This document shows positions 1-64,000 of a stretch of DNA of 64,000 nt, piece after piece (the first letter of the stretch is position 1; each line of letters opens with the position of its first letter). This stretch comes from Candidatus Microgenomates bacterium (GTDB lineage: Bacteria > Patescibacteriota > Microgenomatia > UBA1406 > GWC2-37-13), in assembly GCA_025451885.1 (NCBI GenBank), contig JANWJL010000034.1, positions 13,149 to 77,148 on the forward strand, given 5' to 3'. The position numbers and the translations under genes were made by a program. The notes below the pieces were generated by a model, which was not told where the DNA came from, ran no database searches, and saw nothing but the letters and a program-made list of their open reading frames with translations.

Positions 1-155
1 TTTTCTCTGAAATTAGTAAGCACCGGAGTTCGTTCACTTAGATCAACGAGTTTTGGAAGGATGGGGGATTGATTAAGACGGCTCATTACCACTACCTCCA
101 AGGGAGTGGAGCCGAACGAAGCTGGTTCTTGTAAATCTACACCTGATTCCGGCAT
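1..155 (-). CDS. hypothetical protein, N-terminal 51 codons only (gene runs off the window start)
   Basis: Own reading of the minus strand: ATG at 155, then an open frame MPESGVDLQEPASFGSTPLEVVVMSRLNQSPILPKLVDLSERTPVLTNFRE... to position 1 with no stop. It lies 14 nt downstream of the redoxin stop on the same strand. No recognisable motif. Confidence 0.3.
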   Translation of the reverse strand, partial: MPESGVDLQEPASFGSTPLEVVVMSRLNQSPILPKLVDLSERTPVLTNFRE

Positions 156-169
156 ATATCTTATTACTT

Positions 170-724
170 CTATTGCCATTTGATCGAACATCCCATTGAT
201 GGCTTCTGGTCTTTTGGCGCATCTTTTCCTTGTGCAAGAGCGCTCATAGCATCTTCGAGATTTCTTTCCTGTACGGCAGATTCATCCTGCCAGTTGTCAT
301 TTATTCTTCCATGATAAAAAAGTTTAGATTCATTATTATCATTTCGGAAAAGATATGGGTCCGGAGTGCATTGTGCATGATACTCTTTGGCGACCTTCTG
401 GGTACTGTCGTGGATGTAATCGAAGGGAATATTCCACTCTTTCTTCTTCTGCTGCATTCCTTCATACGAATCTTCAGGATGCATCTCTCCGCTGTTTGGG
501 TTAATCGCTACTACACCGATATCTTTTGAGAATTTTGAGTAAAGTTCTATTACCAAAGGCCACGATGCTTTTGCGTACGGACAGTGATTGCATGTGAAAA
601 CAATAAGAAGTCCTTTTTTATCGGAAAAATTACTCAACGATATACTTTGGCCTTCTGTATTGGGAAGATCGAAATCAGGCGCTTTCCATCCTTGCGGTAA
701 CTCGTAAGAATTCAACAACGCCAT
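170..724 (-). CDS. thioredoxin-fold redoxin (AhpC/TSA-like thiol-disulfide oxidoreductase)
   Basis: ORF 170..760. CxxC motif in 'LLIVFTCNHCPYAKA', typical of the redoxin fold. Start placed at the second in-frame ATG (MALLNSYELPQGW, 724); the ATG at 760 remains possible. Confidence 0.7.
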   Translation of the reverse strand: MALLNSYELPQGWKAPDFDLPNTEGQSISLSNFSDKKGLLIVFTCNHCPYAKASWPLVIELYSKFSKDIGVVAINPNSGEMHPEDSYEGMQQKKKEWNIPFDYIHDSTQKVAKEYHAQCTPDPYLFRNDNNESKLFYHGRINDNWQDESAVQERNLEDAMSALAQGKDAPKDQKPSMGCSIKWQ

Positions 725-765
725 GTATTTTAGTGTAAGAAAAACGTAAGAAAAAATCAACCCTT

Positions 766-2442
766 TTACATTTTTTTGTATATCCGTATGACAGGATGAT
801 CAAATACAGTCCATGTTTCTTCGGCATCTTCATCGGGAAGAATCAGACTTTTCTCCCCAATAGTTATCTCAGGGTAAGATGAAAACTCTGCGACTTTTTC
901 AAAACCAAGATTTCCGTTAAACAAATTCTCATAATACGCATTTACCAATGGATATTTTTGTATCAACTCCTTGCAGGCCGGGCTATTATTTTTTTTCAAT
1001 GTAAATTCATCAAAACAAGTGTTGTTTTTAAAAACTCTTCTTGAGGGGATGATAATGTAGTCGGCATGGTCGATCGCTTTTTTTAGTGAAGATTGAAGAG
1101 TCTGATTTTCGTCGAGGTGGTAAAAATCAAACGAATTTAATATATATGCCTTTCCGGTATCTTGTGTGTCGATTGGAATATCAACTACATTTGCCGTCTC
1201 TGAAAGCAGGTATGATCCTGAAGGAGCGGTATTATAAATCCATCTGGATGCCTCCAGACGGATGTCGGACTTCAGATAAACCGACATAAACGCTATCCCG
1301 TTGATAACAGAAAGAAAAATTAAAAAATAAACAAGAAATTGCATTTTCTGAAGTTTTTTATAGATTTGAATAACTAATAGCGATGCTATTAAAATCATAA
1401 TCGGTATAACAGGCGCCATAAACCGGCTCCATTTTGCATACAAAAATGCAGTCGGTAGAAAATAAATGAGAAAGCTGATGCGCAAGAGATTAAATTCTTT
1501 TTTCCATGGAAGAAAAAAAAGTCCGAGTATGAATAATATGAAGACCGGCAGTCCAAGTGAATAGGGAAATATATGAAAAGACTGGTAAAGAATCGGAATG
1601 GTATGAAAAAAGGATCTAGTATAGAAAACCTCAGTTCCCTGGGCGACCGCGGATTCGTAGTTAATAGCGCTGATAAAGTCATTAAAAGATATGAGGTTAT
1701 GCGGAGAAAATAAAACCGCGATGAAACCGCTTAAAGCTCCCCATATAAAAAGCCTAGTTAGTTTATGCGCTGATTTTTTTTTGGTTCTGAAATGATAGAG
1801 ATAACTCAAAACCGGCAGTACTGCAAAAATCCCGGAGGAAATTTTAGTTGCCACACTAAGACCGATTAAAACGGAGGAAGTAATGATAAATTTTCTTTCG
1901 GAAATTTTTGACTGCGCCAATAAGAGAGAAACGTAGGTAATAGCAGTATAGAAAAAGAGGAGCGCCGACTCGGTGGTCCCAAAATGTGCAAACTGAATAA
2001 GAGCCGGCGAAAATATAAAAATAAATAGAATCGAAGACTTTAGCCAAAGATTTAGGTCTTCGTCGAAAGCTTCGATGATCTTCCAAAAAAGCCAGACCGT
2101 TGCAATTGAAAAAAATGCAGAGATAATTCGTAGAATCAGAGTAGTTTCAGGAAGGCTGAAATTTCCCTGAAGATTGTGAGTAAAAAAGCGGGCAGTTTTA
2201 TCCAAGAAAAAAGCAAGGTATAGGGGAAACTGGCCGTAGGCGAAAAAATTAGGATTTAAGCAGTTTTTAATATCTGTGACGTCCGGGCAGCTCAATTGTT
2301 GCACAGAAACCGCCATGTTTCTTTCGTCAGGATGAAACGGGAAGGGAAGACCCCATGAAAGATTCCAAAGACGAGTAAAAAATAGCGCCAGGACAATGAA
2401 AAACAATAAAATTGTAGAGTAACTGCGCTTGATTTTAGGCAT
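766..2442 (-). CDS. GT-C fold membrane glycosyltransferase (GT39/ArnT/PMT_2-like)
   Basis: 558 aa with many hydrophobic helices. Acidic first-loop motif 'LPFPFHPDERNMAV' after the first TM, and a soluble C-terminal ~150 aa domain. This is the architecture of polyprenol-phosphate-sugar dependent GT-C enzymes. Confidence 0.65.
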   Translation of the reverse strand: MPKIKRSYSTILLFFIVLALFFTRLWNLSWGLPFPFHPDERNMAVSVQQLSCPDVTDIKNCLNPNFFAYGQFPLYLAFFLDKTARFFTHNLQGNFSLPETTLILRIISAFFSIATVWLFWKIIEAFDEDLNLWLKSSILFIFIFSPALIQFAHFGTTESALLFFYTAITYVSLLLAQSKISERKFIITSSVLIGLSVATKISSGIFAVLPVLSYLYHFRTKKKSAHKLTRLFIWGALSGFIAVLFSPHNLISFNDFISAINYESAVAQGTEVFYTRSFFHTIPILYQSFHIFPYSLGLPVFILFILGLFFLPWKKEFNLLRISFLIYFLPTAFLYAKWSRFMAPVIPIMILIASLLVIQIYKKLQKMQFLVYFLIFLSVINGIAFMSVYLKSDIRLEASRWIYNTAPSGSYLLSETANVVDIPIDTQDTGKAYILNSFDFYHLDENQTLQSSLKKAIDHADYIIIPSRRVFKNNTCFDEFTLKKNNSPACKELIQKYPLVNAYYENLFNGNLGFEKVAEFSSYPEITIGEKSLILPDEDAEETWTVFDHPVIRIYKKM

Positions 2443-2475
2443 CTCAAATACTATTATATAGAGAAGTTAATTTTT

Positions 2476-2739
2476 ATGAGCGAATACGAATTTGTATTTC
2501 TCCTGAACGCAAAGGAAGAGTTGAAGACCCTGAAGGCACTTGTCTCATCTCTTTCGGGAAAAGTCCTTGAGGAAAAAACGTTGGGCAAAAAAAATCTTGC
2601 GTACCCGATAAAAAAACAGACATCTGCGGACTTTTATGAATGGAGATTGCAATTAAGCAAAGATAAACTAAGCGAGTTCAAAAAAACAGTCGGTTTCAAC
2701 GAGAAACTACTGCGTTATCTTCTTTTAAAGTCAGAATAA
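2476..2739 (+). CDS. rpsF: 30S ribosomal protein S6
   Basis: N-terminus 'MSEYEFVFLLNAKEE' is S6-like, and the gene heads the conserved rpsF-ssb-rpsR cluster. Confidence 0.85.
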   Translation: MSEYEFVFLLNAKEELKTLKALVSSLSGKVLEEKTLGKKNLAYPIKKQTSADFYEWRLQLSKDKLSEFKKTVGFNEKLLRYLLLKSE

Positions 2740-2745
2740 AACACT

Positions 2746-3261
2746 ATGGCAAGTCGATCATTAAATAAAATCATGCTTGTTGGAAATCTCACCAGAGATC
2801 CTGAGCTTAAATATACGCCCTCAGGTGCGGCGGTCTGCAGTATCGGTCTTGCTACCAACCGCTCATGGACTACCGGTGAAGGACAGATCAAAGAAGAGAC
2901 GCAGTACCACCGGATAGTAGCCTGGAATAAACTTGCTGAACTTTGCGGAAAACTGTTAACAAAGGGAAGCAAGATCTATGCGGAGGGAAGAATAGCATAC
3001 CGGTCCTATACCGGCAAGGATGGCCAGCAAAGAAGCATTACCGAGATCATTCTTGAGGATTTCATAGTCTTTGGTGCTGGAAAAAGAGCGGTGGCAAGTG
3101 ATGATACTCAGGGACCTTCGGAGGGTGCAGCAGAAACTGTCTCGTCGAGTCCTGAGACAAGCGTGGAGGAAAAAGAGCTTGTTGAGGATGAACCGAAAAA
3201 ATCCAAAGGAAAGAAAAAGAAAGAAACCGAAAGCGTCGACCCCGACGACATCCCGTTTTAA
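2746..3261 (+). CDS. ssb: single-stranded DNA-binding protein
   Basis: OB-fold N-terminus 'LNKIMLVGNLTRDPELKYTPSGAAVCSIGLATNRSW', a disordered acidic/Gly-Ser-rich linker, and the canonical acidic tip 'DPDDIPF'. Confidence 0.9.
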   Translation: MASRSLNKIMLVGNLTRDPELKYTPSGAAVCSIGLATNRSWTTGEGQIKEETQYHRIVAWNKLAELCGKLLTKGSKIYAEGRIAYRSYTGKDGQQRSITEIILEDFIVFGAGKRAVASDDTQGPSEGAAETVSSSPETSVEEKELVEDEPKKSKGKKKKETESVDPDDIPF

Positions 3262-3276
3262 ATTTCTTAACGTTCT

Positions 3277-3483
3277 ATGAAATGTTTTTTCTGTCAATAT
3301 AATGTAAGTCCAAGCTTTAAGGATGTGGAAAATCTGCAGAAGTTTATTTCTCCTAGAAAAAAACTACTTAGCCGTGATAAAACGGGCACATGCGCAAAAC
3401 ACCAACGTCAACTTACCAAACAAATAAAATATGCGAGATTCCTCGGTCTTCTTCCATACGTCTCCTACCAAGGCCTGAAGTAA
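3277..3483 (+). CDS. rpsR: 30S ribosomal protein S18
   Basis: 'FISPRKKLLSRDKTGTCAKHQRQLTKQIKYARFLGLLPY' matches the S18 core; position is after ssb. Confidence 0.9.
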   Translation: MKCFFCQYNVSPSFKDVENLQKFISPRKKLLSRDKTGTCAKHQRQLTKQIKYARFLGLLPYVSYQGLK

Positions 3484-3486
3484 AAT

Positions 3487-3495
3487 TGGTATAAT
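3487..3495 (+). promoter_or_regulatory. extended -10 promoter element TGGTATAAT, 6 nt upstream of ATG 3502
   Basis: Read directly: ttGGTATAATcaaagaATG. No Shine-Dalgarno sequence fits in the 6-nt gap. Confidence 0.5.
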
Positions 3496-3501
3496 CAAAG
3501 A

Positions 3502-4227
3502 ATGCCTATTATCTTCTCTGTGCCTGTTAAGGACAAGCTCCTTATTAAGTCGGGACAGGAGATTGACTTTACGACTCCACTTTTTAAAAAAGGCGAGCAA
3601 GAAGAAAAAGTCGTGCCGTTATCGGAGCTTTTAAAAATTGCTCCGCAAAAAATCTTTCTTCATCTTAAAAAATTCGTAGGCGAAGATCTATCCCGCGGAG
3701 ATCTTGTTGCCGAAAAAAAAGGATTCCTTGATAAGAAACAGTACCTGAGTGAATACGATGGAGTATTGAAAGAGGTTGATCATGAAAAAGGTAATCTGAT
3801 CGTTACAACCCATACCACTACTAAGCAGGTAAAACACGCATACTTTAAAGGAAAAGTGGAGGATGTTAAAAAAAATGAAATAACACTATCTACTAAGGAA
3901 GTTAAAAAGTTTTCTGCAAAAGAAGTGTCAACGGATTTTGGAGGAGAGGTGCTGTTCACTGATGAAGAGTCATTGGCGAATCTTTCGCCGGAGGCGGTTA
4001 AAAATAAAGTAATCGTCATCGAGTCTATCAAGCCGTACAACCAATCCAAACTTGAGGTGATGGGAGCAGTGGGATTTGTCAGTGCTCAAAATCTTCAGGA
4101 TTCGACTCCTCCTCCTTTTGCCCGAGTTAAGGATGAAGATGACTGGAATGACATCAAGAAGGTAAAACTCCCGTATTGCCTTGTGGACAAAAAGACTGGT
4201 ATGATTTACTTTTATCAAACCTCATGA
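3502..4227 (+). CDS. hypothetical protein (241 aa, Lys/Glu-rich, no TM segment or signal peptide seen)
   Basis: Long ORF in the slot where rplI (L9) normally follows rpsR, with no resemblance to the L9 N-terminus. Its stop overlaps the ctpA start (ATGA at 4224-4227). Confidence 0.5.
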   Translation: MPIIFSVPVKDKLLIKSGQEIDFTTPLFKKGEQEEKVVPLSELLKIAPQKIFLHLKKFVGEDLSRGDLVAEKKGFLDKKQYLSEYDGVLKEVDHEKGNLIVTTHTTTKQVKHAYFKGKVEDVKKNEITLSTKEVKKFSAKEVSTDFGGEVLFTDEESLANLSPEAVKNKVIVIESIKPYNQSKLEVMGAVGFVSAQNLQDSTPPPFARVKDEDDWNDIKKVKLPYCLVDKKTGMIYFYQTS

Positions 4228-5483
4228 ATAAAGGAAAAGCTACAAACTGGCTCCTGATCATTTCATTGGCTATTTTTCTCTTTGGCTCGGGATTTAAATT
4301 GGGAGAATATAAAGCGCTCGACGGATCAAAGAGGGGAGTGTCGTATTCGGTCTCAAATGCCACAGAACCTGCGGGAATGAAAAGCAAGAATCTAAACTTC
4401 GGTCTATTTTGGGAAACATGGGACAAGGTTGAACAGAAATTCATCGATAAAAAAAAGGTTGATCCACAGAAGATGTACTACGGAGCAATTAAGGGTCTTG
4501 TCGCATCCTTGGATGATCCGTATACTTTTTTCCTTACTCCTGATGAAAACAAAGAGTCAAAGGCTGATCTGGAAGGAAAATTTGAGGGAATCGGCGCACA
4601 GCTGGGACTAAAGAATGGAAGGATAGTGATCGTAGCTCCTTTAAAAAAATCTCCTGCAGAAAAAGCCGGCGTAAGGGCCGGCGATTATATCGTTGAAATA
4701 AACGGTCAAAACACAAAAGGATTTACGCTGACTCAAGCTGTCACAAAAATCCGTGGGAAAAAAGGAACGCAAGTCAAATTAAAACTTTTGAGAGAGACCA
4801 AAGAGTTTGATGTGACGATAACCAGAGAGCAGATTCTGGTCAACTCTGTCGAGCTGACCAAAGAAAAAAGAAAGGACTGCAAATCAAACTGTCCGCAGAT
4901 TGACGTAATCAAGGTGAACCAGTTCGGTGAAAATACTAATGAGGAGTGGAACAGAACAATCGATCAAGTTAAAAAAGACTGGGATCAAAGAAAGATACAG
5001 GGAATCGTACTCGACCTTCGTGACAATCCCGGAGGATTCTTGGAAAGCGCAGTCTATCTTGCAAGTGAGTTTCTCCCCACAGGAAGACTCGTGGTAAAGC
5101 AGGAGTCAACAACCGGCATAGACCGTGACTATGCGGTCAGTAGAACCGGAAAACTTCAGGATATTCCAATGATAGTCCTTATTAATAAAGGGTCTGCGTC
5201 TGCATCCGAAATTCTTGCCGGGGCATTAAGAGATTACAGAAGGGCATCTCTAATCGGAGAAAAATCATTCGGAAAAGGATCGGTCCAGGAAGCACTTGAT
5301 CTTTCTGATGGTGCTGGCTTGCATGTCACTATTGCGAAGTGGATACTCCCTAATGGAGATTGGATAAACGGCAAAGGCATCGAGCCTGAAGTAAAGGTCG
5401 AAAATAAACTGAAAGAAGGAAATACCATCACCCGTGATGATGATCAACAGCTTGAAACTGCAATCCAAAAATTGGTAAAATAA
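4224..5483 (+). CDS. ctpA: carboxy-terminal processing protease (peptidase S41) with PDZ domain
   Basis: N-terminal TM anchor 'WLLIISLAIFLFGSGF'. PDZ 'IVIVAPLKKSPAEKAGVRAGDYIVEING'. S41 catalytic segments 'LINKGSASASEILAGAL' and 'GEKSFGKGSVQ'. Start set at ATG 4224 (MNKGKATNW), not the upstream ORF start 4176. Confidence 0.85.
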   Translation: MNKGKATNWLLIISLAIFLFGSGFKLGEYKALDGSKRGVSYSVSNATEPAGMKSKNLNFGLFWETWDKVEQKFIDKKKVDPQKMYYGAIKGLVASLDDPYTFFLTPDENKESKADLEGKFEGIGAQLGLKNGRIVIVAPLKKSPAEKAGVRAGDYIVEINGQNTKGFTLTQAVTKIRGKKGTQVKLKLLRETKEFDVTITREQILVNSVELTKEKRKDCKSNCPQIDVIKVNQFGENTNEEWNRTIDQVKKDWDQRKIQGIVLDLRDNPGGFLESAVYLASEFLPTGRLVVKQESTTGIDRDYAVSRTGKLQDIPMIVLINKGSASASEILAGALRDYRRASLIGEKSFGKGSVQEALDLSDGAGLHVTIAKWILPNGDWINGKGIEPEVKVENKLKEGNTITRDDDQQLETAIQKLVK

Positions 5484-5492
5484 GTAGTTGCT

Positions 5493-6608
5493 ATGAAACG
5501 ACTTTTGATCCTTCTTATCCTTCTTGTCGCTGTTTTTTTTGTTGGCGACCGTTTCAACCTGCTTCCTAAATCACCTATCGACAAATATCTTCCGGAAAAA
5601 ACCGTCAAGCAAACAGTAGTGTATGAGGAGTCCACTGTCACCAAGGTTGTCGAAGATGCACTGCCCTCGGTCGTAACCGTTGGTATAAGTAAAACCCAAA
5701 ACGGTTCTACCCTGCAGGTTGATCCGTCAGATCCATTCTCGATCTTTAGAAGAGTTCCAACCCAGAAAAAAGTCGAGGCAAATATAGGAAGCGGATTTAT
5801 TGTTTCACCGGACGGACTTATCATAACCAGCAGACACGTAGTAGCAGATACCGAAGCAAAGTATAAAGTATTAACCAATGATAAGAAAAGCTTTAATGTA
5901 GAAAAAATATACCGGGACCCTTTAAACGATCTTGCTCTTGTAAAAATTAATACTAACGGTCTGAAAGCGCTTCCTCTGGGTGACTCAAAAACTCTAAAGC
6001 TCGGACAACAGGCTATCGCGATCGGTACTCCTTTGGGAGAATTTACCAACACCGTCACTGTAGGAATAATATCCGGTCTTGGAAGAGGCATTACGGCCGG
6101 CTCTCCTTTTGAAGGTTTTGTTGAAAAACTTGATAACGTAATCCAGACGGATGCTGCCATAAGTCCTGGAAACTCAGGTGGTCCTCTTTTAAATTCAGCG
6201 GGACAGGTTATCGGAGTAAACACAGCTGTAGCAGCTGAAGGTCAAAATATCGGATTTGCGATACCGGTTAATGTAGTGAAGAATCTTATCGAAAACTTTC
6301 AAAAAAGAGGAGGGACCTTCGAACGTCCTTATATCGGTATCCGCTACAAATTCGTAGACCGGCAGACCGCTGTACTTAATAACATAGTGCAAGGTGCTTA
6401 TATCATAGAGGTGATCGAAGGATCGCCTGCGCAAAAAGCCGGACTGCAGGATGAAGACGTCATCACGTCTTTTGACGGTAAAAAAATCGAAGATGATTCT
6501 TTGGCAAAACTCATTGAAGAGAAGAAGATCGGAGACAAGGTCAATGTTACGATATGGCGCTCCGGACAACAAAGAAATCTCCCGCTCACCCTCGAAGCCG
6601 CCCCGTAA
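5493..6608 (+). CDS. htrA: HtrA/DegP-family serine protease with C-terminal PDZ domain
   Basis: N-terminal TM anchor. Triad contexts 'ITSRHVV' (His), 'NDLALVKI' (Asp) and 'GNSGGPLL' (Ser). PDZ 'IIEVIEGSPAQKAGLQDEDVITSFDG'. Confidence 0.85.
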   Translation: MKRLLILLILLVAVFFVGDRFNLLPKSPIDKYLPEKTVKQTVVYEESTVTKVVEDALPSVVTVGISKTQNGSTLQVDPSDPFSIFRRVPTQKKVEANIGSGFIVSPDGLIITSRHVVADTEAKYKVLTNDKKSFNVEKIYRDPLNDLALVKINTNGLKALPLGDSKTLKLGQQAIAIGTPLGEFTNTVTVGIISGLGRGITAGSPFEGFVEKLDNVIQTDAAISPGNSGGPLLNSAGQVIGVNTAVAAEGQNIGFAIPVNVVKNLIENFQKRGGTFERPYIGIRYKFVDRQTAVLNNIVQGAYIIEVIEGSPAQKAGLQDEDVITSFDGKKIEDDSLAKLIEEKKIGDKVNVTIWRSGQQRNLPLTLEAAP

Positions 6609-6621
6609 CCTACTCTTCCCG

Positions 6622-6630
6622 TGATATAAT
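6622..6630 (+). promoter_or_regulatory. extended -10 promoter element TGATATAAT, 6 nt upstream of hisS ATG 6637
   Basis: Read directly: gTGATATAATtcttgtATG. Confidence 0.5.
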
Positions 6631-6636
6631 TCTTGT

Positions 6637-7884
6637 ATGAAAACTCTACAGCCATTACGTGGCTTCAGAGACATCTATCCTAAAGAAAAAGGTGTCCAGA
6701 GATTCATTTACGAGACAGTGCAAAAAGTTGCAGATGAGCTCGGCTATGAATCCTACGACGGGCCTGTTGTTGAGCCTATGGACCTATATATTAATAAGAC
6801 TTCGGAAGAACTTCTCAATCGTCAGACCTTTCAGATCAAAGACAAGAAAGATCAGACTCTTGTTCTGCGCCCGGAGATGACACCGACACTTGCACGGATG
6901 ATAGCAACAAAAGCAGGCGAGCTTACTCTTCCTTTGAAGCTTTTTAATTTCGGTCTAAGATTTCGGTACGAAGCTCCTCAAAAAGGACGCTCCCGCGAAT
7001 TTAACCAAGCTGACTTCGACATTCTGGGAGGAGAACAGCTTATTACGGATGCTGAAATACTTAAAACTCTTGTGGAGTTATTTTTATCTCTAGGATCAAC
7101 TCAAAGAGACTTTAAAATTTTGATAAGTTCCCGAGACCTATTAAATAAAATCCTTATAAGAGAAGGTCTTTCTGAAAAAACTATTCCTTCGTTGCTGAAG
7201 ATCATCGATGATGTTGACAAGATAAGTGACAAAGAGTTAGATAGCAGATTAAATAAATTGGGTTTGACTAAGGAAGACTATTCTAGAATCATATCTTCGA
7301 AAATCAAACCTAAAGATAGCGAATACTTCGATAAATTATTAGATTTACTAGGTCAGTACGGAATCCGAGATTTTATAGATATAAACCTTTCTGTAGTACG
7401 AGGTCTGGATTACTATACAGATCTTGTGTTCGAAGTCAAAGATTTAGGTGAAATTAAGCGCTCATTAGGTGGAGGAGGCAGATATAAAAATCTCGTTTCT
7501 GAATATAATTCAAAAGTAAATGTTTCAGGTGTTGGATTTGCTGTATCCGACGTAATGATTGAAGAATTTCTTCGAGAAAAAAATCTATTACCTGAAATTT
7601 CAACAAAAAAAACACAAGTATTAGTAACTGTTTTCCCTGATTTGCTCAACGAGTCTGTAAATGCCGTTAAAAAACTCAGAGAGAATGATATTTCTTCGGA
7701 ACTTTATCTTGAATCCGATAAGAAATTGGATAAACAACTAAAGTATGCGGATAAAAACAAAATTCCATATGTCCTGCTGATCGGGAACGAAGAAAAAGAA
7801 AAAAACGTTGTAAAACTTAAAAACATGAAAGAGCGGACTGAAGAAACACTTACGTTAAACGAGGTGGTTAAAAAACTCTCTTAA
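6637..7884 (+). CDS. hisS: histidine--tRNA ligase
   Basis: 'LRGFRDIYP' N-terminus, class II motif 2 '[23 protein letters not shown]', motif 3 'GGGGRYKNL', and a C-terminal anticodon-binding domain 'QVLVTVFPD...[11 protein letters not shown]'. Confidence 0.85.
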
Positions 7885-7891
7885 TATACTT

Positions 7892-8587
7892 ATGCAGGTT
7901 AATCCGAATGTTGTTGTTATTGAAGCGCTCCCGGGAGTAGGGGGAGATGAGTCAAAGCTCTGGGCAAAAGAGCTTCTTCTTTCTTATATAAGGTTCGCTC
8001 AACGAAAAAACTTTAAATACGCCTATCTTGAGGAGAACATCATAAGAATAAGTGGTGAAGGAGCGTACAACTTCTTCAAAAATGAAACAGGTGTGCATAG
8101 AGTTCAACGGATTCCGGAAACCGAAAGAAAGGGAAGAATCCACACCTCTACCTGTGTAATGGTTGCTTTGCCTCAGATTACACAATCTGATGTAAGAATC
8201 AGTCCAAGCGATATCGAATGGCAGTTTTACAGGGCTGGCGGACATGGAGGACAGAATGTCAATAAAGTCTCAACCGCTGTACGGCTGACCCATAAACCCA
8301 GTGGAATAGTAGTCACAGCAAGCCGTGAGCGCTATCAGGAGGCAAACCGAAAGATCGCGATGGATCTTTTGCTCGGAAAGCTTTACCAACTTGAGGAAGA
8401 AAAGAAAAAAGGAATGATCTTTTCATATGTCCAAAATATTGGATCCGGTGAACGTGCAGATAAAATAAGAACCTATAATTTTCCTCAAAACCGGCTTACA
8501 GATCATAGACTTGGCAAAAGTTTCCACAATCTGGAAGACGTAATTGCTCAGGGAAAATGGGACAAAGTGTTTACATACGCCTCCTAA
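7892..8587 (+). CDS. prfA: peptide chain release factor 1, short form lacking the N-terminal domain 1
   Basis: RF1-type codon-recognition tripeptide PET in '[19 protein letters not shown]', 'GVGGDES' helix tip, GGQ in '[22 protein letters not shown]', and C-terminal '[21 protein letters not shown]'. It is only 231 aa and begins at the equivalent of domain 2. Confidence 0.75.
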
Positions 8588-8589
8588 AC

Positions 8590-8598
8590 TGGTATAAT
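8590..8598 (+). promoter_or_regulatory. extended -10 promoter element TGGTATAAT upstream of rpmE
   Basis: Read directly in the 37-nt prfA-rpmE spacer: aacTGGTATAATtaagg. Confidence 0.45.
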
Positions 8599-8630
8599 TA
8601 AGGTCTCGCGTTAGCTAATTATTTATGAAT

Positions 8631-8930
8631 ATGAAACAAGGAATTCACCCAAAATATTTTGATGATGCGCAGGTGGTTTGTGCCTGCGGAAATACGTTTA
8701 CTACGCGATCGATCAAACAAAACATCAGGGTAGACGTCTGTGCCCGCTGTCACCCTTACTTTACCGGAGAACACCGCTTTATAGACACAAAAGGACGTGT
8801 TGAAAATTTCCAGGCAAAACAAAAGAGAGCCGAGGAGATGAAGGCGCGGATTTCGACCAAAAAAGCTCAGAATAAAATCAATAAGGATTTACAGGCAAAA
8901 TCCCTTAAAGAATTGCTTAACGACCTCTAA
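8631..8930 (+). CDS. rpmE: 50S ribosomal protein L31
   Basis: 'MKQGIHPKY...CACGNTF...CARCHPYFTG' is the L31 signature with a CxxC zinc knuckle. Start at 8631 aligns with the usual MK.GIHP N-terminus; an in-frame ATG at 8625 is the alternative. Confidence 0.9.
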   Translation: MKQGIHPKYFDDAQVVCACGNTFTTRSIKQNIRVDVCARCHPYFTGEHRFIDTKGRVENFQAKQKRAEEMKARISTKKAQNKINKDLQAKSLKELLNDL

Positions 8931-8932
8931 GC

Positions 8933-8941
8933 TGGTACAAT
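8933..8941 (+). promoter_or_regulatory. extended -10-like element TGGTACAAT upstream of the rplJ leader
   Basis: Read directly: gcTGGTACAATaagc, followed by a 68-nt untranslated leader before rplJ. Confidence 0.4.
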
Positions 8942-9009
8942 AAGCATTCCGTCACCAAGACCTTGGGTTTCCTAGTAGGAATAAAACAAGTTTCCCAAGC
9001 AGTGAAGCT

Positions 9010-9549
9010 ATGCCAAGTCAGAAGAAAAAAACATACGTAGAAGATCTCTCAACCTTTCTAACAGAAGCCAAGCACTTCGTATTGGTCAGATTTGACAACA
9101 CCACTCATACCACTCTTGAAAAACTGCGGAAAGAACTCAAGAAAGAAGACGCAGTTTTTAAGGTTGTAAAAAATACGCTCTTTACAAAGACCATCGAGCG
9201 CGTCGCAAAGAAAGAAAAAAGCTTTAAAAAGCTGCAGGATAGTGTACTCCCTCTTAAGGAAAACTCTGCTGTCTTAGTACTCGGAGAAAACTATCATAAA
9301 GGACTTTCTGCGTTCTTTAAGTTTGCAAAAGCTGAAAAAACATTAACCTTTAAGTTTGGTCTTTTGGAAAAGGAGCTACAACCTGAGGACGTACTCAATA
9401 AGATCGCACAGCTTCCAAGTAAAGAAGATCTTATCGCCAAGATTTTAGGTTCGATGAATGCGCCGACCTCCAGACTTGTATATTCAATGAAATTTGGTGT
9501 TAGCAAATTAGTTTACGTATTAAACCAAAGAGCAAAACAATCAAGTTAA
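9010..9549 (+). CDS. rplJ: 50S ribosomal protein L10
   Basis: 'VLVRFDNTTHTTLEKLRKELKKEDAVFKVVKNTLF' is the L10 pattern, and rplL follows immediately. Confidence 0.85.
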   Translation: MPSQKKKTYVEDLSTFLTEAKHFVLVRFDNTTHTTLEKLRKELKKEDAVFKVVKNTLFTKTIERVAKKEKSFKKLQDSVLPLKENSAVLVLGENYHKGLSAFFKFAKAEKTLTFKFGLLEKELQPEDVLNKIAQLPSKEDLIAKILGSMNAPTSRLVYSMKFGVSKLVYVLNQRAKQSS

Positions 9550-9559
9550 GGAGGTGATC
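9548..9559 (+). promoter_or_regulatory. strong Shine-Dalgarno site AAGGAGGTGATC for rplL
   Basis: Read directly, ending 4 nt before ATG 9564. It shows a canonical anti-SD is in use in this genome. Confidence 0.7.
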
Positions 9560-9563
9560 TAGT

Positions 9564-9959
9564 ATGGCGGATGATAAAAAACTTTCAGATAAAGTAGAAA
9601 AAATAGCAAAAGAGATCGAAGGACTTTCTGTTTTAGAAGTAGCTGATCTCTCATCTCACCTTGAAGAGAAGTTCGGAGTATCTGCGATGCCGGTAGCCGC
9701 AGCAGGTGCAGCACCAGCCGCAGCAGGAGAACCAGCAGAAGAAAAAACTTCCTTTACCGTAGTTCTTTCATCTTCAGGAGACAACAAGCTCGGAGTAATT
9801 AAAGCTATCCGGGAAATCGATCCTAATTTAGGTCTTATGGAGGCAAAAAAGGTAGCAGAATCTGCTCCTCAGGACATTCTTAAAGATGTAAAGAAAGAGC
9901 AGGCTGACGAAGCTAAGAAAAAGCTTGAAGCAGCAGGCGCTAAGGTAGAATTGAAATAA
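9564..9959 (+). CDS. rplL: 50S ribosomal protein L7/L12
   Basis: N-terminal dimerisation helix, Ala/Pro/Glu hinge 'AAAGAAPAAAGEPAEE', and C-terminal domain 'KLGVIKAIREI...GLMEAKKVAE...EAKKKLEAAGAKVELK'. Confidence 0.9.
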   Translation: MADDKKLSDKVEKIAKEIEGLSVLEVADLSSHLEEKFGVSAMPVAAAGAAPAAAGEPAEEKTSFTVVLSSSGDNKLGVIKAIREIDPNLGLMEAKKVAESAPQDILKDVKKEQADEAKKKLEAAGAKVELK

Positions 9960-11915
<1,956 letters not shown>

Positions 11916-11920
11916 CTATT

Positions 11921-12433
11921 ATGAGTAAACTTACAGCCGGCAAAGACCCATCAAAAGGTGAGATAAATGTATTTGTCGAGATTCCGGAAGGGACCTTTGT
12001 CAAATATGAGCTTGATAAGGAAACCAATCTTGTCACCGTGGACCGATTTTCTTTTACTACCATGGCGTTCCCGGCAAACTATGGTTTTGTGCCGGAAACA
12101 ATGGGGGAAGATGGAGATCCTCTTGATGCATTGGTGATAGCAACTTACTCACTGCATCCGGGAGTAGTAATTCCTTCAAGAGTGATCGGGATGCTCGAAA
12201 TGGAAGATGAGGCAGGTGTAGATACCAAAATAATTGCGGTGCCTACAAAAAAAGTTGATCCGTTTTATGCACATATTGAAGATGTCAAAGATCTAGATGA
12301 GATTGTAAAGCAGAGAATACAGCATTATTTCAATCACTATAAGGAACTTGAACCCGGTAAATGGGTCAAAACAAAAAGCTTTCTTTCCAAACAAAACGCG
12401 CTCGACGCGATAAAGAAAGCCTTAAAGAAGTAG
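11921..12433 (+). CDS. ppa: inorganic pyrophosphatase, family I
   Basis: 'VFVEIPEG..VKYE', 'YGFVPETMGEDGDPLDALV', 'DEAGVDTKIIAVP' acidic active-site pattern; typical length of 170 aa. Confidence 0.9.
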   Translation: MSKLTAGKDPSKGEINVFVEIPEGTFVKYELDKETNLVTVDRFSFTTMAFPANYGFVPETMGEDGDPLDALVIATYSLHPGVVIPSRVIGMLEMEDEAGVDTKIIAVPTKKVDPFYAHIEDVKDLDEIVKQRIQHYFNHYKELEPGKWVKTKSFLSKQNALDAIKKALKK

Positions 12434-12458
12434 CTTCCTTACCAAAACTTAGGCAACT

Positions 12459-14942
12459 ATGGCAGCTGATGAAAAACCAGTAAAACAAAATATCCAAAAC
12501 ACGGAGATCGTAACAGAGATGAAGCGGGCGTACCTGGATTACGCAATGTCTGTCATCGTCTCACGCGCTCTTCCGGACGTTCGTGACGGTTTAAAACCTG
12601 TACACCGAAGAATACTGTACGCGATGCACAAGCTTGGTCTTTCCTCCAGTGCCAAATTCTCAAAATCAGCAACTGTGGTAGGTGAAGTTCTTGGAAAATA
12701 TCATCCCCATGGTGACGCTCCGGTATACGAAGCTGTCGCACGTATGGCGCAGGAGTTTTCAATGAGGTATCCCTTAGTAAAAGGACAGGGTAATTTCGGA
12801 TCAATCGATGGTGATCCCCCGGCTGCTATGCGTTACACCGAGGTAAAACTGGCAAAAATTGCTGAAGAGATGCTTGTGGATATTGAAAAGGAAACTGTGG
12901 ATTGGATGGATAACTTTGATGGAAGATTGCAGGAACCTGTGTATCTTCCTGCCAAGTTGCCGAATCTTCTTTTGATGGGCGCGGAAGGAATTGCAGTCGG
13001 AATGGCAACGAAAATTCCTCCTCATAATCTTAAGGAGATTATCGATGCAATATGTTTCATCATCGATAAAGCCAAGAAACAAAAAGACGGAACGCTTGCA
13101 TACGAGGTAACGGTAGATGAACTTCTTGAGTTTGTAAAAGGACCTGACTTTCCCACAGAAGGTGTAATTTACGGGGCTAAAGAAATTAAAGAGGTCTACG
13201 AGACGGGAAAAGGAAAAATATTGATACGAGGGGTAGTAGAGCAGGAGGATCTGGGCAAGGGCAAAGATGCTATTATAGTTACCGAGCTTCCATATCAAGT
13301 TAACAAGGCTAATTTGGTTGAAAAAATTGCCTATCTCGCCACGGAGAAGAAAGTGGTGGGAATATCGGATCTGAGAGATGAGTCGGACAGAGACGGTATA
13401 AGAATAGTCATTGAATTAAAAAGAGACGCTTCCTACAAAAAGGTTCTTAATAATCTTTTCAAGCATACCGAACTGCAGACATCATTCCCGGTGAATGTCG
13501 TGGCTCTTTTGGATGGAGTACCACAGACACTATCGCTTCCCACTATTTTGAAAGAGTATCTGAGGCACCGAGTCGGCATTGTAACCAAAAGAAGTCAGTA
13601 CGAACTGGCCCAGGCTAAGGCGCGGGCACACATCCTTGAAGGATTCCTCATCGCCCTTGACCATATCGATGATGTGGTAGAAACCATCAAAAAATCCAAG
13701 GATGAACCTGATGCACGGGTGAAATTAGTGAAAAAATTTAAGCTCTCAGAGATTCAGGCGCAGGCAATCCTTGACATGCAGCTTAAAAGACTTACCGGCC
13801 TTGAAAGAAGCAAGATTGAGGAGGAACTTAAAGGACTAAAAAAAATCATCGCTTATCTTGAAGGGTTGCTGAAAGATGTTATGAAAATTCTCAAGGTTAT
13901 AAAAGACGAACTGCTTGAAATAAAACAGAAATACGGAGACGAAAGACTCACGAAGGTAATAAAATCCAGACCCGGGGAGATCACTGACGAAGAGCTTATA
14001 GAAAACAAAGAGGTCATCGTAGTGATGACTAAAGAAGGCTATATTAAGCAGGTACCCAAAGAAACTTTCCGGGTACAACATAGGGGCGGGAAAGGGGTTT
14101 CAGGTATCGAGACCAAAGATACCGATAATGTCACTTATATAAAGTCTGCGATGGCCCATGACTATATGTTGTTTTTTACCAACCAGGGGCGTATTTTCCA
14201 AGAGAGAGTCTGGGAAGTACCCCTGGGAACACGCACCTCCAAAGGCAAGGCTATCGTAAACCTTCTCACGCTACGACCGGACGAGAGCGTGACCTCTATT
14301 TTGACATTCGGAGGCGGGGAAATGTCGGAAAAGGAACTATATATTCTTATGGCTACCAAAAAAGGCGTGGTAAAAAAGACGGAATTTACCCAGTTTGCCC
14401 ATATCAGAAGCAATGGCATCGTGGCTATAAAACTTGATAAGGATGATGAGCTTCTATGGGTCAAGCTAACCAATGGGAAAAAGAACGTGATGCTTACCAC
14501 TAAAGACGGGAAGTCGATCGTTTTCAAGGAGGGCGAAATCCGATCTACCGGAAGAGCTTCTATGGGGGTACGGGGGATCAGTCTTGAAAAGGAGAATGTG
14601 GTAACGTCGGCAGATGTATTTGCTGACGCCGAATTTACAAAAGATCTTCTGGTTATAGGAGAGAAAGGAATCGGCAAGAAGACGAAGTTATCCTTCTTCA
14701 GAGGACAACACAGAGGAGGAAAAGGCGTCAAGACAGCCTCGGTTGACGACAAGATGGGTAAAATTGCGTTTGCGGAGATCATAAATCCTGAGAAATCTAC
14801 GGTCATTATCACGACTAATAACGGCCAGGTGGTCAAAATTGAGGTAAAATCCATACCATCGCGGTCAAGATCGGCAAAAGGAGTCATTTTGATGCGCTTT
14901 TCCAAGGCCAATGACCAGATAGCCAGTGCAGCACTAGTCTAA
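12459..14942 (+). CDS. gyrA: DNA gyrase subunit A
   Basis: '[22 protein letters not shown]', 'HPHGD', catalytic Tyr context 'AAMRYTE', '[14 protein letters not shown]', and C-terminal beta-pinwheel repeats. Confidence 0.95.
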
Positions 14943-14988
14943 TAGTGCACTCAGATAGAGGCTTCCTATTTATTTTGTTCAAATTTTA

Positions 14989-14997
14989 TGATATAAT
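14989..14997 (+). promoter_or_regulatory. extended -10 promoter element TGATATAAT upstream of folD (21-nt leader)
   Basis: Read directly: tttaTGATATAATtcggg. Confidence 0.45.
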
Positions 14998-15018
14998 TCG
15001 GGATCCATTCGACTTTTT

Positions 15019-15888
15019 ATGAAAGTTCCATGCATTGAGATTACCCGACTTCTTAAAAAAACATTAAAAGAAAGAACCACTAAGCTTAAAAAAAAGCACA
15101 TCACTCCCAAATTAGTAACCGTACTAGTCGGACAGTCCTCAGAGCAGCTTTCTTTCGTCAAAATCAAGCAAAAAGTTGCAAAAGAAATCGGAGTTTCGTT
15201 TGAATTTATTCATCTTAAAAAAGTCCCGACCTTCTTTGAGTTTATCGGTCTTTTGAAGGAAAAATCCGCTGAAAAAGAAACCACCGGTGTCATAGTGCAG
15301 CAACCGCTTCCTTCACATCTTCATACCAACACCGTCTACAACTTTATTCCGCCGGTAAAGGAGATAGAGAGACACAGAGAAAAATCACCTCATTTCCCAC
15401 CACTCGGACTTGCGGTTTTGACCGTTTTGAAATATGTCTTTCAAAAAAACAAGATCTCCAAAAATCTTTTTATTGAACGGGGAGATGCTGCTTTCTTTAA
15501 GCAGGCCTTTAAACACAAAAAGATAGTGCTGATAGGCCGAGGCCAAACAGGAGGACTGCCAATCGGAAAAACATTAAGCGAGTTTAAGATAAACTTTATC
15601 AATGTCAATTCACAGACCCACAATCCTGAGCAGTACTTTAAAGAAGCAGACGTAGTCATCACGGCAACAGGCAAAAAGGTTATAAACTCAAGTATGTTGA
15701 AACCGGGCGTAGTGTTGGTAAATGTCGGTCTTAGAAGAGAAGGCAGCAAGCTTAGAGGAGATTATGATGAAAAAGAGATAAAAAAAGTATCTGCGCACTA
15801 CACTGAAACGCCTGGCGGAACAGGACCGATCGACGTAATATATCTTTACAAGAATCTGCTTGATGCTGCCGAAATGCAAAGAAGGTAA
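15019..15888 (+). CDS. folD: bifunctional methylenetetrahydrofolate dehydrogenase / methenyl-THF cyclohydrolase
   Basis: 'PKLVTVLVGQSSEQLSFVKIKQK', 'GVIVQQPLP', 'GRGQTGGLPIG', 'TPGGTGPID' follow the FolD pattern. Confidence 0.85.
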   Translation: MKVPCIEITRLLKKTLKERTTKLKKKHITPKLVTVLVGQSSEQLSFVKIKQKVAKEIGVSFEFIHLKKVPTFFEFIGLLKEKSAEKETTGVIVQQPLPSHLHTNTVYNFIPPVKEIERHREKSPHFPPLGLAVLTVLKYVFQKNKISKNLFIERGDAAFFKQAFKHKKIVLIGRGQTGGLPIGKTLSEFKINFINVNSQTHNPEQYFKEADVVITATGKKVINSSMLKPGVVLVNVGLRREGSKLRGDYDEKEIKKVSAHYTETPGGTGPIDVIYLYKNLLDAAEMQRR

Positions 15889-16745
15889 TGAAGAAAAGGC
15901 TTATTGTCATAACAGGCCAAACTGCGACCGGAAAAACTTCGTTAGCCGTGAAATTAGCTAAAAAAGAAGGAGGAGAGCTTATAAACTGCGACTCCCGACA
16001 GGCTTATAAGTATCTTGATGTCGTTACCGGTAAGGATAAACAAATCATGAAAAAAGTTCCTATATGGTTATACGATATTATTGATCCGCAAAAGTATTTT
16101 TCTTCATTCCAATATGCCGAACATGCTCAACAAACAATAGATGATGTTTTAACAAGAGAAAAAACTCCGATAATAGTAGGCGGTACATATTTTTATCTCA
16201 AGCATTTACTCTACGGAATCGACAGATATGGCGAGCCTGATTGGACCTTGCGGAAAAAGTTGGATAAGACATCTGTTGCAAAAATGCAGGATATGTTGAA
16301 TGCAGTTGCCCCAAAGATCCTTAAGTCTATGAATGAAAGCGATCGTGCAAACCCCAGACGATTGATGCGGCGCATAGAGCTCGCTAGGGTAAAAAAAGAA
16401 ACTAAAGCTTCACTACAACCACTTAGTAAGTTGTTCACAATCGAAATGATTGGGCTGCGATTCAAATCGGAAAAGAATTTAAAAAAACAAATAACTAAAA
16501 GAGTCTATCAAAGAATTAAGGGTGGAGCAGTGAAAGAGGTAGAAAAATTACTTAAGAAAGGATACTCCGAAAAAGATCCTGGTCTCAAGACTATCGGAGC
16601 AAAACAGATTATTGACTTTATTAAGGGCAGGATCAACGAGAAAAAAATGATAGAGGAATGGATCGTCAAGGAAATCCAATATGCAAAGCGTCAATATGAC
16701 TTTATGAAAAAAGACAAGAATATCAAATGGAGATTTGTTGATTAA
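15888..16745 (+). CDS. miaA: tRNA dimethylallyltransferase
   Basis: P-loop 'ITGQTATGKTSLAV', 'DSRQAYKYLDVVTGK', 'IIVGGTYFYLKHLL'. The start overlaps the folD stop by 1 nt. Confidence 0.85.
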   Translation: MKKRLIVITGQTATGKTSLAVKLAKKEGGELINCDSRQAYKYLDVVTGKDKQIMKKVPIWLYDIIDPQKYFSSFQYAEHAQQTIDDVLTREKTPIIVGGTYFYLKHLLYGIDRYGEPDWTLRKKLDKTSVAKMQDMLNAVAPKILKSMNESDRANPRRLMRRIELARVKKETKASLQPLSKLFTIEMIGLRFKSEKNLKKQITKRVYQRIKGGAVKEVEKLLKKGYSEKDPGLKTIGAKQIIDFIKGRINEKKMIEEWIVKEIQYAKRQYDFMKKDKNIKWRFVD

Positions 16746-17425
16746 CCTGCGTAGTCTTTTTTTGTGTCTTCCTTTTGTTTTGAATATGCGAAAGCTTCTT
16801 CCGTAAGTTTCTTCAGGTTTGTCGGAATTGGATTTTTCTTAAGAAGTTTTGCCATAAACAACGTGTTGTGAACCATGTAGCGTGTGGTTTTATTTGTGTA
16901 GGGATGTGTGTCTCCACCTGCTTCTATATATGAGGGTCCGGGCCCCGCGTCTCCCACCCAGTACGTATCCACGTTGGGGGGGACAGTGCAGCCAAGGTGG
17001 GTTAAATTAAAAAGTGTGTTTGAAGCTACATCGTGAGCACCATCCTCATTTCCGGTTACGATGACCCCTGCTACTTTGCCGTACAAGGGAAACTGCCCGG
17101 TTTTCTTATCTCCCTCTTCATATGTTCCGTCCAACCTTTCAATAACCAGTTGAGCAACCGAAGAACGTACTCCAAACCAGATCGGAGCAGCAATGATCAA
17201 AATGTCACATGCTTTGATTTTTTTGAGTATTTTTGGCCATTCATCGCCCTTACCTTCATCGGAATAAATCCCAAGCCGTACGTTGTAATCATTTACCCGT
17301 AAGATTTCGCAGGTCGCACCCAGTTCTTCATACAATTTAACCGCTTTTTTTGCGAGCGCCTCGGTATTAGAAACCTCAGGTGCATATTTGAGAGTGCAGT
17401 TTAAGATTAAAACCTTTATTTTCAT
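16742..17425 (-). CDS. flavodoxin-like fold NAD(P)H-dependent FMN reductase family protein
   Basis: 'KVLILNCTLK' N-terminal strand, 'ILIIAAPIWFGVRSS', 'GVIVTGNEDG' are characteristic of FMN_red/flavodoxin_2-type proteins. Confidence 0.6.
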   Translation of the reverse strand: MKIKVLILNCTLKYAPEVSNTEALAKKAVKLYEELGATCEILRVNDYNVRLGIYSDEGKGDEWPKILKKIKACDILIIAAPIWFGVRSSVAQLVIERLDGTYEEGDKKTGQFPLYGKVAGVIVTGNEDGAHDVASNTLFNLTHLGCTVPPNVDTYWVGDAGPGPSYIEAGGDTHPYTNKTTRYMVHNTLFMAKLLKKNPIPTNLKKLTEEAFAYSKQKEDTKKDYAG

Positions 17426-17458
17426 AGAGCTATATTGTAAGAGATACCGAAAAATCAG

Positions 17459-19177
17459 TCAATCTCTTTTAAAAAGCTTTAGAAAAGCTTCTTTTGGTAT
17501 CTCCACCCGTCCTACCATCTTCATCTTCTTTTTTCCTGCTTTTTGTTTTTTCAATAGTTTGTCTTTTCTGGTTCTGTCCCCCCCATAGAGTTTTTGCGTG
17601 ACATCCTTCCTAAAAGGAGAGAGTCTTTCGGAGGCGATAATCTTACCTTTATAGTGAGCCTGAATCTTAACCTCATATTGTTGTCGCGGGATAAGTTCCT
17701 TCAGTCTTTTGACCAGATTTCCGGCGCTTTGCTGTGCTCGTTGCATCACTACAACATCCGAAAATTCTTCAATCGGCTCGCCGTTCAGTAGGATCGTCAT
17801 TTTGTCAGCAGAAACTGACCTGTACTCAAGAAATTCCCAGTCAAGCGATGCATATCCTGAACTTATACTTTTTAATCTGTCAAAAAAATTAGAAATCATT
17901 TCGGACAGAGGCATCTCGTACGTAAGGGTGATTTGATTTTTATTGTCCATAGTAATAAAAATGCCCCTGTGTTCTTCACAGAGTCTCATAACATCCGGCA
18001 TGTACTCCGGCGGGGTAACAACGAGAAGTTTTACATACGGCTCCAGTATTATTCCGGGTTTCCCTGAGTCTTTATACTCAACCTGAGGTGGGGTTAGTAC
18101 CAGATGTAGTCCGTACTCACGCTCCAATCGTTCTCTGACAACATCGGCGTGAAGCAAACCTAGGAATCCGACTCTAAAACCTGCACCCAGCGCCCTACTG
18201 TAGATTCCGCTGAATTCCAATGAGGAATCATTTAAGTATAGTTTCTCAAGAGCCTTTTTTAGATTGAGGTAATCCTGCGTGTCGGTCGTAAATATAGAAG
18301 CGTATACCATAGATTGAGCCTTTTTATACCCGGAAAGGGGGTGCTCGGTGCTCTTTTTAGACTGAATAGTATCTCCAACCCGTACTTTGTGTATGTCCTT
18401 AAGATTCGTCGCCACGTATCCTATTTCTCCTGTCGAAAGGGTAGATAAGCTTTTTAGGTCCGGCGTAAATATTCCGACATCAAGCGCCTGAAAGGAAACC
18501 TTTTGCTGGGCCAGTTCAAGATCTGCTCCTTTTTTTATCTCACCCTTCATTACCCTTACAAATGCAATTACGCCGCGGTGAGAATCATAGTAAGAGTCGA
18601 ATATCAGCGCCTTAACTATATTTTTCTCGTCTTTTGATATAGTGGGAGCCGGGATTTTTTTTAATACAAAATCCAAAAGCTCCTCAACGTTTTTTCCGGA
18701 TTTAGCTGAGACCTCTTTTATATCTTCCTTTTTTACTCCCAAGAAATCCACCATCTGCTGTTTTGTACTTTCTATGTTAGCGTGCGCCAGATCGATCTTA
18801 TTAACCACAGGTATTATCGAAAGATTTTTCTCAAGCGCTTTATATGCATTAGAGATTGTTTGCGCCTGTATACCTTTTGTAGCATCAACCAGCAAAATGA
18901 CTCCTTCAACGCATGAGAGAGTCCTGTCTACCTCGTAAGAAAAATCCACATGCCCCGGTGTATCAATCAAGTTTAAAATATGCTCTTTATAACCAAACTG
19001 CACCGGCGCAAGTTTAATAGTGATCCCACGTTCCCGTGAGATTGGATTTCTATCCAGAAGCTGCTCTTCATGTTTCCCGGGCTGTACGACCTTTGCAAGT
19101 TCCAGAAACCTGTCGGCAAGCGTTGACTTCCCATGGTCAATATGGGCTATTATCGCAAAATTGCGTATGTTGGACAT
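17459..19177 (-). CDS. lepA: elongation factor 4
   Basis: 'IRNFAIIAHIDHGKSTLADR', 'DTPGHVDF', 'NKIDL', and the LepA-specific C-terminal domain ending in a basic tail. Confidence 0.95.
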   Translation of the reverse strand: MSNIRNFAIIAHIDHGKSTLADRFLELAKVVQPGKHEEQLLDRNPISRERGITIKLAPVQFGYKEHILNLIDTPGHVDFSYEVDRTLSCVEGVILLVDATKGIQAQTISNAYKALEKNLSIIPVVNKIDLAHANIESTKQQMVDFLGVKKEDIKEVSAKSGKNVEELLDFVLKKIPAPTISKDEKNIVKALIFDSYYDSHRGVIAFVRVMKGEIKKGADLELAQQKVSFQALDVGIFTPDLKSLSTLSTGEIGYVATNLKDIHKVRVGDTIQSKKSTEHPLSGYKKAQSMVYASIFTTDTQDYLNLKKALEKLYLNDSSLEFSGIYSRALGAGFRVGFLGLLHADVVRERLEREYGLHLVLTPPQVEYKDSGKPGIILEPYVKLLVVTPPEYMPDVMRLCEEHRGIFITMDNKNQITLTYEMPLSEMISNFFDRLKSISSGYASLDWEFLEYRSVSADKMTILLNGEPIEEFSDVVVMQRAQQSAGNLVKRLKELIPRQQYEVKIQAHYKGKIIASERLSPFRKDVTQKLYGGDRTRKDKLLKKQKAGKKKMKMVGRVEIPKEAFLKLFKRD

Positions 19178-19214
19178 AGAGAATTATATCAAAGGAACAG
19201 CGTCCTTTATGAAA

Positions 19215-20480
19215 TCACTCTATTCGTAGGTAGGGAATCGTTATGATCATCTGGCCGCCTTTTTCGCGGTATTTGGTCTGTTTTCTTAAAATCTCGTCTG
19301 CAAAATTCCAAGCAAGTATCAGAGTATAGTCCGGCATCTCTTTAGTCAGCTTTCTTTCGGGAAAAATCGGGATATGTGTCCCGGGGGTAAAGCGTCCCTG
19401 TTTGTAGGGGATAGAGTCAACGACATAATCAAGAAGCTTAGGTGTAATTCCACAATAATTCAAAAAAACATTTCCTTTTGCTGCAGCTCCGTATCCGACA
19501 ATCTGTTTTCCCTGCTTCCGAAGTCTTTTTAGATAGTCCAGAGTATCACGTCTTATCATCTTAACCCTTCTTGCAAATTCATCATATGCCTCTCTTTTGT
19601 TAAGTTTTTTTAGAAGCTCTATTTTTACGAATTCCTTGACCGATGATCTCACTCTGTGCTTTGATCCCTTCTTGGAGGCAAAAACCATGATTGAACCTCC
19701 GTGAACCGGTGTGCGTCTTACATCGAAAACCTGCATCCTATTTTTTTTGAAAAGTTCCAATAAGGGGCGAATCGCAAAATAAGAAAGGTGCTCATGATAG
19801 ATCGTATCAAACTCATTTTTATCTATCAGATCGACTAGATAAGGATACTCCATGACAAAAATTCCGTCTTGTTTCAACAGCGTACGCACGCCCTTAACGA
19901 CATCGTGGAGATCGCTTACGTGCGCGATAACATTGGTACCGCTTATTATTTTTGCTTTTCCGTATTTCTTTACGGTTTTTTTGGCAAGCTTTGATGAAAA
20001 AAAATCATCTATCGTATCTATTCCTTTCATCCGTGCAACCTGAGCAAGATTTGATGCAGGATCAATGCCGAGCACCTTCATCTCCTGTTCCTGAAAGTAG
20101 CTTAAAAGTGTCCCGTCATTCGAACCTATATCTATTACGAGGTCTTTGGGTTTTAATTTAAACTCCTTTACCAAATCTAGCGCCATTGTCTTAAAGTGCT
20201 CCAGCATTGTACTTGAGGTAGAGGGAATATAAAGATAGTTTCTGAACATTATTTCAGCAGGTATAACGTGGGTCAGCTGTACAAGCCAGCAATTTTCGCA
20301 CACGAAACACGCCAAGGGAAAATAGTCTTCTTTTTTCTTTAACTCCTGCTTGGTCAGAAACCCGTTAGGAATCGGCATTGCACTGAGATCAAGAAAAAGA
20401 TAAAGTTGCTTGCTCTTGCAGATTCTACAGTGGGAGATTTTGTAGGAATCTGCTTCTGCTGCGAGTTTTCGAGGTCTCAT
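19215..20480 (-). CDS. NDP-sugar C-methyltransferase (TylCIII-type: Zn-ribbon + class I SAM MTase + C-terminal C-methyltransferase domain), paralogue 1
   Basis: N-terminal 'CRICKSKQ...CENCWLVQL', SAM motif '[10 protein letters not shown]', 'HEHLSYF', C-terminal '[11 protein letters not shown]...[10 protein letters not shown]'. Collinear with ORF 38168..39418. Confidence 0.7.
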
Positions 20481-20545
20481 AACAATATAGTTGTAAGAAA
20501 TTATAGTTAATAAATCTAAATTATCAATACGCTGAACTGTCGTAG

Positions 20546-20551
20546 TATACT
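20546..20551 (+). promoter_or_regulatory. -10 box TATACT, 6 nt upstream of ATG 20558
   Basis: Read directly: cgtagTATACTgtatcgATG. Confidence 0.4.
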
Positions 20552-20557
20552 GTATCG

Positions 20558-21853
20558 ATGCGCTCTGCTTTCAAAAAGGTGTGGGACAATAATTTTTTAA
20601 AAGGAGGACTAATATTTACAGTTGCTTCTTTTATAGGAAGTGTAATTAATTATTTCTTCAACGTTCTTGCCGCACGTGGAGTTGGACCAAGTGATTTTGG
20701 CGACATTACAGCTTTGTTTTCCTACATGACCATCTTCTCCGTCCCTACCTTGGTTATGACCGTAGTAATAGTCCAAAAAATCGGTTCTAAGGGAGCCAAT
20801 TCAAAGAACTTTGTCATCGCCGTACAAAGATGGTTTGGAGAAGTCTTGAAGAAATCGTGGATCTACATGATACCGGTAATGATTTTTATACCATTTGTTT
20901 CCGGTTTTACCAACCTTTCTGTTGTTAGCGGCTATTCTTTTATACCGCTGGTTGTTTTATCCTTCATTGGAAGTTTTTATGGAGCGCTTCTTCAAGGATT
21001 AAGTCTTTTTACATGGTTTTCTATTATCGGAATCGTAACCGTTCTTGTGAAGTTGCTCGGCCCTATATTAGTACTGTTAAAGGTTGATGGCCTCACGACC
21101 ATAATCCTGTTTCTTTTTACATCCATGGCGGTTAATCTTTTTTTATCCGTAAAAATACTTTCCGGCAATCTGAAAAAAGGCAGTATCGCTCCTACCCACG
21201 TCATCAGAAAACGCATTAAGGACGCACTGATAAACAGACAGGTGATCGTAGCATTTTTATCACTACTGGCTTTGACTGCCTTTAATAATCTTGACGTTAT
21301 CTTTGCAAAAAAATATTTGCAGGACACAACAGCAGGGATTTACAGTACCTGGAGTTTATTCGCAAAAATTATTTTCTTTCTGATCGGTCCCATCACAACG
21401 GTCAGTTATGTTTTCTTTTCACAAAAAACAAGTGAAAAATCTCACGAAAGAGTCTTGATATATTCGCTTGTAACTCTTTTGGGAATCGGAGTTGCAAGTT
21501 TTATAGTTTACAAATACTTTGCGGGCGTCTTGATCTATTATTTCTTCGGCAAGGCTTTTGAGAGGGTAATTCCATACCTAGCAACAGCAAGCATCTTTGG
21601 CTTTTTATATTCTGTTATTGCGTTTTGTAATAATTACTTTCTGGCAAAAAACAGCTATTTATCACTTTTATTGGCATTATTTATCCCGCTTTACACTATT
21701 ATGTTATTTCTTATTCCTAAAAACATCGCTTCGTTCATCAACCTTAATCTCTCGTTCTCTTCATGTATTGGGGCTGTTTACATTATTGCTTCGGTCTGGA
21801 GTTTCTTTTATAATAGGCGACGATGGAACTCAAAGAATCAAATCACTTCCTAA
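20558..21853 (+). CDS. MOP-superfamily polysaccharide/oligosaccharide flippase (Wzx-like)
   Basis: 431 aa with ~12 TM helices. N-terminal pattern '[43 protein letters not shown]' is typical of polysaccharide biosynthesis/flippase proteins. Confidence 0.55.
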
Positions 21854-30262: not shown

Positions 30263-31126
30263 ATGAAACCTCTTGTCTCTGTTGTAATCCCAACCTTTAA
30301 CTGTGAAGGGATCATGAAGGACTGTCTTGAATCTGTCAAAAAGCAAACGTATAAGCCGGTAGAAATTATCGTAGTGGACAGTTTTAGTACTGATAACACC
30401 GCTAAAATCGCTGCCAAGTACGGCAAGGTCTATTCATTTGGTAAGGATCCCAAAGATTTAAACACGTATGCCGCGCCTTTTCAGCGTAATTATGGTGGGA
30501 AGAAGGCGAAAGGAAAATATATTTACTGGATAGACTCTGATATGCGCCTGACTCCAAGACTCGTTGCATCTGCGATCAAAGCACTTGAAAAAAATAATGC
30601 AGATGCGGTAATCGTGCCGGAGGTCTCTTATGGAGAGTCGTTTTGGGCAAACTGCAGGGCTCTTGAGAAAGCCTGCTATAACAGGAGCGATCGCTCATAT
30701 ACCGATGCGGCAAGAGTAATCAAAAAAACCGTTTGGGACAAACTAAAGGGGCTCAATGCCCATCTCGGATCCACTGACGATTATGATTTTCAAACAAGGC
30801 TTGATGCAAAAGGTTATAAAACCATCAAAATAAAACAATACGTAAGACACTATGAGGGAAGACTTACTCTTATGAAGCAGATTAAGAAAAAGTTTATCTA
30901 TGGAAAAACTGCTTTAGGATATTTTAAAAAATATCAGGCGCGAGGTCGAAAACTTGCCGGTCAGTATTCCAGACCGGAATTTCTTCAACATCACGATCTA
31001 CTTATTAAGGATCCCTTGCATGCTGTCGGCATGATAATAATGAAATTTGTTGAATACGCAGCAGGTTTTACAGGTCTTGTATATGCCATGATTGTCCCTC
31101 AGAAAATTCAACTGCGTGAATCATGA
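30263..31126 (+). CDS. family 2 glycosyltransferase
   Basis: 'VSVVIPTFNCEG', 'IIVVDSFSTDNT', 'YWIDSDMRL'. Confidence 0.75.
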   Translation: MKPLVSVVIPTFNCEGIMKDCLESVKKQTYKPVEIIVVDSFSTDNTAKIAAKYGKVYSFGKDPKDLNTYAAPFQRNYGGKKAKGKYIYWIDSDMRLTPRLVASAIKALEKNNADAVIVPEVSYGESFWANCRALEKACYNRSDRSYTDAARVIKKTVWDKLKGLNAHLGSTDDYDFQTRLDAKGYKTIKIKQYVRHYEGRLTLMKQIKKKFIYGKTALGYFKKYQARGRKLAGQYSRPEFLQHHDLLIKDPLHAVGMIIMKFVEYAAGFTGLVYAMIVPQKIQLRES

Positions 31127-32148
31127 AGAACTATAAATTTAGCGTGCTCCTTCCAACCTATAACGGAGCTGATATAGTAAAAACCGCAATAGACAGCGTT
31201 CTCAAGCAGGATTATCAAAATTTTGAAATTATAGTCAGTGATGATAACTCTAAGGATGAGACGATAAAGGTCGTCAGGTCATATAAGGATAAAAGAATTA
31301 AGGTTTTTATAAATAAAAAAAATCTAGGGGTATGTGGAAATCTGAATCAATGTCTTAAGTATGCGAAAGGCGATATTATCTATCCACTCGGACAGGATGA
31401 TTTTCTTTCAAAAGATGCTCTTTCAAGCACTAATCGTGCATTTAACATTTCACCGGAGATTGGTGGAGTGACACGACCTTATAGGTGGTATGACCCGCAT
31501 ACCAAAACCACAATCCGAAGAAGAGATCCATTAAATCCGAATAAGGATGAAGTTGTCTATATAACTGACTCGTTGGATAGGGTAAAGGCAGTTTTCAAGA
31601 ATCTTGATTCTCTCACTGCACTTGGATACCGAAGGAAATTTATGAAACGCCCATTTCACAAAGATATTTTTCCGACGATTGCTGATCCGTTTGCGGCTAT
31701 TTTCAAAAAACACCCGGTCGTCTTCCTTCATAATTATGTCTCTTCAGTTACACAGGAGAAAAGTCAAACTTGGATTGTTTCGTCAATCTATGAGAAGTCT
31801 CCTGTTTTAAGTTGGGCCCAGATGTTTGACCGCATCTTTCCCGAAAAAAAATTTGAGAAAGTGCGCGAATACTGTAAAAAAAACTTTGTAGCTGCAAATT
31901 ACGTGGGTCTCGCTCAAATAAGAAATTACTCCAAGCGCCCATACTGGTATACAGTACGTGAAATTTATTATCTTGCCAAGATAAATTCTTATAATCTACT
32001 AAAACCAAAGTTTTGGATCTTTTCGCTAGGCGCTCTCATCACGCCTAGGTTTATCCTTATTCCGGTCGCTGAATTCTATAAACGAACTATTGGCAAAGCG
32101 CTTTACAAAAATGTTAGATTTAAGACCGCTGTCAATCTAGGAAAATGA
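31123..32148 (+). CDS. family 2 glycosyltransferase
   Basis: 'FSVLLPTYNGAD', 'IIVSDDNSKDET', 'PLGQDDFL'. ATGA overlap with the upstream GT2. Confidence 0.75.
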   Translation: MKNYKFSVLLPTYNGADIVKTAIDSVLKQDYQNFEIIVSDDNSKDETIKVVRSYKDKRIKVFINKKNLGVCGNLNQCLKYAKGDIIYPLGQDDFLSKDALSSTNRAFNISPEIGGVTRPYRWYDPHTKTTIRRRDPLNPNKDEVVYITDSLDRVKAVFKNLDSLTALGYRRKFMKRPFHKDIFPTIADPFAAIFKKHPVVFLHNYVSSVTQEKSQTWIVSSIYEKSPVLSWAQMFDRIFPEKKFEKVREYCKKNFVAANYVGLAQIRNYSKRPYWYTVREIYYLAKINSYNLLKPKFWIFSLGALITPRFILIPVAEFYKRTIGKALYKNVRFKTAVNLGK

Positions 32149-33014
32149 AAATCCGCTGCTATATCTGCAATTCCTCCAATATCGTTAAATCGTTTGTATC
32201 GAGCAATATACACGGTCCGTATATTTTTGATGAAAAAGATACGTTTCAGATATACAGATGTAAGAGATGTGAAAATGTATTTATAGGTAATATAAAAATC
32301 GACTCAAATTATTACAAGAAATATTACCGAGACGATTACTATGTGGTAGATCTCGGAAGTAGGTTTAGGAACAGCGTGGTTAAAGTTTTTGATTACGTAT
32401 CTTTTAGATTTAAAAATTGGATGATATCGTCAAGAATAGATAAATCAAGAAAAAATTCAATTCTTGATATAGGTTGTGGTCCTGGGAACTTTTTAGATAG
32501 ATTTAGTAATAAAGAATTTGAGAAGTGGGGCGTGGAGATAAATAAGAAAGGTGCTAAAGAAGCACGAAAAAAAGGCATAAGGGTCTTTGACGACGACATT
32601 TTGAAGTTTAATCTTAATAAAAAGTTTGATGTTATTACCATGTGGCACGTATTGGAGCACATTAATAATCCGGATCAGGTAATCAAAAAGGTCCGTAAAA
32701 TGCTTAATAACAGGGGATTGTTTATCTGCGCTGTTCCAAACTCAGACTCTCTAGGCTTCAAACTTGGGAAAAAATATTGGTACCACTTGGATTCCCCGCG
32801 ACATTTATTTATACCGAATAAAAAAAACTTAAAATATCTTTTTAAGAAAAACAAACTAAAGATTGAAAAGATTAAATATGAATTTTACGATTACCCACTT
32901 GATCTTTTTTATTCTTTGAAAAATTCCTATATGAAGTTTGTCTTGTATCCACTCTATCCCTTTATTAAACCTTTTAATCCGGAAACTTTAACAATTATCG
33001 CAAGAAAGAAATGA
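32145..33014 (+). CDS. class I SAM-dependent methyltransferase with N-terminal Cys4 zinc-ribbon
   Basis: 'CYICNSS...CKRCENVF', SAM motif I 'ILDIGCGPGNFL', 'FDVITMWHVLEHI'. Confidence 0.75.
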   Translation: MKIRCYICNSSNIVKSFVSSNIHGPYIFDEKDTFQIYRCKRCENVFIGNIKIDSNYYKKYYRDDYYVVDLGSRFRNSVVKVFDYVSFRFKNWMISSRIDKSRKNSILDIGCGPGNFLDRFSNKEFEKWGVEINKKGAKEARKKGIRVFDDDILKFNLNKKFDVITMWHVLEHINNPDQVIKKVRKMLNNRGLFICAVPNSDSLGFKLGKKYWYHLDSPRHLFIPNKKNLKYLFKKNKLKIEKIKYEFYDYPLDLFYSLKNSYMKFVLYPLYPFIKPFNPETLTIIARKK

Positions 33015-34000
33015 AAGGACTGGTAACCATTGTTATTCTCAACTACAACGGCAAAGAATATTTAAAAGATTGTGTCGCTTCAATTAAGGGACAAACGTAT
33101 AAAAAGATCCAAATGCTGGTAACTGATAATAATTCCACAGATGGCAGTATCGAGTACCTTAAAAAAATTTCTGATGTAAGGATTCTGAAACACAAAAAGA
33201 ATTATGGATACGCAAAAGCAAATAATTTGGGTGCAAAAGCAGCGAGAGGCGAGTTTTTATTTTTTTTAAACAACGATACGAAACTTTACAACAACTGTAT
33301 TGAGAAATTAGTCAAAAATTATCGTGAGGGAACCATAGTTGCGCCAGCCCAGATTCGCTCATGGGATCCGAATAAGTATGGTCATGCAGGGTGGGGGATG
33401 GACATTTTTGGATATCCATTTGGAATAGAAAACCAAAAGAAAGCGCGCGTTTTTTTTGCTGACGGCTCCGGAATTTTTATCAAAAGAGAAGATTTCATAA
33501 AAATCGGCATGTTTGATGACGAGCTGTTTATATTTCAGGAAGATATAGATCTCTCTTGGAGAGCTCAGATCATGGGATATAGAGTAGTGACAAATTACGA
33601 TGCTAAGTATTTTCATTACGGAGGTGCTACGGTATCCGGGAACAGAACTAAAAAAGACAGTTATGAAACCAGTAAGTTCAGAAGGTTTTTAAACGAAAAA
33701 AATGTTTTGAGAAATCTTTTGAAAAACTATAGTCTTCTATTTTTGATAGTACTATTTCCTCTACTTTTAACCCTGCACGCAGTAGAGATCGTAGTATTGG
33801 TTTTAACCGGTCGAACTGATCTTGCCAAATGGTATTTTGACTCATATAGATGGAACATAGATCACATCAAAAGCACATTAAAGTTTCGGAAAAAAATTCA
33901 AAAAAAACGGACTGTTTCAGATTTAGTCATAATAACCAGACTTTATCCTGTTTATTCAAAGCTATATGCATTTATTAAACTGGGATTTCCCGAAACCTAA
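33011..34000 (+). CDS. family 2 glycosyltransferase (rhamnosyltransferase-like) with C-terminal hydrophobic segment
   Basis: 'VTIVILNYNGKEYL', 'LVTDNNSTDGS', 'FFLNNDTKL', 'FQEDIDLSWR'. Confidence 0.75.
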   Translation: MKGLVTIVILNYNGKEYLKDCVASIKGQTYKKIQMLVTDNNSTDGSIEYLKKISDVRILKHKKNYGYAKANNLGAKAARGEFLFFLNNDTKLYNNCIEKLVKNYREGTIVAPAQIRSWDPNKYGHAGWGMDIFGYPFGIENQKKARVFFADGSGIFIKREDFIKIGMFDDELFIFQEDIDLSWRAQIMGYRVVTNYDAKYFHYGGATVSGNRTKKDSYETSKFRRFLNEKNVLRNLLKNYSLLFLIVLFPLLLTLHAVEIVVLVLTGRTDLAKWYFDSYRWNIDHIKSTLKFRKKIQKKRTVSDLVIITRLYPVYSKLYAFIKLGFPET

Positions 34001-34024
34001 CAAATATACAACTCTTAAGCGTGC

Positions 34025-34033
34025 TGATATAAT
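34025..34033 (+). promoter_or_regulatory. extended -10 promoter element TGATATAAT, 8 nt upstream of ATG 34042
   Basis: Read directly: gcTGATATAATatagcgctATG. Confidence 0.5.
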
Positions 34034-34041
34034 ATAGCGCT

Positions 34042-35076
34042 ATGCGAAAATCTTTCTTTAAGAATAAAAGAATATTAATAACCGGTGGAACCGGAAGTAT
34101 AGGCGTAAAGATTCTAGACAAATTACTTAGGTTTTCTCCAAAAGAGATAAGGATCTTTAGCCGAAACGAATATAAACAATACCAACTGCGGTATAAGTAC
34201 TCGAACGAAGACCGGATTAGATATATTTTGGGTGATGTACGTGATCGAGATTCTGTGAACAATGCTACGAAAGGGGTAGATATGATATTTCACAGCTCAG
34301 CTTTGAAGCATGTTCCCTTTTCAGAAGAAATGGTAGAAGAGTTTGTAAAAACAAATATTTTGGGCAGCATGAATGTAATGAGGGCTGCTTTAAAACATGA
34401 GGTGCCCAAAACGATATCCATAAGCACTGACAAAGTTGTAGACCCTGCAAACCTCATGGGCTTAACTAAGGCTGTTCAGGAAAAAATTTTCTCCTCGCAT
34501 TCACTCCAAAGAAAAAAGAGTAAAAAAATGTCTTTTATAAATGTGCGGTTTGGAAATGTTACGGGCACTCAGGGAAGTCTATTTCCAATAATTTATCATC
34601 AGATCGTCACAAAAAAACCGATAACCGTAACTCATCCAGATATGACACGCTTTTTTATATCCTCTGACGAAGCGATTGATTTAATTTTATGGGCGACATT
34701 GAAAGGAAATAATGGTGAGACAATCATAAAAAAGATGAAGGCGACTACAGTAACGCGGGTAGCAGACCTTTTTTTATCTGTGCTCGGCATTAAAAAGAGT
34801 TACCCGGTTAAGTTCACCGGAGTCAGAGCGGGAGAAAAACTTCATGAATCGCTCATAACTGAAGATAATCTTTTCCGCACAAAAGAGAAAAGTGGATATT
34901 ATATCGTACGACCCTATACTTCAGGGGAAAGCGTCGTTCTTTCAAAAAGAAGACCGAAATTTAAACTTGAACAATTTTGGTCAGGCAATCCTGATAATTT
35001 TTTGACTGACACGGAAATAAAAAGATACATCAAAAACTACCTGACCGAACACAAACTTAAAAATATCATTATTTAA
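34042..35076 (+). CDS. UDP-sugar 4,6-dehydratase, PseB/FlaA1/CapD-like
   Basis: 'ILITGGTGSIG', 'FHSSALKHVPFSE' (catalytic Lys context of PseB-type enzymes), 'ISTDKVVDPANLMGLTKA', 'RFGNVTGTQGS'. Confidence 0.75.
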   Translation: MRKSFFKNKRILITGGTGSIGVKILDKLLRFSPKEIRIFSRNEYKQYQLRYKYSNEDRIRYILGDVRDRDSVNNATKGVDMIFHSSALKHVPFSEEMVEEFVKTNILGSMNVMRAALKHEVPKTISISTDKVVDPANLMGLTKAVQEKIFSSHSLQRKKSKKMSFINVRFGNVTGTQGSLFPIIYHQIVTKKPITVTHPDMTRFFISSDEAIDLILWATLKGNNGETIIKKMKATTVTRVADLFLSVLGIKKSYPVKFTGVRAGEKLHESLITEDNLFRTKEKSGYYIVRPYTSGESVVLSKRRPKFKLEQFWSGNPDNFLTDTEIKRYIKNYLTEHKLKNIII

Positions 35077-35078
35077 GC

Positions 35079-36209
35079 ATGGTAGATTTTTCAAAGCCTT
35101 CCATCTCTAAAAAAGAGATAAAAGAAGTAGAAAAAGTCATCAAGACAGGATGGATAACCACAGGGAATGTCACTCAGCAATTTGCCAATCGAATTAGAAA
35201 GTATGTCGGAGCCAAATACTGTCTCCCGGTCAGCTCATGTACTGCGGCTTTACATCTTGCACTTCTAACAGCCGGGGTAAAAGAAGGCGATGAGATCATA
35301 ACAACGCCTTATACTTTCGTTGCAACGGTAAATACGATTCTGTATCTGCGCGCAAAACCTGTCTTTGTTGATATAAAACAGAACGACTTTATTTTGGATG
35401 AGGATCAAATTGAGAAAAAAATTACAAAAAAAACAAGGGCTGTCGTAGTGGTCCACTATGCAGGTTTTTCGGCAGATTTGGCCAAGATTCGACGAATATG
35501 TAAAAAACATAATTTGAAACTTATTGAGGATGCCGCTCACTCTTTTGGCACTAAGTATAAAAATGAGCTTATAGGAAAAAATAGTGAGTTTTGCTGTTAT
35601 AGTTTTTATCCAACAAAAAACATAACAACCGCTGAAGGGGGAGCTCTTGTAACAAATAATAAAAAGGTTTTTGAAAAAGCAAGAGTTTTAGCCCTTCATG
35701 GTATTACACATCAAGCATGGAAAAGATATAAAAAAGAAGGAAGCTGGAAATATGACGTGGCTGATCTGGGCTTTAAATATAATCTAACTGATATCAATTC
35801 AGCTCTTGGACTGGCGCAGTTAGACAGAATCTCTTACTTTTTTAAGCATCGAGAAAAGCTCTACAGAATTTATAAAAAAGGACTGTCTAAAATAAATAAC
35901 TTGGAAATACTATCTGGAAATCAGCACTCAAAGCCCTTCAGACATTTATTTATGGTCAAAATTAAATCTAAAAAAGTATCCAGAAATCAATTCATACAGA
36001 AAATGAAACGAAAGGGGATTGTCTGCAGTATGCACTTTATACCGGTGTACAGATTTAGTTATTACAAAAAAAATATGAATATCAAAAAAAAGCATTTTCC
36101 GAATTCGGAGAACGCTTATAAAGAAGCCGTTTCCATTCCCTTTGGTTCTGATATAACATCTAAGGAAGCAGAATATGTCGTGGAAAAAATCAAACAAATT
36201 TTAAAATGA
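35079..36209 (+). CDS. DegT/DnrJ/EryC1/StrS-family PLP-dependent sugar aminotransferase
   Basis: 'VHYAGFSADL', 'EDAAHSFG', PLP-lysine context 'SFYPTKNITTAEGGAL'; typical length of 376 aa. Confidence 0.85.
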   Translation: MVDFSKPSISKKEIKEVEKVIKTGWITTGNVTQQFANRIRKYVGAKYCLPVSSCTAALHLALLTAGVKEGDEIITTPYTFVATVNTILYLRAKPVFVDIKQNDFILDEDQIEKKITKKTRAVVVVHYAGFSADLAKIRRICKKHNLKLIEDAAHSFGTKYKNELIGKNSEFCCYSFYPTKNITTAEGGALVTNNKKVFEKARVLALHGITHQAWKRYKKEGSWKYDVADLGFKYNLTDINSALGLAQLDRISYFFKHREKLYRIYKKGLSKINNLEILSGNQHSKPFRHLFMVKIKSKKVSRNQFIQKMKRKGIVCSMHFIPVYRFSYYKKNMNIKKKHFPNSENAYKEAVSIPFGSDITSKEAEYVVEKIKQILK

Positions 36210-36967
36210 AAAAAATACTGCTTTATGCAAATCACGAGAATGGCTACAATATTACGAAACACCTTATTAATCGTAAGGATGCAAATATAGTCTTATTGGT
36301 CGTACTAAGTGATACTAAAAATCAGTGGTGGAAATCCGTCAAACAACTTGCACATAAAAATAAACTTAATTATTTAGTTTATAAAAACGAAGACCAAATT
36401 GTTAAAAAACTTAAAAATCAGAAAGTTGATATTTTAATTTCGGCAAACTGGAGAAGTAAAATATCAGATGAGCTGCTTGCGATTCCTAAGATTGGAGCCG
36501 TAAATTTTCACAACAGCCTCCTTCCCAAATATAGAGGTGCTTATGCAAATGCGTGGGCAATTGAAAAGGGTGAAAAAGAAACCGGGACCACTCTACACTG
36601 GATGACAAAGAATTTTGATGACGGAAAGATAATTGCTCAAAAGAAAGTTCCCATTTACCCTGCAGATACCGCGAGGGAAGTTTGGGAGAGAATCAATCAA
36701 GCATCTTTAGATTTATTTAAGAAATACTGGCCAAAAATAAACAGTTGGAAAAGAATTTCAAAAAAACAAAGCGGGAGATCGTCCTATTTCAGTAAAAAAG
36801 ACTATTCTACAAGCAACGAAATAAAATTAAATCGAAAAGTAACAGCAATAAAATTAATCAATAAAATTAGAGCGAGGACTTTTTCACCATATTACCAGGA
36901 TTCTTACATAAAAGATCCGAAAACCGGGAAAAAAATATTTTTGTCAGTAAATCTTAAGCAAGAATGA
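36206..36967 (+). CDS. formyltransferase-fold enzyme, probable sugar N-formyltransferase
   Basis: 'NFHNSLLPKYRGAYANAW' (Asn/His of the N10-formyl-THF site) and 'TLHWMTKNFDDGKII' (Asp). ATGA overlap with the aminotransferase. Too short and wrongly placed to be the tRNA-Met formyltransferase. Confidence 0.7.
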   Translation: MKKILLYANHENGYNITKHLINRKDANIVLLVVLSDTKNQWWKSVKQLAHKNKLNYLVYKNEDQIVKKLKNQKVDILISANWRSKISDELLAIPKIGAVNFHNSLLPKYRGAYANAWAIEKGEKETGTTLHWMTKNFDDGKIIAQKKVPIYPADTAREVWERINQASLDLFKKYWPKINSWKRISKKQSGRSSYFSKKDYSTSNEIKLNRKVTAIKLINKIRARTFSPYYQDSYIKDPKTGKKIFLSVNLKQE

Positions 36968-38121
36968 AAAGAACGGTAATACATTTGCTCTGCCACACCT
37001 TAATAAATGATAAAGATCTCAAATACTACGTCTTTGGCGGATTTGGAGCGCGTCAGATTAGAGGAGTCAGAAAATATATTAAAGAATTTAATTATGAGGT
37101 CTGGTATGCCGTTGCCGGCTTAAAACAAAAAAAACTTTTTAAAAAGGAGGGAATTATCTATAAACTCTTTCCTGCTCAAACATTTAATAAAACCCTAGAA
37201 TCTTATCTCCCCATAATAAGTAGTCCGCTCCTTTTTGCGGAGTTGTTAAAGTACGACCCAAAAAGAACTCTAATCCATTTTCAAGGAGAAAGGGGGACTC
37301 TTCTGCATTATTTGCTGTTTAAATATTCTCAGTATCCGGTCGTACTTCAATACCATGGATATGGGCAACCCCGTCGGCTAGATTGGCTGGAATGGATGTT
37401 TATTCTACCTTTTGAAAGAATAAACTTTCCTAAAATTAAGCATTTTTTTGTTCCAATTAAACCAAGGGTCAGATACCTGACAGATTCTGTTCAGATTAGG
37501 CGAAACAAAATAAGTACAGAAAACATTGGAATCGATTTTGATTTATTCAAACCTTCTGATCAAAATATCGCCAGAAAAAAACTAGATTTACCAAATAATT
37601 CATTCGTACTGTTGTATGTGGGACATTTGATGAAATCTAAGGGAGCTGACAAAATTTTCGAAGCATATCAAGCACTTAAGAAAAAGTATCGTAAGTTATT
37701 CTTACTTGTGGTTGGATCTTTGGAAAATGATCCTCTTTATCCGAAACTCTTACCGATTGCAGACCGCGTAGTGCATTTTGTCAGCAATACTCAGATGCCT
37801 GATTACCTTAATGCCGCGGATGTACTTTGCTTTTACGGAAACGAAAAAAACATTCGGTTTGCAGGTCCGGGGATAGCCCCCACTGAGGCTCTTGCCTGTA
37901 ATACGAATGTAATTTCTACTAATCTGTATCATTTTGAGTCAAAGATAGTAAATAAAATTGGGTTTATACCAAAAAGCTATCAAGATCTTTCTAAAAAAAT
38001 TGAGTTTCTGATAAACCATCCAAGGTACAAGATCGATACCAGAAGGATTATTGCTCCATACGTCTCTTTTAAGGGAATATCGTCTGCAATAAAAAAAGTC
38101 TATGATGCAAGCTTGACTTAG
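36964..38121 (+). CDS. GT-B fold glycosyltransferase (GT4-like)
   Basis: C-terminal half 'VLLYVGHLMKSKGADKI', 'FYGNEKNIRFAGPGIAPTEALAC' (E-x7-E-like). ATGA overlap with the upstream gene. Confidence 0.6.
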   Translation: MKRTVIHLLCHTLINDKDLKYYVFGGFGARQIRGVRKYIKEFNYEVWYAVAGLKQKKLFKKEGIIYKLFPAQTFNKTLESYLPIISSPLLFAELLKYDPKRTLIHFQGERGTLLHYLLFKYSQYPVVLQYHGYGQPRRLDWLEWMFILPFERINFPKIKHFFVPIKPRVRYLTDSVQIRRNKISTENIGIDFDLFKPSDQNIARKKLDLPNNSFVLLYVGHLMKSKGADKIFEAYQALKKKYRKLFLLVVGSLENDPLYPKLLPIADRVVHFVSNTQMPDYLNAADVLCFYGNEKNIRFAGPGIAPTEALACNTNVISTNLYHFESKIVNKIGFIPKSYQDLSKKIEFLINHPRYKIDTRRIIAPYVSFKGISSAIKKVYDASLT

Positions 38122-38134
38122 ACTGTTGTTACTT

Positions 38135-38140
38135 TATAAT
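38135..38140 (+). promoter_or_regulatory. -10 box TATAAT upstream of C-methyltransferase paralogue 2 (27-nt leader)
   Basis: Read directly: actTTATAATtgg. Confidence 0.3.
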
Positions 38141-38167
38141 TGGAGACTGTCATAGGTTAAAGGGTAC

Positions 38168-39418
38168 ATGAAATTTAACTACACAATTAAACGAAATGAA
38201 AAGTGCCGTGTATGTAAAGCTGGACAAATAGAAAAAGTTCTAGACTTTGGTCCGACTCCTCTTGCCAATGCTTTTTTATCAAAGGAAGAAGTAAATAAAG
38301 AAGAATACTTTTATCCTCTTCAGGTTTTTTTCTGTAAGAAGTGTACGATGCTCCAACTCGGACATGCTGTTTCATCAAAACTTTTGTTTGATGACTATGT
38401 ATATGTATCGTCGACATCTCCCGTATTCATACAACATTTTGTAGATTTTGCCCTGCAGGTTGCGACACAGTTTAACGTAAAGAAAAACTCTCTTGTCATT
38501 GATCTCGGCAGTAATGACGGAATACTTCTTCATCCCTTTAAGAAAATTGGGTATCGGGTCCTTGGCATTGAACCGGCATCCAACATTGCAAAGATCGCTC
38601 GTAAAAAAGGGGTCGATACGGTTGATGAGTTTTTTAATATTCCTCTCGCAAAGAAATTAAAAAGAAAAAAGGGTAAAGCAGAAATAATAACTGCGACAAA
38701 TGTTTTCGCCCATATTGACGACCTTGATGAAGTAATAAGAGGCGTCAAGATATTGCTCGATAGAAATGGAGCTTTTATTATCGAGGCGCCTTATCTGATA
38801 GATTTCATTGAAAAAAGATATTTCGATCTTGTATACCACGAACATATGTCTTACTGGTCCATCCGGTCACTGCAGACATTATTTAAAAGATTTGGAATGA
38901 CGATCTTTGATGTTCAGAAAGTACCGGTTCACGGCGGATCGGTAAGAGTATTTGTAAAACATAAATCCGGTAAGCAAAAAGTGCAAAAAAGCGTCTTACA
39001 GTTTCTCAAACAAGAAAAGAAGATACGACTTCACAAAAAGGAAACGTATGTAAAGTACGATAAGAAAATTTTACAAAACCGCGTGAGCCTTCTGGATCTT
39101 CTGACCCGTTTAAAACTAAAAGGCAAAAAAATAATAGGATATGGTGCACCGGCAAAAGGGAACACATTGCTCAATTATTTTAAAATTGGCCCGGATATAC
39201 TTGACTACATCGTTGATGACAGCGTTTTTAAGCAAGGCCTCTTTACTCCGGGAACACATATTCCGGTTGTTTCACCGCAAACTTTGAAAAAAGATAAAGT
39301 CAACTACATCTTAATTCTGGCATGGAATTTTGCGGATCCGATTATGAAAAACTATTCTTGGTTTAAAAAAAGAGGGGGCAAATTTATAGTACCAGTTCCT
39401 ATTCCAAAAATAATCTGA
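38168..39418 (+). CDS. NDP-sugar C-methyltransferase (TylCIII-type), paralogue 2
   Basis: 'CRVCKAGQ...CKKCTMLQL', 'LVIDLGSNDG', 'HEHMSYW', 'IIGYGAPAKGN...[10 protein letters not shown]'. Collinear with 19215..20480; roughly half the residues look identical by eye. Confidence 0.7.
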   Translation: MKFNYTIKRNEKCRVCKAGQIEKVLDFGPTPLANAFLSKEEVNKEEYFYPLQVFFCKKCTMLQLGHAVSSKLLFDDYVYVSSTSPVFIQHFVDFALQVATQFNVKKNSLVIDLGSNDGILLHPFKKIGYRVLGIEPASNIAKIARKKGVDTVDEFFNIPLAKKLKRKKGKAEIITATNVFAHIDDLDEVIRGVKILLDRNGAFIIEAPYLIDFIEKRYFDLVYHEHMSYWSIRSLQTLFKRFGMTIFDVQKVPVHGGSVRVFVKHKSGKQKVQKSVLQFLKQEKKIRLHKKETYVKYDKKILQNRVSLLDLLTRLKLKGKKIIGYGAPAKGNTLLNYFKIGPDILDYIVDDSVFKQGLFTPGTHIPVVSPQTLKKDKVNYILILAWNFADPIMKNYSWFKKRGGKFIVPVPIPKII

Positions 39419-40470
39419 TGAACAGAGACGTATTTGAAGAGGACATAATAAGTATCGCCCGCTCCCTGAGTGAATTGACTTATAACCTCGAGGGTAAAAG
39501 AATGTTAATAACGGGTGGCAATGGTTTTTTGGGGAAGTATATGCTTGCTACATTAACCTATCTGAACAGGAATATCTTAAAAAAGAAGTGCGAAGTTGTT
39601 TCTGTTGATAATAACATTACTTCGACATCACAAAAACATCACTTATTGATAGATAAAAATATCAAATATTTGAGGCGGGATGTAATAAAACCGCTAAATA
39701 TCGGAGGCAAGGTAGACTATATAATCCACGCTGCGGGTATCGCTTCCCCTGTTTTTTATCAAAAGTATCCTCTTGAGACTATTGATGTAGCAGTCGTCGG
39801 AGTTAGAAATATGCTCAACCTGGCACGAAAAAAGGATTCAAAAAGCTTTTTGTATTTCAGTTCGAGCGAAATATACGGGAATCCCACTCAAGAGAATATC
39901 CCTACCAAGGAAGAATACAATGGAAATGTTTCCTGCACAGGAGATAGAGCCTGTTATGATGAGTCAAAAAGAATGGGGGAGACTCTTTGTATGACGTACT
40001 TCCGTTTATACAACACGCCTATAAAGATGGTCCGTCCGTTTAATGTCTTTGGACCGGGCATGAATTACAAAGACGGTCGAGTAATTCCGAGTTTTATTTA
40101 CAATGCTCTGAAGGGCAAATCTGTCCCGATTCATGTAAGCGGGAAACAAACGAGGACGTTTTGCTATATATCGGATGCTACAAATGCTTTTTTCAGAGTA
40201 CTGGTCAGCGGAAAAGCAGGAGAAGCTTACAACGTCGGCAGCAATACGGAAGAGATTACTATCAACACGCTTGCACAAAAATTCAATAAAGTATTTGATA
40301 ATAAATTCAGAGTAAGACACATACCGTATCCAAAGAACTATCCGCAAGATCAACCTCTGAGGAGATGTCCGGATTTATCTAAGATAGAAAAAGCCACCGG
40401 CTTTCGTTCGCTGACCAATCTGGAAGAGGGCTTGAAGAGGATGCTTGTCTGGAGCCGGCAAAATTGGTAA
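39418..40470 (+). CDS. UDP-glucuronate decarboxylase-like SDR (UXS / ArnA C-terminal domain-like)
   Basis: 'MLITGGNGFLGKY', 'SSSEIYGNP', 'CYDESKRMGETL', 'RPFNVFGPGM...DGRVIPSF', 'GKQTRTFCYISD'. The start overlaps the C-methyltransferase stop by 1 nt. Confidence 0.7.
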   Translation: MNRDVFEEDIISIARSLSELTYNLEGKRMLITGGNGFLGKYMLATLTYLNRNILKKKCEVVSVDNNITSTSQKHHLLIDKNIKYLRRDVIKPLNIGGKVDYIIHAAGIASPVFYQKYPLETIDVAVVGVRNMLNLARKKDSKSFLYFSSSEIYGNPTQENIPTKEEYNGNVSCTGDRACYDESKRMGETLCMTYFRLYNTPIKMVRPFNVFGPGMNYKDGRVIPSFIYNALKGKSVPIHVSGKQTRTFCYISDATNAFFRVLVSGKAGEAYNVGSNTEEITINTLAQKFNKVFDNKFRVRHIPYPKNYPQDQPLRRCPDLSKIEKATGFRSLTNLEEGLKRMLVWSRQNW

Positions 40471-40564
40471 TCTTCATACTTATTCGGCTTGTCAATGAGC
40501 TCCGTAGAGCGAATAGCTTCAAAACTGAAGTGCTCTAGATTATACTTATTGTTTGCAAGACTCC

Positions 40565-42763
40565 ATGAAAAGTCACTGGATCAAACAAATCTTTAATTCG
40601 AAGTTATTTTTAAGCCTTGTAGTAGTCGTAGTTTTATTAGTTTTATCGGCTATTCCGCCCCTTTACTCCTTCGGAAAACTCAGCGTAGGATACGATACCT
40701 TTATTCCTTTTTACCCCGAACACTCTCTTAAGATGATTTGGCAATGGACTGATCGATATAACGGTATATATACATTAAATCTTTATTCAGTCTGGATATC
40801 TGTCTTCCTGGTTTTAAAAAAAATCGGCTTGTCTATATATGAAGCAACATTTGTTTATCAAGTGTTGATTTTTTTCCTTTCCGGACTAGGAATCTATAAA
40901 TCGTTCAACCTCTTTAATAGTAGGGATAGTAAACTTTTTGGACTGGTTCCTGCAGCTTTTTTTATCTACTCTCCATACCTACTGGATCATCAACTCTATC
41001 AACTCGGCACCATAGGAATAGTATGGAGTATATATATTTTCTTAAAATTTGCAGTAAGGAAAAGGTTGGCCTTCTGGGATCCCATTATATTAAGCTGCTC
41101 CCTTTTGACCATCATCGATCTTCCAAATCCGAAATACCATTTTCTGCTTTTTGTTAGCTTTGTTTGTATAGTCTTTTTTTCTTATCTACTATCTATTATT
41201 GATTTTGAGGTAATAAAAAGAAATGTCAAACAATATATCTGGACTCTCCTTTTATCTTCATCTATAATTTTTCCCTTTTTGTATTTTGGCTATTCATTCC
41301 AGGCTTTTAATCCTTATCAGATCAGTATCAAGAAAGACTATGCTGCCAGTGGTGAAGCTATCGATTATGGAGTCGCGCTAATTCATAAGATGATCAGACT
41401 TTTTCATACTCCAAACCTCCCATCGCAGTCTGTAGAGATAATAAATTCAGCACTTCCTTTTTTCTCCTACTATCTGCTTCCAATTTTGATACTGGGAGTC
41501 TTTCCATTTGTGATCTATAAAACAAGCAAAAATAGAAGAAAGTATTTTTTTCTAATTTATCTTCTTGCGGTATTTTTCGTCTTTTTGTCAAAAGGCTCAA
41601 ATCCCCCCTATGGCGTCTTCTATGAGTTTTTACTCTCTGTCCGCCAACTTGTCTTCATGAGGACGACAGCAGGCATCGTAATCTATGCGGCAATATTTTA
41701 CGCCCTTATTTTTGGATTTTTATTTGAATACTTTTATCATCATGTAAAGAGTAAGTTTTTGACCGTTTTATTTTTTTCAATTCTAATCATTGTCTATGGT
41801 TTTCCTTACTGGTCCGGTCTGTACTACTTAAGCAGGGTCAACATCACCACAAAACAAGGAAAATACGGCATTACGATACCAAAAGATTATTTTCAAGCAG
41901 CAGATTTTCTTAAAAACCGCGACTCTGACAGTAAAATTCAAATTATTCCTTTTGTGGAAGGCTATCAGTCTAATTCGTGGGGCTACTTTGGATTCGTTTA
42001 TTATCCGTGGCTTTTCGAACAGCCAGTGGTAAGCTCGAGCCAGGACACAGTCGAAGGCCTTCTACAACAAAACACAAATACAAAGTACATCGTCTACGAC
42101 AAAAGCATCTTAAAACAAAAGACTTTTCCCGAGATTGTACTTCCCGAAGATTTGTTATTAATTTACAGCTCTAAGAATCTGGATATTTATCAAAAAAAGG
42201 TCGGAGACTATACTCCACATATCTACACATCGGGAAACAATTTGATTACTGATGCGATTCCCCACAATCTTCTTAACCAAACAGGGTTAAAAGATAAAAA
42301 CTCCAGTATCTTTTCCATTAACAACCAGCAGGATTTGCTTCTAAAAATTCCTGAAAAGGTTATAAATAAACCTAAAGTCCGTTATAGAAAGATAAATCCC
42401 ACTAAATATACAGTAGAGGTGCAGAACGCAACCGAGACATTTCCGTTAATTTTTACAGAAAATTTTCATCCGGATTGGAGATTATATCTTAAAAATGGGA
42501 GATCCTTGTTTGCGCCGGAGATCCGGGATTCACACCTTCTTGTAAATAAAAACTTTAACGCTTGGCTTATAAATCCTGCAGAATTATGCAAAAAGTTTAG
42601 CGGATGTACTCATAACGAAGACGGCTCCTACAATTTTGAATTTCAAATCGAGTTTTTTCCACAAAGGATCGCTAATGTTGGGATTATTGTAAGTCTTGTC
42701 TCTCTTGTTTTATATGTAGTAATCCAGGGTTATTTTTTATCAAAAAAATCACATGAGAGTTAA
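40565..42763 (+). CDS. large polytopic membrane protein, probable GT-C glycosyltransferase (YfhO/DUF3367-like)
   Basis: About 730 aa. The N-terminal two thirds are strongly hydrophobic, followed by an extracytoplasmic domain containing 'FTENFHPDWRLYLKNG' and a final C-terminal TM 'VGIIVSLVSLVLYVVIQGYF'. This architecture is shared by YfhO-type transferases. Start set at ATG 40565. Confidence 0.45.
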   Translation: MKSHWIKQIFNSKLFLSLVVVVVLLVLSAIPPLYSFGKLSVGYDTFIPFYPEHSLKMIWQWTDRYNGIYTLNLYSVWISVFLVLKKIGLSIYEATFVYQVLIFFLSGLGIYKSFNLFNSRDSKLFGLVPAAFFIYSPYLLDHQLYQLGTIGIVWSIYIFLKFAVRKRLAFWDPIILSCSLLTIIDLPNPKYHFLLFVSFVCIVFFSYLLSIIDFEVIKRNVKQYIWTLLLSSSIIFPFLYFGYSFQAFNPYQISIKKDYAASGEAIDYGVALIHKMIRLFHTPNLPSQSVEIINSALPFFSYYLLPILILGVFPFVIYKTSKNRRKYFFLIYLLAVFFVFLSKGSNPPYGVFYEFLLSVRQLVFMRTTAGIVIYAAIFYALIFGFLFEYFYHHVKSKFLTVLFFSILIIVYGFPYWSGLYYLSRVNITTKQGKYGITIPKDYFQAADFLKNRDSDSKIQIIPFVEGYQSNSWGYFGFVYYPWLFEQPVVSSSQDTVEGLLQQNTNTKYIVYDKSILKQKTFPEIVLPEDLLLIYSSKNLDIYQKKVGDYTPHIYTSGNNLITDAIPHNLLNQTGLKDKNSSIFSINNQQDLLLKIPEKVINKPKVRYRKINPTKYTVEVQNATETFPLIFTENFHPDWRLYLKNGRSLFAPEIRDSHLLVNKNFNAWLINPAELCKKFSGCTHNEDGSYNFEFQIEFFPQRIANVGIIVSLVSLVLYVVIQGYFLSKKSHES

Positions 42764-45215
42764 GCGCTTAGTTATTTGGGCTCTTGTCTTACTAAATTTA
42801 TCGATTGTCTTACTTTTTTTTTGGAAACTGAATTTTAAATCAAAAAATGAGTCTGTTTTAAAAAATGTTAGTGAACCCTATAAAGAATACGTCTATGAAC
42901 CTACATATGCTACATATCCGATTTTTCAGGCTCCTGTCAACTACCCTTTTATTAAAACTCCTCCCTGGGATATAAAATACGCCTTTTTAACTTTTAGAGA
43001 AGAATTCCATCTGAATACGAAAAGATATGATGAATTATTTTTTGCAGAAAAACGAATTGCCGAAGTTTTACTTTGGGGTAAAAATTTGTCAGTTTCTCGG
43101 GATCCGGAATTAAACAAGCTCGTCCATAAGAAAACCGACAGGAATTCTGTCGTAAACAGTCTAAAGAAATGGTGGAAGAATCAACTGCTCAAAAAATATG
43201 ATTCGTGGGAGGCGTCTTTTGTACGATACCTTTCAAGAGTAGAGAACCGTATTGAAGAATTGTCAAAAAGCAAACTTTCTCAAAAAGATCTGAATTCGGA
43301 AAAAATATATTTAGCCTCGCATTTGAAAGCCCACTATATTGATGTCAATAAGACCATCCGGGAAAGCGGGAAATCACAGGAAGATAGGAAATACCTCTCC
43401 TATATAAATACTTCTATTTTCAATTATCTTAATAATAAAACGCTGGACGGTGTCTCGACTATCAACGAAAATCAAATCAGTCTTTCTCTTATAAAGCCCT
43501 TCGTGGAAAAAGAATTCGGATTATATGACATTTTTATCTTTGATGTTCCTGACAGATGGAGGTCGTTAAGTCCTATTACGCTTAAGGGGGGTAACAGGGT
43601 CGTCGATTTAACAACTTCAAATGAAGGTCTAATGAGTTCTGACCTTGAAGTATCAAAAAATACAAAGAGCTCTGAAAAAGTTCTCATCGATTATCCAAGG
43701 ATCGATCTTGCCGGCAATATTATCTGGACCTGGGATAGAAAAAATAAAGATTTCCAAGCAGAAATAGACTCGGATGGTTTTGATCGTTACCTTATTCATA
43801 TAGAGTCGAACCAAACCGAACCGTATCTTTTTAAAGTCCTTGAAATTAAAAGAGCAATAATAAGAGGCCGGTTGATACAACATTCTTCAGAGTTGATAAA
43901 TGAAGAAATTAACCCTCAAGGCAAAAAAGTAGTAATAGAGCGTAATTTTTCAACTTCCAGTAAAAATAAGGATTTCATCTTAAGACTCGTAATCATTCCG
44001 AAAAAAAAGATTTCTTCACTGAATCCGTATCAAACATCTCTTAAGTTATTTTCTATGACCGATCCTTTGATAGTTTTGAAAAAAAAAGCTCCTCTCTCTG
44101 TACAAAAAAATATAGCAGTTCAGGATAATTTTTTTCTCACCAGCGCTCTACGCTTTTTGGTTTATATTGATGTCATATTTGTACTCTTATTTATTTCTAC
44201 CTTTATTTTCAGAAAGACAAAAAAATATTACGAACAGCTGAGAAGACTGATCCGCTATTTGCGCTACCCTCTACTTATTTTATTTGTAATAGGATTATTA
44301 TTTGATATCTTCGTCTATAAAAATTATTCCTCAATAATATTTCTTTCTCTAACCTTCACCTGGCTGCTAATTGTAATCGGATTCCAATTGCAAGAACTTA
44401 CCGGGTATAATCTCGCGCTATTTTTTCTCATTGCCGTTCCTTTTTTTGTGTTTAGCGGTAGGGAACTTATAGCAGATAAGATTGCGGTTTGGTCCTTTAA
44501 TCTCATCATACTTTCGAGTATCAGCTTTTTATGGACTGTAGAGAAACCCGTCCTTTATGCTCCGCGCTCCTTTACGTTAATCCGAACGATTCTTACGCCA
44601 ATAGAGCTTGTTTTCAGTGGAATAGATAAATTCATAAAAAGGCTCATACGATTAACTAAAAATTTTGTCCTAAGTCTTTTTAATATGCAGCCTGAGACAT
44701 TCTGGGATCATCTACTCAACTATATCAAAGCTATCATCCTAACCATTTTCGTCATACTTTTGGTTTATGGTATATCGGTAGCTGCGGTTCTCGTAAACAA
44801 ACAGGTTCAAATAAGAAGAGAGAAAGAAATCCAACTTTCACGTCATCCTAAAATTTCTTCAATTGAACCTCGTATAGTTTACTTTTCTACAAAAGTTGTC
44901 TTGAAAGGGACAAATTTCGGTTGGCTTCAGAAAGATAAAGTAAGACTTTTCAACGATGGCGAACCTGTTGTCGCAGATTTTTGGTCGGATAATAAGATCA
45001 TCTTCACTGTGCCTCTCCACTGGAAGCTTGGAACAAACAATCTATGGATAAAAAAGAGGGTTTTATGGAAAGATAAAAGTTATGATGCTCAAAGTAATAT
45101 CATAGAACTAAAAGTTATACCCAGGACGAACAGCTTTACAGAGCAGGACGACGAGTATTTCAATCAGCTTAAGTATCTTGATAAAGAAACGTTGCAGATC
45201 AATGGCTATAGATAG
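42753..45215 (+). CDS. hypothetical 820-aa membrane protein with C-terminal IPT/TIG-like domain
   Basis: N-terminal anchor 'LVIWALVLLNLSIVLLFFW', a ~430-aa Lys/Asn-rich ectodomain, and an internal block of ~6 TM helices (residues ~455-680). The last ~100 aa, 'IEPRIVYFSTKVVLKGTNFGW...IIFTVPLHWKLGTNNLWI', follow the IPT/TIG beta-sandwich pattern. Overlaps the upstream gene by 11 nt. Confidence 0.45.
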   Translation: MRVKRLVIWALVLLNLSIVLLFFWKLNFKSKNESVLKNVSEPYKEYVYEPTYATYPIFQAPVNYPFIKTPPWDIKYAFLTFREEFHLNTKRYDELFFAEKRIAEVLLWGKNLSVSRDPELNKLVHKKTDRNSVVNSLKKWWKNQLLKKYDSWEASFVRYLSRVENRIEELSKSKLSQKDLNSEKIYLASHLKAHYIDVNKTIRESGKSQEDRKYLSYINTSIFNYLNNKTLDGVSTINENQISLSLIKPFVEKEFGLYDIFIFDVPDRWRSLSPITLKGGNRVVDLTTSNEGLMSSDLEVSKNTKSSEKVLIDYPRIDLAGNIIWTWDRKNKDFQAEIDSDGFDRYLIHIESNQTEPYLFKVLEIKRAIIRGRLIQHSSELINEEINPQGKKVVIERNFSTSSKNKDFILRLVIIPKKKISSLNPYQTSLKLFSMTDPLIVLKKKAPLSVQKNIAVQDNFFLTSALRFLVYIDVIFVLLFISTFIFRKTKKYYEQLRRLIRYLRYPLLILFVIGLLFDIFVYKNYSSIIFLSLTFTWLLIVIGFQLQELTGYNLALFFLIAVPFFVFSGRELIADKIAVWSFNLIILSSISFLWTVEKPVLYAPRSFTLIRTILTPIELVFSGIDKFIKRLIRLTKNFVLSLFNMQPETFWDHLLNYIKAIILTIFVILLVYGISVAAVLVNKQVQIRREKEIQLSRHPKISSIEPRIVYFSTKVVLKGTNFGWLQKDKVRLFNDGEPVVADFWSDNKIIFTVPLHWKLGTNNLWIKKRVLWKDKSYDAQSNIIELKVIPRTNSFTEQDDEYFNQLKYLDKETLQINGYR

Positions 45216-45255
45216 ATAAAACGGGTAAAAAACTTTATAATACCCACGAGACCCC

Positions 45256-46839
45256 ATGAATAAAACTACTCTAAAGTCGAATTTTTTTATTTTACTGTTG
45301 TTTGGAACTATTATCATTAGTTTCTTCTTCCGGTTTAAAGGAATTACAAATAATCATCCGTTTTGGGTGGATGAGTACAGTAGCGCAAGACAGGCACGAT
45401 TAATACAGATGTATGGTACTGCTGTTTTTAAATCTCTTAACAAAGCTCCTCTTTATTTTGAAAATCGTAATATAACGACCCATTTTTTAATCGCCTGGTT
45501 TTTTAAACTTTTTGGTGAATCCGAATGGACAGCCCGTCTTCCTATCGTGATCATTGGCGCAATTGTACCTGCCGCTGTTATGATACTGGCTAGACGGCTC
45601 TATGGCTTTCGTGTCGCAGTACTATCCGGATTACTAACTACCCTTTCGTATTACGAGATCACGTGGTCGCGCCAGGCAAGGGGATATATGATTCAACAGT
45701 TATTAGCACTCCTTGCAGTTTTTTTCTATCTAAGACTGCGGGAAAATAAAAACATCCTGAATCTCGCACTTTTGACTTTTTTGATCGTCTTGGGCGTTGC
45801 AACTCATCCACTGTTTTTTGTCTTGGTGATCGCTTTTTTTATTCACTATATAATCACACACAGACAAAAAGAGGTAGTCGCAATCATTAAGAATCCTTTA
45901 ATTATTCTCTCTTTAATATTTTTGATTGGCCTGGCATACGGAATCGGATCGTTTAGTGTGATTTTGAAGAGTATAGGCAATGTCAACAACCTCTGGTACT
46001 ATCATGCTTTTTTTGTTAGAGAATACGGAGTCCTAACTTTTTTGGCATTGGTCGGAGGACTGATGGCGGTTTTTTCCGAATTTCGACATAAAGTAACGTC
46101 TTTGCTCGTCGTACTCTATGTTGCGCTCCATTTGTTCTTTTTGTCGTTTTTCTTTGGTCCCTATATCTCCAGATATATAAATCCCGTGTTTCCTTTTATC
46201 CTTCTTCTTGCATCTTACTCGATAGTAAAGATATCTGATCTTTTTCTTGTTAGCATAAGACAAAAAAAATACATCTTCTACATAATCACTCCTTTAATTC
46301 TCGTTTTTATTATCATTTTTGATCGGAATAAATTTGTCACCAATCCTAAATGGGAATACTACTCGGTGAACCACGATTTTAGAGAGATTGCACTGATTGA
46401 TTACCAACGTGTATATGAAATAGTAAAGACCAAAGGAAGTTTTAAAAATCATCAGACTGCAATTATTGAGACCTGGCTTGATAGACCGAGATGGTTTATG
46501 GGAGAAAATTTTTCCGACCTTTATCAACTTACTTGGAAAGATGTTGGCCTGGTAAACGGTATTCCTGTGGGCTATGAAAGTTATTTCTATAATAATGAGG
46601 GTGTAAAACTTTCAAAGGCTTACCCAAAGATAGGCATTATCAGTGAAACTTCAGACTTAAAAAAAGCAATAAAGAAATATCCGAGGGGATTTATTTTTAT
46701 TGACGACGCTTCATTGCCCAAAGACGTCCAAGAATATGTAGATAAAAATTTGAAAAAAGAACTTTATCTGGACCATTATCCTCTAGACGACAATCCCTAT
46801 TCAATATGGCCTGCAACTTTGTACAGCTGGGGGATATAA
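45256..46839 (+). CDS. GT-C fold membrane glycosyltransferase (GT39/ArnT/PMT_2-like)
   Basis: 'FRFKGITNNHPFWVDEYSSARQA' first-loop DE motif, ~11 TM helices, and a soluble C-terminal ~170 aa. Confidence 0.6.
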   Translation: MNKTTLKSNFFILLLFGTIIISFFFRFKGITNNHPFWVDEYSSARQARLIQMYGTAVFKSLNKAPLYFENRNITTHFLIAWFFKLFGESEWTARLPIVIIGAIVPAAVMILARRLYGFRVAVLSGLLTTLSYYEITWSRQARGYMIQQLLALLAVFFYLRLRENKNILNLALLTFLIVLGVATHPLFFVLVIAFFIHYIITHRQKEVVAIIKNPLIILSLIFLIGLAYGIGSFSVILKSIGNVNNLWYYHAFFVREYGVLTFLALVGGLMAVFSEFRHKVTSLLVVLYVALHLFFLSFFFGPYISRYINPVFPFILLLASYSIVKISDLFLVSIRQKKYIFYIITPLILVFIIIFDRNKFVTNPKWEYYSVNHDFREIALIDYQRVYEIVKTKGSFKNHQTAIIETWLDRPRWFMGENFSDLYQLTWKDVGLVNGIPVGYESYFYNNEGVKLSKAYPKIGIISETSDLKKAIKKYPRGFIFIDDASLPKDVQEYVDKNLKKELYLDHYPLDDNPYSIWPATLYSWGI

Positions 46840-46845
46840 TAGATT

Positions 46846-48033
46846 GTGCTCAAAGATTTATTTAAGCGCTCCGGCATATACTTCGGCGGTCTTACTATAA
46901 GCAGACTGCTAAGCACAGCTATATTTATTCTATTTGCACGGGCACTTACCCCTTCGTCATTCGGAGAATTGGTTCTTTTTTATACGCTGGTTTTAACCAT
47001 AACCTACTTTGCAGACTTTGGATTAAACCAATGGTATCAAAAGAAAGCCCATGAAGAAGAAAAAAAGGAACTTTATCATAGAGTAATACATGCGCGTATT
47101 TTCACACTTATTATCTCTTTAGTAATTTCCGCGATTATTTTGTATTTTACCCGTTCGTTCTCAACAGTAGTTTCACTGATCTTTTTGATAGTCCTCATAC
47201 TTGAGGCGTTTATCTCGATCGTGGATGGATATTTTCTCGAAAGGAAACAGTCTGGAAAGCTATCTCTAAAAACTTCGGTGAGAATGGTAGCTTATTTAAT
47301 TGGTTACGCGTTTACATATAAATTTTTTACTTTTGAGATAGCAATATATCTTTATTTCATAGCTTCGACTATCACTGCCCTTTGGATTTTCCCGTGGAAA
47401 GCTCTAAAAGGAATAAAACCTTCGTCTCTTAAGGAAATATTAAAAACTCTAAAAGGGTCTTCGTCGTATGCTTTTCTCATTGCCACTTCCTTTGCATATA
47501 GTAGAGGAGATTCGCTGATTGTACGTTATGCTCTGAATAGTAGCGCTTTGGGAATTTATGGAGCTGCGTATCGGTACCTCGAGGGAATAAGTCTTTTGCC
47601 CACGGCTCTCTCCCATAATCTTTTTCCGATTTCTGCAAAAGAATCAACGTTAAGTTCCGGTCATCTGGTAAGAATTACTTTTATTATGCTTTTTTTGGGT
47701 CTTTTATCATCAATATGCATTTATTTGCTTTCCGGCTGGCTGATAGTAACAATAATCGGTCCAGCATATGTCGGGGCAGTACAGGTAATGAAAATTTTTG
47801 CAGGAGTAGTTTTATTTTTCTTTCTTAATGCGCCTTTAGCAACGGTTGTACAAAGTTCACGGTTGCTTAAAAGATTTCTTCCCTACGGAATCTTTAATAC
47901 AGCTCTTAACATTGGATTGAACATTGTATTCGTTCCGGTACTTGGTGTTGTAGCTGCTGCATGGGTTATGCTAATCACAGAAATTACAGGTTTTCTTATC
48001 AATGTTTATTTTGCCAGACAGGTTTATTTATGA
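46846..48033 (+). CDS. MOP-superfamily flippase (Wzx-like)
   Basis: 'IYFGGLTISRLLSTAIFILFARALTPSSFGELVLFYTLV' N-terminus with ~12 TM helices. GTG start as given in the ORF track. Confidence 0.55.
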   Translation: MLKDLFKRSGIYFGGLTISRLLSTAIFILFARALTPSSFGELVLFYTLVLTITYFADFGLNQWYQKKAHEEEKKELYHRVIHARIFTLIISLVISAIILYFTRSFSTVVSLIFLIVLILEAFISIVDGYFLERKQSGKLSLKTSVRMVAYLIGYAFTYKFFTFEIAIYLYFIASTITALWIFPWKALKGIKPSSLKEILKTLKGSSSYAFLIATSFAYSRGDSLIVRYALNSSALGIYGAAYRYLEGISLLPTALSHNLFPISAKESTLSSGHLVRITFIMLFLGLLSSICIYLLSGWLIVTIIGPAYVGAVQVMKIFAGVVLFFFLNAPLATVVQSSRLLKRFLPYGIFNTALNIGLNIVFVPVLGVVAAAWVMLITEITGFLINVYFARQVYL

Positions 48034-48770
48034 AGGTTAGTATAGTCATTGTCCACTGGAACACCCCGGATTCACTCCGCAAACTACTTGCTTTACTTAG
48101 AAAAAGCGACGCGCTTCAGATAATAGTTGTAGATAATCACTCAAAAAAAAATGTGTCCTGGGTAAAAGACAAAAATATGAGTGTTGCATTAATCCAGAAT
48201 AAAATAAACAAAGGATATGCTGCAGCTTGTAATCAAGGAGCAGAAATATCCCGAGGGGAATGGATTGTTTTTTTGAATCCTGACGTATCGATCAGTGCAA
48301 AACAAATCTTAAATTTAATAGAAGAGGCAGAAAATAAGAATTACGATGCTTTTTCTATAGCTATAACTGAGAAATATAAAAAACCGATTCCGTCCGGACT
48401 TTCTCTTCTTTCCGAATTCACTCCTTTGAAACATATAATCCCGCTGTCAATATTCCCAAAGAAGACATTAACGGGAGGATTGCTTTTTATTAAAAAAAAG
48501 GTCTTAAAAGATATCGGAGGATGGGATGAGAAGTTTTATCTTTGGTTTGAGGATTCCGATCTTTCCCGCAGACTGGTTAATGAAGGTTATAAAGTGGGGT
48601 GGTTGAAGGGTCGCATTCAACACAAGGGGGGAGAGTCATTCTCTCTACTCGATGAAAAAAAAAGGAGGGAATTGTTTTTTAAATCGATGGATACCTATGC
48701 AAAAAAACATTTAACTTTGTTTGGACAAAGCGTTGTCCGGATACTAAACTACCGCTACGCTTATGAGTAA
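48030..48770 (+). CDS. family 2 glycosyltransferase
   Basis: 'VSIVIVHWNTPD', 'IIVVDNHS', 'VFLNPDV', 'FEDSDLSRR'. Start set at ATG 48030 (ATGA overlap with the flippase stop), not 47961. Confidence 0.75.
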   Translation: MKVSIVIVHWNTPDSLRKLLALLRKSDALQIIVVDNHSKKNVSWVKDKNMSVALIQNKINKGYAAACNQGAEISRGEWIVFLNPDVSISAKQILNLIEEAENKNYDAFSIAITEKYKKPIPSGLSLLSEFTPLKHIIPLSIFPKKTLTGGLLFIKKKVLKDIGGWDEKFYLWFEDSDLSRRLVNEGYKVGWLKGRIQHKGGESFSLLDEKKRRELFFKSMDTYAKKHLTLFGQSVVRILNYRYAYE

Positions 48771-50283
48771 TCTTCAGAAAACTTTATTTGTGCTCGTAAT
48801 TTTACTTACTTTTACCCTCCGTTTTTTCAGACTTTCAGAAGTACCTCCGGGGTTATCAGGCGACGAAGTTGCAATAGGTTATAACGCGTATACAATATTA
48901 AAAACCGGAAAAGATGAATTCGGAAAAAAACTTCCTATTCTTTTTGAGTCCTATGGCGACTATAAGCTACCCGGGTATATTTACACAACCTCTTTATCTA
49001 TTTTGACGTTTGGAAAGAATGAATTTGCGGTGCGGTTTCCATCTGCTTTGGCCGGATCTCTAACCGTAATTGCTCTTTTTTTTCTCGTAAAGGACCTTCT
49101 TATGATGGACAAGAAAAGTAAAGATAAAGCCGGTTGGATTGGATTAACAGCTGCTTTGTTACTCGCAGTTTCTCCATGGCACCTTCAGTTTTCACGGGCA
49201 GGGTTTGAGGTGAATCTTGCGCTGTTTTTTTATATTTTTGCAGTCTGGTTGTTGATACGATCCGTAAAAGATAAAAATCATTTTTTAATTTGGCTTAGTC
49301 TATCTTCCTTTACGCTGACTTTTTACACTTATCATTCTTTTCGGATAATTACTCCAATTACATTATTTGGACTTTGGTTTATTTTTTTTCGAAAAAAGAA
49401 TGGGTATCAAAAACAATTGGTTGCTGCTTTTATATTGCTTGCTTTAGTCGTACTGCCGCTTTTTTTGCAGACTGGGAGTATGGCAAGATTCGATCAAACA
49501 GCCGCATTTGATGAATATAAAACTCCAACTTTAGTAAGCAAGCTTTATACATATCCTGTAGTCGTTTTGCGCAACTATCTTTCGCACTTTTCTACTGAGT
49601 TTCTTGTTATTAAAGGTGATGGTTTTGGGAGACACCAGGTCGACCATGCAGGACTACTTTATCTATGGACGCTGCCTTTTTTATTATTTGGAGGGTTTTC
49701 GCTTTTTCGTCAAAAAAGTCAGCTCAAATCGATTACTCTTCTGTTGTTATTAACCGCTCCTTTCGCAGCTGCATTTACTCGCCCGACGCCTCATACTCTG
49801 AGATCTCTTCCGCTAGTTATACCCCTCACCATTATTATTTCTTTTGGAATCGTCGGTCTCCTTACTCTTATTAAGAGTCCCGTAAAGAAGATTTTTTTAG
49901 TTTTGCTAACGGTAATTGTCTGTTATGAATTTCTTTTTTACCTTCATCATTTCTACGGGCACTATCCAAAAGTGCATCAACTTGACTGGGGTGGAGCGTA
50001 TAAGGAAATGGTGCTTGAAGCTGTCAGACTTAAATCAAGATATGATTTGATTGTTGTTGATTCAAGTCAGTTTACTTTTGCTCCAATCTATTTTAAGTTT
50101 TACGGTGACTCTGTCGCTCCTCTTTATGTAGATTCAAAATGGACAAAACCTGACGAGTGGGAAAGTAAAAAAATTCTTTATGTCCATCCTGACTACGGAA
50201 GAGCTAGTGAAAGAAATCTTGAAAAGATTTACATTCCGAATAATCCGTATGGGGACATATTTATTCAATTTTGGGAAATATGA
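48763..50283 (+). CDS. GT-C fold membrane glycosyltransferase (GT39/ArnT-like)
   Basis: 'LRFFRLSEVPPGLSGDEVAIGYNAYTIL', 'FESYGDYKLPGYIY', ~11 TM helices, and a C-terminal soluble domain. Confidence 0.65.
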   Translation: MSNLQKTLFVLVILLTFTLRFFRLSEVPPGLSGDEVAIGYNAYTILKTGKDEFGKKLPILFESYGDYKLPGYIYTTSLSILTFGKNEFAVRFPSALAGSLTVIALFFLVKDLLMMDKKSKDKAGWIGLTAALLLAVSPWHLQFSRAGFEVNLALFFYIFAVWLLIRSVKDKNHFLIWLSLSSFTLTFYTYHSFRIITPITLFGLWFIFFRKKNGYQKQLVAAFILLALVVLPLFLQTGSMARFDQTAAFDEYKTPTLVSKLYTYPVVVLRNYLSHFSTEFLVIKGDGFGRHQVDHAGLLYLWTLPFLLFGGFSLFRQKSQLKSITLLLLLTAPFAAAFTRPTPHTLRSLPLVIPLTIIISFGIVGLLTLIKSPVKKIFLVLLTVIVCYEFLFYLHHFYGHYPKVHQLDWGGAYKEMVLEAVRLKSRYDLIVVDSSQFTFAPIYFKFYGDSVAPLYVDSKWTKPDEWESKKILYVHPDYGRASERNLEKIYIPNNPYGDIFIQFWEI

Positions 50284-50873
50284 TAAACATATTGTTTTAT
50301 TTGCTTTTTCTTACGTCTGAAGTTCTTGCATTAAGGACCTGGGCTTACTGTAAAAATCTTCAAGATAATTTATTTCATTTCTCTATGTCCCGGTTCGATC
50401 TTAGTGTCATCGAAGCCACCACTGGCAAAGTTGATTCTTCAATTTTTTTGATCCGTTTTTTTCATAACAAGATAATCCTGTTTTTCTCTCAAGTTTTTAA
50501 CCTGTACCTTAACTTTTGGGATTTATTGGTGATGGTAAACATGATTTCAGTCGTTGGTTTCGTATTTATGATATATGGAATATATAGTCTAATTGAAAAA
50601 CGCAGATTAAGAGTGTTGTCTATAATTTTTTTTGCAGCCTTGTTTCTGCAGTTGGCAGAAATATTTTTAAACCCTACGATCCCTTTTCTTTTTAAGTTTA
50701 TTTTAATTTCGCTTCCGTATCTTTTACTATCTTTTTTTGGGTTTAAGGCTTATACGATAGATGGTAAATCCAAGGGGCGTCTCGTGGTTGTACTTATATT
50801 TTTAGTCGTGAGTGTATTATGGCTTGTTGTATTTCAACCACAGGGACCCGCTTATTGTGTAAAAATACAATAG
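50271..50873 (+). CDS. hypothetical polytopic membrane protein (200 aa, ~5 TM)
   Basis: Hydrophobic ORF overlapping the GT-C gene stop by 13 nt. No recognisable motif. Confidence 0.4.
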   Translation: MGNMINILFYLLFLTSEVLALRTWAYCKNLQDNLFHFSMSRFDLSVIEATTGKVDSSIFLIRFFHNKIILFFSQVFNLYLNFWDLLVMVNMISVVGFVFMIYGIYSLIEKRRLRVLSIIFFAALFLQLAEIFLNPTIPFLFKFILISLPYLLLSFFGFKAYTIDGKSKGRLVVVLIFLVVSVLWLVVFQPQGPAYCVKIQ

Positions 50874-50896
50874 TTTTTCTTGTAGAATTACAATAC

Positions 50897-51532
50897 ATGA
50901 AGATTCTTGAAGTAAACAAACTGGCCCTTCCTGGAATTCAAGTCATTAGATCGCAGCGTTTTACCGACCATCGTGGTTATTTCACAGAAGTATTTAAGAA
51001 AAGCGATTTTCAAAATAATCCGAATGTTGCAGCTTTTAAAGATAGTGAGATTTTACAATCTAACGAGAGCTTTTCAAAAAAGGGAGTTGTAAGGGGTCTT
51101 CATTTTCAGTGGGATCCATTTCAAGCAAAATTAATACGCACCCTTCGCGGGCGGATGGTTGATTTATTTTTGGATATACGCATCGGGTCGCCAACCTATG
51201 GAAAGATTGCTGCCTATGATATGCCGTCGTCGCCGGATGTTGATATAAATGAATGGATCTGGATTCCTGTAGGGTTCGCTCATGGAAATGTTTTCACTGA
51301 AGACACTCAGATAGAATATTATTGTTCACAGGAATGGAGTCCTGGCAATGAGGCGAGCATTTCTCCGTTTGCGCCTGATATAGACTGGTCATTATGCAGT
51401 CCCGACCTCAAAACAACATTTGATGAATATTCTAAAGCTGGTCTTGTTACCGAAAAAGATAAGGACGGATTCACTCTTGAACAGTGGGGAAAAAGTGTAA
51501 ACTCCAAAAAGTTTACTTATCAGCCTTCCTGA
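50897..51532 (+). CDS. NDP-4-keto-6-deoxyhexose 3,5-epimerase (RmlC-like cupin)
   Basis: 'RFTDHRGYFTEVF', 'VRGLHFQ', 'VGFAHGNVF'. Start set at ATG 50897 (MKILEVNKL). Confidence 0.75.
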   Translation: MKILEVNKLALPGIQVIRSQRFTDHRGYFTEVFKKSDFQNNPNVAAFKDSEILQSNESFSKKGVVRGLHFQWDPFQAKLIRTLRGRMVDLFLDIRIGSPTYGKIAAYDMPSSPDVDINEWIWIPVGFAHGNVFTEDTQIEYYCSQEWSPGNEASISPFAPDIDWSLCSPDLKTTFDEYSKAGLVTEKDKDGFTLEQWGKSVNSKKFTYQPS

Positions 51533-52253
51533 TACCGGCAATCAAAGTCAGACCAATTGGAGAAAAACCAGCGGCTTCCTCAGCTCTTAGTTCCAACTCA
51601 ATAAGCTTCCTTACTGTCTTACTTATAGGTGATTGAGAGTGCCTCATGGTTTCATTTACCGGCTTGTGAAGGATTTTCTCAAAGATAAAATAGGGGAAAT
51701 AACCCAATAAATTCCAAAAAGAGACAAACTCAACTGTTCCTTGGAGAGCAGAGAGTTTATCTAGCAGTAGTTTTTTATCGTAACGGCGGTAATGACCCCA
51801 GGCCTTATCGCGGGTCCCGAACAGATGAGAATGCGCGGGCACGGTAAGTATCAGTAGTCCACCTGGCTTCACAAATGAAAATAGGTTTTTTAAGGCGAGG
51901 TCGTCGTTTTCTATGTGTTCTATGACATCCGAAGCAAGTACATAATCAAATTCTTCTTTTCCCTTTTTTTCTATGATATTTCCTTGCACGACCTCTATCC
52001 CTTTCATCTGAGGATTTTTTTTCATAGCCTCGCACAGATTTCTGGAAAGTTCCATGCCCGTCACATCAAATCCGTGGTTTTTGAAGAAACGAAGTACTAA
52101 ACCGTTTCCTGCGCCGATATCAATGAACTTACCCCTTTGTTTCTTGATTTTTTTTAGGATAAATCGGGCAAGATTTGTGATTCGAAGATCATAATCGCCT
52201 GAAGAGAGAAGTTCTTGTTGAGTCTCAAGATCTGAGACTTGATAGTGGCCCAT
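51513..52253 (-). CDS. class I SAM-dependent methyltransferase
   Basis: SAM motif I 'FIDIGAGNGLVL', 'DYVLASDVIEHI', 'PGGLLILTVP'. Its 3' end overlaps the convergent RmlC-like gene by 20 nt. Confidence 0.75.
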   Translation of the reverse strand: MGHYQVSDLETQQELLSSGDYDLRITNLARFILKKIKKQRGKFIDIGAGNGLVLRFFKNHGFDVTGMELSRNLCEAMKKNPQMKGIEVVQGNIIEKKGKEEFDYVLASDVIEHIENDDLALKNLFSFVKPGGLLILTVPAHSHLFGTRDKAWGHYRRYDKKLLLDKLSALQGTVEFVSFWNLLGYFPYFIFEKILHKPVNETMRHSQSPISKTVRKLIELELRAEEAAGFSPIGLTLIAGIRKADK

Positions 52254-52257
52254 GGAG

Positions 52258-53238
52258 TTATTGCTTACTTTCGTATCGTTTTATGTCGGCCTCGACCATC
52301 GTCTTTACAAGCTCGGGGAAGGCCATCTTGGGGGTCCAGCCAAGTATTTTCTTTGCTTTATCAGGTTTTCCACACAGATGTGGAACTTCGGCAGGTCTTT
52401 TGAATCGAGGATCGCTTTTTACATATTTTTGCCAGTCATCTATACCTGCAGTCTTAAAAGCAAGCTCGACAAATTCCTTTACCGAATGGGTTTTACCGGT
52501 CCCTATGACAAAATCTTCAGGCTTTTCAAGCTGGAGCATGCTGTACATCGCCTCGACGTAATCACCTGCGAAACCCCAGTCCCTCTTTGGCTCAAGATCT
52601 CCCAGTGACAGATCTTTTGCTTTTCCAGTCTTAATCCTGGCTACACCGTCTGAGATCTTTCTTGTAACGAACTGAATTCCACGGATAGGGGACTCATGGT
52701 TAAACAATATGCCGCTGCATGCGAAGATTCCGTATGATTCACGAAAATTTACGGTCATCCAGTGTGCGTAAACCTTTGAGATGCCGTATGGACTTCTGGG
52801 GTGAAAGGGCGTATTTTCGTCCTGAAATCCACCGTCGTTTCCCAATCCGAACATTTCTGAAGTTGAGGCCTGATAAAACCTACTGGTGGGGGAAAATAGT
52901 TTGATTGCACTTAAAAGATTGAGTACGCCAACGGCATTGATCTCGGTAGTAAGCTTTGCCTGCTCCCAGGAAGAGCCTACAAATGACTGGGCCGCAAGGT
53001 TGTAGACCTCCTGGGGCCTTATGTTTTTAATAATGTTTAAGAGAGAGGCGTCATCGGTTAGATCACCTTCTATAAACTCGATCTTGTTTGTAACTCCCAG
53101 ATAGTCTAGGTTGTCAAACTGGGGCTTAGAGTATCTGCGAAGCATCCCGTAGACTTTGTAATCTTTCTCCAGAAGATATTTCGCAAGATACGGACCATCC
53201 TGTCCAAGAATGCCTGTAATGAGGGCCTGTTTAGCCAT
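52258..53238 (-). CDS. gmd: GDP-mannose 4,6-dehydratase
   Basis: 'ALITGILGQDGPYLAKYLLEKDYKVYG', 'STSEMFG', 'YGISKVYAHW', 'ILFNHESPIRG', 'LGDLEPKRDWGFAGDYVEA'. Start set at ATG 53238 (MAKQALITG). Confidence 0.9.
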   Translation of the reverse strand: MAKQALITGILGQDGPYLAKYLLEKDYKVYGMLRRYSKPQFDNLDYLGVTNKIEFIEGDLTDDASLLNIIKNIRPQEVYNLAAQSFVGSSWEQAKLTTEINAVGVLNLLSAIKLFSPTSRFYQASTSEMFGLGNDGGFQDENTPFHPRSPYGISKVYAHWMTVNFRESYGIFACSGILFNHESPIRGIQFVTRKISDGVARIKTGKAKDLSLGDLEPKRDWGFAGDYVEAMYSMLQLEKPEDFVIGTGKTHSVKEFVELAFKTAGIDDWQKYVKSDPRFKRPAEVPHLCGKPDKAKKILGWTPKMAFPELVKTMVEADIKRYESKQ

Positions 53239-53248
53239 ATAAAAATAC

Positions 53249-53257
53249 ATTATAACA
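53249..53257 (-). promoter_or_regulatory. extended -10 element TGTTATAAT (minus strand), 10 nt upstream of gmd ATG
   Basis: Reverse complement of attataaca at 53249-53257. Confidence 0.45.
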
Positions 53258-53265
53258 GACAATTT

Positions 53266-53274
53266 TGTTACAAT
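53266..53274 (+). promoter_or_regulatory. extended -10 element TGTTACAAT, 6 nt upstream of ATG 53281
   Basis: Read directly: ttTGTTACAATatatacATG. It is back-to-back with the gmd promoter in a 42-nt divergent spacer. Confidence 0.45.
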
Positions 53275-53280
53275 ATATAC

Positions 53281-54564
53281 ATGCGGCATCGGTTGCTAAA
53301 ATTCCTTCGTACTCCGAATAGTAGGAACATTGTCATTAATACAATCGGCAACTATCTAAACGTCGCTTTTACCGCTTTTTTTGCCCTTGTCCTGGTAAGA
53401 ATCATGACTCCTGCCCAATATGGAGTCCTTAGTGTATTACTGGGAATTTCATATGTTCTCGCAAACGTCCTTGATTTTGGAGTTACTGCCGCAATTTACT
53501 CAACGCTTCCCATACTTATCGAGGAAAAACGTGAACGTATCTACAACTTCATTAAAACCAACTTTGCCTTCCAATCCCTATTCTCATCCACTGTGCTTTT
53601 TGCCCTTTTTATCTCTTTTCCGTACCTTGATCAGGTGTTTTTTAAAACAGGCGCACCGGCTTCGGATCTTTATATCACCGGTCTTGCAGTACTGTTTTTA
53701 ATCTGGCAGAACTTTGCCTTAAATATCTTGTTTGCAGCTAAAAAATTCCTGGTCGCCAATATCCACAACAATCTGCAGAATGTCCTAAAAACCATAGTCT
53801 TGTTTGGTCTTATTTATACAAAGACGGTGACGGTGGGATGGGTGATCTTCACCTTTGGGGTAATCGGCCCCTTGTTGTTTTTTCTGACACTTGCGATAGA
53901 CCGAAGAGATGCTGTTTTTTTCCTTTCAAAAGCGCGTGTGAGAAGGAGCGAGTTCCGTGCCGGCTATACGCTCACGTACTTTATCGCAACCCAGCTTTAT
54001 AATTTAGGAGGCAGAATGGATCTATTCCTACTCTCATTTTTCCTGCTTAAGAATGATGTGGGATATTATGGTCTTTCACAAAAAATAGTGCTTAGTATAG
54101 TAACTACCGTCGTTTCAGTCACGCAGGTTTTGTCTCCGAACTTTGCCAAAGTACGGACAAAAATGGAGGCAAGAAAAGAACTCAGACACGGCTTCTTTTA
54201 TCTGTTAATTCCTACTTTCTTGTACATCCTGGTCTTCCTCACGCCTAACTGGGTCTATTATCTTTTCTTTACCGAGCGCTTTGCGCCGACAGCTGCAATA
54301 ACCAAAGCCCTTGTTCCTGCATACCTTATATTCACACTCGGAAATCTTCCGCTACAATTCGTTCTCTATACGATACGCAAGCCGATCTACGTGCTCTACG
54401 GAAACGTCCTGTACTTCCTAATCATGACAATAGGGTGCTATGTGCTTATCCCACAGATCGGAATTAAAGCTCCTCCTTTGATAAATGCTCTGGCCATATT
54501 GGCACCGGTGACCGTACTAAGTCTCACTACTTTTTATGCCTACAAAAAACTTCCTAACCGATAA
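53281..54564 (+). CDS. MOP-superfamily flippase (Wzx-like)
   Basis: 'IVINTIGNYLNVAFTAFFALVLVRIMTPAQYGVLSVLLGISYV' N-terminus with ~12 TM helices. Confidence 0.55.
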   Translation: MRHRLLKFLRTPNSRNIVINTIGNYLNVAFTAFFALVLVRIMTPAQYGVLSVLLGISYVLANVLDFGVTAAIYSTLPILIEEKRERIYNFIKTNFAFQSLFSSTVLFALFISFPYLDQVFFKTGAPASDLYITGLAVLFLIWQNFALNILFAAKKFLVANIHNNLQNVLKTIVLFGLIYTKTVTVGWVIFTFGVIGPLLFFLTLAIDRRDAVFFLSKARVRRSEFRAGYTLTYFIATQLYNLGGRMDLFLLSFFLLKNDVGYYGLSQKIVLSIVTTVVSVTQVLSPNFAKVRTKMEARKELRHGFFYLLIPTFLYILVFLTPNWVYYLFFTERFAPTAAITKALVPAYLIFTLGNLPLQFVLYTIRKPIYVLYGNVLYFLIMTIGCYVLIPQIGIKAPPLINALAILAPVTVLSLTTFYAYKKLPNR

Positions 54565-55369
54565 ATTTACAGTTATTATTCCTACGTTTACGAACACCCA
54601 GGGATTACTGGCGGTCTTACGAGATATTGAAAAATTCTACGAAAATGCTTCTGTGATTTTAGTAAATAATGACAGAAAAACGCCTTTGGAAGAAAAGATT
54701 AAGGTGCAATCCTATCGTTTAAATATATCTATTCTCAACAACCGGAAGAATTATGGATTTGCGCGTGCTGCAAATGACGGCGCAAGAAGAGCAGAGGAGC
54801 TTACTAGTCCGGAGTATTTAATTTTTTTAAATGATGATCTTTCGTTTGTCAAAAGATGGATCGAGGACTGTATTGCAGAAATAAAACGCAATCGATGGTT
54901 TGCCTCGGTACCGCTTTTGATAAATAATAAGGGTGTGGCAGAAAATTACGGATACAAGGTGTTGCCCTTTGGAAAAATCCAGTTGTTAACGAATCCTAAA
55001 CAAGAAAACGCCGACGGTTATACCGGCGCTGCCATTGTTTTTGTAAAAAAAGACTTTTTTAATCTCCAAGGGTTTGATCCTATATATTTCGCTTACCTTG
55101 AAGATGTAGATCTTTTTTTACGTGCAAGAAAAATGGGGATGGAATTTGGACTCGTACAAAAGGTGAGAGTTTTTCATGAAGGCCAAAAAACATCCTCACA
55201 GTTTAAGGTAAAAAAAGCCTATCTTGATTTTAAAAACTGGAATATCCTGATCGCGAAAAACTGGGGTTTGAAGAAAATCGTATTTAACCTGCCTCAAATA
55301 CTGTTGGAGCGCCTAAGAAATCTCTGGGGCATCGTAAAGGCTTTTCAACGAATCCAGCGTTCAGACTGA
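54536..55369 (+). CDS. family 2 glycosyltransferase
   Basis: 'FTVIIPTFTNT', 'IFLNDDLSF', 'LEDVDLFLR'. Overlaps the flippase by 29 nt. Confidence 0.7.
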   Translation: MPTKNFLTDKFTVIIPTFTNTQGLLAVLRDIEKFYENASVILVNNDRKTPLEEKIKVQSYRLNISILNNRKNYGFARAANDGARRAEELTSPEYLIFLNDDLSFVKRWIEDCIAEIKRNRWFASVPLLINNKGVAENYGYKVLPFGKIQLLTNPKQENADGYTGAAIVFVKKDFFNLQGFDPIYFAYLEDVDLFLRARKMGMEFGLVQKVRVFHEGQKTSSQFKVKKAYLDFKNWNILIAKNWGLKKIVFNLPQILLERLRNLWGIVKAFQRIQRSD

Positions 55370-56694
55370 AGTCCTCGTACTGTTTGTGCGTTCTTTTGCC
55401 TAAATCCGTTGCTTTCCAGTGCTTTTTTATAGTCAAAGCCATGAATATCACTGGTATAGGGAATAACCAGGATGCTGCTTTCATTACCGTAACCTCCCCG
55501 TATATCTTTTATTGCGATTTCCTTGTTGTAATATTGCACCGGATCAGAAGATGAGGGAATCATATAGACTTTTTTTTCATCTGTTATGTTTTTGACCAAG
55601 CCCTTCCAGTCTTCACGGTGAAAACCGGAAAAGAACAGATAGACACAAGAAAAGAAAAAGAACCCTGCAAGAACTCTGACTCGCTGTGGTCTGTTTTGTG
55701 AACCAAGAGCTATCAGCAGGGAAAGTACCGGCAAAAGATATAGGAAACGGAAGTACTGCAGCATCGGTTTATAGAAAGAGACAAGAAAGCCAAGAGCAAG
55801 TGGGGCTACAAAAAGAGTTGATAAGAGTAAGTATTTAGACGCCTTTCTTGAAGCCACGTAAAAAATAAATCCCGTCCAGATTATCGCAACAAAATAGTAA
55901 AAGGCTTTTGGTTCAAAGGTAATTCTTCCCATCGTAAATTTAACCGGGACCAAAAGTAGATTTTTAATATCCGCTTTTCCCAAAACACTGGTCCAGTTTG
56001 AAATCGCTGTCAAAGTTTCTTTGGAGTTACTTAGTTGAACTTGAAGAAGGGGAATGAGAGCGAGTAAGGGCAATATGAATCCAGGAAGATAAGGAACGAG
56101 CTGTTTCAAGGATGCTTTTTTATAGAGGGTGTAAGCATAAAATGCGAGTATGAAAAAAGCCGATCCATAAAAGGTTGATATGCTGAGCGCGCTGAATGTA
56201 TTTGCGAAGATAACATCTCGTTTTCTGGTTTTGTTTTTCGGGTCTGAGCAACGAAGAATAAAATACAGAAAACAGGTGGTGAGAAATGTCACCATCATAT
56301 ACATCCGGGCTTCTTGAGAATAGTAGATGACCAGAGGATTAAAGAGGAAAAAGATCATGGCATAAAGCCCGATCCGCTTGTTACGAAGTTCCTTGCCGAT
56401 CAGGTAAATCATCCATCCGGTAAGAAGTGAAAAAAATATTGATGGAAACCGAAGAGCAATCTCGGATGTTCCAAAAACCGTCGTCCAGAGTTTTAATGTC
56501 CAGTAATACAATGGTGGATGAAAATCATGAGGAGAAAAGTTGGTAAGGATTCCTGTAAATGAATTGTTTGCGACAACGCGTCCTGTAGTTGCCTCATCAA
56601 GCCAAAGTGACTGATCAAGAGAAATAAGCCGCAGGGCAAAAGCTAAAAGAAAAACAATGATTAGTATTTTACCGCTAACCTCCAGCTTAAACAT
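55345..56694 (-). CDS. GT-C fold membrane glycosyltransferase (GT39/ArnT-like)
   Basis: 'LRLISLDQSLWLDEATTGRVV' first-loop DE motif, 'DFHPPLYYW', and ~11 TM helices. Start moved to ATG 56694 (MFKLEVSG) because the longer ORF (to 56730) runs into the tRNA-Gly gene. Confidence 0.65.
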   Translation of the reverse strand: MFKLEVSGKILIIVFLLAFALRLISLDQSLWLDEATTGRVVANNSFTGILTNFSPHDFHPPLYYWTLKLWTTVFGTSEIALRFPSIFFSLLTGWMIYLIGKELRNKRIGLYAMIFFLFNPLVIYYSQEARMYMMVTFLTTCFLYFILRCSDPKNKTRKRDVIFANTFSALSISTFYGSAFFILAFYAYTLYKKASLKQLVPYLPGFILPLLALIPLLQVQLSNSKETLTAISNWTSVLGKADIKNLLLVPVKFTMGRITFEPKAFYYFVAIIWTGFIFYVASRKASKYLLLSTLFVAPLALGFLVSFYKPMLQYFRFLYLLPVLSLLIALGSQNRPQRVRVLAGFFFFSCVYLFFSGFHREDWKGLVKNITDEKKVYMIPSSSDPVQYYNKEIAIKDIRGGYGNESSILVIPYTSDIHGFDYKKALESNGFRQKNAQTVRGLQSERWIR

Positions 56695-56768
56695 TGGAGC
56701 GGGATAGGGGAGTCGAACCCCTTTCTTCACCTTGGAAGGGTGACGTTAAGCCGTTTAACTAATCCCGC
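56695..56768 (-). tRNA. tRNA-Gly (anticodon UCC), CCA encoded
   Basis: Folded by hand from the minus strand: GCGGGAT-TA-GTTA-AACGGCT-TAAC-G-TCACC-CTTCCAA-GGTGA-AGAA-AGGGG-TTCGACT-CCCCT-ATCCCGC-T-CCA. It is 74 nt, all four stems are Watson-Crick, the T-loop is TTCGACT, and the discriminator is U. Confidence 0.85.
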
Positions 56769-56778
56769 GACTGTTGTT

Positions 56779-56787
56779 ATTATACCA
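56779..56787 (-). promoter_or_regulatory. extended -10 element TGGTATAAT (minus strand), 10 nt upstream of the tRNA-Gly 5' end
   Basis: Reverse complement of attatacca at 56779-56787. Confidence 0.5.
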
Positions 56788-56835
56788 AAGGAGCGGTCTG
56801 TAGTAATTTTGGGGGGGTGTTTTACAGCGGATCTT

Positions 56836-57591
56836 TCAATGTGTGTCCTGGTAGTACGTCTGGCTTTCCTCAAGCTCTTCCGGGCGGTTGACGCCTATTC
56901 CCACCTCTTCAAACGGTACGAGTAAAGCAGAGACAGGCTTTTTATCGGTAAATGCCACCTTGATAATATCGGTGAGATAATATTCGCCGGTGACCTTTGA
57001 TTTATGGATTGCGTTGATATGGGATTGTAAAAAATCATAGTCAAAACAATACAACCCTGCGTTTAATTCTTTTATCTTTTTCTGATCTTCATCTGCATCC
57101 TTATGCTCAATAATGTCAACAACCTTTCCACCGGAGTCCCGCTCAATATGACCCCATGCAAGCTCTTCAGGCTTTTCGTATTTTGTGGTAATAAAGGTAA
57201 CCACTGCGTCATCTTTCTGATGAAGATCAATCAGACGCTTAAGAGTTTCGTGTTTATAAAACATAAGATGGTCGCCGTAACCGATAAGCACAAGTTCGGG
57301 CTTGCTCTTTATTACCCTTAGTCCTTCACGCGTGGCATGACCCGTACCAAGCTGGTCTTTTTGTAGAGCATAGACGACATCTTTTTCATCTTTTAAGACA
57401 TCCTTGACGCTGTCTGCAAATGCACCCACTACAACTACAACCGGAGAGGATACTTCTTTGAACAACTCGACGCCGTACGTGATCATCGGCTTTTCCACAA
57501 AACTAAAGGTCACCTTATTCATATCCTTTGAGTTCAAGCGCTTTCCCTGTCCTGCTGCAAGAATTATTGAGGCAATAGATGCTTTATCCAT
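56836..57591 (-). CDS. sugar-1-phosphate nucleotidyltransferase (GlmU N-terminal domain-like, no acetyltransferase domain)
   Basis: 'IILAAGQGKRLNS' signature, 'LVLIGYGDHL', 'ELNAGLYCF'. At 251 aa it covers the pyrophosphorylase domain only. Confidence 0.7.
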   Translation of the reverse strand: MDKASIASIILAAGQGKRLNSKDMNKVTFSFVEKPMITYGVELFKEVSSPVVVVVGAFADSVKDVLKDEKDVVYALQKDQLGTGHATREGLRVIKSKPELVLIGYGDHLMFYKHETLKRLIDLHQKDDAVVTFITTKYEKPEELAWGHIERDSGGKVVDIIEHKDADEDQKKIKELNAGLYCFDYDFLQSHINAIHKSKVTGEYYLTDIIKVAFTDKKPVSALLVPFEEVGIGVNRPEELEESQTYYQDTH

Positions 57592-57698
57592 AAGAGTATT
57601 GATTGGTGGATTAGGAAAGATTAATGGGGGAGAAATGACGATTTGCGCCTCTGTGTCCGTCCATGCTGCAATTATAACAGAAACAGGACTTAGTCAAC

Positions 57699-57727
57699 TT
57701 GATTTTGAAATAGCAGGCAGGTACTAT
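57699..57727 (+). promoter_or_regulatory. sigma70-like promoter: -35 TTGATT, 17-nt spacer, -10 TACTAT, 6 nt upstream of ATG 57734
   Basis: Read directly: TTGATTttgaaatagcaggcaggTACTATgtgcgtATG. Confidence 0.45.
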
Positions 57728-57733
57728 GTGCGT

Positions 57734-58072
57734 ATGGAAATTCTAATCAGTGCCCTGATAAACGGACTGGCGGTCTGGATTGCTGCATATGTCCTGCCTG
57801 GAGTAAATGTTGACGGATTTTTTACAGCGATCGTAGTGGCGATAATCCTTGCGATAGTAAATGCGGTTTTGCGCCCGATCCTGATTCTTCTGACGATCCC
57901 TGTGACCGTATTGAGCCTTGGATTATTTATATTTGTAATCAATGCGCTTTTGATATTACTGGTGGCAAGAATTGTGCCAGGATTTACGGTGGATAGTTTT
58001 TGGTGGGCGCTTGCCTTTAGTTTGGTTTTATCTATCGTAAATTCGTTTCTTCACTCACTTTCCCAGCCTTGA
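57734..58072 (+). CDS. small 4-TM membrane protein, DUF360 / 'phage holin family 4'-like
   Basis: 112 aa, 'MEILISALINGLAVWIAAYVLPGVNVDGFFTAIVVAIILAIVNAVLRPILILLTIPVTVLSLGLF...'. Start trimmed from the 57404 ORF, whose N-terminal part is antisense to the nucleotidyltransferase gene. Confidence 0.55.
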   Translation: MEILISALINGLAVWIAAYVLPGVNVDGFFTAIVVAIILAIVNAVLRPILILLTIPVTVLSLGLFIFVINALLILLVARIVPGFTVDSFWWALAFSLVLSIVNSFLHSLSQP

Positions 58073-59064
58073 GGGTGGTTGCCGTACCATTTGATAAGAG
58101 AGTCTACTGATTGCTGTATAGTACGTTTGGGTTTCCATTGAAGCAGCTTCGATGCTTTATCAATCGAGGCGATCATCTTGGAATATTCTCCCTGCCGGGG
58201 TTTATCTGATTTTTTCTTCTCAATTGTTTTCCCGGTTGCCTTCTCAACCTTATCAAGAATCTCTAAAACAGAATCGCCGGTACCGGTACCGAGATTAATA
58301 ATTTCATTTTTTCCTCCTTTTTCCAGATAATCTAATGCCTGGATATGAGCCTTGTTTATATCGACCACGTTAATATAGTCCCGGATAGGGGATTTATCAG
58401 GCGTCTCAACCTCGGGAAATGTGAGAAAGAACGGTTCGATCCCCAGAGCACCTCGTACTGCATTTTGGACCAAAAGAACAGAGGGTTTTTTTGAGTCACC
58501 GATAAGTCCGTCATCCGATGCGCCGCATACATTAAAGTACCTTAGGATTACATACTGCAGTCCTTTTACCTTTCCAAACCATCCGATAATCTTCTCTGCC
58601 ATCAGTTTTGATTCACCATATGGATTTGCAGGGTTGGTCGGGTGCGATTCATCAACGGGAATTTTTTGAGCTTCTCCGTATACTGCACAGGTTGAAGAGA
58701 AAACTAGACGGGAAATATTCTGCTCAGTAAGATGCCTTACCAGGTTTAGGGTACCGAGGACATTGTTTTCAAAATATTTTTCCGGCTCCTTCATAGACTC
58801 ATCCACCTTACAGGATGCAGCATAATGAAGGACCGAATCTATTCCCGTATTTTTTTTGAAAAAATTTGACAGATCTTTTCGAAGATCAACTTCTTCTACG
58901 ATAAGTTTTTCGGAGCCGAATTTTTTTTGAAGTTCAGTAAGAGGGCCCTTGTATCCTGTAGAAAAGTTATCCAGAGCAATCACTGAATGTCCTTGCTCGA
59001 GTAATTGGTATGTGGCAACAGAGGCAATATATCCACCTGCACCGGTTATCAACACTTTTTTCAT
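58051..59064 (-). CDS. galE: UDP-glucose 4-epimerase
   Basis: 'VLITGAGGYIASV', 'SSTCAVYG', 'YGESKLMAE' (YxxxK), 'RYFNVCGA', 'RDYINVVD'. Confidence 0.85.
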   Translation of the reverse strand: MKKVLITGAGGYIASVATYQLLEQGHSVIALDNFSTGYKGPLTELQKKFGSEKLIVEEVDLRKDLSNFFKKNTGIDSVLHYAASCKVDESMKEPEKYFENNVLGTLNLVRHLTEQNISRLVFSSTCAVYGEAQKIPVDESHPTNPANPYGESKLMAEKIIGWFGKVKGLQYVILRYFNVCGASDDGLIGDSKKPSVLLVQNAVRGALGIEPFFLTFPEVETPDKSPIRDYINVVDINKAHIQALDYLEKGGKNEIINLGTGTGDSVLEILDKVEKATGKTIEKKKSDKPRQGEYSKMIASIDKASKLLQWKPKRTIQQSVDSLIKWYGNHPQGWESE

Positions 59065-59951
59065 GACTCTTTTTTGTTATTAAAGTAGACAATAAGTTCA
59101 CCGATAATTCCGGTCATAATGATTTGGAACCCTACTATAATCAAAAGAACTCCCAGAAGAAGAGCTGGTCTTTGAAAAAGAAGCACGCCAAAGAATAATC
59201 GTTCGTATGCAAGATAGGCACATAATATAAATCCTGCCATAAAAATAATTGATCCAATCGGGCCAAAAAAATGAAGCGGTTTTTCTGAAAAACTATATAT
59301 AAATGCAGTTGTTACGGTGTCAAAAAATCCGGATATTACCCTAAAAAATCCGTACTTTGATTTTCCTGAGTGTCTGGGATGATGATGTACTACAACCTCC
59401 GATGTCTTAAAGCCTTCTTTATCGGCTAATATCGGTATGAAACGGTAATTGTCACCATATAAGGAGACCTGTTCCAGAACTTCTCTGCGCATTGCCTTGA
59501 ACCCGCAGTTTATATCATGAAACCTTGATTGGAGGAGGACTCCGAGAAGAAATTGATTAAAGATTGAAGAATAAAATTTCTTGAAGAAAGGGTCTTTTCT
59601 GTTTTTTCTCCAACCGTTTACCAAATCGTATCCGTGCTTAATCTTTTCCAAAAAGGCAGGAATATCTGCAGGGTCGTCCTGGAGATCCGCGTCCATGAAA
59701 AAAATTACTTCTCCTTTTGATGCGAAAAAGCCGGACATGAGGGCGCGTCCTTTACCCATTCTTTTTCTGTGTGAGACCAAAACCGTATTTTCCTTACCTT
59801 TTATTTTCTGTGAAGATGCGTCAGTCGAACCGTCGTCTACAAAGACTATCTCAAAATTTTGGCTAAGACTTTTCATAACTTCCCGTATTTTTTTATACAG
59901 TGGCGCAAGATTTTCTTTTTCGTTGTGAAAGGGAATAATGAAGCTGATCAT
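59061..59951 (-). CDS. family 2 glycosyltransferase, polyprenol-phosphate sugar synthase type (GtrB/ArnC/DPM1-like) with two C-terminal TM helices
   Basis: 'ISFIIPFHNEKENL', 'IVFVDDGSTDAS', 'IFFMDADLQDDP', and C-terminal 'IFMAGFILCAYLAY...LLGVLLIIVGFQIIMTGIIGE'. Confidence 0.75.
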   Translation of the reverse strand: MISFIIPFHNEKENLAPLYKKIREVMKSLSQNFEIVFVDDGSTDASSQKIKGKENTVLVSHRKRMGKGRALMSGFFASKGEVIFFMDADLQDDPADIPAFLEKIKHGYDLVNGWRKNRKDPFFKKFYSSIFNQFLLGVLLQSRFHDINCGFKAMRREVLEQVSLYGDNYRFIPILADKEGFKTSEVVVHHHPRHSGKSKYGFFRVISGFFDTVTTAFIYSFSEKPLHFFGPIGSIIFMAGFILCAYLAYERLFFGVLLFQRPALLLGVLLIIVGFQIIMTGIIGELIVYFNNKKES

Positions 59952-61462
59952 GGTTTTTTCTTCTTATATACTTCGAAATTTTTCTTCTGATATATCAATT
60001 CGAAATCCGGATCTTTTACCAATCTCTGATATACGGGTATAAGTGTGTCCTTCTCAGGATAATTATATATTTCATTTAACCGAATGGCAATGTAATCGGC
60101 TAAAACGTAGTCCTCGTCAAATGTATAGAAATATCTTCTTCCGGAAAAGAACGGCGAGAGTTGGCCTGTAGACGAGATCTTAAGGTCCTCTTTTTTCAGG
60201 AGATCTCCCCAGAGTTTTGCATCCGACATCTCAGCCTGAGGATATTTGATCGGGTGGATTTCTTTTTCTAATGAGTAGGGTAGTGGACTTTTCCAGTAGG
60301 AAAAAATAGCCGTCGCAATAAGAATGTAAACCATTGCTATTATTGTTATCTTATTTACTATTCGAGCCTGTCGAGAACGGTTCTTCTCGATTACACTCGA
60401 AGAATAATCAATAAGTTTCTTTGCTCCGTAGATTGCGGATATAAAAATAAACGGCTGTATCACTGCCGTGTAATGGTAGATGATATTTCTCATATTCCAG
60501 TTTTCGGAAAGGAGATTTACTCCTAATTCCGGCAGTGAGATTAAAAAAATGGGAAGTGCAAAAACCGATAAGAAGCCGAGGGGTCCTAAGAGAAATAAAA
60601 AGTATCTAAAGGTGTCGGTATGAAATACCCGCTGTAGTACCACTTGAGGGTTTTTAAAAAAACCTAGGAGTATTGCGCCCGGAGAATCACCGAAGTCGCT
60701 GTATCTGGCGACTGCAAAGTGATCTCCTCCTCTAAAGTGGGGAATAATCCAAAATACTGAAGCGCAAAACCATATCAAACTCGTGATCAAAACCGTAATC
60801 GGAAATTTCAAAGATTTTTTTTCTTTGAATTGATCGTACAAAATATACAGTGCAAAAAAAGCAGCGGTCAGCGATACCTGCTCTTTTGCCATAAGCGACA
60901 AAAGGAGAAAGATAAAACTGGAGAGATAGTTTTTTCTTAGATAGAAATAGAACGTAAAAAGAAGCGTCGTGGTTGCAAGCACAACTGCATGAAAGTCGTA
61001 GATATTTGCTTTCTGCAATACGGGATTGAGTAGGTAGCTGAGCGCAAAGGCAAGCGAAAGTAACTCCTTATACTTTGATTTGTTAAATACTACGCTTGTT
61101 ATAAGAAAGACTGCAAAAGCTCCAAGCGACACGACTACGGCTTGTATGACAAGCAACATTGCAGGTGAGTCTTTGAAAAAATAAAACGGAGCGAGAAGAC
61201 CAAGAAGCAGGTCGTTATGCACTCCCATTCTTTTTATCTGTTCTTTACCAAGAGGGTCTGTGATCTCAAGAAAGTGTGAATAATCGTTTTTTTGAATTGC
61301 CTTGTATGAGTTGTGTACTGCCTGATGCATGATCCCAAGGTCAAAGTAAGAGGCGTAAAGGGTATGATACCTAAGAACCGTAAGATAGGAAAAGTAAAAA
61401 GCGTAGAGTGCGATGAAAAGCCACAGGAAAACTTTTGGTCGTAGTATTTTTTTCAAGAACAT
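59948..61462 (-). CDS. polytopic membrane protein, DUF2079-like (candidate GT-C type transferase)
   Basis: 504 aa with ~13 TM helices. N-terminal 'RYHTLYASYFDLGIMHQAVHNS' resembles the DUF2079 signature. It is start/stop-coupled to the polyprenol-P GT2. Confidence 0.5.
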   Translation of the reverse strand: MFLKKILRPKVFLWLFIALYAFYFSYLTVLRYHTLYASYFDLGIMHQAVHNSYKAIQKNDYSHFLEITDPLGKEQIKRMGVHNDLLLGLLAPFYFFKDSPAMLLVIQAVVVSLGAFAVFLITSVVFNKSKYKELLSLAFALSYLLNPVLQKANIYDFHAVVLATTTLLFTFYFYLRKNYLSSFIFLLLSLMAKEQVSLTAAFFALYILYDQFKEKKSLKFPITVLITSLIWFCASVFWIIPHFRGGDHFAVARYSDFGDSPGAILLGFFKNPQVVLQRVFHTDTFRYFLFLLGPLGFLSVFALPIFLISLPELGVNLLSENWNMRNIIYHYTAVIQPFIFISAIYGAKKLIDYSSSVIEKNRSRQARIVNKITIIAMVYILIATAIFSYWKSPLPYSLEKEIHPIKYPQAEMSDAKLWGDLLKKEDLKISSTGQLSPFFSGRRYFYTFDEDYVLADYIAIRLNEIYNYPEKDTLIPVYQRLVKDPDFELIYQKKNFEVYKKKKP

Positions 61463-61500
61463 ACTTTATTGTAACCGTTTTTTCATTTGTAGACTCTTGG

Positions 61501-62316
61501 TCATAGTGGATCTCGTTTTGGCACGCCGCTCTTTTTTCTTGGGATCCTGCCTTCTTTGATGAGGCGTTTTATTATTTCACTTACTTCGTTTGAGGATAAA
61601 CCAGTTTGCTTTGTAATATAAGCCCTTGTCTTTTTGTCTTTCCGCCACTCGACAACACGTTCGTCCAAATCTTTTTTTTCCTCATGGCTTAATCTTGAAT
61701 ATCTTCCAAAAACTTTTCTTTGACTGGGAATACCTGATCCTTCCAATGACTTAATTCTTTCAGGAATAAACATCTCTTCCTCCCATTTCTGCATTGCAGG
61801 ACTCTTCCACCTCTCAGGAGCCTTGATGTCTCTCATTTTTTGTAAAAGACCGGACCTATCATCTTCATCGTACTGGGAGACTACGATATTCAGGCTATGC
61901 ATAATCTTCGTAAATTTCTTAGCGCTTAAGTATTTACTGGCAATATGAATTGCGTCGATCACCGGCTCCATTACATCAGCTCTATCTGTTCCTGCTTGTA
62001 CCACCGCATCCTCAAGGTACTCCGGCAGCCTGTCTACATTAAGCATACTCATGGTTTCCAGTAGTCCCAGCAATCCGGTTCTATGCTCCGATACAACGAT
62101 ATCTGCAGGGTCTGAAAGCATCTTCAAGAAGGCCCTTGTTATATCGCCTTTATCTTTTCGTTCAAGTGAATTAAATCTCTTCTTATAATTCTTCTGCAGT
62201 TTCTTGCGCTCAGGTGATTCAGGCTCATTTAGAATGTGCAAAGTCGCTTCATTGAAAATAAACTCTGCTATAAATAGTTGGGCAACAGAAGGTCTACTAA
62301 TACGCTCTTTTGACAT
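61501..62316 (-). CDS. hypothetical protein with C-terminal helix-turn-helix-like tail
   Basis: 271 aa, soluble and charged. The C-terminal 'AYITKQTGLSSNEVSEIIKRLIKEGRIPRKK' looks like a small HTH. No other motif recognised. Confidence 0.4.
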   Translation of the reverse strand: MSKERISRPSVAQLFIAEFIFNEATLHILNEPESPERKKLQKNYKKRFNSLERKDKGDITRAFLKMLSDPADIVVSEHRTGLLGLLETMSMLNVDRLPEYLEDAVVQAGTDRADVMEPVIDAIHIASKYLSAKKFTKIMHSLNIVVSQYDEDDRSGLLQKMRDIKAPERWKSPAMQKWEEEMFIPERIKSLEGSGIPSQRKVFGRYSRLSHEEKKDLDERVVEWRKDKKTRAYITKQTGLSSNEVSEIIKRLIKEGRIPRKKSGVPKRDPL

Positions 62317-62361
62317 AGTGTCAAAATTATACCAAGATTAAAGCCTTGCCTCAATCTAAAC

Positions 62362-63336
62362 CTATTTGTTGCCGGAGTGGTATTTTTCGTGGACCTCCCG
62401 GAGTCGGGGATTACTGACGTGGGTATAGATTTGCGTTGTTGAAAGATTTTTATGTCCGAGCATTTCCTGCACTGATCTAAGATCTGCGCCTGCATTCAGT
62501 AAATCAGTAGCAAATGAGTGTCTCAACATATGGGGACCGATGCGCATAGTAATACCTGCTTTTTTTCTATACCGTTCGACCAACCGCTCGATAGAACGTA
62601 CTGATAATCGCAGTCTTTCATCGGACAGTTCTTCTTTACCTTTCGGGCCGGAGTAGCGGATGAACAGGGGACGGTAGGAATCTGATCTTTTCTCAAGATA
62701 TTTCTTAAGCCAATCTTTTGCGTCTTTTGATAGAAACACGATTCTGACCTTTCCGCCTTTTCCTGTTACGCTGAATTCACCTGAGTTTTGATTGACGCGA
62801 TCACGATTAAGCGCAGCCATTTCAGAGACACGAAGACCTGTGGAGAAGAGCACCTCAAGAATTGTACGGTCTCTTATGCCATGCTCCTCGCGTGTATCCA
62901 CGCTCTGAAATAATGCTTTCAGTTGGTCATCTGTAAGAAATTTTAACTCCCGGTCGCGCGTCTTCCCAAGCTCAATCATCTCTGCTGACATGACCTGAAA
63001 CTTTTGCCTGGTCAGATATTTGAAAAAAGAGCGCAGGGCAACCAGGAAGTAGTTCTGGGTCTGTCTTTTCAGATCTCCCTTGTAGGGATTTTTATAGGAA
63101 TGGGAGAGATAGAGGCGGAAGTTGCGGATAGTTTCCTCATCTATTTTTTCAACATCAAAATCTTCGGTGTTATTGGCTTTCAGCAGCCAGCCTTGGAAAA
63201 AACCGAGGTAGTAGCCGTACATCCGCACGGTTTTTACAGAAAGTCCTTTATCAAGCTCGCAATACTCAAGAAACCGCAAAACAGCTTCCTTCACACCCAT
63301 ATCTTTGATATTAAACGACATTGAAAGAGGATTCAA
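62362..63336 (-). CDS. tyrosine recombinase, XerC/XerD family
   Basis: N-terminal SAM-like core-binding domain, 'GLRVSEMAAL' (Arg), and 'HMLRHSFATDLLNAGADLRSVQEMLGHKNLSTTQIYTHV' (H-x-x-R, H, Y). The ORF start at 63336 is TTG; the ATG at 63321 (MSFNIKD) is an equally good start. Confidence 0.85.
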   Translation of the reverse strand: MNPLSMSFNIKDMGVKEAVLRFLEYCELDKGLSVKTVRMYGYYLGFFQGWLLKANNTEDFDVEKIDEETIRNFRLYLSHSYKNPYKGDLKRQTQNYFLVALRSFFKYLTRQKFQVMSAEMIELGKTRDRELKFLTDDQLKALFQSVDTREEHGIRDRTILEVLFSTGLRVSEMAALNRDRVNQNSGEFSVTGKGGKVRIVFLSKDAKDWLKKYLEKRSDSYRPLFIRYSGPKGKEELSDERLRLSVRSIERLVERYRKKAGITMRIGPHMLRHSFATDLLNAGADLRSVQEMLGHKNLSTTQIYTHVSNPRLREVHEKYHSGNK

Positions 63337-63363
63337 GCGTTAATGTTTACAGACTGTGAGATC

Positions 63364-63372
63364 TGATATAAT
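63364..63372 (+). promoter_or_regulatory. extended -10 element TGATATAAT, 9 nt upstream of ATG 63382
   Basis: Read directly: atcTGATATAATgggcgaattATG. Confidence 0.45.
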
Positions 63373-63381
63373 GGGCGAATT

Positions 63382-64000
63382 ATGGCTCTTGCCGAAACCA
63401 TGAGACCAGCTCCGAAAGAATTGCGTGCAAACTTAGAAGCTCTTCGCAATACTCCCTATCCCGGACGGGGATTTGTAATGGGCCTGAATGAACGTGGCGA
63501 TATGGGAATCCAGGTCTATTGGATTACTGCCCGAAGTCCTGACTCACAAAACAGAGTCATACTCGAAGATGACGGTTTTTTTAGAACAGAGGTCTTTGAT
63601 CCAAGTAAACTGCAGGGAGATCAAGATCCAAACTTGCTTATTTATAGCGTAACAGCAACTGCTTGGGATAATCACGTAATTTCAAATGGGGAACAGACAG
63701 ATGCGATAGCCGATAGTCTTTCAAGGAGAAAAGATTGGGAAGAAGAGCTAGGGGAATGGAGTTTTGAAGGCGACTCGCTCCATACACCGCGGATATCCGG
63801 AGTTCTTAGGATTGGCAATCATCCAAAGTTTTTGTTTTCGAAAATAAGAGAAGGGTCTTCCGGTAATACCGAACGGGAATTCTACAATCTTACAAAATTT
63901 ATAAAGCCGGGCATAGGATATGCCATACAGACATATCAGGGAGAAGACGAACATAAGGTAATGGCTTTTGAAGGAGAACCTTATCCGCTCCCTATCGGAG
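63382..64000 (+). CDS. purO: IMP cyclohydrolase, archaeal PurO type (3' end beyond window)
   Basis: Not in the ORF track because no stop falls in the window. Own translation: MALAETMRPAPKELRANLEALRNTPYPGRGFVMGLNERGDMGIQVYWITARSPDSQNRV...HVISNGEQTDAIADSL...HTPRISGVLRIG... The blocks 'YPGRG', 'RS..S.NR', 'SNG.QTD' and 'TPRI' parallel the PurO family as I recall it. Confidence 0.6.
   Translation, partial: MALAETMRPAPKELRANLEALRNTPYPGRGFVMGLNERGDMGIQVYWITARSPDSQNRVILEDDGFFRTEVFDPSKLQGDQDPNLLIYSVTATAWDNHVISNGEQTDAIADSLSRRKDWEEELGEWSFEGDSLHTPRISGVLRIGNHPKFLFSKIREGSSGNTEREFYNLTKFIKPGIGYAIQTYQGEDEHKVMAFEGEPYPLPIG

Follow-up and report, generated by a model that had tools for sequence, protein, structure and literature searches.

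A release factor 1 without domain 1 in a Microgenomatia bacterium and its relatives

Release factor RF1 touches the L11 stalk with its domain 1, the part that also triggers the exchange of nucleotide on RF3. The window analysed here, a stretch of 64,000 nucleotides from a Candidatus Microgenomates bacterium, carries a prfA gene whose product is only 231 aa long. Its preliminary description took the product for a housekeeping RF1 that lacks the entire domain 1. Is it the ordinary RF1 of this bacterium, and what has it lost?

We found neither a full-length RF1 nor a separate domain-1 gene in the genome, and the family scores rank RF1 over RF2 and far over PrfH, so the main claim of that description stands. 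The product is very probably an ordinary RF1, the sole reader of UAG and also a reader of UAA, that has domain 1 cleanly deleted from its N terminus and works as a protein of domains 2-4.

The gene and the extent of its deletion

The gene starts with ATG and ends with TAA (Table 1). Upstream of the ATG, at most 11 more in-frame codons precede a stop, which makes a total open frame of 242 aa. The RF1 N terminus stands about 7 residues ahead of the first strand of domain 2. There is no room for a domain-1 exon, as had been argued from the sequence, since the upstream hisS is complete and its anticodon-binding domain is matched up to residue 414 of 415. On the other side, rpmE is followed by rplJ, rplL and gyrB. 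The residues given beforehand for PET and GGQ were also right. The RF1 gene is indeed the sole release factor gene of the window, and a full-length RF2 gene lies elsewhere in the genome.

No Shine-Dalgarno sequence is visible at the RF1 start (window 7882-7894). The same segment, TAATATACTTATG, holds a -10-like TATACT box 3 nt 5′ of the prfA ATG and overlapping the hisS stop codon. This box fits a separate remark by an earlier reader on leaderless or coupled starts.

Table 1. Features of the prfA locus and two further genes of the genome (positions are those of the window unless a contig is named)
Feature	Position	Strand	Evidence or remark
prfA, RF1 of domains 2, 3 and 4, no domain 1 (231 aa)	7892-8587	+	ORF, Pfam, RF1 HMM, AlphaFold2 (AF2) model, structural matches
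G17-G18-D19-E20, helix alpha5 tip	7940-7951	+	Invariant in 30 short RF1s; aligns to GGEE of T. maritima RF1
E-N-I, residues 50-52, approximate site of the 8-residue part of the domain-2 hairpin deletion	8039-8047	+	Gaps in the 1rq0 alignment
P75-E76-T77, RF1 PxT 'tripeptide anticodon'	8114-8122	+	P75 and T77 invariant; flanks HRVQRIP...GRIHTS conserved
G119-G120-Q121, peptidyl-tRNA hydrolysis motif	8246-8254	+	Invariant; inside the RF-1 domain match
hisS, complete	6637-7884	+	Ends 7 nt 5′ of the RF1 start, in another frame
rpmE (L31)	8625-8930	+	Downstream neighbour of prfA
prfB, RF2 (337 aa), SPF motif, full PCRF domain	G000 contig C9:40833-41846 (L001:901-1914)		
SmpB	C1:40788-41213		Present in the genome

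The Pfam PCRF profile is matched at its positions 101-192 of 194 only, whereas the RF-1 domain (PF00472) is complete (3-116 of 116, E = 2.9e-35). Likewise, the NCBIfam RF1 model is matched at positions 106-334 of 347 and unmatched at positions 1-105. Residues 8-226 of the protein align with residues 88-316 of the T. maritima RF1 (1rq0) with gaps of 2 and 8 residues in domain 2, and residues 10-226 with 113-340 of the E. coli RF1. The N-terminal helical domain 1, the part in contact with the L11 stalk and RF3, is missing.

The preliminary description counted about 113 absent N-terminal residues and a segment between the GGDE tip and PET about 12 residues shorter than in E. coli. It was right in that the whole domain 1 is gone, but about 103 of the residues missing relative to canonical RF1 are N-terminal and the other 10 belong to the domain-2 hairpin. 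The segment is shortened as claimed but by 10 residues, the spacing from GGxE to GxHRVQR being 50 in the short RF1 vs 60 in canonical RF1. All short forms have the hairpin deletion, but so do half of the intermediate-length (mid) forms and one family whose RF1 is full-length, so the two losses are not linked.

Family, fold and the probable reader of UAG

RF1 is the top-scoring family with 255.7 bits, followed by RF2 with 177.1, PrfH with 70.6 and ArfB with 58.6. The RF1 scores are yet below the equivalog cut-offs (255.7 vs 400 for NF001859 and 248.6 vs 423.25 for TIGR00019), because the first 105 model positions have no counterpart. The GGDE tip, PET, HTS, GGQ and the switch loop are all kept, and the RF1 decoding and catalytic elements are invariant in 30 homologues. 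In the PxT decoding loop (residues 69-86), Q72, R73, P75, T77, H84, T85 and S86 are invariant among them, while the x of PxT is free to vary, as it is across RF1, and is E, K, V, Q, T, A or another residue in the relatives. The helix alpha5 tip, which reads the first stop-codon base (U), has its G-x-x-E.

An AF2 model of the protein has a pLDDT of 76 and a pTM of 0.76, its weak parts being confined to the GGQ loop and the switch loop. Its top structural matches are RF1; the closed crystal forms (1rq0, 1zbt and 1gqe) and the pre-accommodated 6orl reach TM scores of 0.72-0.75, and the open ribosome-bound forms about 0.5. The predicted fold is that of release factor domains 2-4, so the model indicates that domains 2, 3 and 4 are intact. 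As judged from its sequence, the protein descends from RF1 and probably works like RF1, but two formal features of the family are missing, domain 1 and scores above the curated cut-offs.

A specialised paralogue, such as a PrfH-like or ArfB-like rescue factor, had been offered as the alternative to a housekeeping RF1. With its 231 aa the protein is just as long as the solved PrfH chain 9mor_A, which likewise has no domain 1, and NCBI labels the relatives 'peptide chain release factor-like protein'. However, the PrfH HMM gives 70.6 bits against its cut-off of 166.65 (TIGR03072), and the PDB PrfH chain aligns only to residues 102-197 (E = 1e-13). For ArfB, 58.6 bits stand against a cut-off of 100 (NF006718), and the full C-terminal half of PCRF is present. 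PxT and every RF1 decoding residue are there, the gene neighbours are hisS and rpmE, and the genome has no match to RtcB (PF01139). No other RF1 would serve the 20% of stops that are TAG. We therefore reject the paralogue, whose probability we regard as minute.

The genome (847 kb, 36 contigs) has two genes with the RF-1 domain in whole-genome scans with PF00472 and PF03462, namely this prfA and prfB for RF2. The scans found no second or full-length prfA and no split gene. The genome is 90% complete, and the absence of a second prfA, of prfC and of prmC is accordingly not absolute for this single genome; surveys across the order and the phylum support it. As to a separate domain-1 gene, the PCRF HMM matches only the RF1 and RF2 genes, and tblastn with four domain-1 sequences from class relatives against the genome reaches a best E of 0.025 over 24 residues.

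UAG is a common stop in this genome. The stops were counted on 561 ORFs that do not overlap and have 200 aa or more, together 76% of the genome; 308 end with TAA, 138 with TGA and 115 (20%) with TAG. Because there is no other RF1-type gene, the short RF1 is the only candidate reader of UAG, with RF2 as its partner. ARAGORN finds 43 tRNAs in the genome and none of them has a CUA, UCA or UUA anticodon against stop codons. Reassignment of TAG was considered and is rejected, as there is no suppressor tRNA and TAG ends so many long ORFs.

Domain 1 might instead be supplied in trans: either its coding sequence has been split off to another locus, or an unrelated protein takes over the docking of the short RF1 at the L11 stalk. 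Such a helper would fit the kept N-terminal domain of L11, and sequence searches could miss domain 1, a helical bundle of low conservation. The PCRF and tblastn searches above speak against it, as does the lack of any conserved extra gene between hisS, prfA and rpmE. Moreover, the N-terminally truncated E. coli RF1 requires no partner, in the account given by PMC1586002. We consider the supply in trans highly unlikely.

A few observations on the two factors and the tRNAs were made along the way. The RF2 gene is one uninterrupted 337-aa frame with no programmed +1 frameshift site, the site that autoregulates prfB in most bacteria. RF1 (window 8216-8314) and RF2 (L001:1537-1635) share 33 consecutive identical residues around GGQ. 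Such identity is usual for domain 3. Most third codon positions differ between the two DNAs there, so recent gene conversion is rejected; the pattern indicates strong shared constraint or an ancient conversion. ARAGORN found no tmRNA gene in the genome although SmpB is present, and a tRNA-Ile with the anticodon UAU is among the tRNAs.

Distribution, origin and selection

A search of 5.8 billion proteins gave hundreds of matches of 225-236 aa with 77-92% identity. Many of the short RF1 matches come from 'Candidatus Roizmanbacteria' assemblies and bear the NCBI name quoted above. In the order, we sampled 101 genomes from 3 families and 55 genera. None of the 101 has an RF1 above the family cut-off and nearly all have two class-I release factor matches. 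The RF1-type matches listed span about 110-345 of the model, their open frames measuring about 230-260 aa, and the remaining matches are RF2 of about 340 aa. In the phylum, 253 of 401 genomes have a full-length RF1 above the cut-off.

The preliminary description had named an assembly error as a way to be wrong. An assembly, binning or sequencing error could have removed the 5′ part of prfA, the genome being a draft of 36 contigs. But the locus is internal to a contig of 100 kb, at 8 kb into the window, and hisS and rpmE on either side of it are intact. The same boundary also recurs in over 100 genomes that are independent of one another and in metagenome contigs of several origins. Since every sampled genome of the order shares the short form, such an error is excluded for practical purposes.

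For the class, we took 72 loci from the class sample and 4 more from the order of the window, and these 76 loci gave 75 RF1 genes, or 76 with the window gene. The number of residues ahead of the first domain-2 strand is trimodal among these genes, with no intermediates. Full forms have 110-133 residues there (9 genes, three families), mid forms, shorter by about 50, have 59-83 (28 genes) and short forms 2-27 (39 genes). One gene (G548) was called mid by its first start, a spurious upstream start in Lys-rich junk, and was counted short from its real start MNPNIV. Thus, the survey of related lineages that had been suggested finds the short form in the order sample and three discrete sizes in the class.

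In a tree built from domains 2-4, 35 of the short sequences cluster together with an SH-aLRT of 85, while one short family (f165) and the genome G533 stand apart on long branches. Monophyly of the 39 short sequences together is not rejected by an AU test (p = 0.435), and the domain-less RF1 may have had a single origin. Outside the class, at least one short RF1 occurs in another family (G425, model 100-345, open frame of 257 aa) and one mid form in the genome G180.

Several variants were noted among the surveyed genes. A short RF1 of the same class (L072, G506:C19:51615-53288, minus strand), downstream of hisS and rpmE, has GGH for GGQ (YRASSHGGHNVQKV), which may be genuine or stem from a single wrong base in the metagenome assembly. 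In another Patescibacteria genome (G452:C11:18278-19550), RF1 comes in two pieces, matching the model at 5-234 and 235-358 about 210 nt apart, with a TAG within the first piece; it may be an insertion or a split gene. Short 48-aa frames beside the short prfA of two genomes (G508:C9:5505-5600 and G510:C38:3805-3909) repeat the last 32 or so residues of RF1 (model 315-349) and look like small duplications of the prfA 3′ end. In the phylum sample, one genome of 100% completeness (G157) has a single class-I release factor match genome-wide, a 371-aa frame with 282 bits to the RF1 model, and may represent a one-factor, recoded lineage.

The closest relative found has an RF1 of 91% identity and the same gene order of hisS, prfA, rpmE, rplJ, rplL and gyrB. 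Against this relative, dN is 0.052 for prfA, compared with 0.043 for L12, 0.096 for L31 and 0.105 for L10. Against the same-family orthologues, dN of prfA is 0.18-0.19. Even in these comparisons dS is saturated, so dN values only are compared and there is no finite dN/dS. By this measure prfA is as constrained as the ribosomal-protein genes.

Proposed termination with a short RF1 and no RF3

No prfC for RF3 was found in the genome, where the top matches are EF-G and other GTPases with less than 200 bits. The same holds for all 151 Patescibacteria genomes of at least 90% completeness, while seven prfC-bearing control genomes were all detected. A match to prmC is likewise missing from the genome. 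L11 is present with both of its domains, including the N-terminal one, and RRF is present as well.

The preliminary description expected altered termination or recycling from the short RF1, and this has to be qualified. RF3 is found in none of the 151 Patescibacteria, most of which have a full-length RF1, so recycling is RF3-independent throughout the phylum and the domain-1 loss is a later step at the level of the class. RF3 loss as a sufficient cause of the domain-1 loss is therefore rejected, and it is permissive only. That RF3 is absent from small genomes was noted in the paper introducing PrfH (PMC1586002).

PrmC is the GGQ methyltransferase, and the methylation boosts the release activity. 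A clear PrmC (at least 173 bits) is encoded in 11 of 73 class genomes, eight times adjoining prfA. All the 11 have a mid-length RF1, and the lineages with full-length RF1 are also without PrmC. The PrmC loss is thus rejected as a specific companion of the domain-1 loss.

The same domain has been deleted from the E. coli RF1 by Mora, Zavialov, Ehrenberg and Buckingham (2003, Mol Microbiol 50:1467), a study cited in PMC1586002 and PMC6514570. As summarized in PMC1586002, its N-terminally truncated RF1 keeps its codon specificity and in vitro release unchanged and works in vivo, while the N-terminal domain is required for stimulating the nucleotide exchange on RF3. The same summary has it that the N-terminal domain seemingly matters more in RF2 than in RF1. 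This matches the retention of domain 1 by RF2 here.

A weakened RF1, tolerated by a slow-growing symbiont with slow or leaky termination at UAG, is another explanation. The E. coli RF1 depends on L11, and ribosomes without L11 are poor substrates for it, according to a reviewer's remark in PMC1586002; in addition, PrmC is missing here. However, TAG is not avoided at 20% of stops, the purifying selection on RF1 is as strong as on the ribosomal proteins, and the short form persists in at least 55 genera. A weakened factor is accordingly quite unlikely.

For the ordinary RF1 of domains 2-4 that we favour, we infer activity, codon specificity, kinetics and RF3-independent release. Its domain 2/4 module would read the stop codon via the GGDE tip, PET and conserved Gln and Thr, and the switch loop would open the factor. 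Domain 3 would then place GGQ in the peptidyl-transferase centre, where peptidyl-tRNA would be hydrolysed with an unmethylated GGQ. RF1 would then come off spontaneously, with no need of RF3, and recycling of the ribosome would fall to RRF and EF-G. The phylum-wide lack of RF3 may have made domain 1 dispensable, as a permissive condition only. In this RF3-less phylum, one large lineage would have shed domain 1 of RF1, while RF2 kept its own. Against this reading, L11 is kept with its N-terminal domain, so the stalk contact may still be relevant.

It is unlikely, although worth keeping in sight, that the pared-down termination of Microgenomatia (a domain-1-less RF1, RF3 absent and PrmC mostly absent) depends on a co-adapted ribosome or an unrecognised partner. 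The co-adapted parts may be the L11/L7-L12 stalk and 23S H43-44. If so, the factor would enter and exit the A site independently of the stalk, and on canonical ribosomes the short RF1 would not work or would act in another way. The three N-terminal sizes of RF1 would then be preserved steps of the transition.

Domain 1 of class-I release factors has been deemed non-essential from one set of E. coli deletion experiments, and here evolution has made the same deletion. It is kept under strong selection in a large clade, and in RF1, not in RF2. The short RF1 thus offers a natural test case for the role of domain 1 and its L11 contact, for the release factor exit without RF3 and for the dispensability of GGQ methylation. 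Annotation pipelines label the short prfA 'release factor-like', so that the genomes can seem prfA-less. An RF1 of domains 2-4 is also a compact scaffold for termination engineering.

Our full-text literature searches turned up no account of an RF1 devoid of domain 1 in CPR bacteria. The present analysis contributes the three discrete RF1 length classes, the separate deletion in the domain-2 hairpin, the AU test of a single origin and the count of TAG stops, together with the surveys for RF3 across the phylum and for PrmC across the class.

Among the known systems, the canonical RF1 (PrfA; TIGR00019 and NF001859; T. maritima 1RQ0, T. thermophilus and E. coli) is collinear with the short RF1 in domains 2, 3 and 4. 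The two share the GGxE tip, PxT, HTS, GGQ and the switch loop, with 38-40% pairwise identity in structural alignments, and in both cases a lone RF1-type gene stands beside RF2 in a genome that uses TAG stops. Unlike the canonical RF1, the short one is without the N-terminal residues and the hairpin residues counted above and scores below the cut-offs. Its setting differs too, with prmC neither adjacent nor distant and no RF3 in the genome.

The RtcB-associated PrfH (RFH; TIGR03072) resembles the short RF1 in its size of about 200-230 aa, its lack of domain 1 and its GGQ. However, PrfH has altered decoding motifs and its gene always follows an rtcB-like gene, whereas the short RF1 has an intact PxT and its gene follows hisS in a genome without RtcB. 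The rescue factors of the ArfB and ICT1 type share the GGQ domain 3, and their model NF006718 matches residues 98-134 only. They have a basic C-terminal tail and no decoding domain 2/4, whereas the short RF1 has the full decoding module.

A further system is the laboratory truncation of the E. coli RF1, from which the same domain was removed and which, as far as its published summary goes, is active but does not stimulate the nucleotide exchange on RF3. In contrast to that protein, the short RF1, known from its sequence, is natural, fixed in a large clade and set in a background free of both RF3 and PrmC.

Follow-up and report, generated by a model that had tools for sequence, protein, structure and literature searches.

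Multi-component transmembrane glycosylation is a described type of system that includes Wzx-type flippases and GT-C enzymes with polymerase or ligase function (PMC8035078, PMC10821137). One example is GacK, a Wzx-type flippase, which works together with GacI, GacJ and GacL (PMC8035078). In the lactococcal pellicle pathway a GT2 enzyme without transmembrane (TM) helices starts the oligosaccharide on C55-P (undecaprenyl monophosphate), Wzx flips it, and GT-C enzymes polymerize and ligate it (PMC10821137). In Gram-positive wall-polysaccharide loci the initiator TagO/GacO is routinely encoded elsewhere, and TagO is the remote initiator of the lactococcal rhamnan (PMC10821137).

The logic of the locus analyzed here is not unprecedented; it is that of these systems (GacIJKL, CsbB/YfhO). 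It is a known glycosylation strategy, but unusually concentrated here: it takes up about 42 kb in a very small genome (about 1.1 Mb; related complete genomes: 1.10-1.22 Mb). The relatives of its LepA place the organism in Candidatus Roizmanbacteria (CPR/Microgenomates). The best explanation, with a probability of roughly 0.6, is that the region is its main locus for glycans of the cell envelope and contains several multi-component transmembrane glycosylation modules.

Gene inventory and conservation

Every ORF of at least 150 aa in the window, i.e., the whole 64-kb stretch of DNA that was analyzed, was scanned with Pfam and NCBIfam profiles. Genes are named by their first coordinate. An earlier note had proposed a dedicated locus for lipid-linked sugars and GT-C glycosylation; its inventory was reproduced almost gene by gene, and the families found support the proposal. 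The interval from lepA to the Xer gene contains eight GT2 enzymes (21823, 22622, 30263, 31123, 33011, 47961, 54536, 59061), a single GT4 (36964), three MOP/Wzx-type flippases (20558, 46846, 53281), nine nucleotide-sugar enzymes, the minimum number claimed before, four SAM methyltransferases, one B12-radical SAM enzyme and seven polytopic GT-C candidates. An eighth GT-C candidate lies outside this interval, at 766-2442. The density is thus eight GT-Cs per 64 kb, compared with two detectable GT-C regions in 543 kb around lepA from 35 related genomes.

The profiles Bac_transf, Glycos_transf_4 (WecA/MraY), Wzy_C, O-antigen polymerase and Wzz matched none of the ORFs in the 64 kb at E <= 0.01. Phosphoglycosyltransferase, Wzy, Wzz, LCP and ligase families were absent from the window and from six related neighborhoods (+-10 kb). 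The reported lack of recognizable initiating transferase, Wzy, Wzz and ligase families holds for the window and the six related loci. The absence of an initiator applies to 64 kb of about 1.1 Mb, and an enzyme of the WecA/TagO or WbaP type may be encoded elsewhere. In that case the oligosaccharide branch would be an ordinary diphosphate-linked pathway.

A synteny comparison with six related loci, which the earlier note had suggested, revealed that the gene order is conserved. The order [cytoplasmic GTs and sugar genes]-GT4-AftD-like-42753-like-PMT_2-MOP-GT2 is common to L081, L083, L085 and L087, and L084 and L086, which are more distant, keep its core. The architecture of the locus is conserved in relatives.

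GT-C enzymes and the AftD-like protein

Seven GT-C enzymes plus the eighth at 766-2442 had been claimed, and this is supported by PMT_2 and DUF2079 matches, paralogy, the domains of homologues and the structural model of 40553. As claimed for the first extracytoplasmic loop, all eight proteins have an acidic motif directly past TM1 (HPDERN in 766, VVDDAT in 25684, SGDEVA in 48763, and IVDDAL, GYDT, WVDEYS, WLDEAT and YFDLG in the others). The PMT_2 cut-off of 26.1 bits was exceeded by four of them. These are 25684-27339 (minus strand, 29.3 bits), which carries C-terminal TPR repeats, 45256-46839 (plus strand, 52.2 bits), 48763-50283 (plus strand, 38.2 bits, with an additional TMEM260-like match of 19.1 bits) and 55345-56694 (minus strand, 67.4 bits), the corrected start of which is ATG 56694, immediately downstream of a tRNA-Gly gene. 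The paralogue 27383-29029 (minus strand) scored below the threshold (20.4 bits), shares 55% identity with 25684 along its entire length and also has TPR repeats. The place of 45256 after a 42753-like partner is conserved, and its orthologues occupy the same position in L081, L083, L085 and L087. The polytopic protein 59948-61462 (minus strand) matched DUF2079 with 184.8 bits; it was counted as a GT-C enzyme because of DUF2079, which we take to be a member of the GT-C clan (Pfam clan CL0111). The eighth candidate (766-2442, minus strand, 558 aa, about eight or more TM helices) had no Pfam match of its own and a weak NCBIfam match to the LA_3751/3752 putative glycosyltransferase family. It is a core Microgenomates gene with more than 1,143 homologues, many of which contain PMT_2, Glyco_transf_22, TMEM260-like or PMT domains.

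The remaining protein, 40553-42763 (plus strand, probable real start ATG 40565), matched no Pfam or NCBIfam profile. None of its about 46 homologues has a Pfam domain, and it is a previously unannotated enzyme family without a name in databases. An N-terminal TM bundle is followed by an ectodomain rich in beta structure (about 280 aa), and a TM anchor forms the C-terminus. The family shares the motifs G-x-D-T, LPNPKY, NPPFG..RTTAG and WGY[FY]G, and an Asp in the first loop is near-invariant among the homologues. The AlphaFold2 model (pLDDT 87.4, pTM 0.90) predicts a GT-C fold: the leading Foldseek matches were all GT-C structures, i.e., AftD (E 9e-11), STT3/PglB/AglB (about 1e-5) and ArnT (6e-4). 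In the related loci the AftD-like gene is invariably found right after the last cytoplasmic GT, which is where a polymerase or ligase is expected. Its fold and position make 40553 a candidate polymerase or ligase for a lipid-linked glycan.

In all loci examined, the AftD-like gene is directly followed by a 42753-like gene. In the window this gene (42753-45215, plus strand) encodes a polytopic protein of 820 aa (7 TM), which begins with a signal anchor and a variable ectodomain (helical bundle and beta-sandwiches); a 6-TM block follows, and an extracellular IPT/TIG domain (TIG 23.6 bits) forms the C-terminus. It has 474 relatives, and conservation is confined to the C-terminal module. The AlphaFold2 model (pLDDT 81.9) gave domain-level Foldseek matches only, to Cry-toxin-like, CBM22 and IPT/TIG domains. 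Glycosyltransferase, phosphoglycosyltransferase and Wzy folds were not among the matches, and by its predicted fold the protein resembles none of them. It is probably an acceptor- or carbohydrate-binding accessory protein that belongs to no known enzyme class.

GT2 enzymes, flippases and sugar genes

At least two GT2 enzymes, 21823 and 59061 among them, had been claimed to be polyprenol-phosphate sugar synthases. This assignment is clear from the sequence for 59061-59951 (minus strand, ArnC/GtrB/DPMS type), which has two C-terminal TM helices, matched the ArnC model over the full length (176.8 bits, NCBIfam) and also had full-length matches to the structures of ArnC (1e-45), GtrB (2e-32) and DPMS (9e-22). 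It is located between the genes for GalE and the DUF2079 protein 59948, overlaps the latter by 4 nt and is translationally coupled to it. The case is weaker for 21823-22617 (plus strand, Glycos_transf_2 82.8 bits), a soluble, GacI/WpsA-like GT2 without TM helices. It is a candidate based on its catalytic domain, with residues 10-176 matching DPMS (3e-10), GtrB (8e-10) and ArnC (2e-7), and is 64-79% identical to its orthologues in relatives. Three further GT2 enzymes matched solved structures of generic GT2 enzymes only: 22622-23656 (plus strand, Glycos_transf_2 66.4 bits, MftF-like 95 bits), which has three C-terminal TM helices, and the soluble 47961-48770 (plus strand, 66.8 bits) and 54536-55369 (plus strand, 50.3 bits).

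The Polysacc_synt family was matched by the three claimed flippases, 46846-48033 (60.7 bits), 53281-54564 (42.8 bits) and 20558-21853 (12 TM, 27.2 bits over nearly the whole model, slightly below the cut-off of 28.2), all on the plus strand. The last one is the first gene of a conserved module adjacent to lepA, and orthologues are found beside lepA in at least eight Roizmanbacteria loci. The L085 orthologue of 53281 is 47% identical. In L087 a flippase and two GT2 domains are fused to one protein (MOP-GT2-GT2, 939 aa), the three parts of which are 44%, 47% and 34% identical to 46846, 47961 and 54536, respectively. GT2-PMT_2 fusions were found at the position of 47961 in L083 (756 aa) and L081 (741 aa). 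These fusions support a cooperation of GT2, flippase and GT-C, and the flippase-GT2 fusion would fit a GT2 that has the lipid carrier as its direct substrate. In the window 47961 overlaps 48763 by 8 nt, and judged from sequence it appears to be functionally tied to a flippase and to a GT-C enzyme. The small protein 50271-50873 (plus strand, 200 aa, 5 predicted TM helices, no Pfam or NCBIfam match) is possibly a membrane partner of a soluble GT2, with a role like that of GacJ/WpsB.

Glycan assembly and rare-sugar synthesis are combined in a co-directional operon of twelve genes (29104-40470, plus strand). From 5' to 3' it encodes an SDR (29104), two GT2s (30263, 31123), a methyltransferase (32145), a GT2 (33011), a PseB/FnlA-like UDP-GlcNAc 4,6-dehydratase (34042; PseB 261 bits), a PseC-like aminotransferase (35079; 382 bits), a sugar N-formyltransferase (36206; 152 bits), the GT4 (36964), a C-methyltransferase (38168) and an SDR (39418). 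L081 has orthologous GT2 (50%) and GT4 (49%) genes upstream of its AftD-like gene. The four soluble glycosyltransferases, the rare-sugar genes and the nearby Wzx-type flippases make the operon look like cytoplasmic oligosaccharide assembly.

A paralogue of 38168 (47% identity) is the NDP-hexose C-methyltransferase 19215-20480 (minus strand), which has a zinc-binding N-terminal (Methyltransf_13, 79.7 bits) and a C-methyltransferase C-terminal domain (Methyltransf_14, 201.5 bits). A deoxy-sugar block in identical order in L085 (50819-53289) encodes an RmlC-like 3,5-epimerase (50819-51532, plus strand; dTDP_sugar_isom 132 bits, rmlC 130 bits), a SAM methyltransferase (51513-52253, minus strand) and a GDP-mannose 4,6-dehydratase (52258-53289, minus strand; GDP_Man_Dehyd 404 bits, gmd 392 bits). 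A sugar-1-phosphate nucleotidyltransferase (56836-57591; NTP_transferase 78 bits, GlmU models about 187 bits for the N-terminal half only) and GalE, a UDP-glucose/GlcNAc 4-epimerase (58051-59064; TIGR01179 319 bits, cut-off 262), are encoded on the minus strand. The B12-binding radical SAM enzyme 23916-25673 (plus strand, Radical_SAM 51.6 bits) is HpnJ/BchE-like (HpnJ 139.8 bits, below the cut-off) and very highly conserved, with 74-88% identity to relatives vs. 59-80% for LepA in the same genomes. Its likely electron donor is the neighboring single-cluster 4Fe-4S ferredoxin (23649-23897, plus strand, 82 aa, Fer4_13 36.4 bits), which was absent from the earlier list.

Proposed pathway and alternative explanations

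In the proposed pathway cytoplasmic enzymes would make a 4-formamido-4,6-dideoxy-HexNAc-type sugar via the PseB-like, PseC-like and formyltransferase steps, as well as C-methylated deoxyhexoses and GDP-6-deoxyhexoses. At the inner membrane face GT2 enzymes would load sugars on polyprenol phosphate, clearly 59061 and presumably 21823 and 47961, and the three GT2s and the GT4 of the 29-40 kb operon would probably lengthen a lipid-linked oligosaccharide. The three flippases would move the lipid-linked sugars outward, and transfer by the eight GT-Cs would then follow outside the membrane. For the polymerizing or ligating step, the best candidate would be 40553 with its conserved partner 42753, for which WpsH/WpsJ of the lactococcal pellicle and mycobacterial AftD/Emb are proposed parallels. 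The PMT_2 and DUF2079 enzymes would add further residues, and the TPR-fused paralogues 25684 and 27383 would probably act on protein acceptors. The earlier picture, in which polyprenol-phosphate monosaccharides are made, flipped and transferred outside, is supported by the GT-Cs, 59061 and the fusions; its restriction to monosaccharides fails to explain the twelve-gene operon with its four soluble glycosyltransferases, rare-sugar genes and nearby flippases.

A serious, albeit clearly less probable, alternative is that a wall polysaccharide, capsule or S-layer glycan is made here by an ordinary undecaprenyl-diphosphate pathway that depends on Wzx, with the initiator and possibly an LCP ligase encoded elsewhere and the GT-Cs adding just side-chain decorations. 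The content of the 29-40 kb operon is typical of an O-antigen or capsule locus, and diphosphate-linked oligosaccharides are the classical cargo of MOP flippases, three of which are present. The best solved-structure match of 47961 and 54536 is PglI, the substrate of which is a diphosphate-linked glycan. The G+C content is lower in the region (0.34-0.39 vs. 0.40-0.44), a frequent trait of variable glycan loci, and in Gram-positive wall-polysaccharide systems it is normal for the initiator to be encoded elsewhere (PMC10821137). However, Wzy, Wzz and LCP families are absent from the window and the six related loci, the expected place of a polymerase or ligase is invariably taken by the AftD-like GT-C, decoration usually needs fewer than eight GT-Cs, and the flippase-GT2 fusion points to a GT2 on the lipid carrier. 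It is unlikely that the locus serves mainly protein O-glycosylation, with PMT-like GT-Cs moving polyprenol-phosphate sugars to surface proteins (S-layer protein, pilins, adhesins) and TPR domains picking the substrates, as in eukaryotic TMTC and streptococcal Pgf. PMT_2 (protein mannosyltransferase-like) matches in five enzymes and the TMEM260-like match of 48763 are consistent with it, as are the TPR repeats, which are protein-interaction modules, and the scores of 59061 and 21823 against the PgfS and AglJ models; GalE, GT2 and GT-C also mirror PgfE/PgfS/PgfM. Yet PMT_2 covers ArnT and many polysaccharide- or lipid-modifying enzymes too, a candidate acceptor protein was not identified in the window, a crude 10-TM prediction would put the TPR repeats in the cytoplasm, and both the AftD-like GT-C and the large operon of cytoplasmic GTs indicate a polymer.

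It is rather improbable that the locus is a mosaic in which unrelated glycosylation cassettes, acquired horizontally, lie side by side by chance and have no common product. The genes are indeed arranged in at least five blocks on both strands, with the tRNA-Gly (UCC) gene (56695-56768, minus strand, ARAGORN) in the middle of the locus; the G+C dip spans 26-52 kb, and the C-methyltransferase 19215 is missing from the equivalent position in L002, the closest relative. In contrast, the tRNA 3' end has no second copy within the window and no integrase adjoins the tRNA gene, between about 33 kb and 55 kb the genes keep their order in relatives with an AftD-like identity of 37-42%, and in the distant L086 the lepA-adjacent module again recurs beside the AftD-like cluster.

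Gene content of the window

The 64 kb window was found to be gene-dense by ORF listing. Its left third contains housekeeping genes, which encode an AhpC-like peroxiredoxin, SSB, CtpA, HtrA, HisRS, a short release factor, L10, GyrB, a pyrophosphatase, GyrA, FolD, MiaA, an FMN reductase, and LepA. Between lepA and the Xer gene, i.e., from 19215 to 61462, nearly all genes belong to glycan biosynthesis, as was revealed by searches of all ORFs against Pfam and NCBIfam. The searches gave exactly the numbers that the earlier note had read from the sequence, namely eight GT2 enzymes, one GT4 enzyme, three Polysacc_synt/MOP (Wzx-type) flippases, one of which scored slightly under the threshold, nine nucleotide-sugar enzymes, four SAM methyltransferases, two of them of the NDP-hexose C-methyltransferase type, and one B12-binding radical SAM enzyme. 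The inventory was incomplete in two respects: the radical SAM gene is directly preceded by a gene for an 82-aa ferredoxin that had been overlooked, and the 820-aa protein 42753 (genes and proteins are named by their start coordinate) had not been recognised as polytopic. The G+C content is 0.34-0.39 at 26000-52000 versus 0.40-0.44 in the flanking housekeeping genes, and such a drop is typical for variable surface-glycan loci.

One gene start and one short housekeeping gene deserve mention. A tRNA-Gly(UCC) gene with an encoded CCA end is located at 56695-56768, on the same strand as the PMT_2 gene 55345. The true ATG of the latter is at 56694, the base directly after the tRNA; the mechanically listed ORF with a GTG start overlaps the tRNA and is 12 codons too long. 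A genomic island targeted to this tRNA was considered and rejected, because the window contains the 3' end of the tRNA-Gly once only, and because the Xer gene lies at a distance of 5.6 kb and on the wrong side. The release-factor homologue (7892-8587) has just 231 aa and consists of half a PCRF domain and the RF-1 domain, without the N-terminal domain. Its gene begins 8 nt after that of HisRS. The short form is kept in related loci with 71-94% identity, and it is, thus, not an assembly artefact.

The earlier note had recognised no initiating phosphoglycosyltransferase, polymerase or ligase. Indeed, no ORF in the 64-kb window matched Bac_transf/WbaP or Glycos_transf_4/WecA at E ≤ 0.01, and no matches to Wzy_C, O-antigen polymerase, EpsG, Wzz or LCP were obtained among the window ORFs. 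The precomputed Pfam lists for the neighbourhoods of six related loci contained no phosphoglycosyltransferase, Wzy, Wzz or LCP either. No conventional initiator, polymerase or ligase was found among the hypothetical proteins of the window: 42753 is excluded by its structural model, and a 200-aa protein with five TM helices, 50271, remains without family. The view that this is not a classical Wzx/Wzy locus therefore held as far as the initiator and Wzy, Wzz, and WaaL are concerned, but a Wzx flippase, cytoplasmic glycosyltransferases, and nucleotide-sugar enzymes, which such a locus would contain, are present. The interpretation as a make, flip, and transfer-outside strategy was largely right, with two restrictions, i.e., a classical-looking cytoplasmic assembly operon is also present, and the absence of an initiator is proven locally only.

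The GT-C enzymes and the AftD-like pair

Eight polytopic proteins had been proposed to be GT-C enzymes, one of them encoded outside the main locus (766-2442). Four of them, 45256, 48763, 55345, and 25684, exceeded the gathering score of PMT_2. The protein 27383 is 55% identical to 25684 over the full length, and both carry C-terminal TPR repeats, which probably serve the recognition of protein acceptors. The protein 59948 gave a strong match to DUF2079 (184.8 bits), which we take to be a member of the GT-C clan (Pfam CL0111). The protein 766 had no Pfam match. Among its homologues, which number more than 1,143, many are annotated as PMT_2, Glyco_transf_22, TMEM260-like or PMT, and the Asp-Glu pair D39 and E40 is invariant in its family. 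Family profiles thus identify five proteins directly, 27383 as a paralogue and 766 via its homologues, while 40553 is without a profile match. All eight were predicted from hydropathy to have 5-10 TM helices each, and an acidic motif is present 10-25 residues past the first TM helix in all eight cases. These results support the proposed GT-C identity of the eight, and for 40553 the model described below agrees with it. Sequence searches against PDB chains with 55345, 25684, and the A1 profile, built from the alignment of the 40553 family, retrieved TPR repeats only and no GT-C membrane domain. With hhalign, probabilities of at most 15% were obtained when the 766-family profile was set against the AftD-like profile, the DUF2079 protein, and 50271; a pair of bona fide GT-C families scored no better, so that such values speak neither for nor against membership. 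The density of eight GT-C homologues in 64 kb compares with two regions in 543 kb of sequence around lepA in related genomes. The observation of the earlier note was correct and is well above chance.

The least recognisable of the eight is 40553, which has no Pfam or NCBIfam match; its about 46 homologues are likewise all without a Pfam domain. It was the sole protein among the eight that was modelled, and its alignment-based AlphaFold2 model (pLDDT 87.4, pTM 0.90) indeed has a GT-C fold. The top 17 Foldseek matches in the PDB were all GT-C enzymes. The best match to a solved structure was mycobacterial AftD (E 9e-11 to 5e-10, probability 1.00), followed in a second tier by the oligosaccharyltransferases STT3/PglB/AglB (E about 1e-5), and further by ArnT, DPY19, AftA, and ALG9. 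Like AftD (PDB 6W98/6WBY), 40553 combines a GT-C TM core with a large domain outside the membrane that is rich in beta structure, and it has a TM helix at the C-terminus. In contrast, 40553 has only about half the size (732 aa versus about 1,400 aa), the TM-scores are 0.25-0.46, the window lacks genes of the decaprenyl-phosphoarabinose pathway, and the partner protein of 40553 has no known mycobacterial counterpart. Membership in the AftD sequence family was rejected, because there is no Pfam domain, the PDB search with the A1 profile found nothing relevant, and the identity to AftD in the structural alignment is 9-10%.

In the 40553 family Asp D44 of the first-loop acidic motif is near-invariant, and the motifs LPNPKY, NPPFG...RTTAG, and WGY[FY]G are strictly conserved. 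The last one is invariant in the alignment A1 and lies about 50 residues past the TM bundle, at residues 465-480 of 40553. It is placed like the WWDYG motif of STT3/PglB/AglB, but lacks its Asp. This placement raises the idea that the family may be a new kind of bacterial oligosaccharyltransferase; the likeness of the two motifs may also be coincidental, and 40553 has neither an STT3 profile match in Pfam nor the WWDYG motif itself. By its model 40553 shares the fold and architecture of AftD, and by its sequence it stands outside the AftD and STT3 families.

In all loci examined the AftD-like GT-C is paired with a membrane protein of the 42753 family. A model of 42753 was built from an alignment of relatives drawn from a library of 1.84 billion proteins and reached a pLDDT of 81.9. 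It gave domain-level matches only, to a Cry-toxin-like helical bundle with beta-sandwiches, CBM22, and IPT/TIG. Because no fold of a glycosyltransferase, a phosphoglycosyltransferase or a Wzy-like protein was matched, the idea that 42753 might be a disguised Wzy, ligase or phosphoglycosyltransferase was rejected. The C-terminal module of the family (residues about 460-820; six TM helices and an extracellular IPT/TIG domain) is conserved among 205 relatives with E < 1e-10. The ectodomain at the N-terminus varies strongly, which one would expect of a part that is exposed at the surface or determines specificity. For some GT-C enzymes it has been suggested that a second protein binds the acceptor (PMC8035078), and the carbohydrate-binding-like ectodomains of 42753 fit this idea.

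Conservation of the locus and coupling of its enzymes

The relatives of LepA, the best of which are 80-81% identical, identify the source as Candidatus Roizmanbacteria (CPR, Microgenomates). Related complete or near-complete genomes have a size of 1.10-1.22 Mb, so that the locus would comprise about 4% of the genome. Many related MAG records are titled 'uncultured Gammaproteobacteria bacterium' (L001, L003-L011, and others); their LepA, GyrA, and GyrB are 60-92% identical and the loci are fully syntenic with Roizmanbacteria, and the titles are evidently a placeholder or incorrect taxonomy.

The housekeeping side is syntenic in about 35 related loci. Beyond lepA, a module with the order MOP flippase, GT2, GT2 with three TM helices, ferredoxin, and B12-radical SAM enzyme (window 20558-25673) is present in at least eight of the about 35 loci (L002, L004, L009, L016, L020, L027, L031, L065), in two cases including a GT-C/TPR gene, and was also noted in L086. 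L002, the closest relative, lacks the C-methyltransferase gene at the position that it has here (19215). The radical SAM enzyme is HpnJ/BchE-like (140 bits) and, with 74-88% identity across Roizmanbacteria, better conserved than LepA (59-80%). Remodelling or C-methylation of a lipid-linked sugar is a conceivable role, by analogy to HpnI/HpnJ.

Six loci around homologues of the AftD-like protein (L081, L083, L084, L085, L086, L087) were compared. They have the common order of cytoplasmic GT2/GT4, sugar, and methyltransferase genes, a GT4 gene, the AftD-like GT-C gene, and the gene for the 42753-family protein. In four of the six loci a PMT_2 gene follows, and then a MOP flippase and/or a GT2 gene. 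In L085 the agreement extends further: RmlC-like, methyltransferase, GMD, MOP, and GT2 genes follow one another as they do in the window. The distant locus L086 has GT2 and B12-radical SAM genes upstream of the AftD-like gene, which ties the lepA-adjacent module to the rest of the locus.

Among the GT2 enzymes, 59061 matches the structures of ArnC (1e-45), GtrB (2e-32), and DPMS (9e-22) over the full length and has two C-terminal TM helices. From its sequence it is unambiguously assigned as a putative polyprenol-phosphate glycosyltransferase. Of the two synthases of this type that had been proposed, 59061 was therefore confirmed, but 21823 gave only a weaker match to the same catalytic domains and has no TM helix. 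The genes flanking 59061 encode GalE and the DUF2079 protein 59948, and the reading frames of 59061 and 59948 overlap by 4 nt. Three other GT2 enzymes, 47961, 54536, and 22622, are generic by sequence; 47961 overlaps the PMT_2 gene 48763 by 8 nt. Each of the three Polysacc_synt/MOP genes adjoins GT2 genes, and the GtrA family had no match in the window. All components of a glycosylation system of the multi-component transmembrane type were thus found, i.e., a putative polyprenol-phosphate sugar synthase, a flippase of the Wzx type, and GT-C enzymes coupled to GT2 enzymes.

Several of the separate genes are fused in relatives. In L087 (16291-19110) a single protein of 939 aa contains a MOP flippase and two GT2 enzymes, which correspond to 46846 (orthologue, 44% identity), 47961 (orthologue, 47%), and a GT2 resembling 54536 (34%). 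GT2-PMT_2 fusions occupy the slot of 47961 and 48763 in L083 (18814-21084, 756 aa) and L081 (18739-20964, 741 aa). We know of no description of MOP-GT2-GT2 or GT2-PMT_2 fusions. The fusions speak for a direct cooperation of Wzx-type flippases with GT2 and GT-C enzymes, and they are independent genetic evidence that such flippases serve GT-C pathways, which for GacK is still inferred only.

Comparison with known pathways and a proposed mechanism

Multi-component transmembrane glycosylation systems of Gram-positive bacteria have three or four components, e.g., CsbB/GtcA/YfhO, GtrABC, and GacI/GacJ/GacK/GacL, the last of which is a variant with a cytoplasmic GT-A enzyme and a Wzx-type flippase (PMC8035078). 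The window shares with them a GT-A/GT2 enzyme that makes the polyprenol-phosphate sugar, a flippase, and a GT-C enzyme with an acidic first-loop motif that transfers outside the membrane. The GacK variant, with a GT2 enzyme devoid of TM helices and a Wzx-type flippase, is matched by the MOP-GT2-PMT_2 triads 45256-50283 and 53281-56694, the membrane-anchored version by 59061/59948. The differences are that the window has eight GT-C enzymes in 64 kb of a genome of about 1.1 Mb, lacks a GtrA-type flippase, has relatives with fused genes, and stems from a CPR bacterium without a characterised envelope polymer.

For the block 29104-46839 the best functional analogue is the lactococcal polysaccharide-pellicle (PSP) pathway (WpsA/WpsB-WpsC-F-WpsG-WpsH/I/J). 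In this experimentally supported pathway a GT2 enzyme without TM helices starts the oligosaccharide on undecaprenyl monophosphate, cytoplasmic glycosyltransferases extend it, Wzx flips it, and GT-C enzymes polymerise and ligate it (PMC10821137). The pellicle branch needs no phosphoglycosyltransferase; the classical initiator TagO, which is encoded elsewhere, serves a different chain (PMC10821137). Unlike there, the window has no demonstrable orthologue of WpsA/GacI and no WpsB/GacJ-like activator, with 21823 and 50271 as candidates only. Its GT-C is AftD-like and has a 7-TM/IPT-TIG partner, the sugars are of the formamido and C-methyl deoxy type, and no rhamnan acceptor pathway is visible.

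The other analogues fit in part. AftD and the Emb/Aft GT-C enzymes, which build a polymer outside the membrane from polyprenol-phosphate monosaccharide donors, are a structural and conceptual analogue. In the N-glycosylation of Haloferax, the GT2 AglD makes dolichol-phosphate hexose, the Wzx-like MOP protein AglR moves it, the PMT_2-like GT-C AglS transfers it, and the oligosaccharide is assembled on a monophosphate carrier. Scores were obtained with the AglJ model for 59061 and 21823 and with the AglG model for 22622, but all of them are far under the equivalog cut-offs, no AglB/STT3 homologue was found by sequence, and the host is a bacterium. With the Arn pathway the window shares the ArnC-like 59061, the ArnB/PseC-like 35079, the ArnA-type formyltransferase domain of 36206, and the PMT_2 enzymes of the ArnT family. 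Such a pathway was rejected, because the scores stay under the equivalog cut-offs (177 versus 529 for 59061, 326 versus 631 for 35079, and 129 versus 777 for 36206), an ArnD deformylase, an ArnE/F flippase, and a UDP-GlcA decarboxylase domain are missing, and the genes are dispersed among the modules. Lipid A is not expected in monoderm-like CPR bacteria.

The most likely mechanism is one with two branches. In the first, several sets of a GT2 enzyme, a Wzx-type flippase, and a GT-C enzyme would deliver single sugars outside the membrane. In the second, rare nucleotide sugars would be made by PseB-like and PseC-like enzymes, an N-formyltransferase, two C-methyltransferases, GMD, and an RmlC-like epimerase, and would be assembled by three GT2 enzymes and one GT4 enzyme on a lipid carrier. 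The product would then be flipped and handled outside by the AftD-like GT-C and its conserved partner 42753. Whether the carrier is a mono- or a diphosphate, which enzyme initiates, and what the acceptors are is inferred here. A more far-reaching version, to which we assign a probability of roughly one in four, is that in CPR bacteria of the Microgenomates type no phosphoglycosyltransferase takes part in making the principal surface glycan: the chain would be started by a GT2 enzyme on polyprenol monophosphate, Wzx-type flippases, sometimes fused to GT2 enzymes, would export the product, and the CPR-restricted AftD-like GT-C with its 7-TM/IPT-TIG partner would polymerise it or pass it on en bloc to an acceptor, either the wall or a protein.

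The strategy to make, flip, and transfer outside is already published, and the finding is not categorically new. What is new is that eight GT-C enzymes are concentrated in a single reduced CPR genome, that an AftD-like GT-C family exists which is restricted to CPR, lacks database annotation, and is always paired with a 7-TM/IPT-TIG protein, and that flippase-GT2 and GT2-GT-C fusions occur naturally. Literature searches for CPR envelope glycans, CPR GT-C enzymes, glycosyltransferases of Roizmanbacteria, and DUF2079/PF09852 found nothing relevant, and in a perspective on CPR from 2024 there is no mention of glycans, polysaccharides, S-layers or teichoic acids (PMC11665869). CPR/Patescibacteria, which account for much of bacterial diversity, live in attachment to other cells, and next to nothing has been described of their surface chemistry. 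That an organism which has lost most of its biosynthesis devotes about 4% of its genome (about 1.1 Mb) to this locus indicates a strongly selected, elaborate surface glycan. Candidates for heterologous expression are the ArnC-type lipid-sugar synthase, the three flippases, the eight GT-C enzymes, and the AftD-like family with its partner.

A last observation concerns a small membrane protein. Between a nucleotidyltransferase gene and the GalE gene, at about 57731-58072 on the plus strand, a Phage_holin_4_2/DUF360 protein of about 113 aa is encoded (113.9 bits), which is a conceivable candidate for a small flippase or a GT2 partner. With the listed TTG start at 57404 the reading frame would run into its neighbour, and this start is probably wrong.
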